In this document: piece after piece, positions 1 to 64,000 of the stretch
Layout of the letters: the number at the start of each line of letters is the position of its first letter
Position numbering within the stretch: the first letter of the stretch is position 1
Assembly (NCBI RefSeq): GCF_003918875.1
Contig: NW_025767511.1
Location: 186,001 to 250,000 of the forward strand
Source of the DNA: Haliotis rubra
Taxonomy: Eukaryota
Length of the DNA stretch: 64,000 bases
Reading direction: 5' to 3'
Made by a program: the position numbers and the translations under genes
Notes under the pieces: generated by a model
Told to the model about the DNA's origin: nothing
What the model saw: only the letters and a program-made list of their open reading frames with translations
Database searches by the model: none

Positions 1-1855
1 CTATAGACCGATTACACTTTTGGAAGTTTCAGGAAAGATATTTGCTAAAGTCATTAATATCAGGTTGTATGCATGGGCTCAGCAAGAAGAATTTTTCACC
101 CCAGAGCAAGCTTGTTTTAGACATGGTTTCCAAACAGCTGATAATATTTTTATTCTTCATACAGTCGTTAATAAATACTTATCATTATATAAGGGACAGC
201 TGTACTGTGCTTTTGTCGATTTAAAGGCTGCGTTCGATTCTGTTGACAGAAATAGTTTACTTTACAAGCTGTGGCTTGGAAATGTGAAAGGAAGGACGTT
301 CTCTTTGCTTAAAAATATGTACCAAAATGTAAAGTCATGTGTCTCACTTAAAACAGGTTATACCTCTTTCTTTGAATGCATGTATGGAGTACGCCAAGGA
401 TGTCACCTATCTCCATTTTTGTTCTCCTTTTTTTATCAATGATCTAGTTGAATATTTGTCTGCTGATAATCAGAGGTGTATCGATTTACATTTTATTGAA
501 CTGTTTATTCTGCTGTTCGCCGATGACATTGTTCTATTTGATGGCACAGTTCTAGGGCTGCAGAAGAGAATTGATAAGTTAAGCACGTATTGCAATAAAT
601 GGAAACTTAAAATAAACATTGATAAGACTAAAATTATTGTTTTTAGAAAAGCAGGTAGACTGAGGAAATATGAAAAATTCTTTTTAAATGGAACCCCTTT
701 AGAGAAAGTCTCATCATATAAATATCTCAGCGTCCATTTCTCTTGCTCTGGAAATTGGTATCAAACCCCAAAAATGTTAGCAGAACAATCCTGGAAAGTA
801 CTGTCTATTGTCAGGTCCTCTATGAAAAACTTTACAAATTTACCACTGAAAGTCTTATTACATATATTTGATGTTAAAATTCTTCCAATCTTGATGTATG
901 GTTCCAAAGTTTGGGGTTTTCATCCCTCACCAAATATACAAAATATTCATGACAAGTTTTGTAAGCAAATACTGCACCTACCTATTACTACTCCAAACAT
1001 CATTGAACATGGTGAAATAGGTCGCTATTCTTTGAAGGTTAATATCTACTATAAAATTGTGAAATACTGGACCAGGTTAATAAGTCAAGATGAGATTATA
1101 ATTTTGTATAAAGTATATAAATATCAGTATTGTTTAGCTGAAAAGAATCGTGATTGTTGGGCTTTGAGAGTTAAGAAACTTCTCTTCAGCTATGGTTTTG
1201 GAAATGTTTGGGTTGATCAACAAATTACAAATGTAAACTATTTCCTCATGCAATTTAAGCAGAGGTGTATCGATATTTTGATCTTCAAATGTGGGCTTCA
1301 GATCTTGAAAAATATACTAAACTAGACTTTTTCAGACGGATGAAAATGACTGTGTCAGAAGAATATTACATTAGTGCTGTTAATGTGAAGGTATATTGTA
1401 TTGCCCTTTGTAGATTTTGCTGTTCAAATCATATGTTAATGATTGAACATGGAAGACGTTTAAATCTTGCACGCAACGAACGGTTGTGTTCCTTGTGTGT
1501 TATTCCTATGATCGAATCAGAATACCATTTTTGCCTTGAATGTCCATTCTATTCTGAGAGCATCTCTCATACCACGTTTTTATCATGTATATCCTTCTGA
1601 AAACAAGCTAGCTCTACTGTTTACTTCTCAAAATAATATTGTTATAAACAACCTTGCTAAATATATATTTTTAGCTATGAAAAAAAGAAAGAAATATTTT
1701 GGATCCTGCTGATCTTGTGTTCACATCTCTGTACAATTATACCTCTATGTTCATTCCGTCACTTTTATGGCGCTTCATGTCATATCTTGAATCCTTCTGA
1801 CATGTATGAGTATAAAGGCCCGGTGGCCCCCTTACTGAATAAACACACACACATC
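1..1855 (+). mobile_element. Non-LTR retrotransposon (LINE, RTE-X/CR1-like) 3' portion: frameshifted reverse transcriptase, Cys-rich C-terminus and 3' tail
   Basis: Overlapping ORFs 20-442, 339-1325 and 1265-1600 carry RT motifs FVDLKAAFDSV, GVRQGCHLSPFLF and LLFADD, plus C-terminal RLCSLC..ESEYHFCLECPFY. Ends with AATAAA and (CA)n near 1838-1853. Truncated by the window edge. Confidence 0.92.
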
Positions 1856-2568
1856 TCACTAAAACAAAACAAATTTCAATGCCATGAGGAGATATGTTTG
1901 TGTTTCAGTGTTTAGCAGATCTACTTTCATATTTCAACTATTATATTTTGTTTTCTACAAAAACAGGATGAATAAACTTTGTATCTTTTCTCCTGTAACT
2001 CTTTTCCATACTCTTGATCAAATTTAACCGATTTCCAGTGCTACTAACATGCCAAGGTAGTCATGTTCTTATCTCTGTACAGGAAATGGAAAAATGTTTG
2101 ATGTGAAATGAAACTGCCAAATTCGTACTAAGCATGCCTGGGAAAATCAGCAATGTCTGAACTGAATTCTCAATCGTAGATTTGGTTCATATCTCGCTAT
2201 CATGTCTGATCTATCTTAACTTATTCCGAGTGCTACTAAACTGTTCCCAGCGGTACTAAAATGCCCAAGTAAAGTCATGTTCAAATTTCTGTCCAAGAAA
2301 TGGATAAATGTTTCGAAATGAAATGAAACTGACCAATTCCTAGTAAGTATGCCTTGGAAAATCAGTGATGTCTAAACTCTATAATCAAATAATAGATTTG
2401 GTTCATACCTCTCTATCATGTCCTTCTGTATCATTTGGTTCAAATACTCCCTATATTCCGCTTCCAGTTCCCTAACATCCAGAAGAATCATCTTTACTGA
2501 GAAGATCTGTCACAGTGCGGACTTCAGCTTTGTTTGTTAGGCCTTGTTCTTTGGCCATGTTGGCTGTC

Positions 2569-2736
2569 GGGGCAGTGGGGTAGCCTTGTGGTAAAGGCGT
2601 TCGCTCGTTACACCGAGGACCTGAGTTCGATTCCCCACATCGGCACAATGTGTGAAGCCAGTTTCTGGTGCCCCCCACCGTGATATTGCTGGAATATTGC
2701 TAAAAGTGGCGTAAAACTAGACTCACTCACTCACTC
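2569..2736 (+). mobile_element. tRNA-derived SINE family A, inserted upstream of serpin copy 1 only
   Basis: A/B-box-like head (tagccttgtggtaaaggcg...gagttcgattcccc), shared body and (actc)n tail. Absent at the homologous position in copies 2-7. Confidence 0.88.
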
Positions 2737-2874
2737 CTTTTCTGTCCAATTCTGCTTCAAATGAACCACTGACATCCATCTGTAAAAGAACTGAAGGAAA
2801 TGTTGATCAGACAATTGTTGTCTTTTCAAGTTACCAGAACATTACTTGTCTTGTGTGATTTCTTCAACAGAGCC

Positions 2875-4075
2875 ATGGCTGGAAGTGGACCTGGATTGAA
2901 AACCCCAGACCTGGTGAAGAAGGTCGCTTCTGCCAACTCCCAGTTTGGTCTGGACCTGTACAAGAAAGTCGCCTCAGACCTGAAGGATTCCAATGTGTTT
3001 CTGTCTCCCTTCAGCATCTCGGCAGCTCTGGCCATGACCCAGCTGGGAGCTCGAGGTGACACAGCAGCTCAGATGAACCAGGTCCTGAAGTGGACTGACC
3101 TCCAGGACTCTGTACATCCAGGGTTTGAAGACTATCTGCGTCTTCTGAAAACACATGGAGACTACGTACTTACAACAGCCAACCGCTTGTTTGTGAATGA
3201 TAAGGCCAAGATTCTGGATGAATTTCTACAGAAGACAAAAAGCATTATGGTGCTCAGGCTGTTCTATCTGACTTTGTGGGCAATGGAGCTGGAGAGGCGG
3301 AGAAGATCAACCAATGGGTGGAATCGGAGACCAACAGCAAGATAAAGGATCTGATCACCGGTGGAATCGATCCACTGACAGCTATGATCCTTGTTAATGC
3401 CATATACTTCAAAGGCAACTGGGCAGAGAAATTTGATCCGACAAGGACAGAGAAGGGCACATTTAAGGTGAAGCCTGGAGAGACGGTACAAGTTGATATG
3501 ATGCGGATGAAGAAGAAGTTCAAGTTTGGCCTAAATGATGAACTGAACTGTTCTGTGTTGGAACTGCCTTATGTAAAGGAGGACCTTAGCATGTTTTTCT
3601 TGTTGCCTTACAAGGATGATGGTTTGGGAGAACTGGAAAGCAAACTGAATCATGAATCTTTGACGGAAGCCTTAAAACGCGTGTTCACAAAACTACTGTT
3701 GACATCTCTATGCCCAGATTTGTATTGGAATCAAGTTTTGAGCTGAATGAAGTCCTGAAGTCACTTGGAATGTCTGATGCTTTTGACAAGCAGAAAGCCG
3801 ATCTGTCCGGAATTGATGGAACCCGGCTCCTGTACGTCTCCCAGGTGGTCCACAAGGCCTTCCTGGAAGTGAACGAGGAGGGAAGTGAAGCTGCCGCGGC
3901 CACAGCAGTTACGATCAAGAAAAGATCCCGGCCTATTATTGAGCCTTTCAAGGCAGATCATCCCTTCCTGTTCCTCATCCGTGACAACCGAGCCGATGTT
4001 GTGCTTTTCATGGGCAGACTTTTTCGTCCTCCGACAGCAGGCTCAGCTGGTGTTTCACAGAAATCTGAACTGTAG
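2875..4075 (+). CDS. Serpin copy 1; RCL TIKKR|SRP; C-terminal KSEL; two frameshifts (~3240, ~3680), so pseudogene or assembly error
   Basis: ORFs 2800-3345, 3276-3746 and 3710-4075 jointly give a full serpin (NVFLSPFSIS, LVNAIYFKGNW, EEGSEAAAAT, FKADHPFLFLIRD). An in-frame upstream ATG lies at 2800. Confidence 0.93.
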
Positions 4076-4824
4076 AGCTGTTGATATGATTCTGTTACAG
4101 ATCAATGTTACTGTTATTTTGACTCTCTCCATTGATTTAATGAAGTAGATTGTTTGACTGAAACTATTCATACAACTGAATATTAGTTGAAACCTATTGG
4201 AGGGCTTCTGTTCAATATCATAGGCTGTCATTATGAATGCAGATGACCAATCTTTGACTAACTTTGTTTTAATTTAAACTGTGATCATTCCTTATGGTAT
4301 TAAGGGGCATTTTGTGTTGATAGGAAGTCAAAAGGTTTGGAGAACTGGGAATGCATATCAACTTCTCATCCTTGTATTGAAAGCAGCATTTGAAATTCCT
4401 CGTATTGAGGAAGCATGGTTTAAAATTGGCGCTGATCCGTGGCTTATTGACAGTCTGGAAATCTGATAATTGTCTTCAAACAGTCGTTTCTGGGTCTGTT
4501 AGTTCCTATGGAATTATGATAATGACGATGAATACCAATGTCATAATTAACAATAAGATCCTATATATTGTACTACATTTGCATTGAGAAACATGGTTAA
4601 AGCTGCACATTAAAATTACCCAGGTCAAAGGGTCAGTTCACACTTGCCATTCCTCTGTGTTCCTGAACCTCAGATGCTGTTTACACAAACCTTACCTTGC
4701 CCGACTGTGACACAGAATTTGGCTTATTGCTGGGGATGTCATACCATACATATCTTGATACCAAGCTGCCTGTGAGGGGATAGAAATCACATCTCATCCT
4801 ACCGGGTACCTGTTTATGTCAATA

Positions 4825-5222
4825 TGAGTGAGTGAGCATGGTTTTATGCTGCCTTTAGCAATATTCCAGCAATATCACGGCAGGGGACACCAGCAATGGG
4901 CTTCACACATTGTACCCATGTAGGGAATCGAACCCGGGGTCTTTAGCATGACGAGCTAACGCTTTAACCACTATGCTACCCCACCGCCCCTTATGTCAAT
5001 ATGAACAGAGGATTGTTTTGATCAGACCCACTTGCCTAAGATTGGTTGGTTGGTTGGTGGCACTCAGCAATATTCCAGCTAAATGGCTGCGGTCTGTAAA
5101 TAATCAAGTCTGGACCAGACAAACCAGTGAGCAACAGCATGAGCATCGATCTACAATCAGTGAGCCTGACCACCCGGCAACGTTAGTCGCCACTACGTCA
5201 AGCATGGCTTGCTAAAGACCAA
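4825..5222 (-). mobile_element. SINE family A (4825-4990) followed by SINE family B fragment (5040-5222)
   Basis: Reverse-complement matches to the other copies in the window. Confidence 0.8.
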
Positions 5223-6842
5223 TTTGCTAAACAGCTCAGATGGTTGTGCACAGTTTAACAGGCTGTCAGAAGAAAGTACACATGCATTACTCAAGTCACA
5301 TGCTACCAAGACGACATGGCTCAAGGTCATGTTCTGCCTTTTGTGCCTCGTAAGGATGGGAAAGCCACATTAACTTGGTGCGCCTAGAAGGCAGCAAGAG
5401 TTGTATGATCCCCAGGGAGTTGAGATTGAAAATATGATGTGCCGTTGTGATGGACATCCAATGATCGAGGGAAAACAAATGTCAGTATAATAATAATATT
5501 TAAAGCAGGTCATGTCATATTGCAGGGGGTTAGAGCCCACCCACACATTGCATTTGCTGTTACAGACGTTTTCTGTACTCTGTGTTGAAGTATCTTCATG
5601 TTATTTGTCAGTGATCTGATACAATAGACTGTCAAGAATGTACTGCTGCTTTCAAGCCATGACTCTGAATAGTAACTAGCAAAACCTGTTTGATGTGCTA
5701 AAAATAAACATTGATATTCAAAACACCAACATTTTCTGGTTAAACTGGTTTGAGAGCAGGTTACTTGATCAGGCCAATAAATGAGGTAAATATTTTAAAC
5801 TTTAATGACATTTGGAGTCCTCAAAGATGCATGGGAAGACAAGGTCGCAGGTAACCTCTGCTTGAAGTAAGGCTGACTAAAGTGGTCTGTGTGGCCATGT
5901 TGCTGGGTTTTGTTTTGTTGGGTCATGCTTCAGTCAGTGCTTTGTCTATTCTGTGCAACCAGCAAGAGGTCTGTACATAGTATTCTTGACTGAGATTAAT
6001 CAATGTTCATTTTCAGAAATCCCGATTTTACTTGAGATGCTTTTCCTAAGTTGAGCCATTGATGCTATTCATCTGAATTTTGTGAATAGATGAACAAGAA
6101 GAATGTGTACACGAATGTCATTGTGGTCAGTTGGGTAGTCTGAGGGTTAAAGTGTTTGGTTCTTCTAATGGGTAAAAGTGCAAAGCCGTGTCAGGTGTCC
6201 CTATCATATTGCTGGAATATTGCTAAAAGTAGCATTAAAAAAACAACTCACTCACTCACTCACTAACTCAATTTCATAGTTCAACTATTATATTTTGTTT
6301 ACTAAAAACAGAATGATAAAAATGTCTATCTTTTCTCCTGTTACTCTTTTCCATACTCTTGATCTATCTTAACTGATTCTGAGCACTACTAAACAATTCC
6401 CAGTGGTAATAACATGCCCGAGTATAGTCATGTTCAAATTTCTGTCCAAGAAATGGAAAAATGTTTCGAAATAAAATGAAACTGACCAATTCCTAGTAAG
6501 TATGCCTTGGAAAATCAGTGATGTCTAAACTCTATAATCAAATGATAGATTTGGTTCATACCTCGCTATCATGTCTTTCTGATTCATTTGGCTCAAATAC
6601 TCCCCATTTTCCCCTTCCAGTTCCTAAACATCCTGAAGAATCATCTTTACTGAGAAGATCTGTCACAGTGCGGACTTCAGCTTTGCTTGTTAGGCCTTGA
6701 TCCTTTGCTGTCCAATTCTGCTTCAAATGAACCCACTGACATCCATCTGTAAAAGAACTGAAGAGAATGTTGATGAGACAATTTGCTGTCTTTTCAAGTT
6801 ACCAGAACGTTATTAGTCTTGTGTGATTTCTTCTACAGAACC

Positions 6843-8045
6843 ATGGCTGGAAGTGAAAGTGGACTGAAGACCCCAGACCTGGTGAAGAAGGTCGCTTCTG
6901 CCAATTCCCAGTTTGGTCTGGACCTGTACAAGAAGGTCGCCTTAGAACTGAAGGACTCCAATGTGTTTCTGTCTCCCTTCAGCATCTCGGCAGCTCTGGC
7001 CATGACCCAGCTGGGAGCTCGAGGTGACACAGCAGCTCAGATGAACCAGGTCCTGAAGTGGACTGACATCCAGGACTCCGTACATCCAGGATTTGAAGAC
7101 TATCTGCGTCTTCTGAAAACACAGGGAGACTACGTACTTACAACAGCCAACCGCTTGTTTGTGAATGATAAGGCCAAGATTCTGGATGAATTTCTACAGA
7201 AGACAGAGAAGCATTATGGTGCTCAGGCTGTCCTGTCTGACTTTGTGGGCAATGGAGCTGGAGAGGCGGAGAAGATCAACCAATGGGTGGAATCGGAGAC
7301 CAACAGCAAGATAAAGGATCTGATCACAGGTGGAATCGATCCACTCACAGCTATGATCCTTGTTAATGCCATATATTTCAAAGGCAACTGGGCAGAGAAA
7401 TTTGATCCGACAAGGACAGAGAAGGGCATGTTTAAGGTGAAGCCTGGAGAGACGGTACAAGTTGATATGATGCGGATGGAGAAGAAGTTCAGGTTTGGCC
7501 TAAATGATGAACTGAACTGTTCTGTGTTGGAACTGCCTTATGTAAAGGAGGACCTTAGCATGTTCTTCTTGTTGCCTTACAAGGATGATGGTTTGGGAGA
7601 ACTGGAAAGCAAACTGAATCATGTATCTTTGACGGAAGCCTTAAAACGTGTTGTTCACAAAACTACTGTTGACATCTCTATGCCCAGATTTGTATTGGAA
7701 TCAAGCTTTGAGATGAATGAAGTCCTGAAGTCGCTGGGAATGTCTGATGCTTTTGACAAGCAGAAAGCTGATCTGTCCGGAATTGATGGAACCCGGCTCC
7801 TGTACGTCTCCCAGGTGGTCCACAAGGCCTTCCTGGAAGTGAACGAGGAGGGAAGTGAAGCTGCTGCAGCCACAGCAGTTACGATCATGTTTTTATCCCT
7901 CCCTATCACTGAGCCTTTCAAGGCAGATCATCCCTTCCTGTTCCTCATCCGTGACAACCGAGCCGATGTTGTGCTCTTCATGGGCAGACTTGTTCGTCCT
8001 CCCACAGCAGGCTCAGCTGGTGTTTCACAGAAAACTGAACTGTAG
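6843..8045 (+). CDS. Serpin copy 2 (type A), intact; RCL TIMFL|SLP; C-terminal KTEL
   Basis: Uninterrupted ORF with all serpin motifs; accATGg Kozak context after the ttcttctacag acceptor. Confidence 0.96.
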   Translation: MAGSESGLKTPDLVKKVASANSQFGLDLYKKVALELKDSNVFLSPFSISAALAMTQLGARGDTAAQMNQVLKWTDIQDSVHPGFEDYLRLLKTQGDYVLTTANRLFVNDKAKILDEFLQKTEKHYGAQAVLSDFVGNGAGEAEKINQWVESETNSKIKDLITGGIDPLTAMILVNAIYFKGNWAEKFDPTRTEKGMFKVKPGETVQVDMMRMEKKFRFGLNDELNCSVLELPYVKEDLSMFFLLPYKDDGLGELESKLNHVSLTEALKRVVHKTTVDISMPRFVLESSFEMNEVLKSLGMSDAFDKQKADLSGIDGTRLLYVSQVVHKAFLEVNEEGSEAAAATAVTIMFLSLPITEPFKADHPFLFLIRDNRADVVLFMGRLVRPPTAGSAGVSQKTEL

Positions 8046-8227
8046 AGCTGTTGATATGATTCTGAATTAGATCAACATTAATTAAGTAGATTGTTTGACT
8101 GAAACTATTCAAAGAGCTTCTGACAGTTTCCGGAAGTAGGCTAGTATATTGTTATTGTTTCCCCAGATGAAGGTACAAGAGTTCAGTAGGGATGTAGATA
8201 CTGATGGTTATTGGTATTCTTTACGTG

Positions 8228-8372
8228 TAACACCATATCCGACATTGAGGACCATATCCATAGTTAGAGACCATATCCGTTGTTGAGGGCCATATGTAAA
8301 TTTAAGGACCATATCCATTGTTGAGGACATATGTAATGTTAAGCACCATATCCGTTGTTGAGGACCAAATGT
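8228..8372 (+). repeat. Short minisatellite (gaccatatccrttgttgag-type units) in the serpin 3' flank; repeated after copies 2-6
   Basis: Recurrent accatatcc/ttgagg motif; homologues at ~11780, ~15325, ~18875 and ~23333. Confidence 0.8.
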
Positions 8373-8732
8373 AATGTGGGGAATCAAACCAGGGTCTTCG
8401 GCATGACAAGCCAGTGGTTTAACCACTAGGCTACCCCACTGCCCCTGTGTGAGAATGAACAGAGGATTATTTTGATTAAACCCACTTGCCTTAGAAGCCA
8501 CCACATGTGTTACATGTGCTTCAGTGTGGGGAGGGACTGAACACCCAGAAAATGTCAGGAGTCAAACTGCCGAATGTGGTCATTGATCCAACAACTTCTC
8601 TAATGCAACTTGATTCACCTGATCTGTGAAGTATGCACTTTACACAGGTCAATGTGCTACCACATAATGACAACCCTACAGATGTATATCAACAGAAAAC
8701 TGTATATTTGCTTCACTTATGGTTCAATGGAA

Positions 8733-8738
8733 AATAAA
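8733..8738 (+). terminator. Candidate polyadenylation signal ~690 nt after the copy 2 stop, conserved in each internal unit
   Basis: AATAAA in ggaaaataaattta; the same motif occurs at ~12281, ~15826, ~20287 and ~23833. Confidence 0.4.
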
Positions 8739-10394
8739 TTTATTCAAATTAAAAAGTGCATCTTTCAATGCATATTCACAAAGTCATCTTTACTGAAAGG
8801 TGATGATTATTTTGTTTTACTCTATCACGGGTTTAACTGTTTGTTAGGATTTTCAAAGATGCTTGAGAAGAAAAACTTGGAGGTAACCTCGGCTTGACCT
8901 AAAGTTGACTGAAGTGAATTGGGTGTCCGTGTTGCTTGGTTCGGTGTTGTTGGGTCATGCTTCAGTCAGTGGTTTGCCTATCCCAGATTCTATTATGTTC
9001 CATGAGCAAGATGTCTGGAGATAATCATGATAATAGTCTCGGCTGACATTAATCAATGTTCATTTTCTGAAATCCACATTTGACTCAATGTTTTACGTAA
9101 GTTATGCTATTGCTGTGATTTATCTGAATTTTGTGAGTACCGGTAGATGAACAACAAGAGAGTGTACTGGAATGCCATCAAGGTCAGTTGGGTAGTCTTG
9201 TGCTTAAAGTGTTTGAGTCTTCTCATGGGTAAAACGTGCGAAGCCCGTGTCTGATGTCTCTGTGATATTGTCGGAAAATTGTTAAAAATGGCATAACAAA
9301 CCCAACTCACTCACAATCACACTCACTCACTCAAACTCACTTAAATCCACTCATTCACTCACTGCACTGATATTCCTTGAGTAAGTGAATGAGTAAGTGA
9401 GTTGGTTTCCAGCATTATCATGGCGGGGGACACCAGAAATGGGCTTCACACAAATTACCCATGTGGGGAATCGAACCCTGGCCCTCGGCATGATGAGTGG
9501 AAGCTTTACCCACTAGGCTACCCCACAGTCCCCTGGAGCTGGGCGTATCTGGGCGCTGAATTCAGTTAGATTACATGAGGTAGTTGATTAATATCTTAAA
9601 TATCAGAAGTGGATGCAGAATTTTGAGAAAGAGAATGGAAGTACAAGGACAGTATATCAGATAGATATTAGTAGTATCTGAAAAGGGCACTTCCGGGAAA
9701 TCCCCCACCCCTTGGTTCTGACAGTGAATTTGGGGGATGGATATGTCACAAATGGGAAGCTAAAAGCAAAATAGATTTTAGTACCATGAGGATATATGTT
9801 TGTGTAAAAGGTTTTAGCTGAGTCTACTTTCATAGCTCAGCTATTTTATTTTGTTTTCTACAAAAACAGAATGATAAAGATTTTCTACTGTTGCTTCTCC
9901 TTTTCCGTACTCTTGATCCATCTTAACTGATTGTGAGTGCTACCAAACAATACCCAGCACCACTAACATGCCCAGGTATAGTCATGTTCTTATCTATGTC
10001 TAAGAAATGGGAAAAAAAGGAAACAAAAATGACATGTAACTGCCCAATTATTAGTAAGCCAGCCTTTGAAAACCTGCAGTGTCTTAACTGAATTATCAAT
10101 CGTAGATTTGGTTCATACCTCTCTATCATCTCTTTCTGTATGATTTTGCTCAAATACTCCCCATTTTCCCCTTCCAGTTCCTAAACATCCTGAAGAATCA
10201 TCTTTACTGAGAAGATCTGTCACAGTATGGACTTCAGCTTTGCTTGTTAGGCCTTGATCCTTTGCTGTCCAATTCTGCTTCAAATGAACTGACATTCATC
10301 TGTAAAAGAACTGAAGAATATGTTGATCAGACAATTGTTGTCTTTTCAAGTTACCAGAACATTACTTGTCTTGTGTGATTTCTTCTACAGAACC

Positions 10395-11594
10395 ATGGCT
10401 GGAAGTGGAACTGGACTGAAGACCCCAGACCTGGTGAAGAAGGTCGCTTCTGCCAATTCCCAGTTTGGTCTGGACCTGTACAAGAAGGTCGCCTTAGACC
10501 TGAAGGACTCCAATGTGTTTCTGTCTCCCTTCAGCATCTCAGCAGCTCTGGCCATGACCCAGCTGGGAGCTCGAGGTGACACAGCAGCTCAGATGAACCA
10601 GGTCCTGAAGTGGACTGACATCCAGGACTCCGTACATCCAGGGTTTGAATACTATCTGCGTCTTCTGAAAACACAGGAAGACTACGTACTTACAACAGCC
10701 AACCGCTTGTTTGTGAATGAAAAGGCCAAGATTCTGGATGAATTTCTACAGAAGACAGAGAAGCATTATGGTGCTCAGGCTGTTCTGTCTGACTTTGTGG
10801 GCAATGGAGCTGGAGAGGCTGAGAAGATCAACCAATGGGTGGAATCGGAGACCAACAGCAAGATAAAGGATCTGATCACTGGTGGAATCGATCCACTCAC
10901 AGCTATGATCCTTGTTAATGCCATATACTTCAAAGGCAACTGGGCAGAGAAATTTGATCCGACAAGAACAGAGAAGGGCACATTTAAGGTGAAGCCTGGA
11001 GAGACAGTACAAGTTGATATGATGCGGATGAAGAAGAAGTTCAGGTTTGGCCTAAATGATGAACTGAACTGTTCTGTGTTGGAACTGCCTTATGTAAAGG
11101 AGGACCTTAGCATGTTCTTCTTGTTGCCTGACAAAGATGATGGTTTGGGTGAACTGGAAAGCAAACTGAATCATGTATCTTTGATGGAAGCCTTAAAACG
11201 TGTTCACAAAACTACTGTTAACATCTCTATGCCCAGATTTGTATTGGAATCAAGCTTTGAGATGAATGAAGTCCTGAAGTCACTTGGAATGTCTGATGCT
11301 TTTGATGAGCAGAAAGCCGATCTGTCCGGGATTGATGGAACCCGGCTCCTGTATGTCTCTAAGGTGGTCCACAAGGCCTTCCTGGAAGTCAACGAGGAGG
11401 GAAGTGAAGCTGCCGCGGCCACAGCAGTTATATTCATGAGCAACTCGCTCCCTATAATTGAGCCTTTCAAGGCAGATCATCCCTTCCTGTTCCTCATCCG
11501 TGACAACCGAGCCGATGTTGTGCTCTTCATGGGCAGACTTGTTCGTCCTCCCACAGCAGGCTCAGCTGGTGTTTCACAGAAAACTGAACTGTAG
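10395..11594 (+). CDS. Serpin copy 3 (type B), intact; RCL IFMSN|SLP; KTEL
   Basis: Uninterrupted ORF 10320-11594 including an upstream in-frame ATG; all serpin motifs present. Confidence 0.96.
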   Translation: MAGSGTGLKTPDLVKKVASANSQFGLDLYKKVALDLKDSNVFLSPFSISAALAMTQLGARGDTAAQMNQVLKWTDIQDSVHPGFEYYLRLLKTQEDYVLTTANRLFVNEKAKILDEFLQKTEKHYGAQAVLSDFVGNGAGEAEKINQWVESETNSKIKDLITGGIDPLTAMILVNAIYFKGNWAEKFDPTRTEKGTFKVKPGETVQVDMMRMKKKFRFGLNDELNCSVLELPYVKEDLSMFFLLPDKDDGLGELESKLNHVSLMEALKRVHKTTVNISMPRFVLESSFEMNEVLKSLGMSDAFDEQKADLSGIDGTRLLYVSKVVHKAFLEVNEEGSEAAAATAVIFMSNSLPIIEPFKADHPFLFLIRDNRADVVLFMGRLVRPPTAGSAGVSQKTEL

Positions 11595-13937
11595 AGCCGT
11601 TGATATGATTGTGAATTAGATCAACTTTAATTAAGTAGATTGTTTGACTGAAACTATTCATAGAGCTTCTGACAGTTTCCAGAAGTAGGCTAGTATATTG
11701 TTGTTGTTTCCATAGATGAAGGTTCAAGAGTTCAATAGGGATGTAGATACTGATGGTTATTGGTATTCTTTACATGTAACACCATATCCAACATTGAGGA
11801 CCATATCCATAGTTAGAGACCATATCCGTTGTTGAGGGCCATATGTAAATTTAAGGACCATATCCATTGTTGAGGACATATGTAATGTTAAGCACCATAT
11901 CCGTTGTTGAGGACCAAATGTAATGTGGGGAATCAAACCAGGGTCTTCGGCATGACAAGCCAATGGTTTAACCACTAGGCTACCCCACCGCCCCTGTGTG
12001 AGAATGAACAGAGGATTATTTTGATTAAACCCACTTGCCTTAGAAGCCACCACATGTGTTACATGTGCTTCAGTGTGGGGAGGGACTGAACACCCAGAAA
12101 ATGTCAGGAGTCAAACTGCCGAATGTGGTCATTGATCCATAAATCCTCTAATGCAACTTGATTCACCTGATCTGTGAAGTATGCACTTTACACAGGTCAA
12201 TGTGCTACCACATTATGACAACCCTACAGATGTATATCAACAGAAAACTGTATATTTGCTTCACGTATGGTTCAATGGAAAATAAATTTATTCGAGATTA
12301 AAAAGTGCATCTTTCAATGCATATTCACAATGTCATCTTTACTGAAAGGTGATGATTATTTTGTTTTACTCTATCACGGGTTTAACTGTTTGTTAGGATT
12401 TTCAAAGATGCTTGAGAAGAAAAACTTGGAGGTAACCTCGGCTTGACCTAAAGTTGACTGAAGAGAATTGGGTGTCCGTGTTGCTGGGTTCGGTGTTGTT
12501 GGGTCATGCTTCAGTCAGTGGTTTGCCTATCCCAGATTCTATTATGTTCCATGAGCAAGATGTCTGGAGATAATCATGATAATAATCTCGGCTGACATTA
12601 ATCAATGTTCATTTTCTGAAATCCACATTTGAGGTTTTCGTAAGTTATGCTATTGATGTAATTTATCTGAATTTTGTGAATAGATGAACAACAAGAAAGT
12701 GTACTGGAATGTCATCAAGGTCAGTTGGGTAGTCTTGTGGTTAAAGTGTTTGAGTCTTCTCATGGGTAAAATGTGCGAAGCCTGCGTCTGATGTCCCTGT
12801 GATATTGTCGGAAAATTATTAAAAGTGTAATAAAAAACCCAACTCACTCACAATCACACTCACTCACTCAAACTCACTTAAATTCACTCACTCACTCACT
12901 GCACTGATATTCCTTGAGTAAGTGAGTTGGTTTCCAGCAATATCATGGCGGGGGACACCAGAAATGGGCTTCACACAAATTACCCATGTGGGGAATCGAA
13001 CCCTGGCCCTCGGCATGATGAGTGGAAGCTTTACCCACTAGGCTACCCCACTGTCCCCTGGAGCGCTGGAGCGTATCTGGAGCACTGAATTCAGTAAGAT
13101 TACACAAGTAGTTGATTAATATCTTAAATATCAGAAGTGGATGCAGAATTTTGAGAAAGAGAATGGAAGTACAAGGACAGTATATCAGATAGATATTATC
13201 AAAATCACTGGTAGTATCTGAAAAGGGCACTTCCGGGAAATCCCCCATCCCTTGGTTCTGACAGTGAATTTGGGGGATGGATATGTAACAAATGGGAAGC
13301 TAAAAGCAAAATAGATTTTAGTACCATAAGGATATATGTTTGTGTAAAAGGTTTTAGCTGAGTCTACTTTCATAGCTCAGCTATTTTATTTTGTTTTCTA
13401 CAAAAACAGAATGATAAGGATTTTCTACTGTTGCTTCTCCTTGTCCAAACTCTTGATCCATCTTAACTGATTGTGAGTGCTACTAAACAATACCCAGCAC
13501 CACTAACATGTCCAGGTATAGTCATGTTCTTATCTATGTCCAAGAAATGGGAAAACAGGAAACAAAATGACATGTAACTGCCCAATTATTAGTAAGCATG
13601 CCTTCGAAAACTTGCTGTGTCTTAACTGAATTATCAATCGTAGATTTGGTTCATACCTCTCTATCATCTCTTTCTGTATGACTTTTCTCAAATACTCCCC
13701 ATTTTCCCCTTCCAGTTCCTAAACATCCTGAAGAATCATCTTTACTGAGAAGATCTGTCACAGTATGGACTTCAGCTTTGCTTGTTAGGCCTTGATCCTT
13801 TGCTGTCCAATTCAGCTTCAAATGAACTCACTCACATTCATCTGTAAAAAGAACTGAAGAATATGTTGATCAGACAATTGTTGTCTTTTCAAGTTACCAG
13901 AACATTACTTGTCTTGTGTGATTTCTTCTACAGAACC

Positions 13938-15138
13938 ATGGCTGGAAGTGGAACTGGACTGAAGACCCCAGACCTGGTGAAGAAGGTCGCTTCTGCCAAT
14001 TCCCAGTTTGGTCTGGACCTGTACAAGAAGGTCGCCTTAGAACTGAAGGACTCCAATGTGTTTCTGTCTCCCTTCAGCATCTCAGCAGCTCTGGCCATGA
14101 CCCAGCTGGGAGCTCGAGGGGACACAGCAGCTCAGATGAACCAGGTCCTGAAGTGGACTGACCTCCAGGACTCCGTACATCCAGGGTTTGAAGACTATCT
14201 CGTCTTCTGAAAACACAGGAGACTACGTACTTACAACAGCCAACCGCTTGTTTGTGAATGATAAGGCCAAGATTCTGGATGAATTTCTACAGAAGACAGA
14301 GAAGCATTATGGTGCTCAGGCTGTTCTGTCTGACTTTGTGGGCAATGGAGCTGGAGAGGCGGAGAAGATCAACCAATGGGTGGAATCGGAGACCAACAGC
14401 AAGATAAAGGATCTGATCACAGGTGGAATCGATCCACTCACAGCTATGATCCTTGTTAATGCCATATACTTCAAAGGCAACTGGGCAGAGAAATTTGATC
14501 CGACAAGGACAGAGAAGGGCATGTTTAAGGTGAAGCCTGGAGAGGCAGTACAAGTTGATATGATGCGGATGGAGAAGAAGTTCAGGTTTGGCCTAAATGA
14601 TGAACTGAACTGTTCTGTGTTGGAACTGCCTTATGTAAAGGAGGACCTTAGCATGTTCTTCTTGTTGCCTTACAAGGATGATGGTTTGGGAGAACTGGAA
14701 AGCAAACTGAATCATGTATCTTTGACGGAAGCCTTAAAACGCGTTGTTCACAAAACTACTGTTGACATCTCTATGCCCAGATTTGTATTGGAATCAAGCT
14801 TTGAGATGAATGAAGTCCTGAAGTCGCTGGGAATGTCTGATGCTTTTGACGAGCAGAAAGCTGATCTGTCCGGAATTGATGGAAGTCGCCTCCTGTATGT
14901 CTCTAAGGTGGTCCACAAGGCCTTCCTGGAAGTGAACGAGGAGGGAAGTGAAGCTGCTGCAGCCACAGCAGTTAGGATCATGACAAGATCGCTCCCTATA
15001 ATTGAGCCTTTCAAGGCAGATCATCCCTTCCTGTTCCTCATCCGTGACAACCGAGCCGATGTTGTGCTCTTCATGGGCAGACTTGTTCGTCCTCCCACAG
15101 CAGGCTCAGCTGGTGTTTCACAGAAAACTGAACTGTAG
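13938..15138 (+). CDS. Serpin copy 4 (type A); RCL RIMTR|SLP; KTEL; two single-G losses (~14200, ~14219)
   Basis: ORFs 13863-14210 and 14188-15138. The sequence reads tatctcgt where paralogues have tatctgcgt, and caggagac where they have cagggagac. Confidence 0.93.
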
Positions 15139-17485
15139 AGCTGTTGATATGATTCTGAATTAGATCAACATTAATTAAGTAGATTGTTTGACTGAAACTA
15201 TTCAAAGAGCTGCTGACAGTTTCCGGAAGTAGGCTAGTATATTGTTATTGTTTCCCTAGATGAAGGTATAAGAGTTCAGTAGGGATGTAGATACTGATGG
15301 TTATTGGTATTCTTTACGTGTAACACCATATCCGACATTGAGGACCATATCCATAGTTAGAGACCATATCCGCTGTTGAGGGCCATATGTAAATTTAAGG
15401 ACCATATCCATTGTTGAGGACATATGTAATGTTAAGCACCATATCCGTTGTTGAGGACCAAATGTAATGTGGGGAATCAAACCAGGGTCTTCGGCATGAC
15501 AAGCCAATGGTTTAACCACTAGGCTATCCCACCGCCCCTGTGTGAGAATGAACAGAGGATTATTTTGATTAAACCCACTTGCCTTAGAAGCCACCACATG
15601 TGTTACATGTGCTTCAGTGTGGGGAGGGACTGAACACCCAGAAAATGTCAGGAGTCAAACTGCCGAATGTGGTCATTGATCCAACAACTTCTCTAATGCA
15701 ACTTGATTCACCTGATCTGTGAAGTATGCACTTTACACAGGTCAATGTGCTACCACATAATGACAACCCTACAGATGTATATCAACAGAAAACTGTATAT
15801 TTGCTTCACGCATGGTTCAATGGAAAATAAATTTATTCGAGATTAAAAAGTGCATCTTTCAATGCATATTCACAAAGTCATCTTTACTGAAAGGTGATGA
15901 TTATTTTGTTTTACTCTATCACGGGTTTAACTGTTTGTTAGGATTTTCAAAGATGCTTGAGAAGAAAAACTTGGAGGTAACCTCGGCTTGACCTAAAGTT
16001 GACTGAAGTGAATTGGGTGTCCGTGTTGCTGGGTTCGGTGTTGTTGGGTCATGCTTCAGTCAGTGGTTTGCCTATCCCAGATTCTATTATGTTCCATGAG
16101 CAAGATGTCTGGAGATAATCATGATAATAGTCTCGGCTGACATTAATCAATGTTCATTTTCTGAAATCCACATTTGACTCGATGTTTTACGTAAGTTATG
16201 CTATTGCTGTGATTTATCTGAATTTTGTGAGTACCGGTAGATGAACAACAAGAGAGTGTACTGGAATGCCATCAAGGTCAGTTGGGTAGTCTTGTGCTTA
16301 AAGTGTTTGAGTCTTCTCATGGGTAAAACGTGCGAAGCCCGTGTCTGATGTCTCTGTGATATTGTCGGAAAATTGTTAAAAATGGCATAACAAACCCAAC
16401 TCACTCACAATCACACTCACTCACTCAAACTCACTTAAATCCACTCATTCACTCACTGCACTGATATTCCTTGAGTAAGTGAATGAGTAAGTGAGTTGGT
16501 TTCCAGCATTATCATGGCGGGGGACACCAGAAATGGGCTTCACACAAATTACCCATGTGGGGAATCGAACCCTGGCCCTCGGCATGATGAGTGGAAGCTT
16601 TACCCACTAGGCTACCCCACTGTCCCCTGGAGCTGGAGCGATGTGGGCGCTGAATTCAGTTAGATTACGCAGGTAGTTGATTAATATCTTAAATATCAGA
16701 AGTGGATGCAGAATTTTGAGAAAGAGAATGGAAGTACAAGGACAGTATATCAGATAAATATTAGTAGTATCTGAAAAGGGCACTTCCGGGAAATCCCCCA
16801 CCCCTTGGTTCTGACAGTGAATTTGGGGGATGGATATGTCACAAATGGGAAGCTAAAAGCAAAATAGATTTTAGTACCATGAGGATATATGTTTGTGTAA
16901 AAGGTTTTAGCTGAGTCTACTTTCATAGCTCAGCTATTTTATTTTGTTTTCTACAAAAACAGAATGATAAGGATTTTCTACTGTTGCTTCTCCTTTTCCG
17001 TACTCTTGATCCATCTTAACTGATTGTGAGTGCTACCAAACAATACCCAGCACCACTAACATGCCCAGGTATAGTCATGTTCTTATCTATGTCAAGAAAT
17101 GGGAAAAAAGGAAACAAAAATGACATGTAACTGCCCAATTATTAGTAAGCATGCCTTTGAAAACCTGCAGTGTCTTAACTGAATTATCAATCGTAGATTT
17201 GGTTCATACCTCTCTATCATCTCTTTCTGTATGATTTTGCTCAAATACTCCCCATTTTCCCCTTCCAGTTCCTAAACATCCTGAAGAATCATCTTTACTG
17301 AGAAGATCTGTCACAGTATGGACTTCAGCTTTGCTTGTTAGGCCTTGATCCTTTGCTGTCCAATTCTGCTTCAAATGAACTGACATTCATCTGTAAAAGA
17401 ACTGAAGAATAGGTTGATCAGACAATTGTTGTCTTTTCAAGTTACCAGAACATTACTTGTCTTGTGTGATTTCTTCTACAGAACC

Positions 17486-18688
17486 ATGGCTGGAAGTGGA
17501 ACTGGACTGAAGACCCCAGACCTGGTGAAGAAGGTCGCTTCTGCCAATTCCCAGTTTGGTCTGGACCTGTACAAGAAGGTCGCCTTAGACCTGAAGGACT
17601 CCAATGTGTTTCTGTCTCCCTTCAGCATCTCGGCAGCTCTGGCCATGACCCAGCTGGGAGCTCGAGGGGACACAGCAGCTCAGATGAACCAGGTCCTGAA
17701 GTGGACTGACATCCAGGACTCCTGTACATCCAGGGTTTGAAGACTATCTGCGTCTTCTGAAAACACAGGGAGACTACGTACTTACAACAGCCAACCGCTT
17801 GTTTGTGAATGATAAGGCCAAGATTCTGGATGAATTTCTACAGAAGACAGAGAAGCATTATGGTGCTCAGGCTGTTCTATCTGACTTTGTGGGCAATGGA
17901 GCTGGAGAGGCTGAGAAGATCAACCAATGGGTGGAATCGGAGACCAACAGCAAGATAAAGGATCTGATCACTGGTGGAATCGATCCACTGACAGCTATGA
18001 TCCTTGTTAATGCCATATACTTCAAAGGCAACTGGGCAGAGAAATTTGATCCGACAAGGACAGAGAAGGGCACATTTAAGGTGAAGCCTGGAGAAACAGT
18101 ACAAGTTGATATGATGCGGATGAAGAAGAAGTTCAGGTTTGGCCTAAATGATGAACTGAACTGTTCTGTGTTGGAACTGCCTTATGTAAAGGAGGACCTT
18201 AGCATGTTCTTCTTGTTGCCTGACAAAGATGATGGTTTGGGAGAACTGGAAAGCAAACTGAATCATGAATCTTTGACGGAAGCCTTAAAACGCGTGTTCA
18301 CAAAACTACTGTTAACATCTCTATGCCCAGATTTGTATTGGAATCAAGCTTCAAGCTGAATGAAGTCCTGAAGTCGCTTGGAATGTCTGATGCTTTTGAC
18401 GAGCAGAAAGCCGATCTGTCCGGGATCGATGGAACCCGGCTCCTGTATGTCTCCCAGGTGGTCCACAAGGCCTTCCTGGAAGTGAACGAGGAGGGAAGTG
18501 AAGCTGCTGCAGCCACAGCAGTTATGATCATGTGCAACTCGCTCCCTATAATTGAGCCTTTCAAGGCAGATCATCCCTTCCTGTTCCTCATCCGTGACAA
18601 CCGAGCCGATGTTGTGCTCTTCATGGGCAGACTTGTTCGTCCTCCCACAGCAGGCTCAGCTGGTGTTTCACAGAAAACTGAACTGTAG
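17486..18688 (+). CDS. Serpin copy 5 (type B); RCL MIMCN|SLP; KTEL; frameshifts at ~17722 and ~18293
   Basis: ORFs 17414-17740, 17799-18359 and 18323-18688 together form a complete serpin. Confidence 0.93.
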
Positions 18689-19065
18689 AGCCGTTGATAT
18701 GATTCTGAATTAGATCAACATTAATTAAGTAGATTGTTTGACTGAAACTATTCATAGAGCTTCTGACAGTTTCCAGAAGTAGGCTAGTATATTGTTGTTG
18801 TTTCCCTAGATGAAGGTACAAGAGTTCAATAGGGATGTAGATACTGATGGTTATTGGTATTCTTTACATGTAACACCATATCCAACATTGAGGACCATAT
18901 CCATAGTTAGAGACCATATCCGTTGTTGAGGGCCATATGTAAATTTAAGGACCATATACATTGTTGAGGACATATGTAATGTTAAGGACCATATCCATTG
19001 TTGAGGACCAAATGTAATGTGGGGAATCGAACCAGGGTCTTCGGCGTGACGAGCCAACGCTTTAA

Positions 19066-20009
19066 AGGTCACATGCAACGTAAAACACAACTTTGCAGAT
19101 TCTGATACCTTTCGGTGTGGACATACCGAAACAAATCGTCAAAAATGCAAATTCAAGTTATAAAGTTGAAAAATAACGCGATGAAAAAACACGCGCGAAA
19201 TCGGAGTTCAAACGTTTCACTAATTTTCCCCAGACTTTTCTGGGGAAAACGGGTTTCAACAGCTGGGCTGCGCTCATAGCACGTGCGCAAGTAAATAGGT
19301 TCGCGCAGCTTGGAAGCAGGTTGTCGGGTGAATACTCGGTGAAGGCTTTGGTGTGAGCTATTTTCATAATGTTTTGTTGATATCTCACAGGCGCGAGCTT
19401 TTTATATGTTATGACAGTAAATTAACTGTTTATATAATTTCATTTGTCTATTTCACCACACGTTCTCCTTACCGAGACACTTTCTCAGTTCGATACTTAA
19501 AAGCAATGTCATTATTTAGCGTTGACAGAATTTCTAACTGTGATATAGATATGTCGTTGTCACAGACAAAACAAAATGCATTGATTTATGGCCCGAGTTC
19601 GGTCTCTGTCACATTATGTAATTACACAGACAGGCAGGTGTGATACTTGAACACATGACATGTTATGATGTCTGTTGATTGCAAAATGTTATACACAAAA
19701 AATGAGCATGTATTTACAAAACCCAACATCTCTCTATATATATACACACAATTAGCCGTGAAGGCATCTGCAAATGAACCGGCCGTTACACTTGAGTGCA
19801 CACCCACCCGCTCTGACTGGGTTCGGTATCCCGGCTGCTTCGTTTCTTGGGAAGTAAACCGAAGTACACAATTTTGCACTTTCGATTTGCGATTGTACGC
19901 TTATAATTTTGTTTATATATTTTTTCGTAACCAGCAATGTATATTATATGTCATGAATAAGTGATAATTGTGTTTTAATTATGTTTGATTTTTTGGTTGC
20001 ATGTGACCT
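19066..20009. mobile_element. Non-autonomous DNA transposon with TTAA target duplication (Kolobok-like)
   Basis: 14-bp perfect TIR aggtcacatgcaac/gttgcatgtgacct; TTAA at 19062-19065 and 20010-20013. It interrupts a SINE relic that is contiguous in the other units. Confidence 0.93.
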
Positions 20010-21944
20010 TTAACCATTAGGCTACCCCACTGCCCCCACTTGCCTTAGAAGCCACCACATGTGTTACATGTGCTTCAGTGTGGGGAGGGACTGAACACCC
20101 GGGTAAATGTCAGGAGTCAAACTGCCGACTGTGGTCATTGATCCATAACTCTTCTAATGCAACTTGATTCACATAATCTGTGAAGTATGCACTTTACACA
20201 GGTCAATGTGCTACCACATAATGACAACCCTACAGATGTATATCAACAGAAAACTGTATATTTGCTTCACACATGGTTCAATGGAAAATAAATTTATTCT
20301 GAGATTAAAAGTGCATCTTTCAATGCATATTCACAAAGTCATCTTTACTGAAAGGTGATGATTATTTTGTTTTACTCTATCACGGGTTTAACTGTTTGTT
20401 AGGATTTTCAAAGATGCTTGAGAAGAAAAACTTGGAGGTAACCTCGGCTTGACCTAAAGTTGACTGAAGTGAATTGGGTGTCCGTGTTGCTGGGTTCAGT
20501 GTTGTTGGGTCATGCTTCAGTCAGTGGTTTGCCTATCCCAGATTCTATTATGTTCCATGAGCAAGATGTCTGGAGATAATCATGATAATAATCTCGGCTG
20601 ACATTAATCAATGTTCATTTTCTGAAATCCACATTTGAGGTTTTCGTAAGTTATGCTATTGATGTAATTTATCTGAATTTTGTGAATAGATGAACAACAA
20701 GAAAGTGTACTGGAATGTCATCAAGGTCAGTTGGGTAGTCTTGTGGTTAAAGTGTTTGAGTCTTCTCATGGGTAAAATGTGCGAAGCCTGCGTCTGATGT
20801 CCCTGTGATATTGTCGGAAAATTGTTAAAAGTGTAATAAAAAACCCAACTCACTCACAATCACACTCACTCACTCAAACTCACTTAAATTCACTCACTCA
20901 CTCACTGCACTGATATTCCTTGAGTAAGTGAGTTGGTTTCCAGCAATATCATGGCGGGGGACACCAGAAATGGGCTTCACACAAATTACCCATGTGGGGA
21001 ATCGAACCCTGGCCCTCGGCATGATGAGTGGAAGCTTTACCCACTAGGCTACCCCACTGTCCCCTGGAGCGCTGGAGCGTATCTGGAGCACTGAATTCAG
21101 TAAGATTACACAAGTAGTTGATTAATATCTTAAATATCAGAAGTGGATGCAGAATTTTGAGAAAGAGAATGGAAGTACAAGGACAGTATATCAGATAGAT
21201 ATTATCAAAATCACTGGTAGTATCTGAAAAGGGCACTTCCGGGAAATCCCCCATCCCTTGGTTCTGACAGTGAATTTGGGGGATGGATATGTCACAAATG
21301 GGAAGCTAAAAGCAAAATAGATTTTAGTACCATAAGGATATATGTTTGTGTAAAAGGTTTTAGCTGAGTCTACTTTCATAGCTCAGCTATTTTATTTTGT
21401 TTTCTACAAAAACAGAATGATAAGGATTTTCTACTGTTGCTTCTCCTTGTCCAAACTCTTGATCCATCTTAACTGATTGTGAGTGCTACTAAACAATACC
21501 CAGCACCACTAACATGTCCAGGTATAGTCATGTTCTTATCTATGTCCAAGAAATGGGAAAAACAGGAAACAAAAATGACATGTAACTGCCCAATTATTAG
21601 TAAGCATGCCTTCGAAAACTTGCTGTGTCTTAACTGAATTATCAATCGTAGATTTGGTTCATACCTCTCTATCATCTCTTTCTGTATGACTTTTCTCAAA
21701 TACTCCCCATTTTCCCCTTCCAGTTCCTAAACATCCTGAAGAATCATCTTTACTGAGAAGATCTGTCACAGTATGGACTTCAGCTTTGCTTGTTAGGCCT
21801 TGATCCTTTGCTGTCCAATTCAGCTTCAAATGAACTCACTCACATTCATCTGTAAAAGAACTGAAGAATATGTTGATCAGACAATTGTTGTCTTTTCAAG
21901 TTACCAGAACATTACTTGTCTTGTGTGATTTCTTCTACAGAACC

Positions 21945-23147
21945 ATGGCTGGAAGTGGAACTGGACTGAAGACCCCAGACCTGGTGAAGAAGGTCGCTTC
22001 TGCCAATTCCCAGTTTGGTCTGGACCTGTACAAGAAGGTCGCCTTAGAACTGAAGGACTCCAATGTGTTTCTGTCTCCCTTCAGCATCTCGGCAGCTCTG
22101 GCCATGACCCAGCTGGGAGCTCGAGGTGACACAGCAGCTCAGATGAACCAGGTCCTGAAGTGGACTGACATCCAGGACTCCGTACATCCAGGGTTTGAAG
22201 ACTATCTGCGTCTTCTGAAAACACAGGGAGACTACGTACTTACAACAGCCAACCGCTTGTTTGTGAATGATAAGGCCAAGATTCTGGATGAATTTCTACA
22301 GAAGACAGAGAAGCATTATGGTGCTCAGGCTGTTCTGTCTGACTTTGTGGGCAATGGAGCTGGAGAGGCGGAGAAGATCAACCAATGGGTGGAATCGGAG
22401 ACCAACAGCAAGATAAAGGATCTGATCACAGGTGGAATCGATCCACTGACAGCTATGATCCTTGTTAATGCCATATACTTCAAAGGCAACTGGGCAGAGA
22501 AATTCGATCCGACAAGGACAGAGAAGGGCATGTTTAAGGTGAAGCCTGGAGAGACGGTACAAGTTGATATGATGCGGATGGAGAAGAAGTTCAGGTTTGG
22601 CCTAAATGATGAACTGAACTGTTCTGTGTTGGAACTGCCTTATGTAAAGGAGGACCTTAGCATGTTCTTCTTGTTGCCTTACAAGGATGATGGTTTGGGA
22701 GAACTGGAAAGCAAACTGAATCATGTATCTTTGACGGAAGCCTTAAAACGCGTTGTTCACAAAACTACTGTTGACATCTCTATGCCCAGATTTGTATTGG
22801 AATCAAGCTTTGAGATGAATGAAGTCCTGAAGTCGCTGGGAATGTCTGATGCTTTTGACGAGCAGAAAGCTGATCTGTCCGGAATTGATGGAAGTCGCCT
22901 CCTGTATGTCTCTAAGGTGGTCCACAAGGCCTTCCTGGAAGTGAACGAGGAGGGAAGTGAAGCTGCTGCAGCCACAGCAGTTACATTCATGTTTTTATCC
23001 CTCCCTATCTCTGAGCCTTTCAAGGCAGATCATCCCTTCCTGTTCCTCATCCGTGACAACCGAGCCGATGTTGTGCTCTTCATGGGCAGACTTGTTCGTC
23101 CTCCCACAGCAGGCTCAGCTGGTGTTTCACAGAAAACTGAACTGTAG
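21945..23147 (+). CDS. Serpin copy 6 (type A), intact; RCL TFMFL|SLP; KTEL
   Basis: Uninterrupted ORF 21870-23147. Confidence 0.96.
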   Translation: MAGSGTGLKTPDLVKKVASANSQFGLDLYKKVALELKDSNVFLSPFSISAALAMTQLGARGDTAAQMNQVLKWTDIQDSVHPGFEDYLRLLKTQGDYVLTTANRLFVNDKAKILDEFLQKTEKHYGAQAVLSDFVGNGAGEAEKINQWVESETNSKIKDLITGGIDPLTAMILVNAIYFKGNWAEKFDPTRTEKGMFKVKPGETVQVDMMRMEKKFRFGLNDELNCSVLELPYVKEDLSMFFLLPYKDDGLGELESKLNHVSLTEALKRVVHKTTVDISMPRFVLESSFEMNEVLKSLGMSDAFDEQKADLSGIDGSRLLYVSKVVHKAFLEVNEEGSEAAAATAVTFMFLSLPISEPFKADHPFLFLIRDNRADVVLFMGRLVRPPTAGSAGVSQKTEL

Positions 23148-25491
23148 AGCTGTTGATATGATTCTGAATTAGATCAACATTAATTAAGTAGATTGTTTGA
23201 CTGAAACTATTCAAAGAGCTGCTGACAGTTTCCGGAAGTAGGCTAGTATATTGTTATTGTTTCCCTAGATGAAGGTATAAGAGTTCAGTAGGGATGTAGA
23301 TACTGATGGTTATTGGTATTCTTTACGTGTAACACCATATCCGACATTGAGGACCATATCCATAGTTAGAGACCATATCCGTTGTTGAGGGCCATATGTA
23401 AATTTAAGGACCATATCCATTGTTGAGGACATATGTAATGTTAAGCACCATATCCGTTGTTGAGGACCAAATGTAATGTGGGGAATCAAACCAGGGTCTT
23501 CGGCATGACAAGCCAATGGTTTAACCACTAGGCTATCCCACCGCCCCTGTGTGAGAATGAACAGAGGATTATTTTGATTAAACCCACTTGCCTTAGAAGC
23601 CACCACATGTGTTACATGTGCTTCAGTGTGGGAGGGACTGAACACCAGAAAATGTCAGGAGTCAAACTGCCGAATGTGGTCATTGATCCAACAACTTCTC
23701 TAATGCAACTTGATTCACCTGATCTGTGAAGTATGCACTTTACACAGGTCAATGTGCTACCACATAATGACAACCCTACAGATGTATATCAACAGAAAAC
23801 TGTATATTTGCTTCACGTATGGTTCAATGGAAAATAAATTTATTCGAGATTAAAAGTGCATCTTTCAATGCATATTCACAAAGTCATCTTTACTGAAAGG
23901 TGATGATTATTTTGTTTTACTCTATCACGGGTTTAACTGTTTGTTAGGATTTTCAAAGATGCTTGAGAAGAAAAACTTGGAGGTAACCTCGGCTTGACCT
24001 AAAGTTGACTGAAGAGAATTGGGTGTCCGTGTTGCTGGGTTGGGTGTTGTTGGGTCATGCTTCAGTCAGTGGTTTGCCTATCCCAGATTCTATTATGTTC
24101 CATGAGCAAGATGTCTGGAGATAATCATGATAATAATCTCGGCTGACATTAATCAATGTTCATTTTCTGAAATCCACATTTGACTCGATGTTTTACGTAA
24201 GTTATGCTATTGATGTGATTTATCTGAATTTTGTGAGTAGATGAACAACAAGAGAGTGTACTGGAATGCCATCAAGGTCAGTTGGGTAGTCTTGTGCTTA
24301 AAGTGTTTGAGTCTTTTCATGGGTAAAACGTGCGAAGCCCGTGTCTGATGTCTCTGTGATATTGTCGGAAAATTGTTAAAAATGGCATAAAAAACCCAAC
24401 TCACTCACAATCACACTCACTCACTCAAACTCACTTAAATCCACTCATTCACTCACTGCACTGATATTCCTTGAGTAAGTGAATGAGTAAGTGAGTTGGT
24501 TTCCAGCATTATCATGGCGGGGGACACCAGAAATGGGCTTCACACAAATTACCCATGTGGGGAATCGAACCCTGGCCCTCGGCATGATGAGTGGAAGCTT
24601 TACCCACTAGGCTACCCCACTGTCCCCTGGAGCGCTGGAGCGTATCTGGAGCGCTGAATTCAGTTAGATTACGCAGGTAGTTGATTAATATCTTAAATAT
24701 CAGAAGTGGATGCAGAATTTTGAGAAAGAGAATGGAAGTACAAGGACAGTATATCAGATAAATATTAGTAGTATCTGAAAAGGGCACTTCCGGGAAATCC
24801 CCCATCCCTTGGTTCTGACAGTGAATTTGGGGGATGGATATGTCACAAATGGGAAGCTAAAAGCAAAATAGATTTTAGTACCATGAGGATATATGTTTGT
24901 GTAAAAGGTTTTAGCTGAGTCTACTTTCATAGCTCAGCTATTTTATTTTGTTTTCTACAAAAACAGAATGATAAGGATTTTCTACTGTTGCTTCTCCTTT
25001 TCCGTACTCTTGATCCATCTTAACTGATTGTGAGTGCTACCAAACAATACCCAGCACCACTAACATGCCCAGGTATAGTCATGTTCTTATCTATGTCTAA
25101 GAAATGGGAAAAAAAGGAAACAAAAATGACATGTAACTGCCCAATTATTAGTAAGCATGCCTTTGAAAACCTGCAGTGTCTTAACTGAATTATCAATCGT
25201 AGATTTGGTTCATACCTCTCTATCATCTCTTTCTGTATGATTTTGCTCAAATACTCCCCATTTTCCCCTTCCAGTTCCTAAACATCCTGAAGAATCATCT
25301 TTACTGAGAAGATCTGTCACAGTATGGACTTCAGCTTTGCTTGTTAGGCCTTGATCCTTTGCTGTCCAATTCTGCTTCAAATGAACTGACATTCATCTGT
25401 AAAAGAACTGAAGAATATGTTGATCAGACAATTGTTGTCTTTTCAAGTTACCAGAACATTACTTGTCTTGTGTGATTTCTTCTACAGAACC

Positions 25492-26694
25492 ATGGCTGGA
25501 AGTGGAACTGGACTGAAGACCCCAGACCTGGTGAAGAAGGTCGCTTCTGCCAATTCCCAGTTTGGTCTGGACCTGTACAAGAAAGTCGCCTTAGACCTGA
25601 AGGACTCCAATGTGTTTCTGTCTCCCTTCAGCATCTCGGCAGCTCTGGCCATGACCCAGCTGGGAGCTCGAGGTGACACAGCAGCTCAGATGAACCAGGT
25701 CCTGAAGTGGACTGACATCCAGGACTCCGTACATCCAGGGTTTGAAGACTATCTGCGTCTTCTGAAAACACACAGGGAGACTACGATACTTACAACAGCC
25801 AACCGCTTGTTTGTGAATGATAAGGCCAAGATTCTGGATGAATTTCTACAGAAGACAGAGAAGCATTATGGTGCTCAGGCTGTTCTGTCTGACTTTGTGG
25901 GCAATGGAGCTGGAGAGGCGGAGAAGATCAACCAATGGGTGGAATCGGAGACCAACAGCAAGATAAAGGATCTGATCACAGGTGGAATCGATCCACTGAC
26001 AGCTATGATCCTTGTTAATGCCATATACTTCAAAGGCAACTGGGCAGAGAAATTCGATCCGACAAGGACAGAGAAGGGCACATTTAAGGTGAAGCCTGGA
26101 GAGACCGTACAAGTTGATATGATGCGGATGAAGAAGAAGTTCAAGTTTGGCCTAAATGATGAACTGAACTGTTCTGTGTTGGAACTGCCTTATGTAAAGG
26201 AGGACCTTAGCATGTTCTTCTTGTTGCCTGACAAAGATGATGGTTTGGGAGAACTGGAAAGCAAACTGAATCATGAATCTTTGACGGAAGCCTTAAAACG
26301 TGTTCACAAAACTACTGTTGACATCTCTATGCCCAGATTTGTGCTGGAATCAAGCTTTGAGCTGAATGAAGTCCTGAAGTCGCTGGGAATGTCTGATGCT
26401 TTTGATGAGCAGAAAGCCGATCTGTCCGGAATTGATGGAACCCGGCTCCTGTACATCTCCCAGGTGGTCCACAAGGCCTTCCTGGAAGTGAACGAGGAGG
26501 GAAGTGAAGCTGCTGCAGCCACAGCAGTTAGGATCATGACAAGATCGCTCCCTATAATTGAGCCTTTCAAGGCAGATCATCCCTTCCTGTTCCTCATCCG
26601 TGACAACCGAGCCGATGTTGTGCTCTTCATGGGCAGACTTGTTCGTCCTCCCACAGCAGGCTCAGCTGGTGTTTCACAGAAAACTGAACTGTAG
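25492..26694 (+). CDS. Serpin copy 7 (type B); RCL RIMTR|SLP; KTEL; compensating +2/+1 indels at ~25770-25787
   Basis: ORF 25417-26694 is open. KTHRETTILTT replaces KTQGDYVLTT because of a local frame excursion. Confidence 0.95.
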   Translation: MAGSGTGLKTPDLVKKVASANSQFGLDLYKKVALDLKDSNVFLSPFSISAALAMTQLGARGDTAAQMNQVLKWTDIQDSVHPGFEDYLRLLKTHRETTILTTANRLFVNDKAKILDEFLQKTEKHYGAQAVLSDFVGNGAGEAEKINQWVESETNSKIKDLITGGIDPLTAMILVNAIYFKGNWAEKFDPTRTEKGTFKVKPGETVQVDMMRMKKKFKFGLNDELNCSVLELPYVKEDLSMFFLLPDKDDGLGELESKLNHESLTEALKRVHKTTVDISMPRFVLESSFELNEVLKSLGMSDAFDEQKADLSGIDGTRLLYISQVVHKAFLEVNEEGSEAAAATAVRIMTRSLPIIEPFKADHPFLFLIRDNRADVVLFMGRLVRPPTAGSAGVSQKTEL

Positions 26695-27320
26695 AGCTGT
26701 TGATATGATTCTGTTTCAGAGCAATGTTACTGTTATTGTGACCATCTCCATCAATTAAATGCATTATATTATGATATTTAATAGCAGTACGTTGTTTGAT
26801 TGAAAGTATCCATAAACTTCTCTCAGTTACCAAAGTAGACTAGTTTATTTTCTATTTTTTAGTGGTTCTGTTTTAACCTTAGTATAGATTGATCTGCCTT
26901 TGATTTCACAAATGTGGGACAATAATGGCCCCTTGTTCCATGCTTTAGTATTGTTTATAAAAGAAATCCACTTTTTCACTGCATTTTTCACATTCATGGA
27001 AACATGAACAATCCTTAGGACTTTTAAACTCATGTCCTGAATATTTTTAGATATTAACTTTCCATTAAATGTTTTCACAGTGGCTGACCGTTACAGATTT
27101 GCTTCGGCTTTATGTGTCTATGGTGGTTATACAGTATATTCTCAAGGTTAAATATATTCTAAATATGTTCTGAAAAATTGACGTGTGTAGAGATGGCACA
27201 TATTTTCATATAATGCATAAAATAAGACTGTCATAAAACATGTATTGCTTTAATCATGTCAATAAATAGCTGTGATACACTATATTTTGAATACATTTCT
27301 TTCTTAGTATAACAGGAATT

Positions 27321-27494
27321 CAGGGACTGGGAAAGGCAGGGGCCATGGGCCATTTTGCTCATTAGAATACAAAATGGCCCATTAAAATTTTGAAGTTTAC
27401 TATTGATACAAGGGCAGTGGCCAATTCTAAATTCCGAAAATGGCTAATAATCCTGAAAATGGCCCATTGTCAAAGTTCTCTATCCCAGTCCCTG
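27321..27494. mobile_element. MITE with hAT-like CAGGG termini
   Basis: TIR cagggactggga/tcccagtccctg and internal inverted gggccatttt/aaaatggccc. No clean TSD. Confidence 0.7.
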
Positions 27495-27687
27495 TCAGGG
27501 TTAAAAACTTCTCACCTGTAGGCAAGAGTCATTCCTCTGTGAGTGGTCGTGGAGTCTAGTGGATGGAGTGTTTGCCTTGGTAGCGACATGTCATAGGTTT
27601 GATCCTAGAACTTGTTGTTTCCCTGCCTTCCACCAAGCATTAGGGATGTAGGACTAAAACTCATCAGCTCAGTGTTGTGAGTGAGGT

Positions 27688-28225
27688 TGGGGAGGGTAAC
27701 CTAGTGGTAAAGCGTTCGCAACGCTCGTCACGCCGAAGACCGAGGTTCAATTCCCCACATGGGTACAGTGTGTGAAGCTTATTTCTGGTGTCCCTTGCTT
27801 TGATATTGTTGGAATATTGCTAAAAGCGGCGTAAAACTAAACTCACTCACCCACTCACTGTAAGTGAGGTATGATTGTTAAATTTTGGCTTCTGATATGA
27901 GCTTGCACCATAAAAAAGCGGCATTAGTCCAGACTAGTTCATGTGGCCACACACATTCATGCTTGTCACAGAAGTGCAGTAATCTGAAATGTGACAACAA
28001 ACCCAATACCACCTCCCCTTCGCGTATTGCAAAATACATGTGGACAGATAAGAAATTTAGTGAGTGAGTGAGTTTAGTGTCATGTCGCTTTTAGCAATAT
28101 TCCAGCAAATATTTCAGGGAACAGAAGAAATGGGCTTCACACTTTATACCCATGTGGGGAATCGAACCTGGGTCTTTGGCGTAACAACCAAACATTTTAA
28201 CCACTTGGCTACACCACTGCTCGCT
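27688..28225. mobile_element. Two SINE family A copies (27688-27858 +, 28060-28225 -); the first splits a degenerate family C SINE
   Basis: Matches to the family A consensus; flanks at 27540-27680 and 27860-28010 resemble the element at 55317. Confidence 0.75.
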
Positions 28226-28241
28226 CCCCCACAAATTTAAG

Positions 28242-28372
28242 TATACTGACCAGCAATAAATACGCAACTCAGAATTTATGAAAATTATACTTTTTCAGCA
28301 TGAGTTTGGATTTGATACTTTAATACAATTGCTTTGATTTCTTGAATTGCGTTTCTTTTGCTGGTCAGTATA
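28242..28372. mobile_element. ~130-bp Tc1/mariner-like MITE
   Basis: TIR tatactgaccagcaa/ttgctggtcagtata. Confidence 0.75.
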
Positions 28373-28761
28373 TAATGATGAGCACATCAAAGGACTCATC
28401 GGGAGACAGGTAACATATGATATACAGGTGTGAAAGGTTGTCTTAGTAACATGATGTGGATGTATCTCAGCACGGGGAAGGGGAAGTGATTTCGAATCTG
28501 TGAGGGTGCGGGGTATTGGTCAATGCTCTTAGCCTACATGGACATTTTTAACCATCTTTTGATATTTGCATGTTTTTCATGAGATTGTATATTTGAAATT
28601 TTTCTTTTGTTTGTTGTTTAATGGCGCACTCAGCAATACTCCAGCTATATGATGGCGGTCTGTAAATAATCGAATCTGGAGCAGATAATCCAGTGATTGA
28701 CATCATGAGCATCAATCTATTGGGATACAATGACATGTCAACCAAGTCAGTGAGCCTGACC

Positions 28762-29183
28762 CAGAGCTACAGATAACTTTTGGGGTCATTGAGTTATGTA
28801 CTCTCAATTGGGTACCCTAATTTTCCTTTCTGTAACCAAATAAATTGTACTCACCTCACTCAAACTCAATTGGGTACTTTGCCATTTTCCATTAATTTCA
28901 AAATATAATAAAGTTAAAATGTTAGTGTTTGTTATTTATGTTTTATCTGTATTATGAGAAACTGTAAGTTGTCAAGTTCATGTCCTGAAATAGAACCTCA
29001 CAGTATACCTCAGTTATTTTATCTAACCCCCGGTACGCAAGCTAAGATTTGACATTTTTGTGTGTTTTTATTGAGTATTTACAAAAATTTAAGCGTACTT
29101 GTACACAATAGACTTAATAGGAAATGAGTTTCACATAAATATTTGCATAATTTACGCAGATACGCAGCTTAGCTGTACCTCTG
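28762..29183. mobile_element. Non-autonomous DNA transposon nested in a family B SINE (28605-29265, minus strand)
   Basis: TIR cagagctacagataa/ttagctgtacctctg (13/15 match); 6-bp TSD ctgacc at 28756-28761 and 29184-29189. Confidence 0.85.
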
Positions 29184-29634
29184 CTGACCACCTGATCCCG
29201 TTAGTCGCCTCTTACCACAAGCATGGGTTACTGAAGACCAATTCTAACCCGGACCTTCACCGGTGTAATGACATAAACACTGAGAGACTACTTCCTCCAT
29301 CCTGGGAATTCTTCCCACAATAATCACAAGCAAAATTTCTGATCATTTAGGCATTTTACTCTGGGATAGTTACTCTGAAAGTTTGATTTTATGACTGTTG
29401 AACAATATCCTTAACTTGACCCATCCTAGCGGACGAAACACACAAATGCACATCCAAACTACATCAGTGATCAGACTGACAAAAGACATTCTACAGCAAT
29501 CTATATATTTAAATATCTATTTGACACAGATTTGTAATCTAGTTTAAAAGTGAAATTAAAATCTTTTAATAACCCCGCAAAATACAGAACACACAGATTT
29601 TGACAATGGGGTTGTGTAAGGGGAGCTCTTGTGT

Positions 29635-29848
29635 TGTTGGTTGTTGTTTAAACACGCTCTCAGCAATATTCCGGCTACATTGCGGTGGTCTGTAAATAAT
29701 CGTGTCTGGACCAGACAATCCAGTGATCAACAGCATGAGCATAGATCTATGCAATTGGGATATGATGACATCTCAACCAAGTCCCGTTGGTTGCCTTACG
29801 ACAAGCATGGGTTGCTGAAGACCAGTTCTAAGCCGGACCTTCATGGGT
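29635..29848 (-). mobile_element. SINE family B
   Basis: Reverse-complement match from the tail through to the ccc.tgaagg.ccgg 5' end. Confidence 0.82.
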
Positions 29849-29931
29849 GCAGGAGCTCTTATGTGAACATCATTATCATTATTAATTATTACCACTACAA
29901 ATTTATATTTTATACTTATATTTTCCTAATA

Positions 29932-30510
29932 CAGTCAAGCACTGTTGCTTCGATGTTCATGGGTCCAAGAACAAATATCGAGTTATCCGAACTTCGAGAC
30001 ATTCGACCAGGGCATATCATCACTTATCACTATGAAAGAAAACAAAACACTTCTCAGTATGTTTTGATTCGAAACTATAATCCGTTATCAGTAGTGTTTA
30101 GTCGTAACAGTGAGCAATCCTAATTAATTCCTTCTTAATTAATCCTAATTGAATAACAAACAAGTGACACCTTCAACTCAATTAGCCCTAATTAGTTTAC
30201 ACTACCGCATCCCTTTGATTCATGCCGCACCGTGTGTAAACATGTGGAAACAACCTCAGTTCAGAGAGATACTTGCCCATGAAAGGAAGGTGAATATCAA
30301 GTTTCTTTGCACATATTGAGTTAAAAGGGTAATTTTGCTTGTTGGGACCATGAAATTATATCGAGATATCCGAAATATCGAGACATCCGTATCGAGTTAA
30401 AGGAGCTTGAATAATGATAAATTATGAAGGATTTTGCCGGGACCAAGATGTAATATCAAGATGACCGAGATATCGAAGTAATCAGAGTTTGACACAACGG
30501 TGCTCGACTG
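29932..30510. mobile_element. pogo/Tigger-like (Tc1/mariner) MITE
   Basis: TA|cagtcaagcactgttg ... caacggtgctcgactg|TA, with subterminal atatcgag repeats. Confidence 0.85.
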
Positions 30511-30917
30511 TATATGGATCCTAATATATTGCTTGTAATGGTAATAATTAATAATGAATTTTTCCATGAATTATCATGGAGAAATAATTCATAGAAAAAT
30601 TCATTTTTAATTATTACGCCATGATACCATTCTGGTACCACCACAAAGCAACACTTCTAGCTTTCATAGCACACATGAATTAGTACAGGACGACATCTTA
30701 TTTTGACTCATGTGGCCATATTTACACGACTACTAATCCACACTTTCAGCATTTAATCACAATGGACATTTATGAAGTGCCTGTATCCAAACACTTGTGC
30801 ATGCTCAGGGTGCAAACACATATAGCTAGAACGTTAGCAGTCACATGACTTCTTATCCCACCAGGTACCCATTCACTGCTGGGTGAACAGAGGCAATTAT
30901 GAGCAAATCACTTGCCT

Positions 30918-31098
30918 GGACTAACGGGATGAGGTGGTCAGGTTCGCTGACTTGGTTGACATATGCTGTTGTATCCCAACTGTGTAGATCAATGCTTATG
31001 ATGTTCATCACTGGATTTTCTAGTCCAAACTCCACTATTTACAGACCGCCACAATACAGCTGGAATATTGCTGGGCATGGCGTTAAAGAATAAATAAA
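30918..31098 (+). mobile_element. SINE family B, 5'-truncated
   Basis: gactaacgggat...gctggaatattgctgggcatggcgttaaag followed by an (aata)n tail. Confidence 0.8.
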
Positions 31099-31169
31099 CA
31101 TTGGGGAACAAGGTTCCATTTTTTGTATCCTTACCAAAAGTTATTTGTTTTTGTAGAGGTGGTGGGAAG

Positions 31170-32330
31170 ATGTCGTGCAGCAAGGTGTCCCAGCTTGCTG
31201 CAGCCGATGCCAAGTTCAGCATTGACCTCTACAGAGCACTGTCCAGTTCCATGTCTGACCAGAATCTGTTCCTGTCCCCCTACAGTGTCCTGTCTGTCAT
31301 GGCCATGGCATACATAGGTGCCCGAGGAACTACAGCCTCAGAGATGTTGCAGGCCTTAAGACTGACGGAAATATCAGAAACCATCCACATCGCTTTTCAG
31401 GAGTACCTGGCAGTTATGAGCAGCAAAGCAGAGGGCTGTGATTTAGCTTCAGCTAATAAATTATATGTGAGAAAGGACAAGCAACTGTGCTCGGAGTTTT
31501 CCAAAAAGGTGGCACAGCATTTTGGAGCTGAGACTGACTCATGTGACTTCATCGGAAACCCAGAATCAGAGTGTGCCAGGATCAATGCCTGGGTGGCCAA
31601 ACAGACCCACGATAGGATCCAAGGTGTCATCTCACCGCTTTCTCTCACTAAAGACACATCAATGATTTTAGTAAATGCCATCTATTTTAAAGGAAAATGG
31701 GAAAATGTTTTTGATAAGGGCTTAACTGAAAAGGGCTCTTTCACAGTCTCCTCTTCAAAGAAGGTCGCGGTTGATATGATGAACACTGTGGACACGTTTG
31801 GGTACAGTGAGATTAAAGACTTGGACTGCACGGCACTGGAACTACCCTATGTAGGGGACAGACTCAGCATGGTGATCCTCCTTCCCAGAAAATCAAATGG
31901 TTTAAGTTCCCTGGAACAGAACCTCAAGCCTCATCATCTCCAGGTCCAGTTCACTGGTAATTCATGGAATGAGGTTGATGTGTCACTTCCAAGGTTTAAG
32001 ATGGAGTCCAGTTTTGAGCTTGCTGATGTCCTGTCCATGTTAGGGATGTGTACTGCTTTTGACCCCGTGGAGGCCAACTTTTCTGGGATTGATCCATCAG
32101 GGCTGTTGACCTTGTCCAGGGTCGTCCACAAGACCTTTGTGGAGGTCAATGAGGAGGGTACAGAGGCAGCAGCATGCACCATGATGGACTGTGTGGATGG
32201 GTTGGTGATACAGGAGAAGCATGTCTTCAGGGCTGATCATCCGTTTATATTTTTCATCCGAGACAGACGAAGTGAGATGATCCTTTTTCTTGGGAGGATT
32301 GTGAATCCAGAAGGCCTGGAAACATGCTAA
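31170..32330 (+). CDS. Divergent intracellular (clade-B-like) serpin with uninterrupted CDS; RCL GTEAAACTMMDCVD|GL
   Basis: Intact ORF with NLFLSPYS, LVNAIYFKGKW, EEGTEAAA and FRADHPFIFFIRD. Acceptor tttttgtag ends at 31156 and ATG is at 31170. No signal peptide or KDEL-like end. Confidence 0.96.
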   Translation: MSCSKVSQLAAADAKFSIDLYRALSSSMSDQNLFLSPYSVLSVMAMAYIGARGTTASEMLQALRLTEISETIHIAFQEYLAVMSSKAEGCDLASANKLYVRKDKQLCSEFSKKVAQHFGAETDSCDFIGNPESECARINAWVAKQTHDRIQGVISPLSLTKDTSMILVNAIYFKGKWENVFDKGLTEKGSFTVSSSKKVAVDMMNTVDTFGYSEIKDLDCTALELPYVGDRLSMVILLPRKSNGLSSLEQNLKPHHLQVQFTGNSWNEVDVSLPRFKMESSFELADVLSMLGMCTAFDPVEANFSGIDPSGLLTLSRVVHKTFVEVNEEGTEAAACTMMDCVDGLVIQEKHVFRADHPFIFFIRDRRSEMILFLGRIVNPEGLETC

Positions 32331-32444
32331 GTCTGCTAGGTTCAGATATTGTCGATCCATTATAGATCAGTGGTCACCATAGTTGGAATCATCATGACAG
32401 AGTTGCAGATCTATACAGTGTTATTTCTGTTTAATATGACACAA

Positions 32445-32690
32445 TATAATAATAATAATCTTTATTTGCACTGAGAAGGCAACAGGCCTATAGTACATAA
32501 AGTTATGTTACATTTGAGAGGAATTTAGATCGGGTAATCATAGCATAGTAAATGAACATTGAAATATTTTGTAGAAGAACTGGATTTTTACTACTTAACA
32601 GTGAGGAGAATTTTATCATATTTGGATGGACATAGTAATATCTTTTAATATATTTTGTTCGCAACCGGTCATAAAATGGACATATTAGGA
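32445..32690 (-). mobile_element. 5'-truncated LINE 3' end, similar type to 1-1855
   Basis: Minus-strand peptide ICPFYDRLRTKYIKRYYY...MFIYYAM, followed by AATAAA and an (att)n tail. Confidence 0.75.
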
Positions 32691-32767
32691 TTGTATGAAT
32701 AACGTGGGTGATGCAACACAATATCATCCAGTGGATGGATATGATTCTTATGTGTTTGAACAGTTAC

Positions 32768-33810
32768 TCATCACCATAACCATCATCACTTCGGTAACCA
32801 TCACCATCACCACCATCTTGTAAGTCACCATCACCAGAACCAGTCTCCATCATCCACCACCACCTACACCTTGAATGCCATCTCCATCATCCACCACCAC
32901 CTCCACCTTGAATGCCATCTCCATCATCCACCATCCCTGTCGCCATCACCCTCTCCACATCATCCATCATCACCATCACATCCACCATCACAGTCATCAT
33001 CATTATCACGTCATCGATGACGCCATCCCTGACACCATCACCATGTCATCGATGATGCCATCCCTGACACCATCACCACGTCATCGATGATGCCATCCCT
33101 GACACCATCACCATGTCATCGATGACATCATCCCTGACACCACATCATCGATGATGCCATCCCTGACACCATCACATCATCGATGATGCCATCCCTGACA
33201 CCATCACCACGTCATCGATGACCCCATCCCTGACACCATCACCATGTCATCGATGACACCATCCCTGACACCACATCATCGGTGATGCCATACCTGACAC
33301 CATCACATCATCGATGATGCCATCCCTGCCACCATCAACGTCATCGATGACCCCATCCCTGACACCATCACCATGTCATCGATGACACCATCCCTGACAC
33401 CATCACCATGTCATCGATGACACCATCCCTGACACCATCCCCCATACCTGACACGATAACACCATCGATGATGCCTGGCACCATCAACGTCATCGATGAC
33501 CCCATCCCTGACACCATCACCATGTCATCGATGACACCATCCCTGACACCATCACCATGTCATCGATGACACCATCCCTGACACCATCCCCCGTCGTTAA
33601 CGATAACACCATCCCTGACACCATCACGTCATCAATGACACCATCCCTGACACCATCACCATGTCATCAATGACACCATCCCTGACACCATCACCACGTC
33701 ATTGTTGACACCATCACCTCCACCTTGCATACCATCTCCGTCATCCACCATCACAGTCGCCATCACCCTCTCCATCATCCACAATCTCTGTCGCAATCAA
33801 CATCACCACA
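32768..33810. repeat. CAT/CAC-rich low-complexity flanks with a ~30-33-bp minisatellite core
   Basis: gtcatcgatgaYRccatccctgacaccatcaccaY repeated from ~33010 to 33715. Confidence 0.93.
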
Positions 33811-34689
33811 TACATAACCATCAGTTCCATTTTACCATGTCAATATGGTAACAAAAGGTAATTTTGAGGGCATCCTCCTCAAACAAACACTGATCATAGA
33901 GATCATGTTGGTGACACATATACTCAAGTTTTCATTCTCATTTCATTTTGATTACAGCAAGAGGAATCTGCCACTTAGGCTTATAGCATTGACTTGTAAT
34001 GATTAGTAAATTAGTACATGCTTTGAGGCAAATATGACCCACTTTTTGTGCATCATCATCTAACATACGAAGCTGGGAGTATTCCTCAGTATCCCAATGC
34101 TCTTAGAAAGGCTTATGTATTCTTCAGAGCTCTTTTTGGACCTCTCCCCAAGACAGACTGCTATTCCACAGGATGTCTGTTTTCAATGAGGTCAATGTGC
34201 AATAAAAATCATTTCTGAACGAAAACTTCAGATGTTTCAGTACTATTCTTGTTCATTTATCTACATCACATAGTATGTATTTCTTTTTAGGTGTTATGTC
34301 AAATAAAGGTGGTTAAAATGACATCACAGAAAGTCAGTTTTTGATGTTGAGAAGTGGAGGCGACACCTGGATGGAATAAAGGCAAAGACGAACATATGCA
34401 TTTAATTCTTTGAGAAAGGTAATATTTCGGGATAGGATAGTTTGTTTGTTTAATGGCACATTTAGCAATATTCGAGCTTTATGGTGGTGGTCTGTAAATA
34501 ATTGAGTCTAGGCTAGATATAATGCAGTCGTGTACATATACACAATTGGGATACAATTACGTGCGTCAATGAAGACAACAAGCCTGACTGCCCGATCATG
34601 TTAGTCACCTCTTGCAACCAGCATGGGTTGCTGAAGACAAATTCTAACCAGGATCTTCATTGGTAAGCCAGTAAGATAGTAGTGGAGGG

Positions 34690-34871
34690 CAGGGGCGGCT
34701 ACAGCTTCTTGAGAAAGGTTGGGTGCACACTATTGAGAAAAGGAGGGGTTCACACTTCATTTTCACCCTTGTTTCAATGGTCATTTAGTAAACTTACAGG
34801 ACAAGGAGGGGGAGAGGGGGTGCGCACGCTCTGCGCGGGCTGTGCACACACACACTCTGGATCCACCCATG
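34690..34871. mobile_element. hAT-like MITE with 8-bp TSD
   Basis: caggggcggctacag ... ctggatccacccatg, flanked by gtggaggg at 34682-34689 and 34872-34879. Confidence 0.85.
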
Positions 34872-37800
34872 GTGGAGGGGGTTCCAATAGAATAGAAAAT
34901 TAAAATGTTTGTATTAAACAGCAAGAAGGTCAAATGTTTCATAAATTGCTTCAGAAATACCTCAGAAAAGGAAATGCTTTTTTCATATGAGATATTGAGT
35001 GAATGGATGACCCAGATATCCAAAAAGCAACAATCCCAACAATTTGCTATGCAGAGTTATGTCCCCTAGGTGTGGTATATTCTACAATGGATACTTCTAG
35101 TCCCATATTCCCCAAGACTGTGATTTTGGACGACTCTGCAGTCAGGATCTGTGATTAGTTAGTCTGAATGTCAGTTGGAATCAGACTTGCTGGATGCCGA
35201 GGTTTGTTTTTCCCCTGGTCAGTTGGAATCAGACTTGCTCCCCTGGATGCCGAGCTAAATGTTTCCTGTTTTTTCAGGCAGCACGCTTTTTCATAAAACA
35301 CTATATATACCGTTTGATATAAAGTGAACGTTGTGCGAGAATTGCGCTCGCGTGGTCCTGGATCTACGTACGGCTATAAACTTACACAGAAATGTAGAAT
35401 ATTAAATTTCCTATCCGTTGGTATTAATATAAGTGCAACCATCTCGGCGGTTTGAGAAACAGACCTTTCTAAATGTTGTCCAAGTTTTTGTTATGCGTTA
35501 AAAAAGAGCAAATTTCTCCGCTTTTTATCGCGCACTGATAAAAACACTATGCTACGAATTTTTTAATTTGGCATCTTTGTTTATGATTATGTAGCTCTTT
35601 CTCTTCATAAGTATGCAATGAAAGATGCAAAAAGATAGCTTTTTATATATGGATCTAGTACGTACTATATATAAGAATATGGATGTAAGATTTGTCCAAA
35701 TTAAGACATGACATGGTTTATATATTTTTAAACAATTTTCGTATAAATATAGCTAGAGTTTGATATCCTGTCATCACAATATCTTTTAATCAAATATGAA
35801 TTGATTATATTATCGAAAACAATGATAGTGAATCATAAAACGTTTCCGACAAACCCGCACATGGCCAATCAATATACATAATTGTTTTATCTATAAAACG
35901 ACACACAAATTAAATATGCAATGAACAAGACTATTCCTTTAGATATGTGTGCATATACATTTCATACCATATATAAATCATTTTCATTAAATATTATCAA
36001 TTTTACTTATAAGGTTGAATTAAATCGCCGTTCATTAACCTGTTCATATGAAACTGCAATATTAGTCCAAATGCATTGAATATTGTACATCATAGGAACT
36101 AAAGTAGTTGCAGTTATGGCTACGTTTGATCTTGGGATTTTAAGGGTCATACTTCAAAACAACTTACTTACCGTTGTTTTGTGGAGAGGACGATCAACAT
36201 TTTACTCCCGCTTCTTCAAATCCAAAATGGTGGACAGCAGTAGTTTTAAGGGAGACAACTGTGTGTGTCTTGGACACACATTCCGGATGACTTAGCATAA
36301 CATCACTGCCACAGGCTAATTTGCATATCACGTGACCGGACATTTCTCTTGTTTGTAAACAAACGCGCATATTCATAATAAGAAGAGACTGGCCTTTCGC
36401 AAGCTTTTCAGCGCGCTCTTCACAATGTTTTACATTGTTACATGTATATTCTTCCACAACTGCGACAGTAAGGTTTATGACAGTACATATTTAGATATCA
36501 AACTGACTGCATCGTTTGCTCTCCATCAGCTTCGATGACAGCACGTGGAGCCGTACAACCTATGTAAACAAAGGATCGCTACGCAAATCGAAACAGTGTT
36601 ACATGTTTTAGGATATTTTCTCAGTGAAACTAAACCATTCTATCAAAGATGTTTAGTTAGTTGTGTAGACTCGTCAAAAATAAAAGAGTTAAGAAATATT
36701 TAGATTATATTGAATGGACGGTGCAAGATGTGACGAATCGTCACATTTTTCTGGCCTGTGGCAGAGGTACTATGCTGGCTTGCCGCATGGAACTCTGGGT
36801 AGGATAGTGTCTTGCACACATTCGTGACGCCTCGTGTTATTCCGGGACAAGCCGAATACCGACTCATGTCTTCTTGGAGTGAGTGAGTTTAGTTTTACGC
36901 CGCACTCAGCAATATTCCAGCTATACGGAGGCGGTTTGTAAATCACCCAGTCTGCACCAGACAATCCAGTGATCAACAGCATGAGCTCGCTCGTGGCTCG
37001 CTTTCGCTCTTTAAATACGTTTTGAAACAACTCGTTGTAAGATAAATGATATCTGACAGACACGAGTACAGTAATCTGTTTCTTACACACCATAAAATCG
37101 CACCATTTTATGGTCGAATAGATTCAAATTTCATATTTTCTCATCGTAGCTGCGCAATAATACACAACACAACTTTTATGAATGAGTGACGTCACTTGGC
37201 TTCCTAATCACTACTCATCCCCAAGGTGACCCTCCACAAAAAAGTTTCTGCCACATCTTCGCGTCATCAAGGCAATAGTGATAATGCAAAGTAGATAAAA
37301 TCACAGAAAATTACTTAAACACTCTAAAATGTTGATGTTACCATGTAAATGTGGACAATTTTAATTCTTGCAAGCAAAAATATTTGAGCGTGTGACATCA
37401 TCGTCATCGTTTGGTAGTTGTCGTCATCGGAAGATTGTTGTGGATATCTCTGCACATTGGGGATCTGTACTTGTGTACCAGTTAACGTTCAATATTCTCC
37501 CGTCGACCGGAGCCAAAACGTTTGAGTGTGTGTAATTAGGTGCACCCAGTGTGCTTGAATTAGGAGATAAACATCATGTGTTGGCCAATTTCCGGGTGTT
37601 ATTGAGTATTTGAAGCACGGGAATTCATTTGGAACCGACGGCGTCAGCCAACGCGTTCGGTTTTAAATTACATTTAGCGGTCTTAAATCAACGATAAAGG
37701 ACCGCAAAATTAAAATCAGAGTAGCTTTATCTTCTAAATACATGGTGGTAGAGCGAACTGTATTTCTTAAGTACCTGCACCAAGTGCAACCTGGCTTATA

Positions 37801-38236
37801 GGTCTGGCGGCACCATCAAAATTTTGGTTGCACCATCAAATAATGTCACTGCTTCTAAAAGGTAGCATAAATATTTGTTTAGCATTTTTCATAACAAGTC
37901 CTCAGTATCAGATACATTCAACAGAACCTGACCCCATGATGATTAACGATTCTGTTTTAATTTTGCATTCCCTCAATTATATGATTACTTTTATACGTAA
38001 CTGATTTATGAGTACACAAGGGGGGCACCGGAAATTGGTTTCACGCATTTACCCATGTGGGGATTCGAACCCGGGTCTTCGGCGTGACGAGCGAACGCTT
38101 TGACCACTAGGCTACCCCACGCCCCTTGATTGCCTTGAAGCAGTACCAAGAACACATAAACAGAAATTATATCATATTCTTGGGACAAAGCTAAGTTCAT
38201 TTCTACAATTCCACGACATAACACCACCGTCTAACA

Positions 38237-38368
38237 TATACTGGACAAAAATAGTTAGGGATATATGTAAATTTGAAATTATGAATAATGATCTATTTAT
38301 TCCTTGACACACTAATAAAATATAAATCATAAATATACCAATATCCCTAACTTAATTTGCCCAGTATA
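38237..38368. mobile_element. ~130-bp Tc1/mariner-like MITE
   Basis: TIR tatactggacaaaaatagttagggatat/atatccctaacttaatttgcccagtata. Confidence 0.78.
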
Positions 38369-38804
38369 TATTTTTCCACGACATGAATTAATGTGCGCAG
38401 CATACAAACATAGAAATAACATGACCACGTGATCATTTATCTGCCCGAGATGTGTCAACGAACCGTCGTTCTGTCAAGGTGTTATGCAAGTTAATGACAT
38501 GTGTCCAGGCATGTGACAAAAACCGATAGATTTGCGTCATGGAATGTCCGAACTTTGACCCTTCCTACCAAGATAACTTTCACTGTCATTTCGTAACACG
38601 ACAAGAGACTTGAAGACAACGAAATGAATGACAAGCTGCGCTTTGAAAAACACACGAGTACACATTAACTCGAAGGTCTCCGAACTCATTCGGATTCACT
38701 CGGGTCGTTCCGGAACAACCCGAATATATAGGCGATTTGTAACGAATGCTCTGTGCCTGGCCCCTCGAAAAGTTGCGAGTCGATATAATATCAGAACCAT
38801 TACG

Positions 38805-39950
38805 GATTTTACGCCGCTTTTAGCAATATTCCAGCAATATCACGGCGGGGGAAGTAGAAATGGGTTTCACACATTGTACCCATGTGGGGACTCGAACCCG
38901 GGTTTCGGTGTGACGAGCGATCGCTTTAACCATAAGGCTAGCCCACCGCCCCTACCAATTTCATAAGTAACATTAAGGTATCATATATTGTATTACATTT
39001 GTATTACCCCACCACCCCCACACAGGGCGTAAAATACCTTATTTTGGAGCTTAGCACATGCCCATAGTGAGACTCGAACCCGGCGACGCGTTGACTACTG
39101 TGCTACTCACTATCGTTAAAGATACAAATCCATGTTTACAAGATTGCTCTGATTGGTTGTTGTTTTACGCCGCACACCGAGGTATGAAAATGACAGACAA
39201 TCCAGCGATTGACATCATGAGCATCGTTGTACGCAATTGGGATACGATGACATGTGACAAACAAGTCAGCGAGCCTGGCCACCCGATCCCGTTAGTCGCC
39301 TCTTACGACAAGCATGGGTTGCTGAAGACCAATTCTAACCCGGATCTTCACGGGTTGTATAAATACTGACTTGACTGACTGACTGAGTATGGTTTTACGC
39401 CGTTTTTAGCAATATTCCAGCAATATCACGGCGGGGGACACCAGAAATGGGCTTCACAAATTGTACCCATGTGGGGAATCGAACCCGGGCCTTCGGCGTG
39501 ATGAGCCAACGCTTTAACCACTAGACTACCCCACCGCCCCTATTGACTTGACATTGATGAAGATGCCATCACATTTTAATACACGAACAACATTGCTGAA
39601 GATAATTTTAACCCGGATCTTCAAGGGGCAACACTTTCGGGACATTGAATAGTTCGTAATTCCAGAATGTAATACATTTTTCATTAAGGGGCAGGACAAT
39701 AAACTATAGTGAGTGAGTGAGTTTAGTTTTACGCCGCACTCAGCAATATTCCAGCTATATGGCGGCGGTCTTTAAGTGATCGAGTATGGACCAGACAATC
39801 CAGTGATCAACATCATGAACATCGATCTACGTAATTGGGATACGATGACGTGTCAACCAAGTCAGCGAGCCTGACCACCCGATCCAGTTAGTCGTCTCTT
39901 ACGACAAGCATGGGTTACTGAAGACCAGTTCTAACCCGGATCTTCACAGG
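38805..39950 (-). mobile_element. Cluster of minus-strand SINEs: A (38805-38953, 39380-39540) and B (39150-39355, 39708-39950)
   Basis: Near-consensus reverse-complement copies. Confidence 0.87.
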
Positions 39951-40690
39951 TACAATAAACTATAAAATATTCAGTTAGCTGCCCCTTACAACAAACTCGG
40001 GTCGCTGTAGACCAATTATAACCCAGACGTTTATTTCCACAGATTGAGACGGTTACAGACAGCAGACAAACAAGTTTAAAGTTCATTAAGAACATGCGTA
40101 TAATTCGCACCACTCTGTACATCACTCCATGTTAACATGCACCACTAACCTGAATCTCATAGCTTGCTCCTCGTTTAATTGAGGCTGACTCATCCTACCT
40201 CGGCTGTTTCCGTAGAGGACAATTACATGTCGGAATTGCCCGAGTCTTAGCTACACACGAGTTTGGCAGCCTTGAAAGTGTTTGTGTTAACGGGTGAAAC
40301 ATAGACCATAAAAGTTAATTCTCTGGTGAATAAAGATATTAGATCTTAATAAATTTACATTTAAAATTTAATGTGAACCTCTTGTTGAAAAATATTTTAT
40401 TTTCTAACGATCATGTCGGTTTCGAATTGTCTCTGTATGCACATATATGCAAATTTAGGGGATTCTCATGACAACTTATGCACCAAGGGAGATATTTGTT
40501 GCAGAAGACGATGAATAAAGATAACATGGTATTGTAATATCTTCACGGTGGTGATAAATGCTGATAGGAAAGAAGTGTAAATTTCACGCAACTGATTACA
40601 CGGTGCACCGTCTTGTTTCCCATGGTCAGTGAGTGAATATTGCTTTAAGCCGTTATTCGTGACTTAAATTTATTTTAAATTGTTTCATAA

Positions 40691-41019
40691 GGGACTGTAC
40701 ATAATTTATGGCTTGGGGTGGGGGTGGTGATGTGATGATTTTTATGGAGAAGTGTGTACAATGTGAATTACTCCCCCCCAAAAAAAATTTATGTACAAAG
40801 TAAGTGACCCCACCCCGCATGTCATGTAGAAATCCATGACCCCCCCCCCCTCCCTTCCCATAATTTTAAGCATAATTTTTAAATATTTCTATGTACAAAC
40901 TTGCTGACCCCCCAAGTACATGTGTACAACATGGATGATCCCCCCTGCCTCTCCAGAACAAAATAGGTGATCCCCCCTAAAAATCATCACCCCCCTAGCC
41001 ATAAATTATGAATGGGCCT
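40691..41019. mobile_element. PIF/Harbinger-like MITE
   Basis: TAA|gggactgtacataatttatggct ... agccataaattatgaatgggcct|TAA, with internal tgacccccc repeats. Confidence 0.72.
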
Positions 41020-41891
41020 TAAGGATGTAGAAAATCATAGACTCCAGACACTGACACCTCATTATACCGGACGCTTCGTCATCCGGACAAGGATGGATGC
41101 GTTATTTTCGAACTTCAATGTTAATTTTTTAATACACAGTGTCTTTTAGAGAGTGGTCAGATGTATCATATGTCGGTAAAGTACAGATTCATATACTCTT
41201 GGGGGATTGAATCTCATCAGCATACGAACCCATACCCTCAGAGTCAGGCAAGTAATCGCCAGCAAACAAAGTCAGCCATCTAACCCACTCAGCCACCGCC
41301 GCTTCCACCAAAATGGATGTCGGTCGACTGGTAGTCTAGATCACAGACTTTGTGCATCCCTCTGACAAGTGTAAATCGGCACAGACATGTAAACTTTTAC
41401 TTTTGTGGAGGCGGGAGGTCCTGGGGGTGTTAGATTGCATGGCTCCGTGTGCTTTCGATTTGGTGCTTGATAAGGGGTGTGGTGAATCGCAGTCCTGCAA
41501 GTCAAACTGGAGTGAGTGAGTGAATGAGTGAGTCTGAGTGTGCGTGAGAGTGTACGTGAGAGTGAGAGTGAGTGAGTGCTAAAATAACCCGCCTATTTAA
41601 ATCACAGGTGAGTGAGTGAGAGAGGTAGTGCGTGCGTGGGTGGGCGTGCAAGCGAGCGGTGGAGGTGGATGTGCGGTGACTCGAAGTATGTGCAGGTAGT
41701 AAATTATTTATGTTCATGTTAATACTCCCTCTTTTCTTGCATTCCACAAATCACGTCAAACTACCCACCCATACAGCAGGTTTTTTTATAAACAGAAGCG
41801 TTTGTAACTCGATTCAGTTTCAAGCATATCTTCTTGTAATTTGAATCGGAATTTATCGTTGTGGTATTTCAACAAGTATTTCGTGGATGGC

Positions 41892-42031
41892 NNNNNNNNN
41901 NNNNNNNNNNNNNNNNNNNNNNNNNNNNNNNNNNNNNNNNNNNNNNNNNNNNNNNNNNNNNNNNNNNNNNNNNNNNNNNNNNNNNNNNNNNNNNNNNNNN
42001 NNNNNNNNNNNNNNNNNNNNNNNNNNNNNNN
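41892..42031. other. Assembly gap (140 N)
   Basis: Run of N. Confidence 1.
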
Positions 42032-42126
42032 CCACCGTTGTTAACATCCTTTTTTCAGTGTGCAAGTTTGGATGATGTTGCTGCTACTGCTGTTCTCTCC
42101 ATAATCAATCAATGGACTGTCTGGGG

Positions 42127-42293
42127 GTGGGGGTGGGGAAGCCTACTGGTTAAAGCTTTCGCCCGTCACGCCGAAAACCCGGGTTCGATTCCCCACATGG
42201 GCACAATGTGTGACACCCATTTCTGGTGCCCCCCGCCGTGATATTTCTGGAATATTGCTAAAAGCGGCGTAAAACTAAACTCACTCACTCACT
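42127..42293 (+). mobile_element. SINE family A (further copies 44169-44300 +, 45678-45840 +, 46945-47110 +, 51083-51243 +, 51430-51596 -, 51697-51868 +, 55942-56270 +)
   Basis: tRNA-like head ggttaaagcgttcgctcgtcacgccgaagacccgggttcgattcccc and (actc)n tail. Confidence 0.88.
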
Positions 42294-42639
42294 GGATTGT
42301 CTGGTCCAGACTCGATTATATACAAATCGCCGTAATATTGCTTAGTGTTGCGTGAAACAATAAACAAGAACAGACGCTAAGTGCAGCGCTGAACAACAGA
42401 TTTTTATTGCTATTATTATAAAAAGAATTTGTCGTTTAATGTTATTATTATAATTATTATAACTAAAGTCACAAGTGCGTGTTCTGTAACATCTAGCTCA
42501 ATTCCATCCCTTCAAAAGGTGTTGTTTCAAATCCCTCGGTCACCATAAACATCACAACATCATCAGCGAATCGATAATGTCCCAATAGTAATTCTTAACA
42601 TAGCAGCATTTATGAATATAAACCCGTCCCTTAGGAAGC

Positions 42640-42853
42640 TGCGTTGCCTATTTAATATCCCTTTGCTCGAGAGAACCCGATATAGTCAACAAGCAACGAA
42701 CGCTGGTCGCAGAAAACGATCCAGCCGACGACACAAGCTCGACGGAAGATCGGTGAGGTCCCACTCCCGGGTAACGAGCAGACAGGTAACCCACATTCTT
42801 GTCACCAGAGGGCGCTCGGCTCATTAACAGGTGTGCAGCAAACACAGGTAAGA
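42640..42853 (+). promoter_or_regulatory. Candidate promoter and non-coding first exon with splice donor CAG|GTAAG at 42847/42848
   Basis: CpG-rich, SINE-free stretch with a TATTTAA element near 42649 and a strong donor consensus. Confidence 0.35.
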
Positions 42854-45800
42854 TGATTTCCGCGTCAAGCGTTCGTCTATACGATAAGCGTTTCTGTGCA
42901 GATAAATCAGATGTCTATTGCAATCAGTTCGACTTCAAGGGCAGTGTTTGATTGACATGTGCCAAGCTGCAAGTGATCACAGCCTGGCGTGTTGACTCGC
43001 GTTGTAGCGCGGTGTCGAACAGGTGAAGGGGCATTGTAGGGGATTGGTCAAGTCGGACCGGTCAGGGTCCGGGTTGGGGTTGTAAACATGCCCGTTTCAT
43101 TCACAACCCGTTTAGCAACATCGCAATTATGAAACAGGTCACGTTTTATCTATTAATTGCATGTTATCATCTGATTCCCGTCCTGTCCCGTTATAAGGTG
43201 AAAGTTTCGGCGGTGCGGGGTCCTCGTGTGGTGTTTGTAAACAATTCCCTCATTACGTAACCATTGCTCTACAGGTCACCGCGCTGTCATTGGTTACTGA
43301 TGCATTGCAACGACGTCCTAGAACAGGGTGCACGAGCATCACGTGCATCTATTACAGATCAATTTCAAACTGTGTCACATGTGCGTCGACCTTCTTTCGT
43401 CTTGAGCCCTGTCGCATTCTGAATATGCTTAGACAAGTTTCTTCGACTTATGGACCAAGCGTTACCAATTTGCGTTTCAAAGAGCAACTATGCGTGTCAG
43501 TTTCACAATGGACGAAGGTGTTATTGCGTTTGAAAAGCGAGTTGTACATTTCGTGGAAATTGATATTCAACATTACAAAACGCCCCATTGAAACCACATG
43601 CCCATAAAAGCATTACGAAAGCTAACTGAAATACACCCAGTTTAACGGAAAATGCTTATACGCAGTTGACTATGTAACCGAACACCTGTGCTGGCACTGA
43701 TCGATACGGGCATTATTGCATGTGCTCTGACACACGTCAATTTCACCTTCCGACTGCTGTGCGGATTTCACTGTAATCGGGAACATGTGCAATTGACATC
43801 TGTTATGACTGACATGTACTTTTGTCATTTTAACCTTTGGCCCTCGCTGCGTGTCATTCACTACAATCTAAGTAATTGAGTCGGGGCCAGACAATTCAGT
43901 GACTGACATGAGCATCGATCTACGTTTGTTGGTTGGTTGGGTTGCTGTTTAACGCCGCACTCAATGCGGCGTCTTTTTGCCAATTTTGCCAAATAAATGT
44001 GCATATCACAATACGTTACCGGATCTGCGCGAGTGTTATTGTCAAGGTTTACCCATTATTCTTATATTTACGGACACTTTTATTAAGATCCTGAACCGTC
44101 TGTTGAGGGGGTGCTGTTTATTTCACTAATCAAATTACGCACTGTACTTCAGGGTACATAACAAGATCGGGGGCCGTGGGGTAGCCTAATGGTTGGAGCA
44201 TCCGCTTGTCACGCTGAAGACCCGGGTTCGATTCCCCACATGGTGTTAAAGCTCATTTCTGGTGTCCCTAGCCGTGATATTGCTGGAATATTGCTAAAAG
44301 ATCACTTGATTGTCTGGTCCAGACTCGATTATTTACAGACCGCCGTCATATAGCTGGAATATTGCTGAGCGCGGCGTAAAACAACAAACCAACCAACTTT
44401 TAACAAACCGCATGTGTGTAAACACGCCGTCTTCGTTTCCTCAGTTCAAACAGTATTTTAACGTGCATTGCATTTCGGCGAGACTTTGTTCATCATTATA
44501 CGTCATCATCAAACAATTATAGGTTGCAGAAACGGCGACTCTACATACAAATATAACCCGTTGATGCCACACCCATTTGACCAGTTGATGCGGATGAACG
44601 AAGCTTCAAACTAATCCAAATACATTTAAAATGTACGCAAAGAGTTTATATACTCAGCAAATTTAAAAACACGCCCTTTTACGTAAACGCAAAACAAATC
44701 ATCAGAAAGAGCCGATTGTATTCACAGGGAAGCTCATTTGATAGTGAGCGGAATAAGCCGAGCTAAACCGAGCGGATCCGATAGGATCCGAGTGTACGTG
44801 AAGAAGGTGTCACTTAATCCGTGACACCAAGCAAACGTTAGATGAATGGATATGCCAGTGAAAGTCTAAAGCGGCATAGATCATACCAGCTGGTTTGGTA
44901 TGAATTATTAAGAAAAACATAACCCTTATATACAAGTCTGCTGTGAATAGAACGAAAAACAGGACTGAACGGAGGCTCTTTAAAACTCCACATGTCTTTC
45001 TATTACATTATGGCAACGCTCCAAAGAGGACAATAACATGTATCCCAAATAACCTCGTTATAACGAACATACACCCATATATTATAGTGATTACTTTTGC
45101 GTAATAATGAGGTAGCGGCTCGTGATAATTTAAAAGCTAGAAAAAGCGGGTTTTTTATGTTACATATTTGTGTAGTTTTTTTATGTATTGAGTGTGCTTA
45201 CCATTTTTTATGGAACATATTGGTTGTCGCTTAAAGATCGTCACTGTATATGTTATGCATTGATCAGCTTGATTGCATATGTCAAAACATTCTTTTCAAA
45301 AATAATCGCTTAGTTAGTCACTGTCTTAGGTTTTGTAAAAGAAACTAGTATAATTAGTATATGTTCTTAATTTGAAACAATTTTAGATCAAAATGTTATT
45401 ACAAGTTTAAATAATACTTGATGATGGCTAAAAACGTTTGACTATTTTCGGTTGGATAAATACATATTTATTTATTTTCAAACGTGCATATAATTAAACA
45501 TATTTTATCAGAGGAAGTACGGTAGTCGTAGCGTTACGATCGCTTGTGGTCAGTTACGCAACGGGACCTTGCATTGCGATTGTCGTTTACGGAGCGATCG
45601 TAGCATTGCGATGATCGTAACTCCCATACTTTAACATACTCCCATACTTTAAAATAGGACCATTTGTTGGGGTAAATGGGGCGGTGGGGTAGCCTAGTGG
45701 TTAAAGCGTTGGCTCGTCACGCCGATGACACGGGATCGGATCCACACATGGGTACAATGCGTGAAGCTCATTTCTGGTGTCCCCCGCCGTGATATTGCTG

Positions 45801-47719
45801 GATTATTGCTAAAAGCGGCGTAAAACCCAACTCACTCATTCAAAGTTGCGGTTAGGTAACGTAAGTCTCGGCATTAACGACGCTGTGTTGTCCCGACCCC
45901 CATGCAGATTTAACCCTCTGTGGCAAAGTGCCAGTATTGGGCCTCACACGAACAGTGGATAACTCGATATCTTAATTAATAGATCGCAGGACATCGAGAC
46001 AGCAAACTTTCCCTTAAATACAGTAGAATTTGTACAAACTGAAATGCTCTCTGACAAACTTGAATGGATACCTAAGAATACCCATCACATCTTTTTAACA
46101 GTTTTATGTTTCAAATAACCGGCGGATATACATGTAGGCTACACTGGAAATGAAGTCAATACAAGTCTAAGCTTTGAACTAGGTTAAGAGCTGACCGTGT
46201 GTGAAAAACCCCGATATTACTGTACACCGAATTGTATACAGAAACATCGACCGGTCTCATTCGACACTTGTAATGTCACTTTTTTAAACCTGCGCTGTAT
46301 CGGAGCGCATTGATCAGCGCTAATGCAGCATGATGCAAGAGAACAATCCCCTGAAAAGAAGACCACTCAAGCGTACGTTCCCTCTCTGCATATCGATTTA
46401 CAAGTGTGATCGCGGTAAATGTATTGCCAGGTGTTCGTACCAGTGTTCCATTGAAACGTGCAGCGTAACTATTATCATAACGGGATACTGGATAAGAAAA
46501 AAGGTTTGGATCGATTTTTAGAGTTTGAAACGTTGACGAATGGAGACGAATTGTGAGAACACGAATATATAATCTGCGTATGACGTCATTTACGTAGGTT
46601 GAATGTGTACGGGTGTCAGGTTTAGCTGGAGACAAAATATTTCTATATTGGTATTTCTGTTTATTGAATTCTAATTTATAATAACTGCGATTATTTATGT
46701 TGAAATGGAAATTTGTTTGCAATATAGTGATGATGGTGATGACAATTCGTTTTTATCACGATTTTGTCTGGAGTTGCGTCCCTTTGACTTGCAGAATCCG
46801 CTAGTCGTAGCCCAGGTTCCATTAAATTCCTTGGTCTGTAATCAAGTTCGTAAAACTTAAGTGCGCATGGGGGCCCAGTCGTCCAAGGCACCGCAACTAC
46901 CTTGGCCACACCGGAAACCTACGCTCATGGGTTTTAATCCTGGTGGGCCGGTGGGGTAGCCTAGTGGTTAAAGCGTTCGCTCGTCACGCCGAAAACCCGG
47001 GTTCGATTCCCCACATGTGCACAACGCGTGAAGCCCTGTTCTGGTGCCCCCTGTCGGGATATTGTGGAATATTGCTAACAGCGGCGTAAAGCCAAACTCA
47101 CTCACTCACTCTAATCCTGGTACTCGTGCTCATTGTTTTCACCAAAGTGGTAAACGTCATCATCATCATCATCATCAGAGAGAAATATTTACAACATATG
47201 CATGTTGTAACGTCATGGCGTTTTTAGCGTCACGGAGGTTTCTGTATATACGTTAAAACTGGCAGTTATAACTCCCCTGTCAAGTACAGAAAACGAACTT
47301 TGGTCACGTGTTGTTGTAAGTCTTCCAGTCTTAAGATATCGCTCGATGATCTCCTTTAAATCATTCGCTCGATTCGCCGAAGGCAGGATGTTGATTCCCC
47401 CCCAAGGGCCCATGTATGTTATCCCCCACAGCGATATTGCGGAAATAACGACATTAACGGCGTCAGACTCAACTTATATATTCTAATTTCGGTTTAATGC
47501 CTTTACCGTCTAAAGCCCATTTCAAGACAGGACTGATTGCTGTAATCAGTGATTTGCGTGAAGGAGACATTTGTGGAACAATACATATTGTAAATTAGAA
47601 ACCAAATTTGCTAGACAACCACCTGTCTAAATCCCGCACTCCGGCCCACCCGGCATTACCGGCCCACCAACTCCTCGCTAGAGACATCCAACTACCGTTC
47701 CACTCACCCTCTCTAAGGA

Positions 47720-48930
47720 CCTCCCACTACCCGTCCACCCACACTCGCCAGAGACCTCCCCTACCATCTATCCACCCTCACCAGAGACCTCCCCTACCAT
47801 CTACCCCACCTCACCATAGACCTCCCACTACCATCTATCCACCCTCACCATAGACCTCCCACTACCATCCACCCATCCCTCACCAGAGACCTCCCCTACC
47901 ATCTACCCACCCTCACCATAGACCTCCACCTACCATTCACCCATCCCTCACCAGAGACCTCCCCTACCATCTACCCACCCTCATCATAAACCTCCCACTA
48001 CCACCCATTCTCCCTCGCCAGAGACCTCCCACTACCATCCACCCACCCTCACCAGAAACCTCCCACTACCATCCACCCACCCTCGCCAGAGACCTCCCAC
48101 TACCATGTACCCACCCTCACCAGAAACCTCCCACTACCATCCACCCACCCTCGCCAGAGACCTCCCACTACCATGTACCCACCCTCACCAGAGACCTTCC
48201 ACTACCATCCACCCACCCTCGCCAGAGACCTCCCACTACCATCTACCCACCCTCACCAGAGACCTCTTACTACCATCCACCCAATCACACCAGAGACCTC
48301 CCACTACCATCCACCCACCCTCACCAGAGACCTCCCACTATCATCTACCCACCCTCGCCAGAGACCTCCCACTACCATCCACCCACCCTCACCAGAGACC
48401 TCCCACTACCATCCACCAATCCCTCACCAGAGACCTCGCACTACCATCTACCCACCCTCATCAGAGACCTACCACTACCATCCACCCAATCACGCCAGAG
48501 ACCTCCCACTACCATCCACCCACCCTCACAAGAGACCTCCCACTACCGATCCACCCACCTCTAGCCAGAGACCTTCCACTACCGATCCACCCATCCCTCG
48601 CCAGAGACCTTCCACTACCGATCCAGCCATCCCCTCGCCAGAGACCTCCCACTACCATCCACCCATCCCTCACAAGACACCTCCCACTACCATCCACCCA
48701 CCCTCGCCAGAGACCTCCCACTACAATCAAACCACCCTCGCCAGAGACCTTCCACTACCGATCCACCCATCCCTCGCCAGAGACCTCCCACTACCATCCA
48801 CCCATCCTCGCCAGAGACCTCCCACTACCATCCACCCACCCTCACCAGAGACCTCCCACTACCACCCACCCACCCTCGCTGGAGACCTCCTACTACCGGT
48901 CCACCTACAATGGCAAGAGACCTAGCATTT
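47720..48930. repeat. 34-bp minisatellite, ~35 copies
   Basis: Unit ccagagacctcccactaccatccacccaccctcR. Confidence 0.96.
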
Positions 48931-50296
48931 AAAGTCCACCCACCAATCGCTAGAGACGTCCCATCGCCGAATACCCAAAACCACCCACCCCTTTAAACAG
49001 ACCATCATCACTGGGCCACCATCCGTCGCTAGAGTACACCCGCCCTTCTTAGAGTCAACTCACCGCCGACATAGACATCCCTCAATAGGCACCATCACCG
49101 CCGGCAGTCCACCCGAGCTAAATATCTCCTATCACCGACCCACCTGGAACCCTCCATTTTTCGCTTGAGACCACCCACTAGTAGCTCACCCATCACAGCC
49201 ACATCTCCTTGCTTCTATAGGTAACACATACATTCTCAACACACGGTGCTCTTCGCTGAATAGGCCTTCTCCAGTCTCATATAAATCACTGTCGAGGTAT
49301 CTGTTTGTCACGAGTTGGACCCACCCGTATAAATACTCTCTACCCCATCTAATCGAGTGGCATGACAAACGGTTTCCGGCCATAAAATATGCGAGAAAAA
49401 TCTTATCACATATCTCCATTTACAGTAAATTGATATGCTGTATTAAATTTACTCCACACCGTAAACACAAGTGGCCATTCTCCCCGGAGACAAAGATAGT
49501 TCAGAATAATGTTGTTAATGCTGAAATAAACACATATAAACGATATTGCCTCTATATATTATTTTGTGTTTTTCACGATGTAATGGTCCGGTTTTCATCT
49601 ACTGAACAGTCCCGTCATGTTCACTGTCACGTTCTCTCCGCCTATTAGTGTCGACTTGAAAGGTAATAGCATCTTTACAACTATAGCCATGTCACAGGGT
49701 ATCTCAAGCCATTCTAAACCCAGCCGTAATATTATCCTCGCAACTAATCCCCAATTGTGACTTCATTGTAAACCGTCGTCAGCGAACCGTCACCCACCAT
49801 TAAATGTCCACAGGGTGCTAACGTAACGCTTACGGCTAGTCTTACGTTAACATTCGCTTAGCTGCAGTCAGTCTAATGACAATGTGATATGTAATCTTGA
49901 TTCGGGCCCACCATTTAAATCTGTAGCCCGAACTGAGCTTGTTATTCGTAACTAGATAATGTATTCCCACTAATAAGGCTACATTATAGACCTTATAAGC
50001 CGTGAATTTTACGCGGCTTAACCATTTGCGGGATGTTACGTTTTTCACGCTGGTACATCTTTGATATTCCAATCTAGGAAGAAGTAAGTGGGTAATTGGG
50101 TTTTAGTTTGTTGACATTCCGCACAATGAAATTTGTCGTGATTACATGTCACACCGAAGGTTCATCACGCAAAGGGTGGATGAGATGGTTCTTGTGGCAC
50201 TATGACTGGATTAGGGAACGATGCTTGTACTCAAAGATGTGCTCCCAGTCACTGTAGTTTAGCTGCATTTCAAACTTACAATACTTAACTATAACT

Positions 50297-50845
50297 GTTG
50301 GTTGGTTTGTTGTTTAACGCCACACTCAGCAATATTCCAGCTATATGGCAGCGGCCTGTAAATAATTGAGTCTGGACCAGACAATCCAGTGATCAACATC
50401 ATGAGCATCGATCTACGCAATTGGGATACAATGACATGTGTCAACCCAGCCTGACCACCCGATCCCCTTAGTCGCCCCTTACGACAAGCATGGATTGCTG
50501 AAAACTAATTCTAACGCATATCTTTGCGGATAGACCCTTAATAATGACTATACGGGTGAATATATCTTATTAATGAGAATGAACTGAACCTCGATCTCGA
50601 GATACACACCTGGTAAAGATAAATAGGTCTTCAGCAACTCATGCTTGGCGAAAGAGGCGACTAACGGGAGCGGGTGGTCAGGCTCGTTCACACGGTTGAT
50701 GCACGTCATCGCATCCTGTTGCGTGGCACAGATGCTCATAACGCCAGTCACTGGATTGTCTGGTCCATATTCGAATATTTTAAAACCGCAGTCATACATC
50801 TAGCATATTAATCAATGTTTAACAAGCAAAAACAAGCAAGCAAAC
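50297..50845. mobile_element. Head-to-head family B SINEs (50297-50530 -, 50620-50845 +); other copies 56985-57283 -, 57993-58160 +, 58830-58985 +, 61164-61420 +
   Basis: Shared body ggtcttcagcaacccatgcttgtcgtaagaggcgactaacgggatcgggtggtcaggctcgc. Confidence 0.85.
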
Positions 50846-52559
50846 ACGTTGTGCACATAATGTTTAATTTAACCAGTTAGCCTTGTCTCCCATCGTTTCC
50901 ATGACGACACGCGTTGATTCCGTAATGAAAGTCGAGCCCTAAATTATTTATGTAATAAGTGAACGAAGTGGATGTATGCTGATCTCCCCCGATCGTTGCT
51001 GATCTTGATAAGACTACGTCACGGTACACCGCACTGTTTCCCGTCCTTGACACGTCCTATAGTAAACTGTTCATTTCGTCATGGAGGGTGGGGTAGCCTA
51101 GTGGTTAAACCGTTCGCTCGTCACGCCGAAGGTCCGTGTCCGATTCCCCACTGGGGTACAATGTTTAAAGCCCACTCCTGGTGTCCCCCACAATGATATT
51201 GATGGAGTGCTGCTAAAAGCGGCGTAATACCATACTCACTCACCTTAGCAACACGCAGACAGATGCACTCAATCGATTTTTGGTTCTGCTAAATTTTTAA
51301 AAATTAATTTGTAAAGAACGCTTTAATGCTATCGGGATGCGCTGACACGTCATCGACTATTTTACCGACGCTGGCCATTCTCTGGTCACCTCTATTAATA
51401 CCATTCCTATATTTGGATGACCTTCCGACGAGTGAGTGAGTAAATATGGTTTTACGCCACCTTTAACAATATTCCAGTAATATCACGGCAAGGGACACCA
51501 TAAATGGGCTTCACACATTGTAACCATGTGGGGAATCGAACCCGGGTCTTCGCGAGACGAGCGAATACTTTAACCACTAGGCTACCCTACCGCCCCACTT
51601 CCTGTGTCCTTGTACCTAACTGAAAAGACAAGGCGCAGAAACACATAACATTCTATAATAAAACGTTAATTTCTTCACGAGCCTTCTCATATATGTGGGC
51701 GGTGTTGTAGCCTAGTGGTTAAAGCGTTCGCTCGTCACGCCGAAGATCCGGGTTCGATTCCCCACATGGGTACAATATGTGAAGCCCATTTCTGGCGTCC
51801 CCAACCTTGATATTGCTGGAATATTGCTAAAAGCGGCGCAAAAGTAAACTCCCTCCCTCACTCACTCTCACATACATGTATGTTTATTACCCTTCATGGT
51901 GACTGCCATGTTTGGTGAAACCTCACCCCCCATAATAAATGACCAAAAACACCGGTCTCTATCTACGCCTAAGCTGACGTTGCTGGGATCAGTGGTAACA
52001 TTGAATTTCCAGGGCACAGACAAATATACGGACGTAGGAAAGAAAACACCCACCATGTCACGTGTCATGTATTGCACGTGCATGGGCTTAACCACTGGTT
52101 ACCACCACCTCATATCTAACAGTTTTCAATATTTTTATTTACGTAGATTTTTGCAGTTTCATGAATGAGTGACATAGGCATCAGTTAGATACATTGTCGG
52201 AATACTATGCCGTGCCGCCATTCTTTGCTATGCGTACTGACCTATTCTTGTACGCCCTTAATACGGTATACGGTACGTAATCGTGGCCAAGAACGTTAGC
52301 CGCCTCTGACAATAATATGCGATAAGAGTGTTCGAAATGTAACATGATTTGATAACGATTTATCTTTTCAAGACCTTAGATACAGGCTACCTTATATCAG
52401 ATTAACTGTATGTAAGACATTGCGAAGAAACAGTGTAGACGATAAGGATGTACATGTATTACATACACAGTGTACATCGTAATGACATGGAGAGGCAAGA
52501 TGACGAAGGCGTGGCTCTGTGAGGGCGAAGACGTAGAACGGTGACATGGAGTAGTCCGG

Positions 52560-53350
52560 ACGTAGCTGTTGGATTTTGACGTCGTAGATATAGGGCAGTG
52601 ACGGCGTAGCTGTTGGATAGTGACGCCGTAGATATAGGGCAGTGACGGCGTAGCTGTTGGATAGTGACGGCGCAGATAAAGGGCAGTGGCGGCGTAGCTG
52701 TTGGATAGTGACGCCGTAGATATAGGGCAGTGACGGCGTAGCTGTTGGATAGTGACGCCGTAGATATAGGGCAGTGACGGCGTAGCTGTTGGATAGTGAC
52801 GGCGCAGATATAGGGCAGTGACGGCGTTGCTGTTGGATAGTGACGCCGTAGATATAGGGCAGTGACGGCGTTGCTGTTGGATAGTGACGCCGTAGATATA
52901 GGGCAGGGACGGTGTAGCTGTTGGATAGTGAGGCCGTAGATATTGCGCAGTGACGGCGTTGCTGTTGGATGGTGACGCCGTAGATATAGGGCAGTGACGG
53001 CGTAGCTGTTGGATGGTGACGCCGTAGATATAGCGCAGTGACGGCGTTGCTGTTGGATGGTGACGCCGTAGATATAGGGCAGTGACGGCGTAGCTGTTGG
53101 ATAGTGACGCCGTAGATATAGGGCAGTGACGGCGTTGCTGTTGGATGGTGACGCCGTAGATATAGGGCAGTGACGGCGTAGCTGTTGGATGGTGACGCCG
53201 TAGATATAGGGCAGTGACGGCGTAGCTATTGGATAGTGACGCCGTAGAAAAAGGGCAGTGACGGCGTTGCTGTTGGATGGTGACGCAGTAGATATGTTGT
53301 GACGGCGTTGCTGTTGGATAGTGACGCCGTAGATATAGGGCAGTGACGGC
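52560..53350. repeat. 44-bp minisatellite, ~18 copies
   Basis: Unit gtagatatagggcagtgacggcgtagctgttggatagtgacgcc (starts at 52584, 52628, ...). Confidence 0.96.
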
Positions 53351-54787
53351 AGAGAAGAGTAGCCACGACGCACACACACAATAGAAACGAAGACATGAGT
53401 AGCAAAGGCGTCGAGATCATAGTGATGAACTGAAATGAGTCGAACTTTGTATTCGCTTGTTCTACGGCATTAGATTCAAGTTGCTGTGCAGTGTTGCATT
53501 CCCTGGGCACGCCAGGAACCTTTGATCGTGTGCCCGGATGTCAGGATCATAGCGGTAGCCTTAGTACATTTGCACCACGTGGACCCGGGTCAAACGGACA
53601 AGCTCAGATTGTTGCATACAGTCCCAAAGCAGGATTATGCACCCTTAAACAACATTCACATAATGTCTGTGACTTGGCAACCCAATCTTCCATCTTAAAC
53701 CAATACGTACGTTACAATATATCTTCCAAAAGGCCGTCATCTTCTCCGATCTCTTATATCAGTACAGCACACGGTATGCCTGCAGCTTTAACACCCTTCA
53801 CCCCCCAACCACACCCCCTACTCCCGACCTCCTTTCCGGGTCACTAAACAGGATCCTCTTCAGTTTCGACCCCGTCCTCACCCGTCTACGAACTCCCCAC
53901 CCCCAGTGCGTGGGAATCCCTTCCCCTTTGTTCACGTGTCTATTTACCCCTCATCCACATTCTCAGATCCACATGACCCTCATTTTCACCCATCCTACCC
54001 CTTCCACCCCGACCCCAGGACTAAATATCCCACAGAATCCTCTTCCTCCCCGGGCAACCTCTTCTCTCCCACGGTCCCGATCGAAGACACACGGAGAAAG
54101 TGTCTTAACATCACGAAATAATCCAGCAGGATAGCTTGGATTACCATGAATGACAACGAGCAAGGCCACAGACTGAAAGTGGGTCAGCCCGGATGAGATA
54201 CTATATTCTTACCACTTAAGTTGCACTCCATTTGATTGTCAGGCGCTCCAGGATTCCCAGAGTCTTCTCGCTACGCTGAATAACCACCATACAGTACGCG
54301 ACCCTCAAATGGGAGTCCCGGGGGTTAAGAATTAAACAGCTCTCGGTTCATCACCTCGACCCGTTGGTGGTATCGTTTTATGTTCTCTCTGGAATCGATT
54401 ACCGGAACCTTTCCATTCCGATATTCTGTTACGACGAAACACCAGAGATACTTTATGCCTTTACAAAGCCTCTATTACACTAATACTCAAAGCCATATAC
54501 GGTTAGATTACGCTCTCTTGAAGCCATGTGCAATTAAACTTCACTAGCTCGAAATCTTATTTTGTTGCAATTCGCTGACTCGAAAATGTCACAATATACC
54601 AGAGTTTTAAATGAATGAGTCGAGTTTGCTGCCGCAAATGGCAAAACTCCAGCATCATCAGGGCATAGGAAGCCAGGAATCTGCTTCAAACATTCTGCCA
54701 TGCTGAGACTCAAACCCGGGCCTCCAAAACTGAACGCACACAGAAGAAATTCATAGGTTCTCTTGAACAAGCTTGGAGACATGGTAC

Positions 54788-55032
54788 AACGTAAAGCAAC
54801 GTCACTGCCTCACACCAATGAGGCAACGTCCATCACGCCGCGTGAAACAACGCCATTCACGTTACATGAAACAACGTCACGTGAAACAACGCCATTCACG
54901 TGACGTGAAGCAACGTCCATCGCGTCACGTGAAGCAACGTCACTCACGTCACGTAAATCACGTCACTCACATCACGTGAAACGACGTCACGTGAAGCAAC
55001 GTTACTCACGTCACGTAAAGCAACGTCACTCA
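54788..55032. repeat. Degenerate ~24-bp tandem repeat rich in CACGTG/ACGT
   Basis: cacgtgaagcaacgtcactcacgt-like units. Confidence 0.85.
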
Positions 55033-55316
55033 TGGTTGAAAACGGAAATGATTATCTGCCAGCAAATTCAACCATTTCGCGCAGCGTCGAGAATTAACTT
55101 CCTAACGTGAATGTTTCAGTTTTCAAGTTGTTGTTTCAGTTGTATTTTTATGAAGAACACGCCAGCAGTCACTTTAATCAAGCAAATTCTCCCAAATGTC
55201 CTTGCTGTTGATTTGAGTGTCTTCGTATGTTTAGCCCTAGCTTAAAATAATAAAAATATATCTCCGTACATATCTCAGCATATACCACTTTACGCCCTGG
55301 CACATCCACACTGTAA

Positions 55317-55681
55317 GACCGCCTCCGTGGTGTAGTGGTCAGAGCGTCCGCCCGGAGAGCGGAAGGTCGCGGGTTCAATCCCCGACCAAAAGACGTTAAA
55401 ATATGGTACTTGTTGGTCCCTGCCTGGCGCTCGACATTAATGGGTACAACAAGGACTGGTCGGCGCGGAGTCAGTATGATGTGTCTGAGTGGGGTATTCA
55501 TGCTTCACTGCGGCATGGTATCTCAGTGGGCTAGCACTATAAAACCAGCTTAAGTCTTGGCTAGTACAAGCAGCCACACATACACATACACACGCATGCA
55601 CGTCGTCATATGAGCGACATTTCTCAAGCACGACGTTAAACCCAATATCACCTCACCTCACCTCACCTCACCTCACCTCAC
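55317..55681 (+). mobile_element. Full-length tRNA-derived SINE family C (Meta-domain-like central region); second copy at 59405-59642, minus strand
   Basis: Head tggtgtagtggtcagagcg...gggttcaatccc, core aaaatatggtacttgttggtccctgcctggcgctcgacattaa, and (cacct)n tail. Confidence 0.82.
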
Positions 55682-58600
55682 TGTAATGTTAACTAATCAA
55701 AAGCGATGAATCATTTCAACATCCATAGGAAGCTATGTAAGTCTCTGCTAAAAGCAAATTCGATAGCGCAGTTCCGACTCAGTGCGCATGCGTTTTTGAA
55801 CCAGTATCACATAGTGATGATACCGGGTGTCCTCTAGCGAACTAACCTTCATCCTTTTTGGGCCGTTTTCGTTTTTTCAGCTTGCCTAACATTTAAACAC
55901 CTACCTCAATATCTATCACTTCGTTTCGACTTCAAAACGGTAGGGACGGTGGGGTAGCCTAGTGGTTAAACGTTCGCTCGTTACGCCGATGATCGGTGTT
56001 TGATTCCCCACATGGGTACAATGTGTGAAGCCCATTTCTGGTGTCCCCCGCCGTGATACCGCTAGAGTGAGTGAGTGAGTTTAGTTTTACGCCGCACTCA
56101 GCAATATTACACCTATACGGCGGCGGTCTGTAAATAATCGAGTCTGGAAAAGACAGCCAAGTGGACATCTGGCATGAGCATCGATCTGCGCAATTGGGAA
56201 CCGATGGATATTGCTGGAATATTGCTAAAGGGGCGTGAAGCCATACTCATTCACTCACTCACCCACTGACTCAAAACTGTAACTTTAAACACCAAAGCGC
56301 AATCACGTTCTGTTTATTACACAATGATACCATCCTTCCTTCATCAGTACCAAATGTGCCGTTGACGTTAAAATGGTACTTAGCACCTTCGCCAACTTCT
56401 ACGCTGGGTCTGGGGCTCTTGTCAGTTACTGTAGGTGTTAAGTATATATATTACGACCTTTTACTTTCCCCTGGTTTCCCCGAGTTGTATAAGTGTCGTA
56501 TTACACGGAACGCCGAATACAACGCATGGCCGTCACATTGTGCCGTGATCGTGGATCACGGGCTGAGAGGTTAACCTATTATCCTAACAGTGTATGTAAG
56601 TAGAATGTCAAACACTGCGAGGAGCTCGAGTGGATTTCGTTGAATGGCAGTAATAGCTTCGTCTCTATGCAAGTACTATCTTGTAATAAGGACAGGGGTC
56701 TTATTTGTACTCGTTATTTGCGCTTTTTAAACTGAAAACATTCCGAAAAATGAGTTAATTCTTTTCGGGGGCCACTGGGCCACGTACAGTGGGTATTCAA
56801 GAGTGTCTGGGGTGAAGTCCTTATGGTACACATGGTGTTTCACTGCGGATCGTGTGGTCACAATGGAGCCTGCGCATGGTTTATTGTTCGTGAGGGGTAA
56901 CAGGGTAACCTAGTGGTGAAAGCGTTCGTTTGTCATGCCGAAGGTCGAGGTTCGATTTTCTGCTTTGTGTGAAGCCATGTACGGGTTGGTTGGTTGTTTA
57001 ACGCCGCACTCAGCAATATTCCAGCTATATGGCGGTGGTCTGTAAATATCGAGTCTATACCAGACAATCCAGTGATCAACAGCATGAACATCGATCTACG
57101 CAAATGGAATACGATGACGTGTTTCAACCAAGTCAGCGAGTCTGTCCACTCGATCCCGTCAGTTGCCACTTACGACAAGCTCGCAATATGGCTGGAATAT
57201 TGCTGGATGCGGCGTAAAACTAAACTCACTTTCGACAAGCATGGGTTACTGAAGACCAATTCTAACCCAGATCTCCACGGGTCGCCCTGTACTGGTGTCT
57301 CTGCGTATCCCCGACGTTCTATGGTTGGAATTACATCACACGGCCACTATTCACACTTTGCTGAGGATCAAATAGAAAACTATGATGTCGGGTCCAATTG
57401 GTTCATACATTTAAGCTTATTGTAAGCATGGTTTCTAGGTTTCAGTATGTCATTGCATCGTGTGGATCCCATACCTGCTATTGACAGGTGTTGTTTATTT
57501 GTCAATGACTCGTTTCATGATTTGCAAAATAGTTGATTGGTGCCATGAAACTATTTTTACGGTGACTCATGTATCAAGTGCATAAGGTTAGAATAAAGTG
57601 GCTGTCTGCCTAAAGAGGGGTTACCATATTAGTATTTATCCAGTTTTAAATGGATACAATTTCATATTATAAATCTACGTTTAAGTAAAGTTGTGAATTT
57701 TTGTGATCCTTATCAAAGTGTGAGTAGTATACTATACTTACAATATCGGTGAGTATGTCAGATCAGTTTTTCGCTGAAATGGAAATTCCCGATTTTCTCT
57801 GAAGTCTCGAAGTGAACGTACCATCTCCTAAATTGCACATCTCCATGTGTGTCGGATCGGATTGAAACGACACCTACTTAATATTTGCACACGAACCGTA
57901 CGAACATACTAGTAACTTGTCACCGTGAAGCCTGTAATGAAATCATAATTTGCAGATCCGGCAGCTTATCGTGAGTGATACGCTCCGAAGTGCCCGTGAA
58001 GATCAGGGTTAGAATTGGTCTTCAGCACCCCATGCTTATCGTAATAGGCGACTAACGGGATCGGGTGGTCAGGCTCGCTCACTTGGTTGACACATGTCAT
58101 CGCATCTCAGTGACATAAATCGATGTTCATAACGCCAATCACTGGATTGCCTCGCCCAAACTATCGATGCCTCCTTACTTTTGTGTATTGTTAAATGGAT
58201 ATTAAATCACAAACAAAATGAAATTTGTAAAGTCGCGACTGACCCACTTTCAGGAGAGCCGAGTGTCAAGCGAGACGATACTTTATGTATTTCAACCGAG
58301 TTTAAGTAGGTCAGACAATGACCTACATTCATTGATATAGACAATGCAGTATCTGCACACATATCTACCGGGCTTTTCTCTACATAGGTAATACAATCAG
58401 ACATGTTGGCAGATAAAACAGTCTGTCACCTGCTCTGGTAGTCACGAGCTTCAGCATGGCCCCACAAACACAACAGAGGAACAAAACCGTTAACAGATGA
58501 AGTTGTGGGACAATTGTTGTTGTTTACTGTTGTCAAGCGAGAAGGTAAACACATAAGCTTTACGAGATTATAAAAACCCATTACGAAACATTTGCGGAAT

Positions 58601-61503
58601 TTGGACATTGAATCCTTACTGATCTTAAACGTTTTTGTTGAAGGAGACTTTTTAACGTAATATGTATACTCAACAACAAAAAAAAAGGTAGCCACCCCGA
58701 TTTTCAATATTAGTGGATTTAGTAGTACATATTATGATGCATATCATGCTTGAATATTGAATATTGGTATGGTCCTTAACCGTTTTTGTTGAGTATATAT
58801 GTTTGAAATGGCAGCTTTTGACAAATATCGCAGGCTCGCTGACATGTCATCATATCCCAATTGCGCAGATCGATGCTCATGCTTTTGATCACTGGATTGT
58901 CCGGTTTAGACTCGATTAATGACAGACCGCCGCCTATAGTTGGAAAATTGCTGAGGGCAGCGTTAAACAACAAAACAACAACAACTAGTATCGACTACCG
59001 GCTGTACCTGATAAGTAACCTGAACAAACACCGTATGTTTGTAAAGTGTGATGTTGTTTATGGCGTTTGGAACCATATATTTCAACCATGTTGGGAGTAA
59101 AAACAGTTGAAGTACATGTATTGCTTACGGGTGAAATATTTGAATAGGTGAGTATGCGAGAACGTTATTTTTATGATCTCAATTATTATTTTCACATTAA
59201 TCTAATTATAATGATCATTTAGAATGTAAAATAACATATCGTGCATTTATGTGCTTATGTGTAGTACTGTTTGCCCGAAGAACTAATTTTGGCAAACTGC
59301 TTGTATGAAGATAATTAATTCGGTATAGCAAACCTTATGACAAAAACACCATTATCATAACATATTTATATCATTATAAGTTGATGCATGGTGAAATGGC
59401 TTTGTACTTGAGAATATTTCGCTCATATGACGACATGCATGCGTCCCAGACTTAAGCTGGTTTTATAGTGCTAGCTCACTGAGATACCATGCCCTTAGAA
59501 TACCCCACTCAGACACATTATACTGACTCCGAGTCAACCAGTCCTTGTTGTACCTATTAATGCCGAGCGCCAGCTGGAAGGGAGCAACAAGTACCTTATG
59601 GTACCGTCTTTGATATGACGCGTCCGGGGGTCGAACCCGCGAACTGCATCTCTTTTACCCAGTGGAGAAATATTATTTTTCACAAAGAAGACATATGTTT
59701 TGTCATATTCAAATACCGTTATCGTGATTAACATGAATTGATTTCTTCCGTTTACTAAATAACGTATTATTTTTACCAAAACCAAAGGTCAACAGAACCA
59801 TCCTTATATGTTTCGTTTATTTTTGTTTTCAGTATATACAGCTTGACTGTAAAGAAGCGTCTCATTCAAACAATATTATAACAATATTTAGCTCGACAGA
59901 ACCTCAGAAGATTACATGGTTGTACTGCTAATTGGGGGACATGGGCTAGCCGAGTGGTTAAAGCGCTCGCTTGTCATGCAGTATACCCAGGTTCGATACC
60001 CCGCATGGGTACAGTGACACCATGGCGATGTTGCTGGAATATTGCTGACATCAGCATGAAACCAAAAAACACTCATTCCAACATTAAATGTATCATTTAT
60101 TACAAATCAATTTCATACGAATCTAACCATTACGTTGCGTTTTTTTCTGATGTTGAGTATATACACTTTCCCTAACAGTGTAAACAATGGCTTACTTCTC
60201 CGATTCTAAACCAATAAACCCAACGTGGACATGTCACCTCCACTGACAGTAACATGTATCGGGCCAAAAGAGCTTCATTTCAATATGTGTGCACTGTCTC
60301 CAGCGTAGGGCGTAGCCAAGGTTCAGTACTAGTGTTACCTCTTTTCGTGTTAGACGTGGCAGCTGCCATATTAGATACTGTGTTACTGAGACGACGCGTA
60401 CACGAGGGGCAGCAGTGTCAGCGAGAGTAGTGACACGGGGCACGACATCTGTGATGATATATAATCGTCAAAACGCGACCTGAATTCGAAATTGAAATCC
60501 CGATTTTGGGCTCATGACTGCCTTGCCCTCTCCCGTCCAAGGTTTGGAGAGAGCATTGAAACTAGCATCCCTATCGGGCCTGTCCTCAATCGGGGCTCAT
60601 GAATGGAATTGAATGGCCCGTTACCTGTGGACGGTGCTGTTGTTATTATGTATTTTTAACGGAGCTGAGATGACAGTTATTCAAATGTGTGTCGTAAAAA
60701 GGTTTACTTTCAACACATTAACGTCACGCGCTTAACGACCTTCAGGCACAAAACTGTCATGCAAGTGTAAAATGTACCACTCAACTTATGATAGGGATGA
60801 TGAGATATGTCACTATTAAAAGGTATATGATATATTGTGAGAATCAGTTACGTGTTTCGAGGAGAGATAAAAAACATCCATATGAAAGTGTAGCTATAAC
60901 CGTCAGCCATTATTATTGCATATTCGAAAATTCGTATTCATGTTGTTTGTGTCTCCATTGTCTTTAATCTCTCTGACGCTTGTACAGGAGAATGACAAAA
61001 GTGAAAACAATGCATATTTCTTTTTCTATTTTACAGGACCTTTAAGTGGGCCTTTAAGCCAAAAAATGCTTGTCAAAAATATCTCTGTGATGTGTGATCT
61101 GCGGAATTCACTGCTCTAAATAAAATCGGGTATTATAAAAGGACGTTTTAACATGGTTTTGTGACCCGTGGTTAGAATTAGCCTTCAACAACCCATGCTT
61201 GTCGTAAGAGGCGACTAACGGGATCGGGTGGTCAGGCTCGCTCACTTTGTTGACGCGTCATCGTATCCCAATTGTGTAGATCGATGCTCATGATGTTGAT
61301 CAGTGGATTGTCTGGTCCACACTCTATTATTTACAGACCGCCGGCATATGGCTGAACTATTGCAAAGTGCGGCGTTCAACAAAAAACAAACAAACAAACA
61401 AACAAACAAACAAACAAACAAAGAAAACATGCTTTTATAACTTATGTTGCTAATTTTACTCATTTTAAATAATTCTTTCTTTTTCTAGATTCATCCAGTG
61501 ACG

Positions 61504-63106
61504 ATGGTATCGTCCCCTGTGTCGTCACGTCTGGGGGATAACGCTCGTCATCGTTCTGTTCATAGCACATAGTGCGTCGTCAGACGAAGGCGGCTGTCCA
61601 CATGGTTGTACATGCTCCGCCACCATTATAGACTGTCGTCATAGCAACCTGACGTCACTTCCTTCCACACTTCCTCTTGCCGATACGATTGAGAGGTTAC
61701 TTGTTTCGGGCAACCGGATAAAGCAGATTGGAGTTGAACTTAAGTCTTACCCAGCACTCGAACGAGTTGATGTTGCATCCAATAACATCAGTAGCATCAG
61801 CGACGGAGCTTTCAGTGGCATAGAGAATCTGGACAATCTGATTCTTCGTCGGAATTATCTGGTAAAGTTGACGAACGAGACCTTTCAAGGTCTCCGCGCG
61901 CTCAAGACCTTGGACTTGGGATACAATGTCTTGAAAACCTTACCCAACGGTGCTTTCCGAGACTTGAAAAACTTGCAGCAATTAGATTTGATGAAAAATA
62001 ACATTTCATTCATCGAAGACGATGCTTTTGATGGCTTGGAGTCTTTGAAAGTTTTGAATCTAACAAGAAACCTTCTTCAAGTGTATCCTACAACCGCTCT
62101 CTCAAAACTGACATCCGTTACCCGTCTCGTCTTGGATGACAACAGGTTGAAGAGCATACCCAGATTTGCATTTGCAGGTCTTCGGAATCTGAAGTTTTTG
62201 AGCTTGAATGGGAACCATCTAGCAAGCTTAGAACCATCAGCGTTTGCCGTGCTGAAGGCAGGTTCTGGAACCTCTTTAGTGGAACTCTCCATAAAAGGAA
62301 CAGACTTGAACGATGTCCCAACTCCAGCGTTTCAAAGTCTTACAAGTCTTGAAATACTAGACATCAGTAAAAATAAATTCAAAATTTTCAAGAGGGGGTC
62401 TTTTAATGGGTTGAGAAGTCTTCGGAAACTGACAGTCACATCCTCTAGATACTTGACAACCATTGAAAATGGAACATTTGAATTTATGTCGAATTTAACG
62501 GAAGTCATCATAAGAAACAATAAAGCTCTTACGGCGATTGGAGAGAGGGCTTTTCCCACCGGGGGAACTCTTGTGGTTCTTGATTTAAGTTCCAATTCCA
62601 TTCACACATTTTATCGAAACATGGTTCCATGGGATAAAAATGCGACTGTTGATATGAGAAATAACCAACTGTTCTGTGACTGTAATATTGTGTGGATGTT
62701 TACAACTCTGAAGAACGCCAATAATCCGATGACAAAAACATATGCGTCAAATCTTTCCTGCACAGCTCCGGATTCATACAGAGGTAAAAATTTATTCTCG
62801 CTTTCCAATTCAACCTTCAACTGTGACATTGCTAAACCTTATACCCATGACGTTCTGAGTCGGGTCAAGGTCGCTGCAGTTGCTGCAGGCATCACAAGCA
62901 TTTTACTCATGTGCTGTGCGCTTTTCATCAAGTTCCGAAAAAAGATTTGTATGGTAGTCAGAAGACAGTATCGGTACCGCCAGTATAAAAACAATGGTTC
63001 TCTTTCAGAGAGTAGGCAGAACGGGGAACTCACTGAAGAAGGTACTGCAATGGAGGTCATAAGTTCATATAAAGATGACCCTGAAATTGAAGTTCAAGGT
63101 CAATAG
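61504..63106 (+). CDS. Type I membrane leucine-rich-repeat protein: signal peptide, LRRNT, ~12 LRRs, LRRCT, TM and short Tyr-containing tail; no TIR; 1-nt frameshift near the start
   Basis: The frame of ORF 61868-63106 is open back to 61502 (ITLVIVLFIAHSASS-DEGGCPHGCTC...IDCRHSNLTSLP). LRRCT NQLFCDC...CTAP; TM VAAVAAGITSILLMCCALFI. Acceptor ttttctag ends at 61488; Kozak acgATGg at 61504. Confidence 0.9.
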
Positions 63107-64000
63107 GTCAGTCAAGGCCAAATGGAATTTTGACCCGTGTGCTTAAACGTGACTGTTTTTATATCAAATAATCATTGTGTGAAATGTGCAATAGGTAAAC
63201 TGTTGTGTACAGTGAACACTTAGACCCGACAGGCATCGAATGGACATTAGCACATAAGCATCCCCTGAAAATATTATCCTCCAAAGTGAATCTGCTGAAG
63301 GATCGATGTTTGACATCCAGGAGAGGTTGACCGTATAATATGGGTTCGTTATCAATAAAAAAAACCCTTGCCTGCTGTTTTAAGGGTTGCGGATAGTCTG
63401 TGGTCTGACCTTTCATGACCACTCGACCTTTCCGAAATCTTCAATAAGACACTAATCCATGTTTTTTAAACAATCTAATCCACTGGGTCCTGGAACTGTT
63501 AGACGAAGAACCCCCTCTAACGAACCGATCATTTGAACGGTAACAGACATAGTTTGTTTACAAAAAGGTAAATTGTCAAAACAAAAAAAGCGATATACCC
63601 TCATTCCCATTTTTACAAAGCGATCTTGGCGCTTCGATGATATCCCCTATTCTAACACAGCCTTAAGATAGTCGTAGCGCTAATATAGGTTTATGCAACA
63701 ATACTGAAACCGTACTATCTCAAATAAGAATCCAGCAAAAATCGCCCCCTGCTCCTAACCTCTTCCACCAACCCTACTGAATATCAAATGGTCGGTTCCT
63801 TAAGAGTTTAAAAATGTATTATCAGAACCAAGTGACAGTCTTCGTCAAAACTGTCTATCTTCGTTATAATGGCCATCGATTGATTATCGTAAAATAACCA
63901 TTGATTACTTATTTATCATATGAAAGTAAGTGATTGTGGGCTAACACTTATTTTTTCAAGCAATATTATGGCAGGTGACACCAAAATGAGTTTCACCCAT

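Follow-up and report, generated by a model that had tools for sequence, protein, structure and literature searches.

One conserved 5′ exon and a tandem array of whole-coding serpin exons in Haliotis rubra: partial support for a shared leader

In a stretch of DNA from the blacklip abalone Haliotis rubra (QXJH01000789.1), eight serpin coding sequences follow one another, each beginning just downstream of an apparent splice acceptor. This arrangement raises the question of whether one shared leader exon is spliced to alternative, complete serpin exons, as was originally predicted from the letters of the DNA, or whether the units are expressed on their own. Nothing relevant to abalone serpin gene structure was found in the literature library searched. 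Below, the window is the entire 64,000-nucleotide stretch that was analyzed; coordinates are those of the window, and all features lie on the + strand.

Copy 1 (2875 to 4075) is frameshifted; its two acceptors are separated by a SINE insertion (2566 to 2736), and a LINE lies further upstream. Copy 2 (6843 to 8045) is intact and encodes 400 amino acids with the reactive-centre loop TIMFLSLPIT. The type-B cassettes, copies 3 to 7, form an array spanning 10395 to 26694 (coding sequences 10395 to 11594, 13938 to 15138, 17486 to 18688, 21945 to 23147, and 25492 to 26694); in the present assembly, copies 3, 6, and 7 are intact and copies 4 and 5 are frameshifted. Variation among copies 3 to 7 is highest over the reactive-centre loop, where 15 of 60 columns vary, versus 0 in the following 120, and a stretch of 96 to 150 nt downstream of the acceptor is identical. 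The expected poly(A) signal per unit was also found: AATAAA occurs in the type-B 3′ UTR at 8733 to 8738 and again at 12281, 15826, 20287, and 23833, that is, after copies 2 to 6 (686 to 688 nt past the stop in copies 2, 3, 4, and 6; 1599 nt, behind an insertion, in copy 5), and other candidate signals lie downstream of copies 1 and 7. The products are full-length serpins, given that PF00079 was present on every match listed for the 400-aa copy 6 product, whose best named matches were "leukocyte elastase inhibitor-like" or serpin B6/B9. The N terminus from the main ATG (MAGSGTGLKTPDLVKK) is not hydrophobic, and the main product may lack a cleavable signal peptide.

The acceptor itself withstood scrutiny. 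The sequence GATTTCTTCWACAG/ARCC-ATG occurs exactly seven times in the window, and a window scan with the pattern GATTTCTTCWACAGARCCATG gave zero-mismatch matches at 2857, 6825, 10377, 13920, 17468, 21927, and 25474, with 0 matches across 100 shuffles, as expected from the original description of seven copies. The AG/exon boundaries of copies 1 to 7 fall at 2870/2871, 6838/6839, 10390/10391, 13933/13934, 17481/17482, 21940/21941, and 25487/25488, placing this proximal acceptor 4 nt from the ATG in every motif-bearing copy (for example, copy 2, motif 6825 to 6845, AG/A at 6838/6839 and ATG at 6843; copy 3, motif 10377 to 10397, boundary 10390/10391). The eighth serpin (31144 to 32330) has its own acceptor, TTTTTGTAG/AGG at 31156/31157, confirming the predicted 13-nt distance to the ATG at 31170; it reads ttatttgtttttgtag/aggtggtgggaag ATG, and both the H. 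asinina and the H. cracherodii orthologue keep the TTTGTAG ahead of it. A further open reading frame at 61868 to 63106, considered as an additional serpin, is not one.

The seven matches are not independent: since units 3 to 7 are 95 to 98% identical over their full 3.55 kb, they count as one observation within H. rubra. Independent support comes from other species: H. asinina, three H. rufescens copies (a, b, and c), and two H. cracherodii cassettes all retain the tract and an AG 4 nt before the ATG, even where cassettes have only the final 20 to 45 nt before the AG in common. The motif is genuine: it is the conserved 3′ splice site of an intron in the 5′ UTR. Both this cross-species conservation and the use of the acceptor in RefSeq models place the first intron in the 5′ UTR and the translation start in exon 2. 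Human clade B serpins show the same layout, a 5′-UTR first intron with translation beginning in exon 2 (PMC1308813). The abalone units thus resemble vertebrate clade B (ov-)serpins both in this feature and in encoding a protein that is probably of intracellular type; in contrast to the 7 to 8 exons of vertebrate clade B genes, the abalone coding sequence is a single exon.

If the acceptor is real, where is the exon that precedes it? The leader had been placed outside the window, but a unique exon-1/promoter block lies inside it, at 5568 to 5785 between copies 1 and 2. This block is ~80% identical to H. asinina L003 8570 to 8998, upstream of a single-copy gene; it contains a conserved TATA-like CTAAAAATAAAC (~5696 to 5707) and ends at a conserved donor, ATGAG/GTAAAT (5785/5786), which is used in the RefSeq protein P0125. 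It occurs once across the window and the 4.2 kb upstream of it. The start of the ancestral intron 1 (5786 to 5968) carries two more annotated donors, TTGAA/GTAAGG (5866/5867) and AAGAG/GTCTGT (5968/5969); the 5866 donor is deleted in H. asinina, where the upstream frame that runs to 5968 is also out of phase. The type-B units contain a homologue of the intron-1 start (8853 to 9334, and again at 12402, 15947, 20408, and 23953) that is without exon 1 and without the 5785 and 5866 donors, retaining GAT/GTCTGG at 9011/9012 and a GTAAGT at 9097 to 9102. Homology of the type-B units to the exon-1 region starts at 5821, weakly at ~5800, just past the 5785 donor, and copies 3 to 7 were therefore duplicated without exon 1. 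The block is the only exon-1/promoter block for copies 2 to 7. Copy 1 is the exception: it cannot use the leader because it lies upstream of it. No link between the leader and the eighth serpin came to light. The predicted lack of a promoter or first exon in the spacers thus holds for the five type-B spacers and fails for the spacer between copies 1 and 2.

A signal peptide encoded by the leader, also part of the original prediction, was rejected: the in-frame leader ATGs (5781, 5805, and 5925) are not conserved, 1-nt indels shift the leader frames in H. asinina, and the three ATGs reflect the longest-ORF rule of annotation. No exon-1 homologue was found within 10 kb upstream in H. rufescens or H. 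cracherodii, and for this reason we do not generalize the architecture to those species.

H. asinina has a single-copy gene whose 3′ flank is collinear with the DNA after H. rubra copy 7, and it probably retains the ancestral form, in which a promoter and a short exon 1 without coding sequence are followed by a ~1-kb intron and then by a single exon with the entire serpin coding sequence. In H. rubra, a segment running from 15 to 36 nt past the exon-1 donor to ~0.8 kb past the stop would then have been amplified in tandem. The outcome is one promoter and exon 1 (5568 to 5785) followed by six cassettes, copies 2 to 7, each comprising most of intron 1, two acceptors, a full coding sequence, and its own poly(A) signal, with differences between cassettes concentrated in the reactive-centre loop.

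Annotated proteins suggest that exon 1 is joined to more than copy 2. Splicing 5866/GT..AG/6839 (to copy 2) exactly reproduces P0126, 5785/GT..AG/10391 (to copy 3) exactly reproduces P0125, and 5968/GT..AG/10391 (to copy 3) exactly reproduces P0001; these proteins can arise only by splicing of the exon-1 region to the copy 2 and copy 3 acceptors. The gene models accordingly join the first exon to at least two cassettes. The annotated copy 3 target could be any of copies 3 to 7, because these are identical for 96 to 150 nt past the acceptor. Moreover, over the 108 nt that follow the acceptor, copy 2 and type-B sequence differ at only 2 positions, copy 2 having GAAAGT at 6856 to 6861 and type B the common variant GGAACT; if the annotated individual carried GGAACT in copy 2, a junction to copy 2 could have been misplaced to copy 3 in RefSeq. 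Joins of the shared exon to copy 2 and to a type-B cassette are implied by the RefSeq proteins, with mis-assignment of an allelic variant possible. The copy content of the array varies between individuals, and this variation together with the 96- to 150-nt identity means that short-read annotation, RefSeq isoforms included, cannot assign leader to cassette. In other species, the isoform names (X1 to X6 in H. rufescens and X1 to X3 in H. cracherodii) imply one gene each and cover separate coding cassettes. H. rufescens isoform X2 (P0129) is reproduced by no GT..AG splice, only by in-register non-canonical joins; since some H. rufescens cross-copy models require such joins, the merged isoforms may partly be paralogue artefacts. 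A query with P0001:1-80 returned no leader-bearing, transcript-derived protein fragments from clusters made up of NCBI/UniRef members, which hold no transcript assemblies.

The sequence just before each coding exon complicates the reading of a single leader. A second conserved acceptor lies 213 nt upstream of the proximal one (CCCCATTTTCCCCTTCCAG/TTCC, 10159 to 10186, AG ending at 10177) and is exact in copies 2 to 7, with AG ends at 6620, 10177, 13715, 17268, 21723, and 25274. Identity between H. rubra and H. rufescens rises from ~35 to 60% to 88 to 95% at 10147. The conserved 213-nt block between the acceptors (10178 to 10390) is either an alternative 5′ UTR or an internal promoter region. 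From its pattern of substitution it does not seem clearly coding. Its in-frame upstream ATG at 10320 opens a 25-codon frame (MLIRQ...) that is not supported as a conserved coding extension: 7 of 7 substitutions relative to H. rufescens change the amino acid, copy 2 and the H. rufescens cassettes b and c do not keep the frame open, and neither of the alternative N-terminal extensions (MLIRQ... and MLQSV...) is conserved as coding sequence.

Contigs from three sequencing runs (X1, X2, and X4, whose RNA origin is a guess) were compared with the window. All three gave contigs co-linear with the genome and unspliced through a type-B acceptor (X4, 9929 to 11175; X2, 10177 to 10419; X1, 10368 to 10720), and both acceptors of type-B cassettes are crossed in this way. 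Genomic DNA contamination is unlikely to lie behind them: the single-copy interval 5701 to 6098 has a depth of 0 in the three RNA-like runs and is covered by a DNA run. In RefSeq, likewise, copies 3, 6, and 7 have 424/425-aa products whose start codon is the upstream ATG and thus lies within the "intron", and RefSeq annotates copies 5 to 7 as separate genes with no exon-1-initiated coding sequence. Because of the unspliced contigs and the 424/425-aa products, we conclude that the acceptor is not always used and that the cassettes are at least partly autonomous. The co-linear contigs and the separate genes 5 to 7 are at odds with cassettes that are never transcribed independently, and unspliced transcripts at the acceptor, which the original prediction had named as evidence against itself, account for part of the RNA.

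These observations could be taken further, to cassettes that are wholly autonomous, each with its own promoter in the 250 to 500 nt before its ATG. Exon 1 would then serve copy 2 only, the acceptor of copies 3 to 7, an inherited relic, would see little or no use, and RefSeq models joining exon 1 to copy 3 would be mapping artefacts, which the near identity of copy 2 and type-B sequence past the acceptor would permit. The block upstream of the proximal acceptor is conserved across four species, as such a promoter might be. However, conservation sets in exactly at a textbook polypyrimidine-CAG (10160 to 10177), which suggests an exon boundary over a promoter; H. rufescens cassettes b and c lack the 213-nt block but keep the acceptor and intact reading frames; and type-B sequence is joined by two different RefSeq donors. 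The RNA also points to other paths that join at both acceptors. X2 contigs 9909 to 10206 and 10177 to 10419 have 30 nt in common, the pattern left by another path that enters at 10177, and the end of the latter contig at 10419 is consistent with an additional RNA path entering at the G of the copy 3 proximal AG. At both acceptors, then, X2 contig ends match the G of the AG (a known paralogue variant at 8598 served to calibrate the contig-end method). Depth rises from ~17 to 47 to ~190 over the two acceptors. Taken together, complete autonomy is rather unlikely.

Which leader enters at these acceptors is less straightforward. No GT..AG joint from the exon-1 region was present among the joints listed for the RNA contigs, which, with the zero depth at 5701 to 6098, is weak counter-evidence, as a short first exon can drop out of contigs. 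To account for the X2 contig ends, the leader must end in G after a non-A base; because none of the RefSeq donors (0 of 3) fits these ends, a leader different from those donors is in use. A promoter and first exon in each type-B spacer, spliced to the unit's own acceptor, could supply it, with candidate donors at GAT/GTCTGG (9011/9012), AC/GTAAGT (9096/9097), and ATGG/GTAAAA (9228/9229). The last is conserved in 6 of 6 spacers and its GG end fits the leader end deduced above, GTAAGT is present in all type-B spacers and absent from the spacer between copies 1 and 2, and RNA contigs cover 8599 to 9112. Nevertheless, this segment is homologous to ancestral intron 1 rather than to exon 1 or the promoter, the contigs are continuous with the preceding 3′ UTR, declining in depth along their length (X2 depth past the type-B AATAAA drops from ~70 to 25 to 8), they cross the 9011 and 9096 donors unspliced, and depth over 9084 to 9282 is only 1 to 8. 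We consider first exons of this kind improbable. Still harder to credit is trans-splicing, in the style of nematode operons, of a short spliced leader to each acceptor of a polycistronic array transcript. It would account for an acceptor 4 nt ahead of each ATG in a same-strand tandem array, for read-through RNA in the spacers, and for a leader end that mismatches local donors; against it, spliced-leader trans-splicing has no proven case in molluscs (PMC3795323), a cis exon 1 with a conserved donor is present and used in RefSeq models, and no leader sequence was recovered.

The best explanation, to which we assign a probability of roughly 55%, is an ancestral 5′-UTR intron followed by amplified cassettes without exon 1, expressed by two routes. 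It builds on the observed anatomy and its conservation, the annotated splices, and the unspliced RNA; what we infer is where transcription starts, how much each route contributes, and whether exon 1 serves any cassette past copy 3. Also in its favor, X2 depth over the copy 2 intron stretch 6298 to 6695 is 0 versus ~125 over the copy 2 coding sequence. By the first route, transcripts from the exon-1 region would be spliced to copy 2, or would read through and skip cassettes to a downstream acceptor. By the second, transcripts co-linear with the DNA would start in, or read through, the conserved 250 to 500 nt upstream of each ATG. The stronger proposition, that a single promoter and non-coding exon 1 choose among six full serpin coding exons with different bait loops and that poly(A) read-through sets the inhibitor made, is possible though doubtful. 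The shared-leader idea is therefore partly supported: one conserved exon 1 for copies 2 to 7 and RefSeq splices to copies 2 and 3 speak for it, and the exclusion of copy 1, the unspliced RNA, and the separate RefSeq genes 5 to 7 limit it.

Several known systems share parts of this design. Manduca sexta serpin-1 and other insect serpin genes have mutually exclusive reactive-centre-loop exons, and the abalone array is like them in having one promoter, alternative downstream cassettes, and loop variation that yields inhibitors of differing specificity from one locus. In insects, only the loop exon (~40 to 50 aa) alternates, inside a shared multi-exon coding sequence, whereas each abalone cassette encodes all 400 aa and carries a poly(A) signal of its own, what the cassettes share is non-coding, and, unlike insect loop exons, they appear to be transcribed on their own. 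Shared non-coding 5′ exons or conjoined transcripts of tandem genes are found at the VAChT/ChAT cholinergic locus and in some olfactory-receptor clusters. There, as here, splicing carries an upstream exon past a complete coding unit to the first acceptor of an intronless coding exon further downstream; the abalone downstream units differ in being recent duplicates that demonstrably lost exon 1, and because of this loss exon-1 sharing would be a consequence of the structure and not of occasional read-through. In UGT1A and the clustered protocadherins, alternative exons arranged in tandem are likewise combined with a portion of the gene common to all, each variable first exon having its own promoter and the 3′ exons being shared and coding. 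The abalone topology is the reverse, with a shared 5′ non-coding exon and a variable terminal exon that carries the whole coding sequence.

If exon 1 does serve several cassettes, this locus would show a tandem gene array on its way to becoming one gene whose terminal exons alternate. It would be an intermediate in evolution toward insect-type serpin genes with alternative bait-loop exons, in which the choice of protease inhibitor at the abalone locus would be coupled to poly(A)-site read-through and acceptor choice. Should selection from a single leader hold, it would represent a young, whole-protein version of the insect alternative-loop system, arisen by duplication of promoter-less cassettes within one transcription unit.

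The sequence analyzed was from Haliotis rubra GCA_003918875.1 (contig QXJH01000789.1; the window starts at record position 186001). The original prediction held that each serpin coding sequence begins just after a splice acceptor, so that one leader exon might be joined to alternative whole-gene serpin exons. The acceptor-like motif that it claimed for seven tandem copies, GATTTCTTCWACAGARCCATG, was found exactly at 2857, 6825, 10377, 13920, 17468, 21927, and 25474 (0 matches in 100 shuffles), each match setting a polypyrimidine tract plus CAG 4 nt 5' of a serpin ATG. The eighth serpin, further downstream, has tttgtttttgtag, 13 nt, and then the ATG at 31170, as claimed. Because the seven sites are duplicates, the motif counts as a single observation in the H. 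rubra genome (the whole 3.55-kb units 3 to 7 are 95 to 98% identical to each other; the copy 2 unit is 92% identical from 6272 onward). Outside H. rubra, the tract and AG recur in front of the ATG in H. asinina, H. rufescens (copies a, b, and c), and H. cracherodii (two cassettes). Only the last 20 to 45 nt before the AG are common to copy a and H. rufescens b and c or the second H. cracherodii cassette, and such short-range conservation is the mark of a working 3' splice site. The eighth serpin, a paralogue, and its orthologues in two species retain a different, equally good acceptor. In human clade B serpins, too, the first intron falls within the 5' untranslated region (UTR) (PMC1308813); these serpins are among the nearest known systems, the abalone intron ending at this proximal acceptor also being a 5'-UTR intron.

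The products are 400-aa intracellular-type serpins whose best named matches are "leukocyte elastase inhibitor-like," and PF00079 is present in all of the matches. The reading frame is whole in copies 2, 3, 6, and 7; in this assembly, frameshifts interrupt copies 1, 4, and 5, and copy 5 is flagged LOW QUALITY by RefSeq. Variation among copies 2 to 7 peaks in the reactive-centre-loop window (15 of 60 columns variable; 0 of the next 120). Every unit carries the predicted candidate poly(A) signal (e.g., AATAAA 686 to 688 nt past the stop in copies 2, 3, 4, and 6). The H. rufescens and H. cracherodii serpins P0007 and P0008 (L004 17221 to 18387; L002 near 28405) carry the basic sequence VVRKRKRVRED as their loop. 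Their overall identity to the array serpins is only 64% but is nearly complete over the first 105 residues, a pattern suggestive of gene conversion over the 5' third of the coding exon.

The spacers had been described as lacking an obvious first exon. This fails for the copy 1/copy 2 spacer, which holds a conserved block and all three donors used in RefSeq models; the five others have the intron start only. Positions 5568 to 5988 are ∼80% identical to H. asinina L003 8570 to 8998, located 1.0 to 1.4 kb 5' of its single array-type serpin, with the donor GAG/GTAAAT and the TATA-like CTAAAAATAAAC retained. Block 5226 to 5820 occurs once in the window plus 4.2 kb upstream, and in each of the five other spacers a homologue with 75% identity starts only at 5821, or weakly at ∼5800. 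Since this homology begins 15 to 36 nt past the 5785 donor, the "leader relic" in these spacers represents the ancestral intron start and not exon 1. Past copy 7, the DNA (26725 to 27317) is collinear with the 3' flank of the H. asinina gene, which then reaches the eighth-serpin orthologue. Together with the upstream block, this collinearity indicates that copies 2 to 7 sit in place of one ancestral gene. A single promoter and exon 1 form the left end, six cassettes follow, and a single ancestral 3' flank closes the right end. In each cassette, the coding sequence is preceded by most of intron 1 and trailed by about 0.8 kb of 3' sequence. This anatomy is strong support for one exon 1 ahead of six whole-coding-sequence cassettes that lack promoters of their own. 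Copy 1 falls outside this unit because it lies 5' of exon 1, is frameshifted, and has a SINE between its acceptors.

Upstream of copy 1 is a LINE-type reverse-transcriptase open reading frame (20 to 1600, + strand); fragments homologous to the intron 1 start lie beyond it, about 460 to 570 nt before the window start (L001), so the copy 1 intron was apparently interrupted by the insertion. The first 76 nt past the copy 1 stop (4076 to 4151) are 85% alike to those of copy 7 (26695 to 26770), unlike the flank of copies 2 to 6, so copy 1 appears derived from a terminal-type copy. Elsewhere, long tandem repeats with 35-, 34-, and 44-nt periods span 33007 to 33715, 47664 to 48905, and 52561 to 53350, and open reading frames of 250 to 326 aa overlap some of them. 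C is in strong excess over G between 47.6 and 50 kb, and 41892 to 42031 is 140 N (an assembly gap or masked stretch).

Three H. rubra RefSeq proteins can be produced only by splicing at the proximal acceptor. P0125 (402 aa) was reproduced exactly from 5781 to 5785 plus 10391 to 11594 (donor ATGAG/GTAAAT), P0001 (XP_046551365.1, isoform X2; 415 aa) from 5925 to 5968 plus 10391 to 11594 (AAGAG/GTCTGT), and P0126 (XP_046551368.1; 422 aa) from 5805 to 5866 plus 6839 to 8045 (TTGAA/GTAAGG). Because copies 3 to 7 are identical over the first 96 to 150 nt past the acceptor, a join to copy 3 means a join to some cassette of this group (type B). Copy 2 has only 2 mismatches in the first 108 nt, and a junction from an individual in which copy 2 carries the common variant would be misplaced onto copy 3. 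RefSeq holds no exon-1-initiated coding sequence for copies 5 to 7. Isoform names X1 to X6 in H. rufescens span three separate coding cassettes, and X1 to X3 in H. cracherodii span two, consistent with a shared 5' exon. One or more of the H. rufescens models, however, requires a non-canonical in-register join, and the 10 kb upstream held no exon 1 homologue in H. rufescens or H. cracherodii. Trans-splicing of a leader onto the cassettes is a process unproven in molluscs (PMC3795323), and we consider it highly improbable here.

A second, distal acceptor, CCCCATTTTCCCCTTCCAG followed by TTCC, lies 213 nt upstream of the proximal one (10159 to 10390 region), is exact in copies 2 to 7, and looks stronger. 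Identity between H. rubra and H. rufescens rises from ∼35 to 60% to 88 to 95% at 10147, just 5' of this site, and stays high up to the ATG, the block up to 10390 being conserved as strongly as coding sequence. Given this jump, the 213-nt stretch may be an alternative 5' UTR. It holds the upstream in-frame ATG of the 424/425-aa RefSeq products. We did not accept the upstream 25 codons as established coding sequence: 7 of 7 changes relative to H. rufescens are non-synonymous, copy 2 has these codons out of frame, and they are interrupted in H. rufescens b and c. A leader-encoded signal peptide, also proposed originally, is unsupported because leader reading frames are not conserved in H. asinina.

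RNA evidence consisted of assembled contigs, not raw reads, aligned to the window. The RNA status of the three public runs (X1, X2, and X4) was guessed; they show RNA-like traits (42 to 57 Mb of total contigs, longest 13 to 20 kb, strong between-sample depth differences, and zero depth over single-copy 5701 to 6098, a stretch covered in DNA run X5). Unbroken contigs cross the type-B acceptor in all three (X4, 9929 to 11175; X2, 10177 to 10419; X1, 10368 to 10720), the unspliced state that was to count against a shared leader; in copy 2, however, the intron (6298 to 6695) has depth 0 in X2 and the coding sequence about 125. Post-stop spacer depth in X2 falls from about 70 to 25, 8, and 1.5, which looks like a ∼700-nt 3' UTR followed by read-through. 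Clearly, unspliced, apparently autonomous transcripts exist. No GT..AG joint from the exon 1 region was among the contig joints listed, and 5701 to 6098 has zero depth in X1, X2, and X4. Assemblers can clip a ∼60-nt first exon from such contigs, and absent exon 1 coverage is therefore weak evidence. That every cassette is fully autonomous, as the unbroken contigs would allow, is possible but rather unlikely alongside the RefSeq joins to type B.

X2 contigs 9909 to 10206 and 10177 to 10419 overlap by exactly 30 nt, which, from the contig ends, would be the signature of a second path whose last differing base is the A of the distal AG (10176). A weaker signal, the end at 10419, implies a second path at the A of the proximal AG (10389), or alternatively an unseen variant at 10420. 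The same overlap arithmetic recovers the 8598 variant already known among the paralogues, the reference copies all agree at 10176 and at 10389, and depth climbs across the two acceptors from ∼17 to 47 to ∼190. These joins, deduced from contig ends and not seen as junctions, require a leader ending in G after a non-A base, which fits none of the three RefSeq donors. A candidate donor, ATGG/GTAAAA at 9228 or 6171, is conserved in all spacers. First exons private to each copy could draw on such sites, but we regard them as improbable, five spacers having the intron start alone. RNA contigs also show variant combinations found in no reference copy, and an X5 DNA contig joins the copy 2 intron (6426 to 6545) in register to the copy 3 intron (10103 to 10364; joint 6545/10103). 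The array appears polymorphic, and these patterns reflect either polymorphism or gene conversion between individuals, or partial misassembly.

The shared-leader idea thus stands in part: one exon 1 lies upstream of six cassettes, with RefSeq joins to copy 2 and type B, but type-B contigs are unspliced. Use of exon 1 by more than one cassette is annotated, not independently confirmed. We favor, at a probability of roughly 0.55, exon 1 splicing alongside unspliced, co-linear transcripts. The nearest known systems also include insect alternative-loop serpin genes, from which the abalone cassettes differ in comprising the whole coding sequence, and tandem genes with read-through or shared-leader transcripts. 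Cassettes made of entire coding sequences are a new variation on the insect alternative-loop, clade B, and tandem-gene read-through or shared-leader systems.

What the first reader, a model, noticed from the sequence alone, without database searches (positions are those of the whole stretch)
2875..26694. Seven-gene serpin array with homogenised scaffolds and a hypervariable five-codon bait cassette
Seen: bodies and spacers are near-identical, but the P5-P1 codons differ: acg atc aag aaa aga (3911); acg atc atg ttt tta (7881); ata ttc atg agc aac (11430); agg atc atg aca aga (14974); atg atc atg tgc aac (18524); aca ttc atg ttt tta (22983); agg atc atg aca aga (26530). Nearly all changes are non-synonymous, while the hinge GSEAAAATAV and P1' Ser are invariant. 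Known: the RCL P1 region sets serpin specificity, and accelerated RCL evolution occurs in rodent Serpina clusters. Inference: this is a recently expanded molluscan anti-protease repertoire with one scaffold and six baits (P1 Arg, Leu, Asn), possibly against pathogen proteases.
Basis: partly seen in the sequence, partly recalled or inferred. Interest (0 to 1): 0.9.

Follow-up and report, generated by a model that had tools for sequence, protein, structure and literature searches.

The report
Abalone serpin array with variable baits
The blacklip abalone has copied one protease-inhibitor (serpin) gene seven times in a row and changed almost only the short "bait" loop that decides which protease is trapped, a pattern already known from rodents and insects but documented here in a mollusc, with three of the seven copies broken in this assembly.

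Summary
The window is Haliotis rubra contig QXJH01000789.1. It carries seven tandem single-exon serpin copies.

Among the copies, 10 of 15 nucleotides in P5-P1 vary, against 5.9% in the rest of the CDS (p 4e-9; 0 of 20,000 permutations). Non-synonymous change there runs at 6.8 times the scaffold's synonymous rate, while scaffold dN/dS is about 0.18.

H. asinina and H. cracherodii have one copy and H. rufescens has two. All keep the bait RIMTR|S, so the expansion and the new baits (P1 Leu, P1 Asn, KKR|S) are lineage-specific.

- Copies 1, 4 and 5 carry uncompensated frameshifts, so only four ORFs and four distinct baits are intact.
- The variable patch spans P5-P5', not five codons.
- Spacers are near-identical only for units 3-7.
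- Copies 4 and 7 share the ancestral bait rather than a swapped one.

The genes belong to the ER-tagged (KTEL) secretory-pathway serpin lineage. A pathogen target is therefore untested.

This is a new member of a known kind (rodent Serpina1/3, Cotesia serpins). Copy number could not be checked against reads. Other first-reader notes of this scan cover the same window.

The parts
2875..4075 (+). Serpin copy 1 (bait TIKKR|S, tail KSEL). It is disrupted: a 1-nt deletion after 3237 and a +2 state at about 3680-3681. Length is 1201 nt.
6843..8045 (+). Serpin copy 2, intact 400-codon ORF from MAGSES (bait TIMFL|S). The upstream leader ORF is broken by a +1 insertion.
10395..11594 (+). Serpin copy 3, intact (bait IFMSN|S).
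13938..15138 (+). Serpin copy 4 (ancestral bait RIMTR|S). It is disrupted by two 1-nt deletions, after 14200 and after 14217. No protein is called for it in the public annotation.
17486..18688 (+). Serpin copy 5 (bait MIMCN|S). It is disrupted: +1 at 17723, and at 18294 the same +2 state as copy 1. The upstream ATG is changed to AGG. NCBI lists it as 'LOW QUALITY PROTEIN'.
21945..23147 (+). Serpin copy 6, intact (bait TFMFL|S).
25492..26694 (+). Serpin copy 7, open ORF (ancestral bait RIMTR|S). Compensated insertions at 25768-25769 and 25786 change QGDYV to HRETTI. It sits next to the conserved eighth serpin, as the single H. asinina gene does.
26530..26559 (+). Hypervariable patch P5-P5' of copy 7. 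The equivalent patches are 3911-3940, 7881-7910, 11430-11459, 14974-15003, 18524-18553 and 22983-23012.
   Evidence: the patch lies in a low-confidence exposed loop in the model
26560..26694 (+). The 135 nt 3' of the patch (strands s1C-s5B plus the KTEL tail). No variable site is found here among copies 2-7.
25417..25491 (+). In-frame upstream ATG plus a 25-codon hydrophobic leader, ending in a splice acceptor (ttcttctacag) 4 nt before the MAGSG start. It is present in copies 1, 3, 4, 6 and 7 and conserved in H. asinina, H. rufescens copy A and H. cracherodii.
5805..5969 (+). Two alternative 5' exons used by public gene models. One is joined to copy 2. The other is joined to copy 3, skipping copy 2. 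This region is the orthologue of the H. asinina upstream region.
31101..32330 (+). Eighth, divergent serpin (44% identical). It is the orthologue of the gene downstream of the single H. asinina copy and marks the 3' boundary of the array.

Best explanation
This is a Haliotis rubra-specific tandem expansion of a single-exon, inhibitory serpin gene.

The gene belongs to the KDEL-like-tagged secretory-pathway serpin lineage. Its ancestral bait, RIMTR|S, is kept in copies 4 and 7 and in four other abalone species.

The array grew in two phases. An older duplication produced copies 1 and 2. More recently, a two-gene unit of about 7.1 kb was amplified: A-type copies 3, 5 and 7 alternate with B-type copies 4 and 6.

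The scaffold stays under purifying selection and is partly homogenised between copies by gene conversion. The ten codons around the scissile bond have been driven apart by diversifying selection.

Each intact protein should work as a classical suicide-substrate serpin. The target protease cleaves P1-P1', and the hinge (small residues at P14-P9) inserts into beta-sheet A and traps the enzyme. Changing P1 from Arg to Leu or Asn, together with P5, P4, P2 and P5', re-aims the same scaffold at different proteases.

Shown here: the anatomy, the family, the lineage specificity, the excess of bait substitutions and the mosaic scaffold. Inferred: selection as the cause, inhibitory activity, cellular compartment and targets.
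For: Family and fold:
- Pfam Serpin match at 9e-126 over the whole profile.
- Human SERPINB1 (4GA7) at 2e-89. The engineered consensus serpin 'conserpin' aligns its R|S on the query's R|S.
- The AlphaFold model has pLDDT 85.5, with the low-confidence loop exactly at the bait. Foldseek TM-scores to solved serpins are 0.8-0.9.

Lineage specificity:
- H. asinina and H. cracherodii have one array-type copy and H. rufescens has two. No further copy lies 4.2 kb upstream of the window.
- The baits of copies 4 and 7 are nucleotide-identical to H. asinina over P5-P1, although dS between the species is 0.27.

Selection:
- Scaffold dS is 0.02-0.10 and omega 0.07-0.29.
- Scaffold parsimony steps are 44 synonymous and 27 non-synonymous (0.164 and 0.030 per site).
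- P5-P1 has 14 non-synonymous steps on 12.6 sites, 6.8 times the synonymous rate (Poisson p 4e-8). The McDonald-Kreitman-style 2x2 table gives p 3e-4.
- Closely related pairs still differ only by replacements. Copies 3 and 5 differ by three non-synonymous changes in 15 nt, against 1.3% unit divergence.

Dimer history: the partition {4,6} versus {3,5,7} is found at 52 sites across spacer and CDS.

Homogenisation:
- The 5' flanks of units 1 and 2 differ from those of units 3-7 by 16-45%, yet their CDS differ by only 1.5-3.4%.
- None of the 135 sites 3' of the bait varies.
- CDS site patterns are mosaic.
- A neighbouring paralogue in H. rufescens and H. cracherodii is a mosaic. It is about 97-100% identical over the first 90 residues and 90% just before the bait, but about 50% in between.

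Independent repeat of the pattern: the two H. rufescens copies differ at 3/15 bait sites against 2.2% elsewhere, and one has P1 Asn.

Lineage and tag: relatives in lancelet, echinoderms, hemichordates, bivalves and other gastropods share the xMxxR|S bait and a [KRH]xEL tail (PMC2556349). KTEL proteins localise to the ER in human cells (PMC2140024).
Against: - Three of seven copies are frameshifted, so part of the 'repertoire' may be dead. Alternatively the assembly, which I recall (not checked here) as nanopore-based, may carry indel errors in a repeat that is hard to polish.
- Copy number and order cannot be verified without reads. No independent contig or transcript fragment with any of these baits exists in the protein collection.
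- Synonymous change is also raised inside the patch (6 steps against 1.1 expected). The patch's own dN/dS is therefore near 1. Part of the contrast may reflect older bait lineages surrounded by homogenised flanks, rather than a recent burst of replacement.
- No likelihood-based site model could be run.
- Activity, targets, expression and localisation are all untested.
Confidence: 0.75

Rival explanations
1. Old bait lineages with homogenised flanks. On this reading the bait types (TR, FL, N, KR) are much older than the scaffolds suggest. Repeated gene conversion or unequal crossing-over erased divergence everywhere else, and selection only prevents conversion of the bait. This would mean there was no recent burst of adaptive substitution.
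For: - Synonymous steps in P5-P5' are about five times the expected number.
- The CDS is far more alike than the 5' flanks between units 1/2 and units 3-7.
- No site varies in the 135 nt after the bait.
- The FL bait sits on copies 2 and 6, although copy 6's closest scaffold relative is copy 4. This requires at least one transfer of a bait segment.
Against: - H. asinina and H. cracherodii have only the ancestral bait and a single copy.
- Units 3-7 share spacers at 96-99% in a clean A/B dimer pattern, as expected from recent whole-unit duplication.
- Within the N-type and FL-type pairs the differences are again mostly replacements.
Confidence: 0.15
2. Assembly artefact. The array could be inflated or mis-ordered, for example by haplotypes or collapsed reads placed in tandem. 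The six baits would then be alleles of about three loci, and the frameshifts would be uncorrected long-read errors.
For: - A-type units differ by only 0.9-1.3%, which is plausibly in the range of allelic divergence in abalone.
- Three copies have single-base indels. Two of them share an identical one in a CGCG context.
- NCBI flags copy 5 as low quality.
- There is no independent sequence support.
Against: - There are no N runs in the array.
- Units have private insertions: about 420 bp in unit 2 and about 910 bp in unit 6.
- Units carry many private substitutions as well as the regular A/B alternation.
- At least six different baits exist in one individual.
- An independent assembly of H. rufescens also shows duplication with bait divergence.
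Confidence: 0.07
3. Relaxed constraint or a local mutational process. Redundant copies might decay, or the patches might be pasted in by micro-conversion from distant paralogues. No selection for new specificities would then be involved.
For: - Three copies look like pseudogenes.
- Multi-nucleotide codon changes occur (ACA to TTT, AGA to TTA), and synonymous change in the patch is raised.
Against: - Neutral decay cannot exceed the synonymous rate 6.8-fold in 15 nt while the adjacent 135 nt stay invariant and scaffold omega stays at about 0.18.
- No donor sequence for any derived bait exists elsewhere in the window or among the paralogue baits seen in other Haliotis species.
- P1' Ser, P3' Pro and the hinge are untouched.
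Confidence: 0.03

Closest known systems
Rodent Serpina1 (alpha1-proteinase inhibitor) and Serpina3 clusters and mouse Serpinb9 expansion; woodrat SERPINA3 array
   Same: These are tandem paralogues with conserved scaffolds and a hypervariable reactive-centre loop. The loop evolves faster than silent sites, some copies are pseudogenes, and the expansions are lineage-specific. Sources: PMC3880077; Barbour et al. 2002 as cited in PMC12646145.
   Different: The rodent genes are vertebrate clade A/B genes with several exons, and most are secreted plasma or cytosolic proteins. The abalone genes have a single coding exon, a KTEL tail and a different ancestral lineage.
Cotesia vestalis (parasitoid wasp) duplicated serpins
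   Same: An invertebrate case of gene duplication with positive selection around P1-P1' (PMC10735303).
   Different: The wasp serpins are secreted virulence factors of a parasitoid, and their scaffolds are much more diverged. No near-identical tandem units or concerted evolution are described in the passages I read.
Drosophila Spn42Da (Spn4): one scaffold, four alternative bait exons, with or without signal peptide
   Same: Both are secretory-pathway, ER-tagged types, and the ancestral target class is Arg-specific. One scaffold presents several baits. Isoforms with and without an N-terminal leader look possible in both (PMC4006314).
   Different: Drosophila switches a terminal bait exon by alternative splicing within one gene. 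The abalone duplicates the whole coding exon. Mutually exclusive bait exons are absent here.
Lancelet Spn-1, sea-urchin Spu-Spn-1 and the neuroserpin lineage (KDEL/HEEL-tagged convertase inhibitors)
   Same: The abalone proteins are about 48% identical to the lancelet protein. Both carry a C-terminal extension ending in a KDEL-like signal and a bait of the form xMxxR|S (PMC2556349).
   Different: The lancelet and sea-urchin baits have the dibasic KR before the scissile bond. The abalone ancestral bait has TR, and only the frameshifted copy 1 has KKR. A signal peptide is not demonstrated. PDCD10 synteny and the diagnostic indel were not checked.

Membership tests
Serpin superfamily, inhibitory type | Full-length serpin domain | tested here: met
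   PF00079 at 9.2e-126, profile positions 2-370 of 370
Serpin superfamily, inhibitory type | Serpin fold with an exposed reactive-centre loop | tested here: met
   The model has pLDDT 85.5 and pTM 0.85, with residues 338-353 disordered. Foldseek against antithrombin, PAI-2 and SERPINB1 gives E about 1e-40 and TM 0.8-0.9.
Serpin superfamily, inhibitory type | Hinge consensus (P17 Glu, P15 Gly, P14 Ser/Thr, small residues P12-P9) and a 17-residue distance from P17 to P1 | tested here: met
   EEGSEAAAATAV is invariant in all seven copies. R|S aligns with conserpin R|S.
Serpin superfamily, inhibitory type | Forms covalent SDS-stable complexes with target proteases | not testable with these tools
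   Needs recombinant protein
Hypervariable-bait tandem serpin clusters (rodent Serpina1/Serpina3 type) | Tandem, lineage-specific paralogues | tested here: met
   Seven copies in 24 kb, against one copy in H. asinina and H. cracherodii and two in H. rufescens
Hypervariable-bait tandem serpin clusters (rodent Serpina1/Serpina3 type) | Bait replacement rate above the silent rate while the scaffold is constrained | tested here: met
   The bait replacement rate is 6.8 times the scaffold synonymous rate, p 4e-8. Scaffold omega is about 0.18. The patch's own synonymous rate is also raised.
Hypervariable-bait tandem serpin clusters (rodent Serpina1/Serpina3 type) | Paralogues differ in inhibition spectrum | not testable with these tools
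   Needs protease panels
ER-tagged secretory-pathway serpins (Spn-1 / Spn42Da-A / neuroserpin lineage) | C-terminal extension ending in a KDEL-type retrieval signal | tested here: met
   A 14-residue extension ends in KTEL (KSEL in copy 1). Relatives end in KDEL, RDEL, KQEL or HQEL. KTEL proteins were ER-localised in PMC2140024.
ER-tagged secretory-pathway serpins (Spn-1 / Spn42Da-A / neuroserpin lineage) | N-terminal signal peptide | tested here: inconclusive
   A conserved in-frame 25-codon hydrophobic leader lies upstream of MAGSG in 5 of 7 copies and in three other species. The same stretch also reads as the 3' end of an intron. No signal-peptide predictor was available. The H. discus discus database entry 'serpin B-like protein 1' (AKB08729.1) starts at MAGSG.
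ER-tagged secretory-pathway serpins (Spn-1 / Spn42Da-A / neuroserpin lineage) | Dibasic (K/R)-R before the scissile bond | tested here: not met
   The ancestral bait is RIMTR|S, with P2 Thr. Only the frameshifted copy 1 has KKR|S.
ER-tagged secretory-pathway serpins (Spn-1 / Spn42Da-A / neuroserpin lineage) | Microsynteny with PDCD10 and the two-residue indel after position 173 (alpha1-antitrypsin numbering) | not tested
   No tool-supplied reference sequences were at hand
Bait switching by mutually exclusive exons (Spn42Da, Manduca serpin-1) | Several alternative bait exons behind one shared scaffold | tested here: not met
   Each copy is a complete, uninterrupted coding exon of 1200-1203 nt

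The most novel reading that the evidence does not exclude
The array may not be seven independent genes. It could be a composite locus in which leader exons upstream of copy 2, the orthologue of the single-gene promoter region, are spliced to the acceptor that sits 4 nt before every start codon. One whole coding exon, and thus one bait, would be chosen per transcript. An unspliced form would keep a hydrophobic leader, so that with the KTEL tail each bait could be made in an ER form and a cytosolic form. That would be a whole-CDS counterpart of bait-exon switching in Drosophila Spn42Da, in the same serpin lineage. The evidence so far is limited. A public model joins an exon at 5925-5967 to copy 3 across copy 2. 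H. rufescens models join the copy-A leader to the copy-B body. Adjacent serpins are annotated as isoforms of one gene in three species. These models could be read-through or multi-mapping artefacts.
Probability: 0.2. Interest if true: 0.65.

Novelty: new member of a known kind. Interest (0 to 1): 0.42.

Why it matters
This is a compact natural experiment in serpin specificity. Nearly identical scaffolds differ almost only at P5-P5', and the ancestral state is known from four sister species. The intact copies can be expressed and compared directly to learn what proteases a P1 Arg-to-Leu or Arg-to-Asn switch captures in a mollusc.

The finding extends the 'hypervariable bait in tandem serpins' pattern from mammals and insects to a gastropod, and to the ER-tagged secretory-pathway serpin lineage. 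H. rubra is a farmed species affected by infectious disease, so copy-number and bait polymorphism at this locus could be screened against disease outcome. That link is speculative.

Tried and rejected
1. I searched the 5.8-billion-protein collection with the C-terminal 130 residues of copy 6, hoping to find transcript or contig fragments carrying any of the baits. The best hit was 59% identical. No independent confirmation of the array or of expression was therefore obtained.

2. I looked for donor sequences of the derived baits elsewhere in the window, allowing up to 6 mismatches in 24 nt. None lies outside the array.

3. I tested the idea that copy 4 received its bait from copy 7 by a cassette swap. 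Both are identical to H. asinina, so both simply retain the ancestral state. The transfer that is actually required concerns the FL bait shared by copies 2 and 6.

4. I considered that copy 1 (KKR|S) is the founder. This is rejected. The ancestral bait in all other species is RIMTR|S, copy 1 is frameshifted, and its nearest relative in both flank and CDS is copy 2.

5. I considered whether the frameshifts are simple homopolymer errors. Most are not in long homopolymers, and copies 1 and 5 share one. This decides nothing either way.

6. Literature searches for an abalone or mollusc report of this array found none in the open library. The paper behind the H. discus discus 'serpin B-like protein 1' entry was not available.

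7. PolyA hexamers downstream of each copy were uninformative.

Full report
**Identity of the window.** Public proteins that match the window's ORFs exactly sit on a 491,208-bp contig. Neighbouring models are named 'leukocyte elastase inhibitor-like [Haliotis rubra]'. A look-up places the window on QXJH01000789.1 of GCA_003918875.1, with window position 1 at about record position 186,001.

**The observation.** A six-frame scan finds the hinge EEGSEAAAATAV seven times on the + strand, at spacings of 3.54-3.55 kb, with two longer units of 3.97 and 4.46 kb. An eighth, divergent serpin starts at 31101. Pfam matches the whole serpin profile at 9e-126.

The nearest solved natural structure by sequence is human SERPINB1, at 2e-89. 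The engineered consensus serpin 'conserpin' aligns its R|S scissile bond on the R|S of copy 7. This agrees with counting 17 residues from the hinge Glu. An AlphaFold model of copy 6 has pLDDT 85.5 and is disordered exactly over residues 338-353, which is the loop. It superposes on antithrombin, PAI-2 and SERPINB1 with TM-scores of 0.8-0.9.

**Is the bait really hypervariable?** Among the seven copies, 85 of 1194 aligned CDS positions vary. Ten of the 15 P5-P1 positions and 16 of the 30 P5-P5' positions vary, against 5.9% elsewhere (Fisher p 4e-9 and 7e-12). In 20,000 permutations no 15- or 30-nt window reached the observed count. Only five codons have three or more amino-acid states, and four of them are P5, P2, P1 and P5'.

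Pairwise scaffold dS is 0.02-0.10, with omega 0.07-0.29. Counting minimum steps gives these figures:

| Region | Synonymous steps | Non-synonymous steps | Rate per site |
|---|---|---|---|
| Scaffold | 44 | 27 | 0.164 (syn), 0.030 (non-syn) |
| P5-P1 | 2 | 14 (on 12.6 sites) | 1.11 (non-syn) |

The P5-P1 non-synonymous rate is 6.8 times the scaffold's silent rate (Poisson p 4e-8; 2x2 test p 3e-4).

The 135 nt that follow the patch contain no variable site among copies 2-7.

One qualification is needed. Synonymous steps inside P5-P5' are also raised, at 6 against 1.1 expected (p 1e-3). Part of the contrast may therefore come from older bait lineages embedded in homogenised flanks.

**Corrections to the anatomy.**
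- *Start of the CDS.* The real CDS most likely starts at MAGSG, 75 nt downstream of the first ATG of the long ORFs. A polypyrimidine tract and AG acceptor (ttcttctacag) ends 4 nt before that ATG in every copy. Public models join other 5' exons there (P0002, P0125, P0126). The H. discus discus database entry 'serpin B-like protein 1' also starts at MAGSG.
- *Broken copies.* From that start, copies 2, 3, 6 and 7 are open (1200-1203 nt). Copy 1 has a 1-nt deletion after 3237 and a +2 state at 3680-3681. Copy 4 has two 1-nt deletions, after 14200 and 14217. Copy 5 has +1 at 17723 and the same +2 state as copy 1 at 18294. Copy 7 carries a compensated +2/+1 pair (25768-25786) that rewrites six residues. 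The public annotation calls no protein for copies 1 and 4 and marks copy 5 'LOW QUALITY PROTEIN'. Whether these are true pseudogenes or residual long-read indels in a repeat cannot be decided here. Intact baits are TIMFL|S, IFMSN|S, TFMFL|S and RIMTR|S.
- *Size of the patch.* The variable patch runs from P5 to P5' (28 nt). P1' Ser and P3' Pro are fixed, and P3 Met is changed only in copy 1.

**History of the array.** Units 3-7 are 96-99% identical over the full 3.55 kb. At 52 sites spread over spacer and CDS, copies 4 and 6 share one state and copies 3, 5 and 7 the other. The recent growth was therefore by amplification of a two-gene unit.

Units 1 and 2 are older. Their 5' flanks resemble each other (6-7% divergence) but differ by 16-45% from those of units 3-7. 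Their CDS nevertheless differ from the others by only 1.5-3.4% for copy 2 and a few percent for copy 1. This indicates homogenisation of the coding region. Mosaic site patterns inside the CDS point the same way. So does a neighbouring paralogue in H. rufescens and H. cracherodii. It is nearly identical to the array type over the first 90 residues and again just before the bait, but about 50% identical in between.

**Comparison across species.**

| Species | Array-type copies | Bait(s) | Note |
|---|---|---|---|
| H. asinina | 1 | RIMTR\|S | followed 5 kb downstream by the orthologue of the window's eighth serpin |
| H. cracherodii | 1 | RIMTR\|S | |
| H. rufescens | 2, 7.8 kb apart | RIMTR\|S and RVMTN\|S | |
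| H. discus discus | protein entry only | RIMTR\|S | |

Copies 4 and 7 are nucleotide-identical to H. asinina over P5-P1, despite dS of 0.27 between the species. RIMTR|S is therefore ancestral and strongly conserved, and the other five baits are derived in the H. rubra lineage. Copies 4 and 7 share a retained ancestral state, so no cassette swap between them is needed. What does require a transfer is the FL-type bait, found on copies 2 and 6. Copy 6's closest relative in spacer and scaffold is copy 4 (7 differences in 1031 nt, against 12 in the 30-nt patch).

The two H. rufescens copies repeat the pattern in an independent assembly. They differ at 3 of 15 bait positions against 2.2% elsewhere, again producing P1 Asn but with a different codon.

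**Which kind of serpin.** All copies end in a 14-residue extension finishing with KTEL (KSEL in copy 1). The relatives retrieved form a recognisable group with a KDEL-type tail and a bait of the form xMxxR|S. The group includes the Branchiostoma protein with NMMKR|S and KDEL, echinoderm, hemichordate, scallop and clam proteins, and gastropod proteins from Gigantopelta (RIQTR|S, KQEL), Patella and Lottia.

This is the secretory-pathway serpin lineage of Kumar and Ragg (PMC2556349). The lancelet member inhibits proprotein convertases. Human proteins ending in KTEL were ER-localised in PMC2140024.

A 25-codon in-frame hydrophobic leader upstream of MAGSG is conserved in five copies and three other species. 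It resembles the position of the signal peptides of scallop and Gigantopelta relatives, but I could not test it as a signal peptide.

The likeliest original role is therefore control of an Arg-specific endogenous protease in the secretory pathway. The derived copies are candidates for new targets. A pathogen protease is possible but unsupported.

**Comparison with what is known.** Tandem serpin paralogues with conserved scaffolds and hypervariable baits are classical in rodents: six Serpina1 and nine Serpina3 genes in mouse, and seven Serpinb9 genes plus a pseudogene (PMC3880077). Barbour et al. 2002 described the hypervariable loop, as cited in PMC12646145, which reports a tandem SERPINA array with functional variation against snake venom. 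Positive selection around P1-P1' after duplication is also reported for Cotesia vestalis serpins (PMC10735303).

Drosophila Spn42Da is also a secretory-pathway serpin, one that inhibits proprotein convertases. It offers several baits on one scaffold by alternative exons, with and without a signal peptide (PMC4006314). The abalone reaches a similar end by duplicating the whole coding exon. I found no report of this array or of a comparable mollusc case in the open library.

**Verdict.** The feature is real in the sequence, statistically robust, and correctly read in outline. It is a new member of a known kind. Its main weaknesses are the unverifiable copy number, three disrupted copies, and the absence of any expression or activity data.

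The most novel reading still open is that leader exons are shared among copies. One public model joins an exon upstream of copy 2 to copy 3. H. rufescens models join the copy-A leader to the copy-B body. I give this reading about 0.2.

Noticed in passing
window 5805-5969 and 10388-10395; L001 10001-19110: A public H. rubra model (isoform X2 of copy 3) takes its first exon from upstream of copy 2 and splices across the whole of copy 2 to the acceptor of copy 3. In H. rufescens a model joins the copy-A leader to the copy-B body. Adjacent serpins are annotated as isoforms of one gene in three Haliotis species.
   Followed up: partly
window 25417-25491 (and equivalents) plus 26680-26691: A conserved in-frame hydrophobic leader ORF lies upstream of the MAGSG start, and the protein ends in KTEL. 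Together these suggest ER-resident and cytosolic forms. The leader ORF is lost in copy 2 (frameshift) and copy 5 (ATG changed to AGG).
   Followed up: partly
window 31101-32330: The eighth serpin is 44% identical to the array copies and has a short loop reading CTMMDCVDGLV. Its orthologue at 92% nucleotide identity sits in the same position in H. asinina (L002 14972-16231).
   Followed up: partly
L003 17221-18387; L001 (protein P0008): A neighbouring 388-residue serpin in H. cracherodii and H. rufescens is a mosaic. It is about 97-100% identical to the array-type gene over residues 1-90 and 90% just before the bait, but about 50% identical in between. Its bait is basic (RKRKRVRED).
   Followed up: partly
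window 339-1325: An ORF with a partial reverse-transcriptase domain (RVT_1, E 1.6e-8) lies just upstream of copy 1. It is probably a retroelement remnant at the array's 5' edge.
   Followed up: no
window 4825-4990, 2569-2733, 27694-27853, 39376-39541, 51433-51596 and more than 15 other places: An interspersed repeat of about 165 bp occurs on both strands at 80-88% identity. It looks like a SINE or MITE and also occurs in the serpin spacers.
   Followed up: no
window 33007-33715, 47664-48905, 52561-53350: Three long minisatellite arrays have periods of 35, 34 and 44 nt. Long repeat-derived ORFs rich in Pro, Thr and His run through 48105-48932. GC skew is strong at 48-50 kb.
   Followed up: no
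window 61868-63106: A 412-residue ORF on the + strand has leucine-rich repeats, a cysteine-rich flank and an apparent transmembrane segment. It may be an LRR receptor-like gene.
   Followed up: no
window 41892-42031: This is the only N run (140 nt) in the window. It lies well outside the serpin array and was left as it is.
   Followed up: no

Follow-up and report, generated by a model that had tools for sequence, protein, structure and literature searches.

Kumar and Ragg described a class of ancient secretory-pathway serpins that combine an intron-free body with a KR|S bait (the bar marks the scissile bond) and KDEL, HEEL or SDEL tails (PMC2556349). The amphioxus member, Branchiostoma Spn-1 (Bl-Spn1 / Bfl-Spn-1), is a convertase inhibitor with an intron-free body and a short C-terminal extension of the KDEL type (PMC2556349). 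It is arranged head-to-head with PDCD10, a linkage that has been described for Spn-1-type serpins of deuterostomes (PMC2556349). TMTKR|S is a further bait reported for the class, and neuroserpin (SERPINI1) was traced to the same lineage by Kumar and Ragg (PMC2556349). So far, the characterised ER-tailed KR|S serpins come from fly and amphioxus, and the presence of such serpins in sea urchin and sea anemone has been inferred. Drosophila Spn42Da (Spn4A) exists in forms with and without a signal peptide. It acts in the secretory pathway, carries an ER signal, inhibits furin-type convertases and offers several baits per locus (PMC2556349, PMC4147316), and Kumar and Ragg cautioned that its resemblance to the class may be convergent (PMC2556349).

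We analysed a stretch of 64,000 nucleotides from the abalone Haliotis rubra (hereafter the window; positions refer to it unless another locus is named), in which seven tandem single-exon serpin copies are repeated in units of about 3.55 kb (Table 1). NCBI names the models of this array 'leukocyte elastase inhibitor-like'. From the M-A-G-S start to the stop, the serpin body is free of introns in 7/7 copies as well as in the H. asinina and H. rufescens loci. Nucleotide divergence between copies amounts to 0.257 (25.7%) in the bait codons P6-P5' versus 0.024 (2.4%) in the other coding sequence, a roughly tenfold excess for the baits across the seven copies. In Spn42Da, by contrast, bait variants are provided by alternative exon cassettes, whereas those of the array are provided by whole-gene tandem copies; amphioxus Spn-1 has a single close paralogue. 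The units alternate between two subtypes along the array, which suggests duplication of a two-unit block.

Table 1. Positions of the serpin copies and of features of copies 1 and 2 in the H. rubra window.
Feature	Position	Strand	Basis or remark
5'-truncated LINE with reverse-transcriptase ORFs	20..1600	+	RVT_1, 8e-20
Equivalent of the distal acceptor, copy 1	2465..2467		copy-2 counterpart at 6620
SINE specific to copy 1	2569..2736	.	dispersed in many copies across the window; not present in the other units
Upstream in-frame ATG and 25-codon hydrophobic extension (M-L-I-R-Q...)	2800..2874	+	would occur only in transcripts that retain this stretch
Proximal 3' splice site (cag)	2868..2870	+	four bases 5' of the start codon; in all copies and three other Haliotis loci
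Serpin coding body, copy 1	2875..4075	+	single exon from M-A-G-S to K-S-E-L plus stop; ORFs, seven-copy alignment, Pfam Serpin
Frame break 1, five-A run one base short compared with all other copies and outgroups	3237..3241	+	alignment column 371
Frame break 2, CGCGTG	3678..3683	+	seven-copy alignment
Hinge P17-P8, E-E-G-S-E-A-A-A-A-T	3875..3904	+	inhibitory type; direct sequence reading
Bait P5-P2', T-I-K-K-R|S-R	3911..3931	+	direct reading; P5 Thr 3911-3913, P4 Ile 3914-3916, P3 Lys 3917-3919, P2 Lys 3920-3922, P1 Arg 3923-3925, P1' Ser 3926-3928, P2' Arg 3929-3931
Predicted scissile bond, copy 1	between 3925 and 3926
C-terminal extension, 14 residues past the serpin core	4031..4072	+	ORF reading; K-S-E-L at 4061-4072, stop at 4073-4075
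Candidate 3' UTR specific to copy 1	4076..4640	+	poly(A) signal ATTAAA at 4609-4614; unique in the window
Leader mini-exon upstream of copy 2, M-L-Q-S-V-L-C-L-F-C-A-T-S-K, donor AG|GT	5925..5968	+	only intact leader of the ancestral type
Copy 2, M-A-G-S start to stop	6843..8045
Copy 3, M-A-G-S start to stop	10395..11594
Copy 4, M-A-G-S start to stop	13938..15138
Copy 5, M-A-G-S start to stop	17486..18688
Copy 6, M-A-G-S start to stop	21945..23147
Copy 7, M-A-G-S start to stop	25492..26694

An earlier note on this DNA had drawn attention to copy 1 on account of a basic bait, IKKR|SR, and a C-terminal KSEL, and both were confirmed by direct reading. The body of copy 1 is read in three frames owing to two 1-base frame errors. 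Its 121-aa piece at 3710-4072 matches the Pfam Serpin family at 1.2e-37 (1.4e-123 for an intact sister copy), and together with the reading of the small-residue hinge this identifies an inhibitory serpin fold. With the bait register set by counting 17 residues from the P17 Glu, copy 1 has a dibasic P2-P1 followed by Ser at P1' (K-K-R|S at 3917-3928). The register of hinge and bait is the same as in amphioxus Spn-1 (NMMKR|S; PMC2556349), with K-K-R|S-R in copy 1 and M-K-R|S-L in the amphioxus protein. The Spn42Da bait, RRKR, differs from that of copy 1 in having an Arg at P4, and its tail is HDEL.

In form, a motif of the KDEL-receptor type closes the C-terminal extension of copy 1. Spn-1 differs in its canonical KDEL, its experimentally supported signal peptide and its intact frame. 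We considered KSEL as a speciality of copy 1 and discarded the idea: KTEL, which differs from KSEL by one A-to-T change, ends the six other copies of the array and the genes of four other Haliotis species. As all seven copies end in K(T/S)EL, the tail does not single out copy 1. A reporter ending in AKxEL localised to the ER with any x but Pro, and KTEL is a validated ER-retrieval motif whose bearers are ER-resident (PMC2140024), albeit a weaker signal, as in AGR2 (PMC2140024, PMC7519367). What does distinguish copy 1 is its number of private nucleotide changes, which is 18 in the seven-copy alignment versus 0-6 in the other copies. Its flanks had been described as the most divergent of the array, which is partly right: the 3' flank is unique within the window from 4105 onward, and the SINE and the LINE lie upstream.

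Many of the nearest relatives outside Haliotis that we found by word search pair a (K/R)-R|S bait with a KDEL-like C-terminal tetrapeptide, and such a bait together with a K/R/H-x-E-L tail is seen in serpins of molluscs, hemichordates, echinoderms and amphioxus. Bait and tail are TIMKR|SL and HQEL in Patella, MQKR|SL and KDEL in Mactra, and RIQTR|SL and RIQKR|SL with KQEL in Gigantopelta and one further relative. The hemichordate relatives carry MRKR|S with RDEL or KDEL, Amphiura (P0079) carries TMKKR|SI with RDEL, and Holothuria MRKR|SI with KDEL. Amphioxus Spn-1 (P0048), which is 47% identical to the array and has a clear signal peptide, carries NMMKR|SL with KDEL. A tree calculated for 113 relatives placed the Haliotis genes inside a clade of 35 rows, 24/35 of which bear a tail; the tail-less members are nested as local paralogues, and the result was unchanged when the bait and tail columns were left out. 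Because the baits and tails of the relatives, the tree and the validation of KTEL agree, the idea that copy 1 belongs to a family of convertase-inhibiting Spn-1-type serpins is well founded at the family level. Judged by sequence, this locus and the Patella, Gigantopelta and Mactra relatives show that the design of an ER-tailed KR|S serpin is also present in molluscs.

In the phylogeny, which had been proposed as a check, the array groups with tailed KR|S serpins. Its best matches among solved structures belong to the cytosolic clade B: SERPINB1 is the best natural match (4ga7, 300 bits), and MENT and B3/B4 are among the further top ones. Neuroserpin scores below clade B at 229 bits; it resembles the array in its P1 Arg and in a C-terminal sorting sequence ending in FEEL, and differs in that it has no dibasic bait and is secreted by the regulated pathway. 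Linkage to PDCD10, a second proposed check, was not found in the available flanks, where it was assessed from gene calls: no gene is called within 10 kb 5' of the H. asinina or H. rufescens genes, and the DNA upstream of copy 1 consists of the LINE and repeats. Upstream of the intron, repeats alone matched when synteny was compared with H. asinina and H. rufescens. When the 121-aa piece was used to look for protein fragments resembling copy 1, nothing above 62% identity was returned.

The earlier note went further and held that copy 1, as a working ER-retained convertase inhibitor, was the source of the other copies, which were then retargeted away from its dibasic bait. Copy 1 indeed has both KKR|S and KSEL, it is the most divergent of the seven copies, its leader remnant is of an older type common to copy 2 and H. 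asinina, and KR|S is ancient in the family. The other abalones argue against this order of events. The bait RIMTR|SL is common to H. asinina, H. rufescens, H. cracherodii and H. discus (a cloned cDNA) as well as to copies 4 and 7, and the bait codons of these two copies equal those of H. asinina except at one synonymous site. Orthologues of the ancestral form of the array are represented by the H. discus discus protein (AKB08729, 'serpin B-like protein 1') and by the NCBI models from H. asinina, H. rufescens and H. cracherodii, which have 399 aa, an M-A-G-S start, a KTEL tail and 88-90% identity; unlike copy 1 they carry RIMTR|SL (or RVMTN|SL), and a dibasic P2-P1 was present in none of the orthologues retrieved from other Haliotis species.

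The 21-kb locus that we fetched from H. asinina holds a single tail-bearing gene, followed by the orthologue of an eighth serpin (see below), and the 3' flank of this gene aligns with the 3' flank of copy 7; for the 3' flank of copy 1, no counterpart was found in the locus of H. asinina or in that of H. rufescens. A nucleotide tree from which the bait codons had been left out unites the seven copies in one clade (support 83); copy 1 has the longest branch in it, and its placement, with a support of only 34-42, is not basal. The frameshifts of copy 1, the deleted ATG of its leader and the lack of an NCBI protein model further weigh against a working founder. From the outgroup baits and the ancestral 3' flank kept by copy 7 we conclude that the KKR bait of copy 1 is derived. 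Founder status was thus rejected on the outgroup baits, the flanks and the copy tree; this point is already largely refuted, and the full scenario built on it is highly improbable. The comparison with the outgroups indicates that RIMTR|SL is the ancestral Haliotis bait, and the proposed retargeting of daughters from a dibasic ancestor is reversed within Haliotis, with a monobasic ancestor giving rise to a daughter that regained KR.

We consider it fairly likely that copy 1 is a real but derived paralogue in a lineage-specific tandem expansion, in H. rubra, of one conserved Spn-1-type gene. The ancestor would have been a molluscan Spn-1-type serpin with an intron-free body, a (K/R)-R|S bait and an extension ending in a KDEL-like tetrapeptide. 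Compared with the ancestral bait cassette, four codons differ in copy 1 (R->T, M->K, T->K, L->R); these changes would have converted RIMTR|SL into TIKKR|SR and thereby recreated the KR|S of other phyla.

Two further serpins were noted in the vicinity of the tail-bearing genes. An eighth, divergent serpin without a tail is located at 31101-32330 of the window, with its counterpart at 14984-16213 of the H. asinina locus (L001). It adjoins the tail-bearing gene in H. asinina too, so the pair predates the expansion of the array. A paralogue without a tail, present in H. rufescens and H. cracherodii (L002 28420-28755; P0007, P0008), has a polybasic bait that reads V-V-R-K-R|K-R-V-R and V-L-Q-R|K-R-V-R. 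Over roughly its first 110 residues it hardly differs from the array copies, suggesting a chimeric origin or gene conversion.

In this assembly, copy 1 is disabled. Because frame break 1 falls within a homopolymer, it may be an assembly error. At frame break 2, copy 1 exceeds the ancestral in-frame form, which copies 3 and 7 share with the outgroups, by two bases and falls one base short of copies 2, 4 and 6. The same lesion is present in copy 5, which is frame-broken too; NCBI corrected it in that copy and labelled the product 'LOW QUALITY PROTEIN'. For copy 1, NCBI provides no protein model. The SINE sits between the distal acceptor and the coding exon, and the LINE separates copy 1 from what remains of its leader (L003 3620-3740), immediately 5' of the window, where an 84-nt deletion has taken out the leader ATG. 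Taken together, the two frameshifts, the two mobile elements, the leader deletion and the missing protein model would fit a long-dead pseudogene at the edge of the array, whose KKR bait is mere drift.

Several observations make such a relic quite improbable. Outside the bait, 8 of the private changes of copy 1 are synonymous and 4 are non-synonymous, while 23% synonymous changes would be expected under neutrality (P = 0.0016). The dN/dS of the private branch is ~0.15, and this substitution pattern indicates that copy 1 evolved under purifying selection outside the bait. The length of the bait, the hinge and the P1' Ser were all kept. We also examined X10 and X24, two transcriptome-sized contig sets from a related abalone (organism B), which have zero depth over intergenic DNA and are probably RNA runs. 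An X10 contig covers 4034-4640 at 97.5% identity and is exact through the KSEL codons. The candidate 3' UTR is covered both by these probable RNA contigs and by an H. rubra DNA contig, and the 5' half of copy 1 found no cover in X10 or X24 at 97% identity. The substitution pattern and the occurrence of a copy-1-type 3' UTR in probable RNA imply that copy 1 is not an old relic.

The frameshifts themselves have to be read with the reliability of the assembly in mind. DNA contigs of the source species, H. rubra, show at full depth a T that is missing from the assembly at 5193, and an extra T at 6782 (copy 2) is absent from the X10 contig. Such single-base disagreements reveal 1-base indel errors in the assembly near the array, demonstrated at 5193 and probable at 6782. 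Copy 4 has two frame-breaking 1-base deletions and zero private substitutions, a combination that looks like assembly error. We regard copy 1 as a derived and possibly recently disabled daughter with a recreated convertase-type bait, and the chance that it still works in living animals as about even.

Copy 1 had also been put forward as ER-retained, but its main start has no signal peptide and its leader ATG is deleted. The M-A-G-S start of the main ORF has a strong Kozak context and is followed by an N-terminus that is not hydrophobic; the cloned H. discus orthologue and the majority of the models begin at M-A-G-S as well. Upstream of it, two acceptors are available. The NCBI model P0001 joins a leader exon at the proximal acceptor in phase 2. 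At copy 2, X10 contains a junction at the distal site (6620), and X24 starts at the proximal one (6838). Use of the distal site at copy 2 keeps the in-frame 25-codon extension, a weak candidate for a signal peptide. This extension is intact in copy 1, but Arg and Asp break up its hydrophobic core, and H. rufescens copy B lacks it. The 424-aa forms predicted by NCBI were rejected as proof of a signal peptide: their extension is the translated 3' end of an intron (pyrimidine tract and cag), and 4/4 differences from H. asinina in it are non-synonymous.

The leader mini-exon is the second element that could give access to the ER. It is spliced in phase 2, and diverged versions of it occur upstream of copies 3-7. 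In NCBI XP_046551365.1, copy 2 is skipped and its leader continues directly into copy 3 (5781-11594; L003 9977-15790), so one promoter and leader may serve several complete serpin cassettes downstream. As a conserved signal-peptide exon the leader is weakened by its ORF being out of frame in H. asinina, by a 4-nt deletion in organism B and by the loss of the ATG in copy 1.

Alternatively, the array could consist of clade-B-like serpins without a signal peptide, in which K(T/S)EL has no ER role and copy 1, as one member of a diversified repertoire for defence, traps an Arg-specific protease of cytosolic or pathogen origin. The start context and non-hydrophobic N-terminus, the structural matches to SERPINB1, MENT and B3/B4, and the unconserved leader frame all agree with such a role, as do the hypervariable baits, which are typical of defence serpins. 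Vertebrate clade-B serpins such as SERPINB1 have no cleavable signal peptide, and human SERPINB8 inhibits furin (PMC6784293) without an ER signal. Clade-B serpins, unlike the array, have neither a C-terminal extension nor a KDEL-like tail; clade B is marked by the absence of terminal extensions, and the array has a conserved C-terminal extension of 14 residues and no evident signal peptide. Moreover, the final E-L with K/H at the fourth-last position is kept at the C-terminal end in Haliotis, Gigantopelta and Patella, which represent three gastropod orders. The linker before it varies, and a conserved K/H-x-E-L end behind a variable linker argues that some product reaches the ER lumen. Paralogues without a tail show that it is dropped where it is not needed. 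Finally, in two hemichordates and an ophiuroid, NCBI predicts pairs of isoforms that either have a clear signal peptide of 14-15 residues immediately before an internal Met-Ala or start at this position. Given this evidence, we hold an exclusively clade-B-like array, and with it a cytosolic or defence role for copy 1, to be unlikely. ER access has, on sequence grounds, a slightly better than even chance for the array and a lower one for copy 1.

A more elaborate scenario can also be envisaged. An ancient, normally single-copy ER convertase-inhibitor serpin would have been amplified in abalones and become a bait-diversified repertoire that is sent to the ER or the cytosol by the choice between the two 3' splice sites, with the shared copy-2 leader feeding several copies and copy 1 being a live gene with a re-evolved dibasic bait. 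The distal site would keep the hydrophobic in-frame extension, and the proximal site would remove it. We consider this combination as a whole quite unlikely.

Under the favoured reading of copy 1 as a derived paralogue, its mode of action would follow from bait and tail. If translated and admitted to the secretory pathway, copy 1 would inhibit as a suicide substrate: after cleavage behind Lys-Arg by a kexin/furin-like convertase, its loop would enter sheet A and hold the protease as a trapped acyl-enzyme. Molecules that escape from the ER would be brought back by the KDEL receptor through the K-S-E-L tail. Copy 1 itself is of modest value, because it may be non-functional. The array as a whole is of wider use: after amplification the body stayed nearly identical, the bait changed about tenfold faster, and one daughter went back to a dibasic bait. 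It thus represents a natural series on how bait sequence relates to specificity for convertases or other proteases, and it allows testing whether a weak KTEL or KSEL together with alternative 5' ends produces dual ER/cytosolic serpins.

Other features of the window lie downstream of the array. Long repeat ORFs rich in Pro, His and Thr are present on both strands at 48105-48932 and 52397-53377, and a similar His/Pro-rich repeat ORF is located downstream of the H. asinina serpins (L001 16932-17951). A run of 140 N at 41892-42031 represents an assembly gap or masked sequence. The ORF at 61868-63106 codes for a leucine-rich-repeat protein whose C-terminus holds a transmembrane-like segment.

Follow-up and report, generated by a model that had tools for sequence, protein, structure and literature searches.

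Rodent Serpina3/Spi2 clusters and insect alternative bait exons pair a conserved serpin scaffold with accelerated replacement of the bait, in a tandem or cassette layout. Caspases, which are clan CD peptidases, are inhibited by serpins (PMC7863939). For legumain, inhibition by the clade B serpin SERPINB7 (megsin) has been reported (2025, pmid 38909841, as cited in PMC12848094, PMC13293874 and PMC11883851). Animal legumain is controlled mainly by cystatins, and within the literature found SERPINB7 is its only serpin link. The legumain-binding loop of cystatin M/E carries Ser38 at P2, Asn39 at P1 and Ser40 at P1' (PMC9604545). Legumain transcripts occur in abalone (PMC8290317).

The window analysed here, a 64,000-nucleotide stretch of the genome of the abalone Haliotis rubra, contains seven serpin genes in tandem, each with a CDS that forms one uninterrupted exon:

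2875..26694, + strand: serpin array of seven genes (tblastn, motif scan, codons, variable sites, spacer similarity)

The array genes are labelled 'leukocyte elastase inhibitor-like' by NCBI. Their repeating unit is 7091 bp long and pairs a type A gene with a type B gene; copies 2, 4 and 6 are of type A and copies 1, 3, 5 and 7 of type B. Protein identity to copy 3 is 92-97% (piecewise tblastn) and the silent-site difference among copies is 0.02-0.09, indicating a young array. All seven copies have the hinge E-E-G-S-E-A-A-A-A-T-A, which agrees with the consensus of inhibitory serpins, where P17 is Glu, P15 is Gly, P14 is Ser or Thr and P12-P9 are small, with neither Pro nor charge. The predicted baits, written P5-P1/P1' with the slash after P1, are TIKKR/S in copy 1, TIMFL/S in copy 2, IFMSN/S in copy 3, RIMTR/S in copy 4, MIMCN/S in copy 5, TFMFL/S in copy 6 and RIMTR/S in copy 7. 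A neighbouring eighth serpin has the bait DCVD/G, with Asp at P1. No tRNA or known RNA family was found in the spacers within 11595-17485.

Copy 3 is an intact gene with Asn at P1:

5925..5968, + strand: upstream 5' exon with a GT donor at 5969; the N-terminus of P0001 matches here
10379..10390, + strand: pyrimidine tract and AG splice acceptor of copy 3, 4 bases 5' of the ATG
10395..11594, + strand: copy 3 serpin gene, an open reading frame of 399 codons (MAGSG...KTEL; coordinates include the stop; Pfam Serpin)
11394..11429, + strand: copy 3 hinge, P17-P6 (E E G S E A A A A T A V), of the inhibitory-type consensus
11430..11447, + strand: copy 3 bait, P5-P1' (IFMSN/S; ATA TTC ATG AGC AAC TCG)
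11442-11444, + strand: copy 3 P1 Asn codon, AAC, by codon reading

The copy 3 protein shows 100% identity with XP_046551365.1 of H. rubra and with the isoforms of that entry, and matches Pfam Serpin (PF00079, MEROPS I4) over model positions 2-370 of 370 (E = 4.3e-125). It is matched by 209 solved serpin sequences, the best natural one being SERPINB1 (4ga7, E = 2.6e-90). In the AlphaFold2 model (mean pLDDT 85.3, pTM 0.85) the protein adopts the serpin fold, its reactive-centre loop is exposed, and pLDDT falls below 50 only at residues 1-7, 338-352 (the loop) and 389-399 (the tail). A pyrimidine tract with an AG acceptor motif is found 5' of every array copy. In RefSeq isoform X2 of copy 3, the exon at 5925..5968 is spliced to the copy 3 acceptor and copy 2 is skipped; this model presumably draws on RNA reads. 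The 399-residue frame begins MAGSGTGLKTPDLVKK and has no hydrophobic leader as judged by eye, and isoform X2 gains a 16-residue, partly hydrophobic leader through the upstream exon. Past the serpin core, a C-terminal tail of 14 residues (PTAGSAGVSQKTEL) ends in KTEL and is disordered in the model.

The sequence-only reading had placed Asn at the canonical P1 position, and this placement holds. When copy 3 was aligned by HMMER with conserpin carrying the alpha-1-antitrypsin loop, the alignment was gap-free from the hinge through P3' and the bait Asn fell opposite alpha-1-antitrypsin Met358, a known P1. The loop has canonical length, with 17 residues from the hinge Glu at P17 (residue 334) to the Asn at P1 (residue 350), and the spacing from the hinge to the s1C strand (F-x-A-D-H-P-F) is the same as in most relatives. 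By alignment, codon reading and model, copy 3 offers Asn as P1 within an accessible, extended loop. The bait Asn was also considered as an N-glycosylation site and rejected by eye, N-S-L being no sequon.

Copy 5 is a type B gene like copy 3 and has the second Asn bait:

17486..18688, + strand: copy 5 serpin gene, in three frame pieces as assembled
18524..18541, + strand: copy 5 bait, P5-P1' (MIMCN/S; ATG ATC ATG TGC AAC TCG)
18536-18538, + strand: copy 5 P1 Asn codon, AAC, by codon reading

The positions first given for the two baits, 11430 and 18524, are exact, with AAC in both; the frameshifts of copy 5 had been overlooked. The assembled sequence contains one surplus T at 17723 and runs one base short at about 18293-18296, copy 5 has no full-length frame, and its NCBI entry (XP_046551369.1) is marked LOW QUALITY PROTEIN. 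Copies 1 and 4 are also broken as assembled. Logan contigs from four public runs contain neither of the copy 5 frameshifts, so these may be assembly errors, although contigs are no proof of absence. Copy-5-type letters were found in DNA run X10, which is labelled as another organism. Its contigs cover 18523-18527, 18533-18534 and 18538 with zero letter differences, and the P2 letters have a depth of 80 compared to about 690 for the shared parts. Scaffold pN/pS for copy 5 is 0.08-0.24, indicating that constraint is not relaxed. That copy 5 is a settled pseudogene is unproven, given frameshifts without contig support and intact scaffold constraint.

Replacement changes are in excess in the bait. 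The five codons P5-P1 account for 11 replacement and 1 silent minimal changes, whereas the remaining 393 codons have 29 replacement and 45 silent ones (Fisher P = 0.001; Poisson, 3e-13). Outside the bait pN/pS is about 0.19, and for the copy 3 scaffold it is 0.16-0.22 versus the other copies. Judged by these codon comparisons, the gene outside the bait, and the copy 3 scaffold in particular, is under purifying selection. The baits of copies 3 and 5 differ by three replacement bases and zero silent ones; the background rate predicts about 0.12 replacements (Poisson P about 3e-4). P3 Met and the AAC codon are identical in the two, and P5, P4 and P2 differ by one replacement base each, in agreement with the proposal that Asn was retained as these three positions changed. 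The rarity claimed for P1 Asn is also borne out, since it occurs in 1 of 112 related non-abalone serpins. A literature search for natural serpins with P1 Asn found none; one hit, Serp-1, was rejected, its Asn being P1'.

A further Asn bait is present in H. rufescens, where an intact copy reads RVMTN/S with AAT as its P1 codon; this copy, with what appears to be a separate origin of Asn, is new here. It is three bases apart in sequence from its RIMTR neighbour. Its change from Arg to Asn at P1 comprises two base changes in one codon and is the sole non-conservative change. Similarity to the Arg neighbour is limited to the coding exon (97%) and the flanks match those of another array position; all H. 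rubra copies bear the upstream flank of the Arg gene itself. A tree built without the bait requires at least two origins of Asn, and in H. asinina and H. cracherodii the locus shows the Arg type only, with no Asn copy. From the flanks, the tree, the codon and the species distribution, we judge that P1 Asn evolved from P1 Arg at least twice; the same four lines make a single origin shared by H. rubra and H. rufescens unlikely. Gene conversion is plainly at work in the arrays and could have homogenised one old Asn origin at a later time, a history that we also consider unlikely. The H. rufescens copy was considered as an old paralog, with flank identity of 77-79%, and this was rejected on comparison with H. 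cracherodii, which showed the Asn copy to be an Arg-type exon placed within the flanks of another array position. Given the second change from Arg to Asn in H. rufescens, P1 Asn looks selected.

We tentatively favour a reading in which copies 3 and 5 are specificity variants of one inhibitory serpin of an intracellular, clade-B-like type, whose likeliest target is a legumain-class, Asn-specific clan CD peptidase. An ancestor with the Arg bait RIMTR/S, the sole type at the locus in H. asinina, would have duplicated in tandem in the H. rubra lineage, and selection would have rewritten the bait codons P5-P1 as the scaffold was kept. P1 Arg would have changed to Asn in one B-type copy. This copy and its neighbour would then have duplicated, with the daughter copies 3 and 5 retaining Asn as P5, P4 and P2 drifted or adapted, and H. 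rufescens would have made the Arg to Asn change independently. The target would be a legumain (family C13) that belongs either to a parasite or to the host, in the latter case perhaps escaped from lysosomes. Following the usual suicide-substrate route, it would cut between Asn and Ser and would then be caught as an acyl (thioester) intermediate and dragged across the serpin during loop insertion. This trapping mechanism is proposed by analogy, because our literature search found neither a description of a natural P1-Asn serpin acting against legumain nor a published test of such inhibition. On one peptide scaffold, human legumain prefers Ser at P1' and Ser, Cys, Ala, Arg or Glu at P2 (PMC13052201). 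By analogy, legumain is a sensible target for Asn baits, one that is pointed to and not proven.

Two objections bear on legumain as the target. Its activity peaks at acid pH, in lysosomes, and the main frame of copy 3 appears to have no signal peptide and ends in KTEL; the place where the two would meet is therefore doubtful. Thioester intermediates are labile. Near neutral pH, legumain can re-ligate cleaved Asn-Ser bonds (PMC9604545). Re-ligation together with the labile thioester may defeat trapping.

It is possible, if unlikely, that the working bond is not Asn-Ser. A chymotrypsin- or elastase-like enzyme could cut after P3 Met, or a papain-like cathepsin seating Met in S2 could cut the P2-P1 bond, with Asn acting as a prime-side affinity tuner. 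Met is kept at canonical P3 in 6 of 7 H. rubra copies and both H. rufescens copies, and the variable residues lie symmetrically around it (P5 and P4 on one side, P2 and P1 on the other). With cathepsins, SERPINB3 is reportedly cut at the canonical P2-P1 bond. Cathepsins K, L and S are inhibited by serpins across protease classes (PMC7863939). However, Arg occupies the canonical position in 77 of 131 tabulated serpins (abalone copies included) and marks it as the ancestral working P1, and this is where the sole non-conservative change in H. rufescens falls. Cutting at Met would also leave the loop that inserts two residues shorter, and such shortening is generally known to be poorly tolerated by the serpin mechanism.

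A broad or unusual serine protease that accepts P1 Asn (e.g. subtilisin-like), from a pathogen or from abalone itself, is on balance an unlikely target. The array would then be an arms-race panel with no legumain role. A hypervariable bait on a conserved scaffold is usual for serpins that face varied proteases, and more bait variants (IFMTN, MIMAR) occur in other individuals or runs. However, we know of no serine protease class that prefers P1 Asn, and none was found in the literature search. Arrival at the same rare residue through two independent two-step changes argues for an Asn-specific target instead.

We consider it quite unlikely that the Asn copies lack a selected target and are by-products of rapid bait turnover, with copy 5 a pseudogene and Asn transient. 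Copy 3 is intact with a constrained scaffold, the copy 5 frameshifts are without support in the contigs of four runs, and an intact Asn copy appears to have arisen separately in H. rufescens. DNA run X1 contains the Asn-type bait IFMTN, its other letters unlike the window, and X10 has the copy-5-type letters. Such turnover would fit the two frameshifts of copy 5 as assembled, the broken copies 1 and 4 and the youth of the array. It would also fit two runs guessed to be RNA, which gave bait contigs of Arg types only (MIMAR, RIMTR) and no Asn-type contig, a result in which contigs cannot show absence.

The array offers Arg, Leu or Asn at P1 and the eighth serpin offers Asp, and these residues match the strict P1 requirements of metacaspase/clostripain-type peptidases (Arg), Vibrio MARTX-type toxin processing domains (Leu), legumain (Asn) and caspases (Asp). 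That the whole locus is a bait panel against clan CD cysteine peptidases and not serine proteases, and that its Asn members, which would have evolved twice under pressure from host or parasite asparaginyl endopeptidases, are the first natural legumain inhibitors of the suicide type, is very improbable.

If copies 3 and 5 are directed at legumain, a natural, twice-evolved Asn-bait serpin would provide a clean model of a trap against an Asn-specific clan CD enzyme, and inhibitors specific for legumain could readily be built on its scaffold. In abalone, which are farmed commercially and disease-prone, it would be a candidate for regulating proteolysis in lysosomes or by parasites. Even without legumain, the array is a compact case in which bait diversity is maintained despite gene conversion, with a rare convergent outcome.

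When compared to SERPINB1 and clade B, the abalone Asn copies share the hinge and the spacing from the hinge to F-x-A-D-H-P-F, and their main frame appears to have no signal peptide. They differ in having P1 Asn rather than Cys/Phe, an intronless CDS in a tandem array, and a 14-residue tail ending in KTEL that is absent in clade B, so that by its tail the abalone protein falls outside that clade's pattern. SERPINB7 is the one serpin-legumain precedent in the literature found, and orthology with the abalone genes is not implied; to our knowledge, its canonical P1 is not Asn. CrmA, SERPINB9 and Serp2 offer a parallel, in that a serpin can trap a clan CD peptidase if its P1 suits the strict S1 pocket (PMC7863939). 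In contrast to the abalone copies, these serpins have P1 Asp (or Glu) and caspase targets, and the CrmA loop is shortened whereas the abalone loop is of canonical length. The S-N/S of the cystatin M/E loop equals P2-P1-P1' of copy 3, a three-residue match that could easily be chance, but its fold is unrelated and it is a reversible, tight-binding, substrate-like inhibitor, not a suicide trap. Unlike the Serpina3/Spi2 clusters and insect cassettes, the abalone locus repeats whole one-exon genes with a scaffold homogenised by gene conversion, and the rare P1 Asn is a recurrent outcome.

In the window, which comes from the blacklip abalone Haliotis rubra, a tblastn search with the intact copy 3 as query located seven serpin copies in tandem (spacing ~3.5 kb, 92-97% protein identity to copy 3), followed by a more distant eighth gene. 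Baits are given as P5-P1 of the reactive-centre loop, a slash marks the P1-P1' bond, and in each of the seven copies S, L or R, P and I come next.

Features of the array and its neighbourhood
2875-26694 (+): tandem array, copies 1-7
2875-4075 (+): copy 1, bait TIKKR
second in array (+): copy 2, bait TIMFL
10395-11594 (+): copy 3, bait IFMSN
13938-15138 (+): copy 4, bait RIMTR
17486-18688 (+): copy 5, bait MIMCN
sixth in array (+): copy 6, bait TFMFL
last in array (+): copy 7, bait RIMTR
5925-5968: 5' exon of copy 3 RefSeq isoform X2, lying upstream of copy 2, spliced from its GT donor at 5969 to the copy 3 acceptor
31101-32330: eighth serpin, 44% identical to copy 3

RefSeq entry XP_046551365.1, named 'leukocyte elastase inhibitor-like', matches copy 3 at 100% identity. 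The coding sequence of every copy is a single unbroken exon starting 4 bases past a pyrimidine tract and AG acceptor. The Pfam Serpin domain spans the whole model (E 4e-125), and human SERPINB1 is the top natural relative with a solved structure. AlphaFold2 gave a confident model of copy 3 (pLDDT 85, pTM 0.85), with disorder limited to residues 1-7, the reactive loop at 338-352 and the C-terminal eleven residues. On sequence, the array genes belong to the serpin superfamily, and all sequence tests for inhibitory serpins were positive for the Asn copies.

The spacer between copies 1 and 2 contains two alternative 5' exons (5805-5865 and 5925-5968), each with a GT donor. RefSeq models splice one of them to copy 2, whereas the other bypasses copy 2 and is joined to copy 3. 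The residues added at the N-terminus, MLQSVLCLFCATSKRT, are in part hydrophobic, and the X2 splice model of copy 3 hints at RNA support. Versions of the 5' exon that are ~75% similar occur in every other spacer (e.g. 8853-9136 and 12402-12691). The eighth serpin carries D-C-V-D-G at P5-P1 by hinge count (32151-32240) and one extra loop residue before the s1C strand; its bait recurs in the H. asinina neighbour gene (about 16034 of that locus sequence). The window also holds a reverse-transcriptase fragment upstream of the array (339-1325), a leucine-rich-repeat reading frame at the far end of the window (61868-63106), three long tandem-repeat arrays with strong GC skew (33010-33715, 47664-48905 and 52561-53350; periods 35, 34 and 44 bases) and a run of N at 41892-42031.

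The sequence-only reading had placed Asn at the canonical P1 of copies 3 and 5, with baits beginning at 11430 and 18524. Both coordinates are exactly the first bases of P5. In a HMMER alignment against conserpin with the alpha-1-antitrypsin loop, the Asn falls opposite Met358, the experimentally known P1. A 17-residue count from the hinge Glu agrees, and the spacing to the F-x-A-D-H-P-F strand is the commonest among relatives. The hinge itself, E-E-G-S-E-A-A-A-A-T-A-V, is invariant in 7/7 copies. That Asn was kept while P5, P4 and P2 changed also held: copies 3 and 5 have ATG at P3 and AAC at P1 in common, and differ by one replacement base and no silent base at each of the other three positions, with 0.12 replacements expected there at the background rate (P ~3e-4).

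Across the seven copies, the scaffold has a silent difference of 0.064 and a replacement difference of 0.012 (ratio ~0.19), and the replacement difference at P5-P1 is 0.40. Counted as minimal changes per codon column, the five bait codons hold 11 replacement and 1 silent changes and the other 393 codons 29 and 45 (Fisher P = 0.001; density, Poisson P = 3e-13). Along the array, the variable sites of the scaffold switch between two types from copy to copy (copies 2, 4 and 6, A-type, vs copies 1, 3, 5 and 7, B-type) and copies 3 and 5 lie exactly 7091 bp apart, indicating that the array grew by duplication of a two-gene unit. Both Asn copies are B-type, which fits Asn having arisen once in H. rubra before the unit was duplicated. 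In a bait-free tree, copy 4 falls with copies 2 and 6, the Leu copies, yet its bait bases are those of copy 7; scaffold and bait histories therefore differ, and gene conversion or recombination acts in the array. The two baits (14938-15010 and 26494-26566) are identical in every base, AGG ATC ATG ACA AGA.

Comparison with other species identifies Arg as the ancestral P1, because RIMTR/S is present at this locus in H. asinina (a single Arg-type gene, then the eighth serpin) and H. cracherodii (followed by a diverged copy, IVLQR/KR) and in an H. discus discus cDNA, and relatives in the snail Gigantopelta carry RIQTR/S-L-P-I-I. By hinge count among the 120 best database relatives and cluster members, P1 is Arg in 77 of 131 tabulated proteins and Asn in only one outside Haliotis, in keeping with its supposed rarity. 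Diverged array members of the Californian abalones (H. rufescens locus, 22534-23706 and about 28414; H. cracherodii locus, 17206-18378) carry SVQLM/CC or the polybasic, convertase-like VVRKR/KR and IVLQR/KR.

In H. rufescens, a RIMTR/S gene is followed 6.6 kb downstream by a RefSeq copy that is intact and has RVMTN/S. The baits, AGG ATT ATG ACA AGA and AGG GTT ATG ACA AAT, differ at 3 bases. Two of the three P1-codon bases changed in a pair differing at 29 of ~1200 sites overall, for which our own arithmetic gives a chance of ~0.002. In the two copies (locus positions 10054-11285 and 17889-19123), 97% identity starts ~20 bases ahead of the ATG, ends shortly after the stop and gives way sharply to flanks that are 77% similar or unalignable, reflecting either coding-exon-limited gene conversion or an exon copied into another array position. 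The upstream flank of the Asn copy resembles that of the second H. cracherodii array position (86-88%). Upstream of every H. rubra copy, by contrast, lies the flank of the Arg gene itself, which aligns collinearly with H. asinina over ~800 bases. In a maximum-likelihood tree excluding bait columns, copies cluster by lineage, with at least two Asn origins. Silent difference is 0.06 within each of H. rubra and H. rufescens and 0.30-0.34 between them, and the third base of the Asn codon differs (AAC vs AAT). From flanks, tree, species distribution and third base, we conclude that P1 probably changed from Arg to Asn independently in two abalone lineages, by two base changes each. One old origin masked by gene conversion, a process that does act in the array, is unlikely.

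As assembled, copy 5 has an additional T at 17723, and at about 18293-18296 it is 1 base shorter than the A-type copies and 2 bases longer than copies 3 and 7, an out-of-frame state common to copies 5 and 1. The NCBI model is labelled LOW QUALITY PROTEIN. Logan contigs were aligned to 17300-18800; they came from four public runs, which belong to three studies and carry two organism labels. The additional T was in no contig spanning 17721-17723, and all contigs spanning 18290-18296 had one or the other in-frame state. The broken state resembles a consensus of the two, as would be expected of a polishing error in a tandem repeat. Logan contigs lose rare variants and may jump between near-identical copies, so this counts as missing support for the frameshifts rather than as proof against them. 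The copy 5 scaffold is without signs of decay (pN/pS 0.08-0.24 vs other copies), and we lean toward copy 5 being intact in nature. Copy 4 has two 1-base deletions ~20 bases apart near 14200-14230, and copy 1 has two, one common to copy 5; these may likewise be assembly errors.

P1 Asn occurs beyond the assembled individual. A contig from the genome-sized run X1 (organism A) reads ATA TTC ATG ACC AAC (IFMTN), copy-3-like with Thr at P2. In DNA run X10 (organism B), contigs agreed with the copy 5 bait at every letter covered (18523-18527, 18533-18534 and 18538); depth at the P2 letters was 80 vs ~690 in shared parts, and the copy-5-type bait looks single-copy there. The bait contigs from two small putative RNA runs were all Arg-type, MIMAR (X4) and RIMTR. 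IFMTN and MIMAR (contigs over 18124-18691) are absent from the window, and individuals seem to vary in bait alleles or in the copy number of the array.

By default, given a hinge, loop length and fold of the inhibitory-serpin kind, the Asn copies would act by suicide-substrate trapping of whichever enzyme cleaves P1-P1'. Among animal endopeptidases, legumain (C13, clan CD) is the one strictly specific for Asn. A legumain-type enzyme is the likeliest of the targets considered, though we rate this somewhat below an even chance. On one peptide scaffold, the residues preferred for hydrolysis by human legumain are Ser at P1' and, at P2, Ser, Cys, Ala, Arg or Glu (PMC13052201), preferences that would fit the S-N/S and C-N/S baits; the P2 Thr of the H. 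rufescens Asn copy is outside that list. Serpins trap clan CD caspases (PMC7863939), legumain is expressed in abalone (PMC8290317), and SERPINB7 is reported to inhibit legumain (PMC12848094, PMC13293874, PMC11883851). We found no description of natural P1-Asn serpins in the literature searched. Against legumain, the main frame apparently lacks a signal peptide and ends in KTEL, whereas legumain has its optimum at acid pH. Furthermore, legumain can re-ligate Asn-Ser bonds near neutral pH (PMC9604545). A shifted scissile bond, either after the conserved Met or cut by a papain-like enzyme taking that Met as P2, is unlikely. A serine protease target is less probable again, and Asn copies without a selected function are the least probable of these readings.

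Tandem serpin families with hypervariable baits are a familiar phenomenon; the novelty here lies in intact genes with Asn at the canonical P1 and in the convergence of two species on this residue. The array serpins are similar to clade-B serpins but have a C-terminal tail that clade-B serpins lack. As a further circumstantial fit to legumain, cystatin M/E binds this enzyme through a loop with Ser38, Asn39 and Ser40 at P2, P1 and P1' (PMC9604545), and copy 3 likewise has S-N/S there.

Follow-up and report, generated by a model that had tools for sequence, protein, structure and literature searches.

A candidate host-encoded caspase-directed serpin with a DCVD↓G reactive-centre loop in the abalone Haliotis rubra

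Serpins can act across protease classes on caspases, as CrmA and Serp-2 do (PMC10526531, PMC2315678). CrmA presents the sequence LVADC, with Asp at P1, and baculovirus p35 offers the pseudosubstrate DQMDG (PMC2315678). In the microsporidian Nosema bombycis, the serpin NbSPN14 binds and inhibits BmICE, and mutation of its P1 residue abolishes the effect (PMC11741654). Among cellular serpins, PI-9 (SERPINB9) inhibits caspase-1 and, less so, caspases-4 and -8, but not caspase-3 (PMC11222584). Our search of the literature on abalone or mollusc serpins and caspases found nothing specific, and we came upon no host-encoded serpin described as having a DxxD↓G bait (the arrow marks the scissile bond) of executioner type. 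An initial annotation of the DNA analysed here considered a cross-class inhibitor of executioner caspases unusual for a cellular serpin. That judgement holds in part, given the action of PI-9 on caspase-1 (PMC11222584) and of the microsporidian P1-Asp serpin on a caspase-3 homologue (PMC11741654).

The window, a stretch of 64,000 nucleotides of the abalone Haliotis rubra (contig NW_025767511.1, positions 186,001 to 250,000), contains a serpin gene that had been counted as the eighth of its kind; consistent with that count, tblastn with its product (serpin 8) recovered seven further serpin copies upstream in the window. Serpin 8 resembles CrmA/SPI-2 and myxoma Serp-2 in being of intracellular type, in lacking a signal peptide and in having an Asp at the proposed P1 position, and like CrmA it has Cys residues in the loop. 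CrmA differs in that it is viral, carries a caspase-1/8-type bait (LVAD↓C) with no Asp at P4 and Cys at P1', has Tyr in place of Gly at P15, and has a loop of 23 residues as opposed to 24. Baculovirus p35 shares with serpin 8 a D-x-x-D↓G sequence, which it offers to executioner caspases (PMC2315678), but it is a viral protein with an unrelated fold and another trapping chemistry. NbSPN14 is likewise a non-viral serpin with a predicted P1 Asp; however, the parasite secretes it into the host cell as an effector, and it is not a host gene. Human SERPINB9 and SERPINB1 (LEI) are cellular clade-B serpins that, like serpin 8, have no signal peptide. However, PI-9 has Glu at P1 (VVAE↓C) and granzyme B as its main target, SERPINB1 has Phe/Cys at its reactive site, and neither carries a DxxD↓G bait. 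By its proposed function serpin 8 would join the small set of caspase-directed serpins, and would differ from them as a host-encoded, invertebrate member of the DxxD↓G executioner type.

The complete coding sequence of serpin 8, stop codon included, occupies 31170-32330 on the forward strand and encodes a clade-B-like intracellular serpin of 386 residues. The 386 codons run uninterrupted through one coding exon, from the ATG at 31170 to the stop codon at 32328-32330. The ATG follows a textbook splice acceptor, tttgtAG/AGGTGGTGGGAAG-ATG. Through its polypyrimidine tract and AG (31150-31156, forward strand; tttgtAG/AGGTGG), the coding exon would be spliced to a 5' leader exon that lies further upstream and could not be located. 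The acceptor motif is kept in H. asinina and H. rufescens. The 13 nucleotides between acceptor and ATG (31157-31169, forward strand) are in frame and free of stop codons, but if translated they would read GGGK, GART and GAGT in the three species, as against 84-92% identity over the protein. Because they are not conserved as protein between species, these nucleotides are best taken as 5' untranslated sequence, and the NCBI models of three serpin 8 orthologues begin at the same Met (MSCSK). A gene overlapping serpin 8 on the minus strand was ruled out, as the open reading frames there reach at most 94 amino acids.

Transcript-like contigs of serpin 8 came from three small public runs (X1-X3) that carry the same organism label and hold 36-57 Mb of contigs each; the RNA status of these runs is a guess of the tool, with the contig break at the acceptor as its sole support. 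Contigs from the small runs span the coding sequence at >98.5% identity, and the match of those from X1 and X2 breaks off at exactly 31156, with 28 and 8 further letters that do not match. A contig from a 1.5-Gb DNA run (X16) passes the acceptor unbroken (31008-32332). The small runs have zero depth in non-repetitive intergenic bins. Serpin 8 thus appears to be transcribed and spliced, with its whole coding sequence in a terminal exon joined to an upstream leader. Every serpin coding sequence in the window lies directly 3' of a splice-acceptor-like site (for example before 6858, 10395, 21945 and 25492), and among the window serpins it is for serpin 8 only that transcript-like contigs support the acceptor. 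An acceptor thus precedes each coding sequence, and NCBI names the serpin 8 orthologues as isoforms of one gene ('leukocyte elastase inhibitor-like isoform X2, X7, X4'), which suggests that the serpins have a leader exon in common that is spliced to alternative terminal exons, each with a whole coding sequence.

Past the stop codon, at 32447-32455, the transcript-like contigs of two runs leave the match at 32447 and continue for 156-173 unmatched letters, and from there onward the DNA-run depth is ~100-fold higher. The break probably reflects an inserted repeat or a polymorphism in the 3' untranslated region of serpin 8 in this assembly. Directly downstream of serpin 8 lies a long simple repeat coding for His, Pro, Ser and Thr (CCATCA/CCACCA-like, 32700-33850) that produces spurious long open reading frames in several frames, and a His/Pro-rich repeat likewise lies downstream of the H. 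asinina orthologue (L001 11880-12899).

The seven upstream copies form a tandem array (2876-26694, forward strand) with a period of ~3.55 kb and are 43-45% identical to serpin 8. Their scaffolds are nearly identical to one another (96-98%), and the 5-6 residues before the conserved S-L/R-P differ, giving the baits TIKKR, TIMFL, IFMSN, RIMTR, MIMCN, TFMFL and RIMTR. Copies 1, 4 and 5 are split by frame breaks in the assembly, and all copies end in KTEL or KSEL. A degraded non-LTR retrotransposon with reverse-transcriptase fragments (20-1600, forward strand; Pfam RVT_1, E 1.6e-8) precedes the array. Copies of a very high-copy interspersed element lie at 27573-28336, 29101-29291, 29674-29864, 30820-31201 and 56994-57425; its open reading frame fragments share ...HGLLKTNSNPDLH..., and the element reaches a depth of up to 10^4-10^6 in the contig sets and had no match in Pfam. 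Towards the 3' end of the window, an open reading frame of 412 residues (61868-63106, forward strand) encodes leucine-rich repeats (LRR_8, E 1.5e-53) together with a hydrophobic stretch, a short tail and a weak match to LRRCT; it probably represents an exon of a leucine-rich repeat membrane protein. Two tandem-repeat tracts (48105-48932, forward strand, and 52397-53379, reverse strand), read in overlapping frames, give open reading frames of 250-326 amino acids (PPSPETSHYH... and ...TALYLRRHYPTATPSLPYIYGVTIQQ...). The tracts most probably represent satellite DNA and not genes. At 41892-42031, 140 consecutive N mark an assembly gap or masked sequence.

Residues 12-380 of serpin 8 match positions 2-370 of the 370 in the Pfam Serpin profile (PF00079; E 1.4e-116, 390 bits), and the AF2 model has a serpin fold (pLDDT 90.5, pTM 0.85). 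All top Foldseek matches of the model are serpins, the best being cleaved LEI, PI-9 and MENT at an rmsd of 1.5-1.8 Å. The model is in the relaxed, loop-inserted state, with residues 330-343 as the inserted strand at high confidence. It shows that the loop is compatible with insertion, and it is uninformative on the P1 residue or the target. The closest solved relative is human SERPINB1 (4ga7, E 8.6e-76), and MENT, PAI-2 and SERPINB3/4 are also among the closest.

Serpin 8 has neither N- nor C-terminal extensions, and its C terminus lies 6 residues past the conserved Pro380. The absence of a signal peptide, noted in the initial annotation, is borne out by a serpin fold that begins at about residue 8, with helix A from about residues 5-8, for the protein as encoded downstream of the unlocated leader exon. 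Since there is no signal peptide, serpin 8 is predicted to be intracellular, and its compartment would be the cytosol, the same as that of the caspases. The protein had also been described as Cys-rich, and it indeed has 10 Cys residues (2.6%) compared with 1 (0.25%) per intact array copy. Eight of these are common to all four Haliotis species compared, including C336 and C341 in the loop, although a redox role for these two loop cysteines is speculation.

The reactive-centre loop reads EEGTEAAACTMMDCVDG-LV, and the peptide singled out in the initial annotation, EEGTEAAACTMMDCVDGLV, is found at residues 328-346, encoded at 32151-32207 on the forward strand. Its hinge, E328-E-G-T-E-A-A-A-C336 (canonical P17-P9; 32151-32177, forward strand), is of the inhibitory type with small residues. 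The consensus for inhibitory hinges has Glu at P17, Gly at P15, Thr or Ser at P14 and small residues at P12-P9, to which serpin 8 conforms; E328, G330, E332 and A333-A335 are invariant in an alignment of 46 serpins. By the alternation rule for strands, T331, A333, A335, T337, M339 and C341, which are all small or hydrophobic, would point into the core once the loop has inserted, with D340 on the outward face. The sequence supports a full-length inhibitory-type scaffold, for which trapping of a protease is predicted.

Which residue of this scaffold meets the protease depends on the register. Counted from the hinge Gly330, Asp343 is residue 14, Gly344 is residue 15 and Leu345 is residue 16. The candidate bait D340-C-V-D343↓G344 (32187-32201, forward strand) would span P4 to P1' if Asp343 is P1, placing Val at P2 and Gly at P1' and the proposed scissile bond between nucleotides 32198 and 32199. 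The earlier count of 14 residues from the hinge Gly to the second Asp is correct. Taking Asp343 as P1, so is the statement that this is one fewer than in the array copies, where residue 15 (R, L or N, followed by S) is the canonical P1. In the CrmA structure (PDB 1f0c) the loop is VNEEYTEAAAATCALVAD↓CA in 1f0c_A, ending VNEEYTEAAAATCALVADCA, and 1f0c_B starts STVTNEFCADHPF; the P1 Asp of CrmA is 14th from the P15-equivalent residue, the same as Asp343 of serpin 8. The claim of a CrmA-length loop therefore survives for the distance from hinge to Asp but not for the entire loop. Measured from the hinge residue as far as the Phe at the start of strand s1C (the Phe before RADHPF), serpin 8 has 24 residues, one more than the 23 of CrmA, SERPINB1 and the array copies. 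The loop is thus CrmA-length only given Asp343 as P1; in the canonical register, with Gly330 at P15, P1 is Gly344 and Asp343 is P2. As the full loop has 24 residues, we rejected a shortened loop as independent evidence, the argument being circular.

The acidic pair itself is rare at this place. In 388 loops fetched from other serpins, Asp is found at position 14 in 4, at position 15 in 0 and at position 16 in 4, and none of the 388 has DxxD where serpin 8 has its bait. With Asp at a frequency of ~2% at positions 11-13, DxxD would be expected there by chance in well <0.1% of serpins.

Serpin 8 has one-to-one orthologues in H. asinina (92% identity), H. rufescens (84%) and H. cracherodii (within the 90% cluster of H. 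rufescens). No orthologue of >=50% identity was found outside Haliotis by a word-index search, a loop-focused search and an exhaustive HMMER scan of 1.84 billion representative proteins. The conservation of the motif in orthologues, proposed earlier as a check, was found within this one genus, where DCVDG is invariant in four species and under purifying selection. Loss of the motif from orthologues, which the initial annotation had named as a refutation, was not seen. The segment C336-T-M-M-D-C-V-D-G344 is the same in all four, with silent GTG/GTC/GTT changes in the V342 codon. Against H. rufescens, the 17 codons E328-G344 have 5 silent and 0 replacement changes (dS 0.78, dN 0). The fast-evolving P' segment that follows, L345-V352 (32202-32225, forward strand), leads into the conserved C-terminal anchor of the loop, FRADHPF of strand s1C (32226-32246, forward strand). 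Omega is 0.5-1.55 for the eight codons of L345-V352 and 0.13-0.20 for the rest of the gene, and variable columns number 7 of 8 in L345-V352 versus 0 of 9 in C336-G344 (Fisher p = 4e-4). Since seven of the eight residues after Gly344 vary and none of the nine that end with it do, constraint ends right after Gly344. Caspases recognise P4-P1 together with a small P1' residue and little that follows. This boundary of constraint therefore fits a caspase-type reading and not residue 345 (L, L, F, L) as P1.

In a maximum-likelihood tree, serpin 8 is sister to the H. asinina protein (99/93) within a four-species clade (100/100). The clade branches among the gastropod serpins, and its stem is very long (1.18 changes per site). 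Serpin 8 groups with gastropod serpins and not with fish LEI-like proteins, although its best solved match is SERPINB1. The gene has the same position in H. asinina and H. rufescens, where it closes the serpin cluster at the 3' end, directly downstream of another serpin. The upstream neighbour in H. asinina has the same bait as copy 7 of the window. That in H. rufescens (L002 6838-8004) has a poly-basic loop, VVVRKRKRVRED, with ANRPF in place of ADHPF, and its bait looks like a furin or proprotein-convertase type, unlike those of the H. asinina and window neighbours. By descent serpin 8 is, judging from these relationships, a gastropod cellular serpin of the intracellular clade-B-like kind and not a relative of CrmA.

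A viral or horizontal origin was rejected on the grounds of synteny, the spliced leader and the placement of serpin 8 in the tree. Descent from poxvirus SPI-2/CrmA was ruled out by the length of 386 amino acids, the absence of CrmA from the 60 best PDB matches, the nesting among gastropod serpins and synteny in three genomes. A search of viral contigs for a natural CrmA-like relative gave only one unrelated serpin of an uncultivated virus, without a loop Asp. Because serpin 8 nests among gastropod serpins and CrmA is not in its 60 best solved relatives, any likeness of their baits is convergent.

Under the reading that we favour, the DCVD↓G loop of cytosolic serpin 8 would be a pseudosubstrate for Asp-specific cysteine proteases, most likely executioner-type caspases with a preference for DxxD. 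An active caspase would attack the Asp343-Gly344 bond, the segment from hinge G330 to D343 would then insert into beta-sheet A as strand 4A, and the enzyme would be trapped in the fashion of CrmA, so that serpin 8 would serve as a brake on cytosolic caspase activity. We infer that P1 is Asp343, that the target is a caspase and that serpin 8 inhibits the enzyme instead of just being cleaved by it. The proposal that serpin 8 inhibits caspases, as a candidate host-made inhibitor, is a tentative one that falls a little short of an even chance. Its fuller form, in which the abalone has its own suicide-substrate inhibitor that traps DxxD caspases at Asp343-Gly344 and may be tuned by oxidation of C336/C341, is more doubtful. 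An endogenous inhibitor of executioner caspases was what the initial annotation had proposed: the scaffold, the compartment, the CrmA distance, the conservation of the bait and transcription argue for it, and the shortened-loop argument drops out as circular.

Further points bear on a caspase as the target. Serpin 8 has kept its place in the cluster while neighbouring copies change their baits, which we count in favour of caspases. Molluscs have several executioner caspases, in expanded sets (PMC3037946), and inhibition of the silkworm caspase-3 homologue by NbSPN14, the P1-Asp serpin of Nosema, depends on its P1 residue (PMC11741654). Counting against this, the main caspase targets of CrmA and PI-9 are caspases-1 and -8, and their effect on caspase-3 is poor or absent (PMC11222584). 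The P3 residue of serpin 8 is also unfavourable, as it is Cys and caspases prefer Glu at this position. A good caspase substrate motif is no guarantee of inhibition, and the grafting of optimal tetrapeptides into CrmA has not always produced good inhibitors.

An unlikely alternative, though the one that survives best, is that serpin 8 is an ordinary guardian serpin against a serine or a papain-like lysosomal cysteine protease, as are SERPINB1, SERPINB3, MENT and SRP-6. Its scissile bond would then lie elsewhere, for example after Leu/Phe345 (position 16) or after the canonical Gly344, and the Asp pair would be only subsite determinants. The nearest solved relatives (SERPINB1, MENT, PAI-2 and SERPINB3/4) are consistent with such a role, as is the canonical register, in which no Asp is at P1. 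Residue 345 as P1 would give the 24-residue loop a normal P' length, and this residue is always hydrophobic (L, L, F, L); Val342 could moreover be the P2 of a cathepsin-L-like enzyme. However, residue 345 varies whereas the nine preceding residues do not, contrary to expectation for the main specificity residue, and Gly is a poor P1. Also against a guardian role, an acidic pair with P4/P1 spacing is present in 0 of the 388 other serpin loops.

The same motif, conservation and cytosolic location that suggest a caspase trap are shared by a quite unlikely second alternative, in which DCVD↓G is a switch cut by caspases. Cleavage during apoptosis would inactivate or convert serpin 8, freeing a protease that it normally holds. 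Non-target proteases routinely inactivate serpins by loop cleavage, optimal caspase substrates are not necessarily inhibitors, and a possible analogue is the conversion of LEI to L-DNase II after loop cleavage. However, trapping is favoured by a hinge of fast-inserting inhibitory type and by an Asp at the exact CrmA distance, and no second conserved P1 candidate is evident for another target. The remaining alternative, that the target is another Asp- or acid-specific protease or that DxxD is lineage-specific drift without a link to caspases, accords with orthologues in Haliotis only and with the very long stem branch of 1.18 changes per site, but is decidedly improbable given the purifying selection on the bait (dN 0 versus dS 0.78), the very low chance of DxxD arising at the bait place and the fact that granzyme-like Asp-specific serine proteases are not known from molluscs.

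Caspase-blocking serpins have been described chiefly as viral and parasite weapons, as in CrmA, Serp-2 and NbSPN14. PI-9 is the one well-studied cellular case, and it acts on inflammatory and not executioner caspases. Should a caspase assay prove negative, serpin 8 would simply be one more intracellular serpin. If the caspase reading of serpin 8 is true, it would be the first host-encoded serpin with an executioner-type bait, and animals would themselves have turned the serpin trap on executioner caspases. In molluscs, apoptosis would then be controlled by a serpin as well as by the expanded IAP family. Serpin 8 would also offer a natural scaffold for learning how the length of the loop and the sequence of the bait determine whether a caspase is inhibited or only cleaves the serpin, and would provide research on mollusc cell death with a concrete regulator that bears on the responses of abalone to stress and disease.
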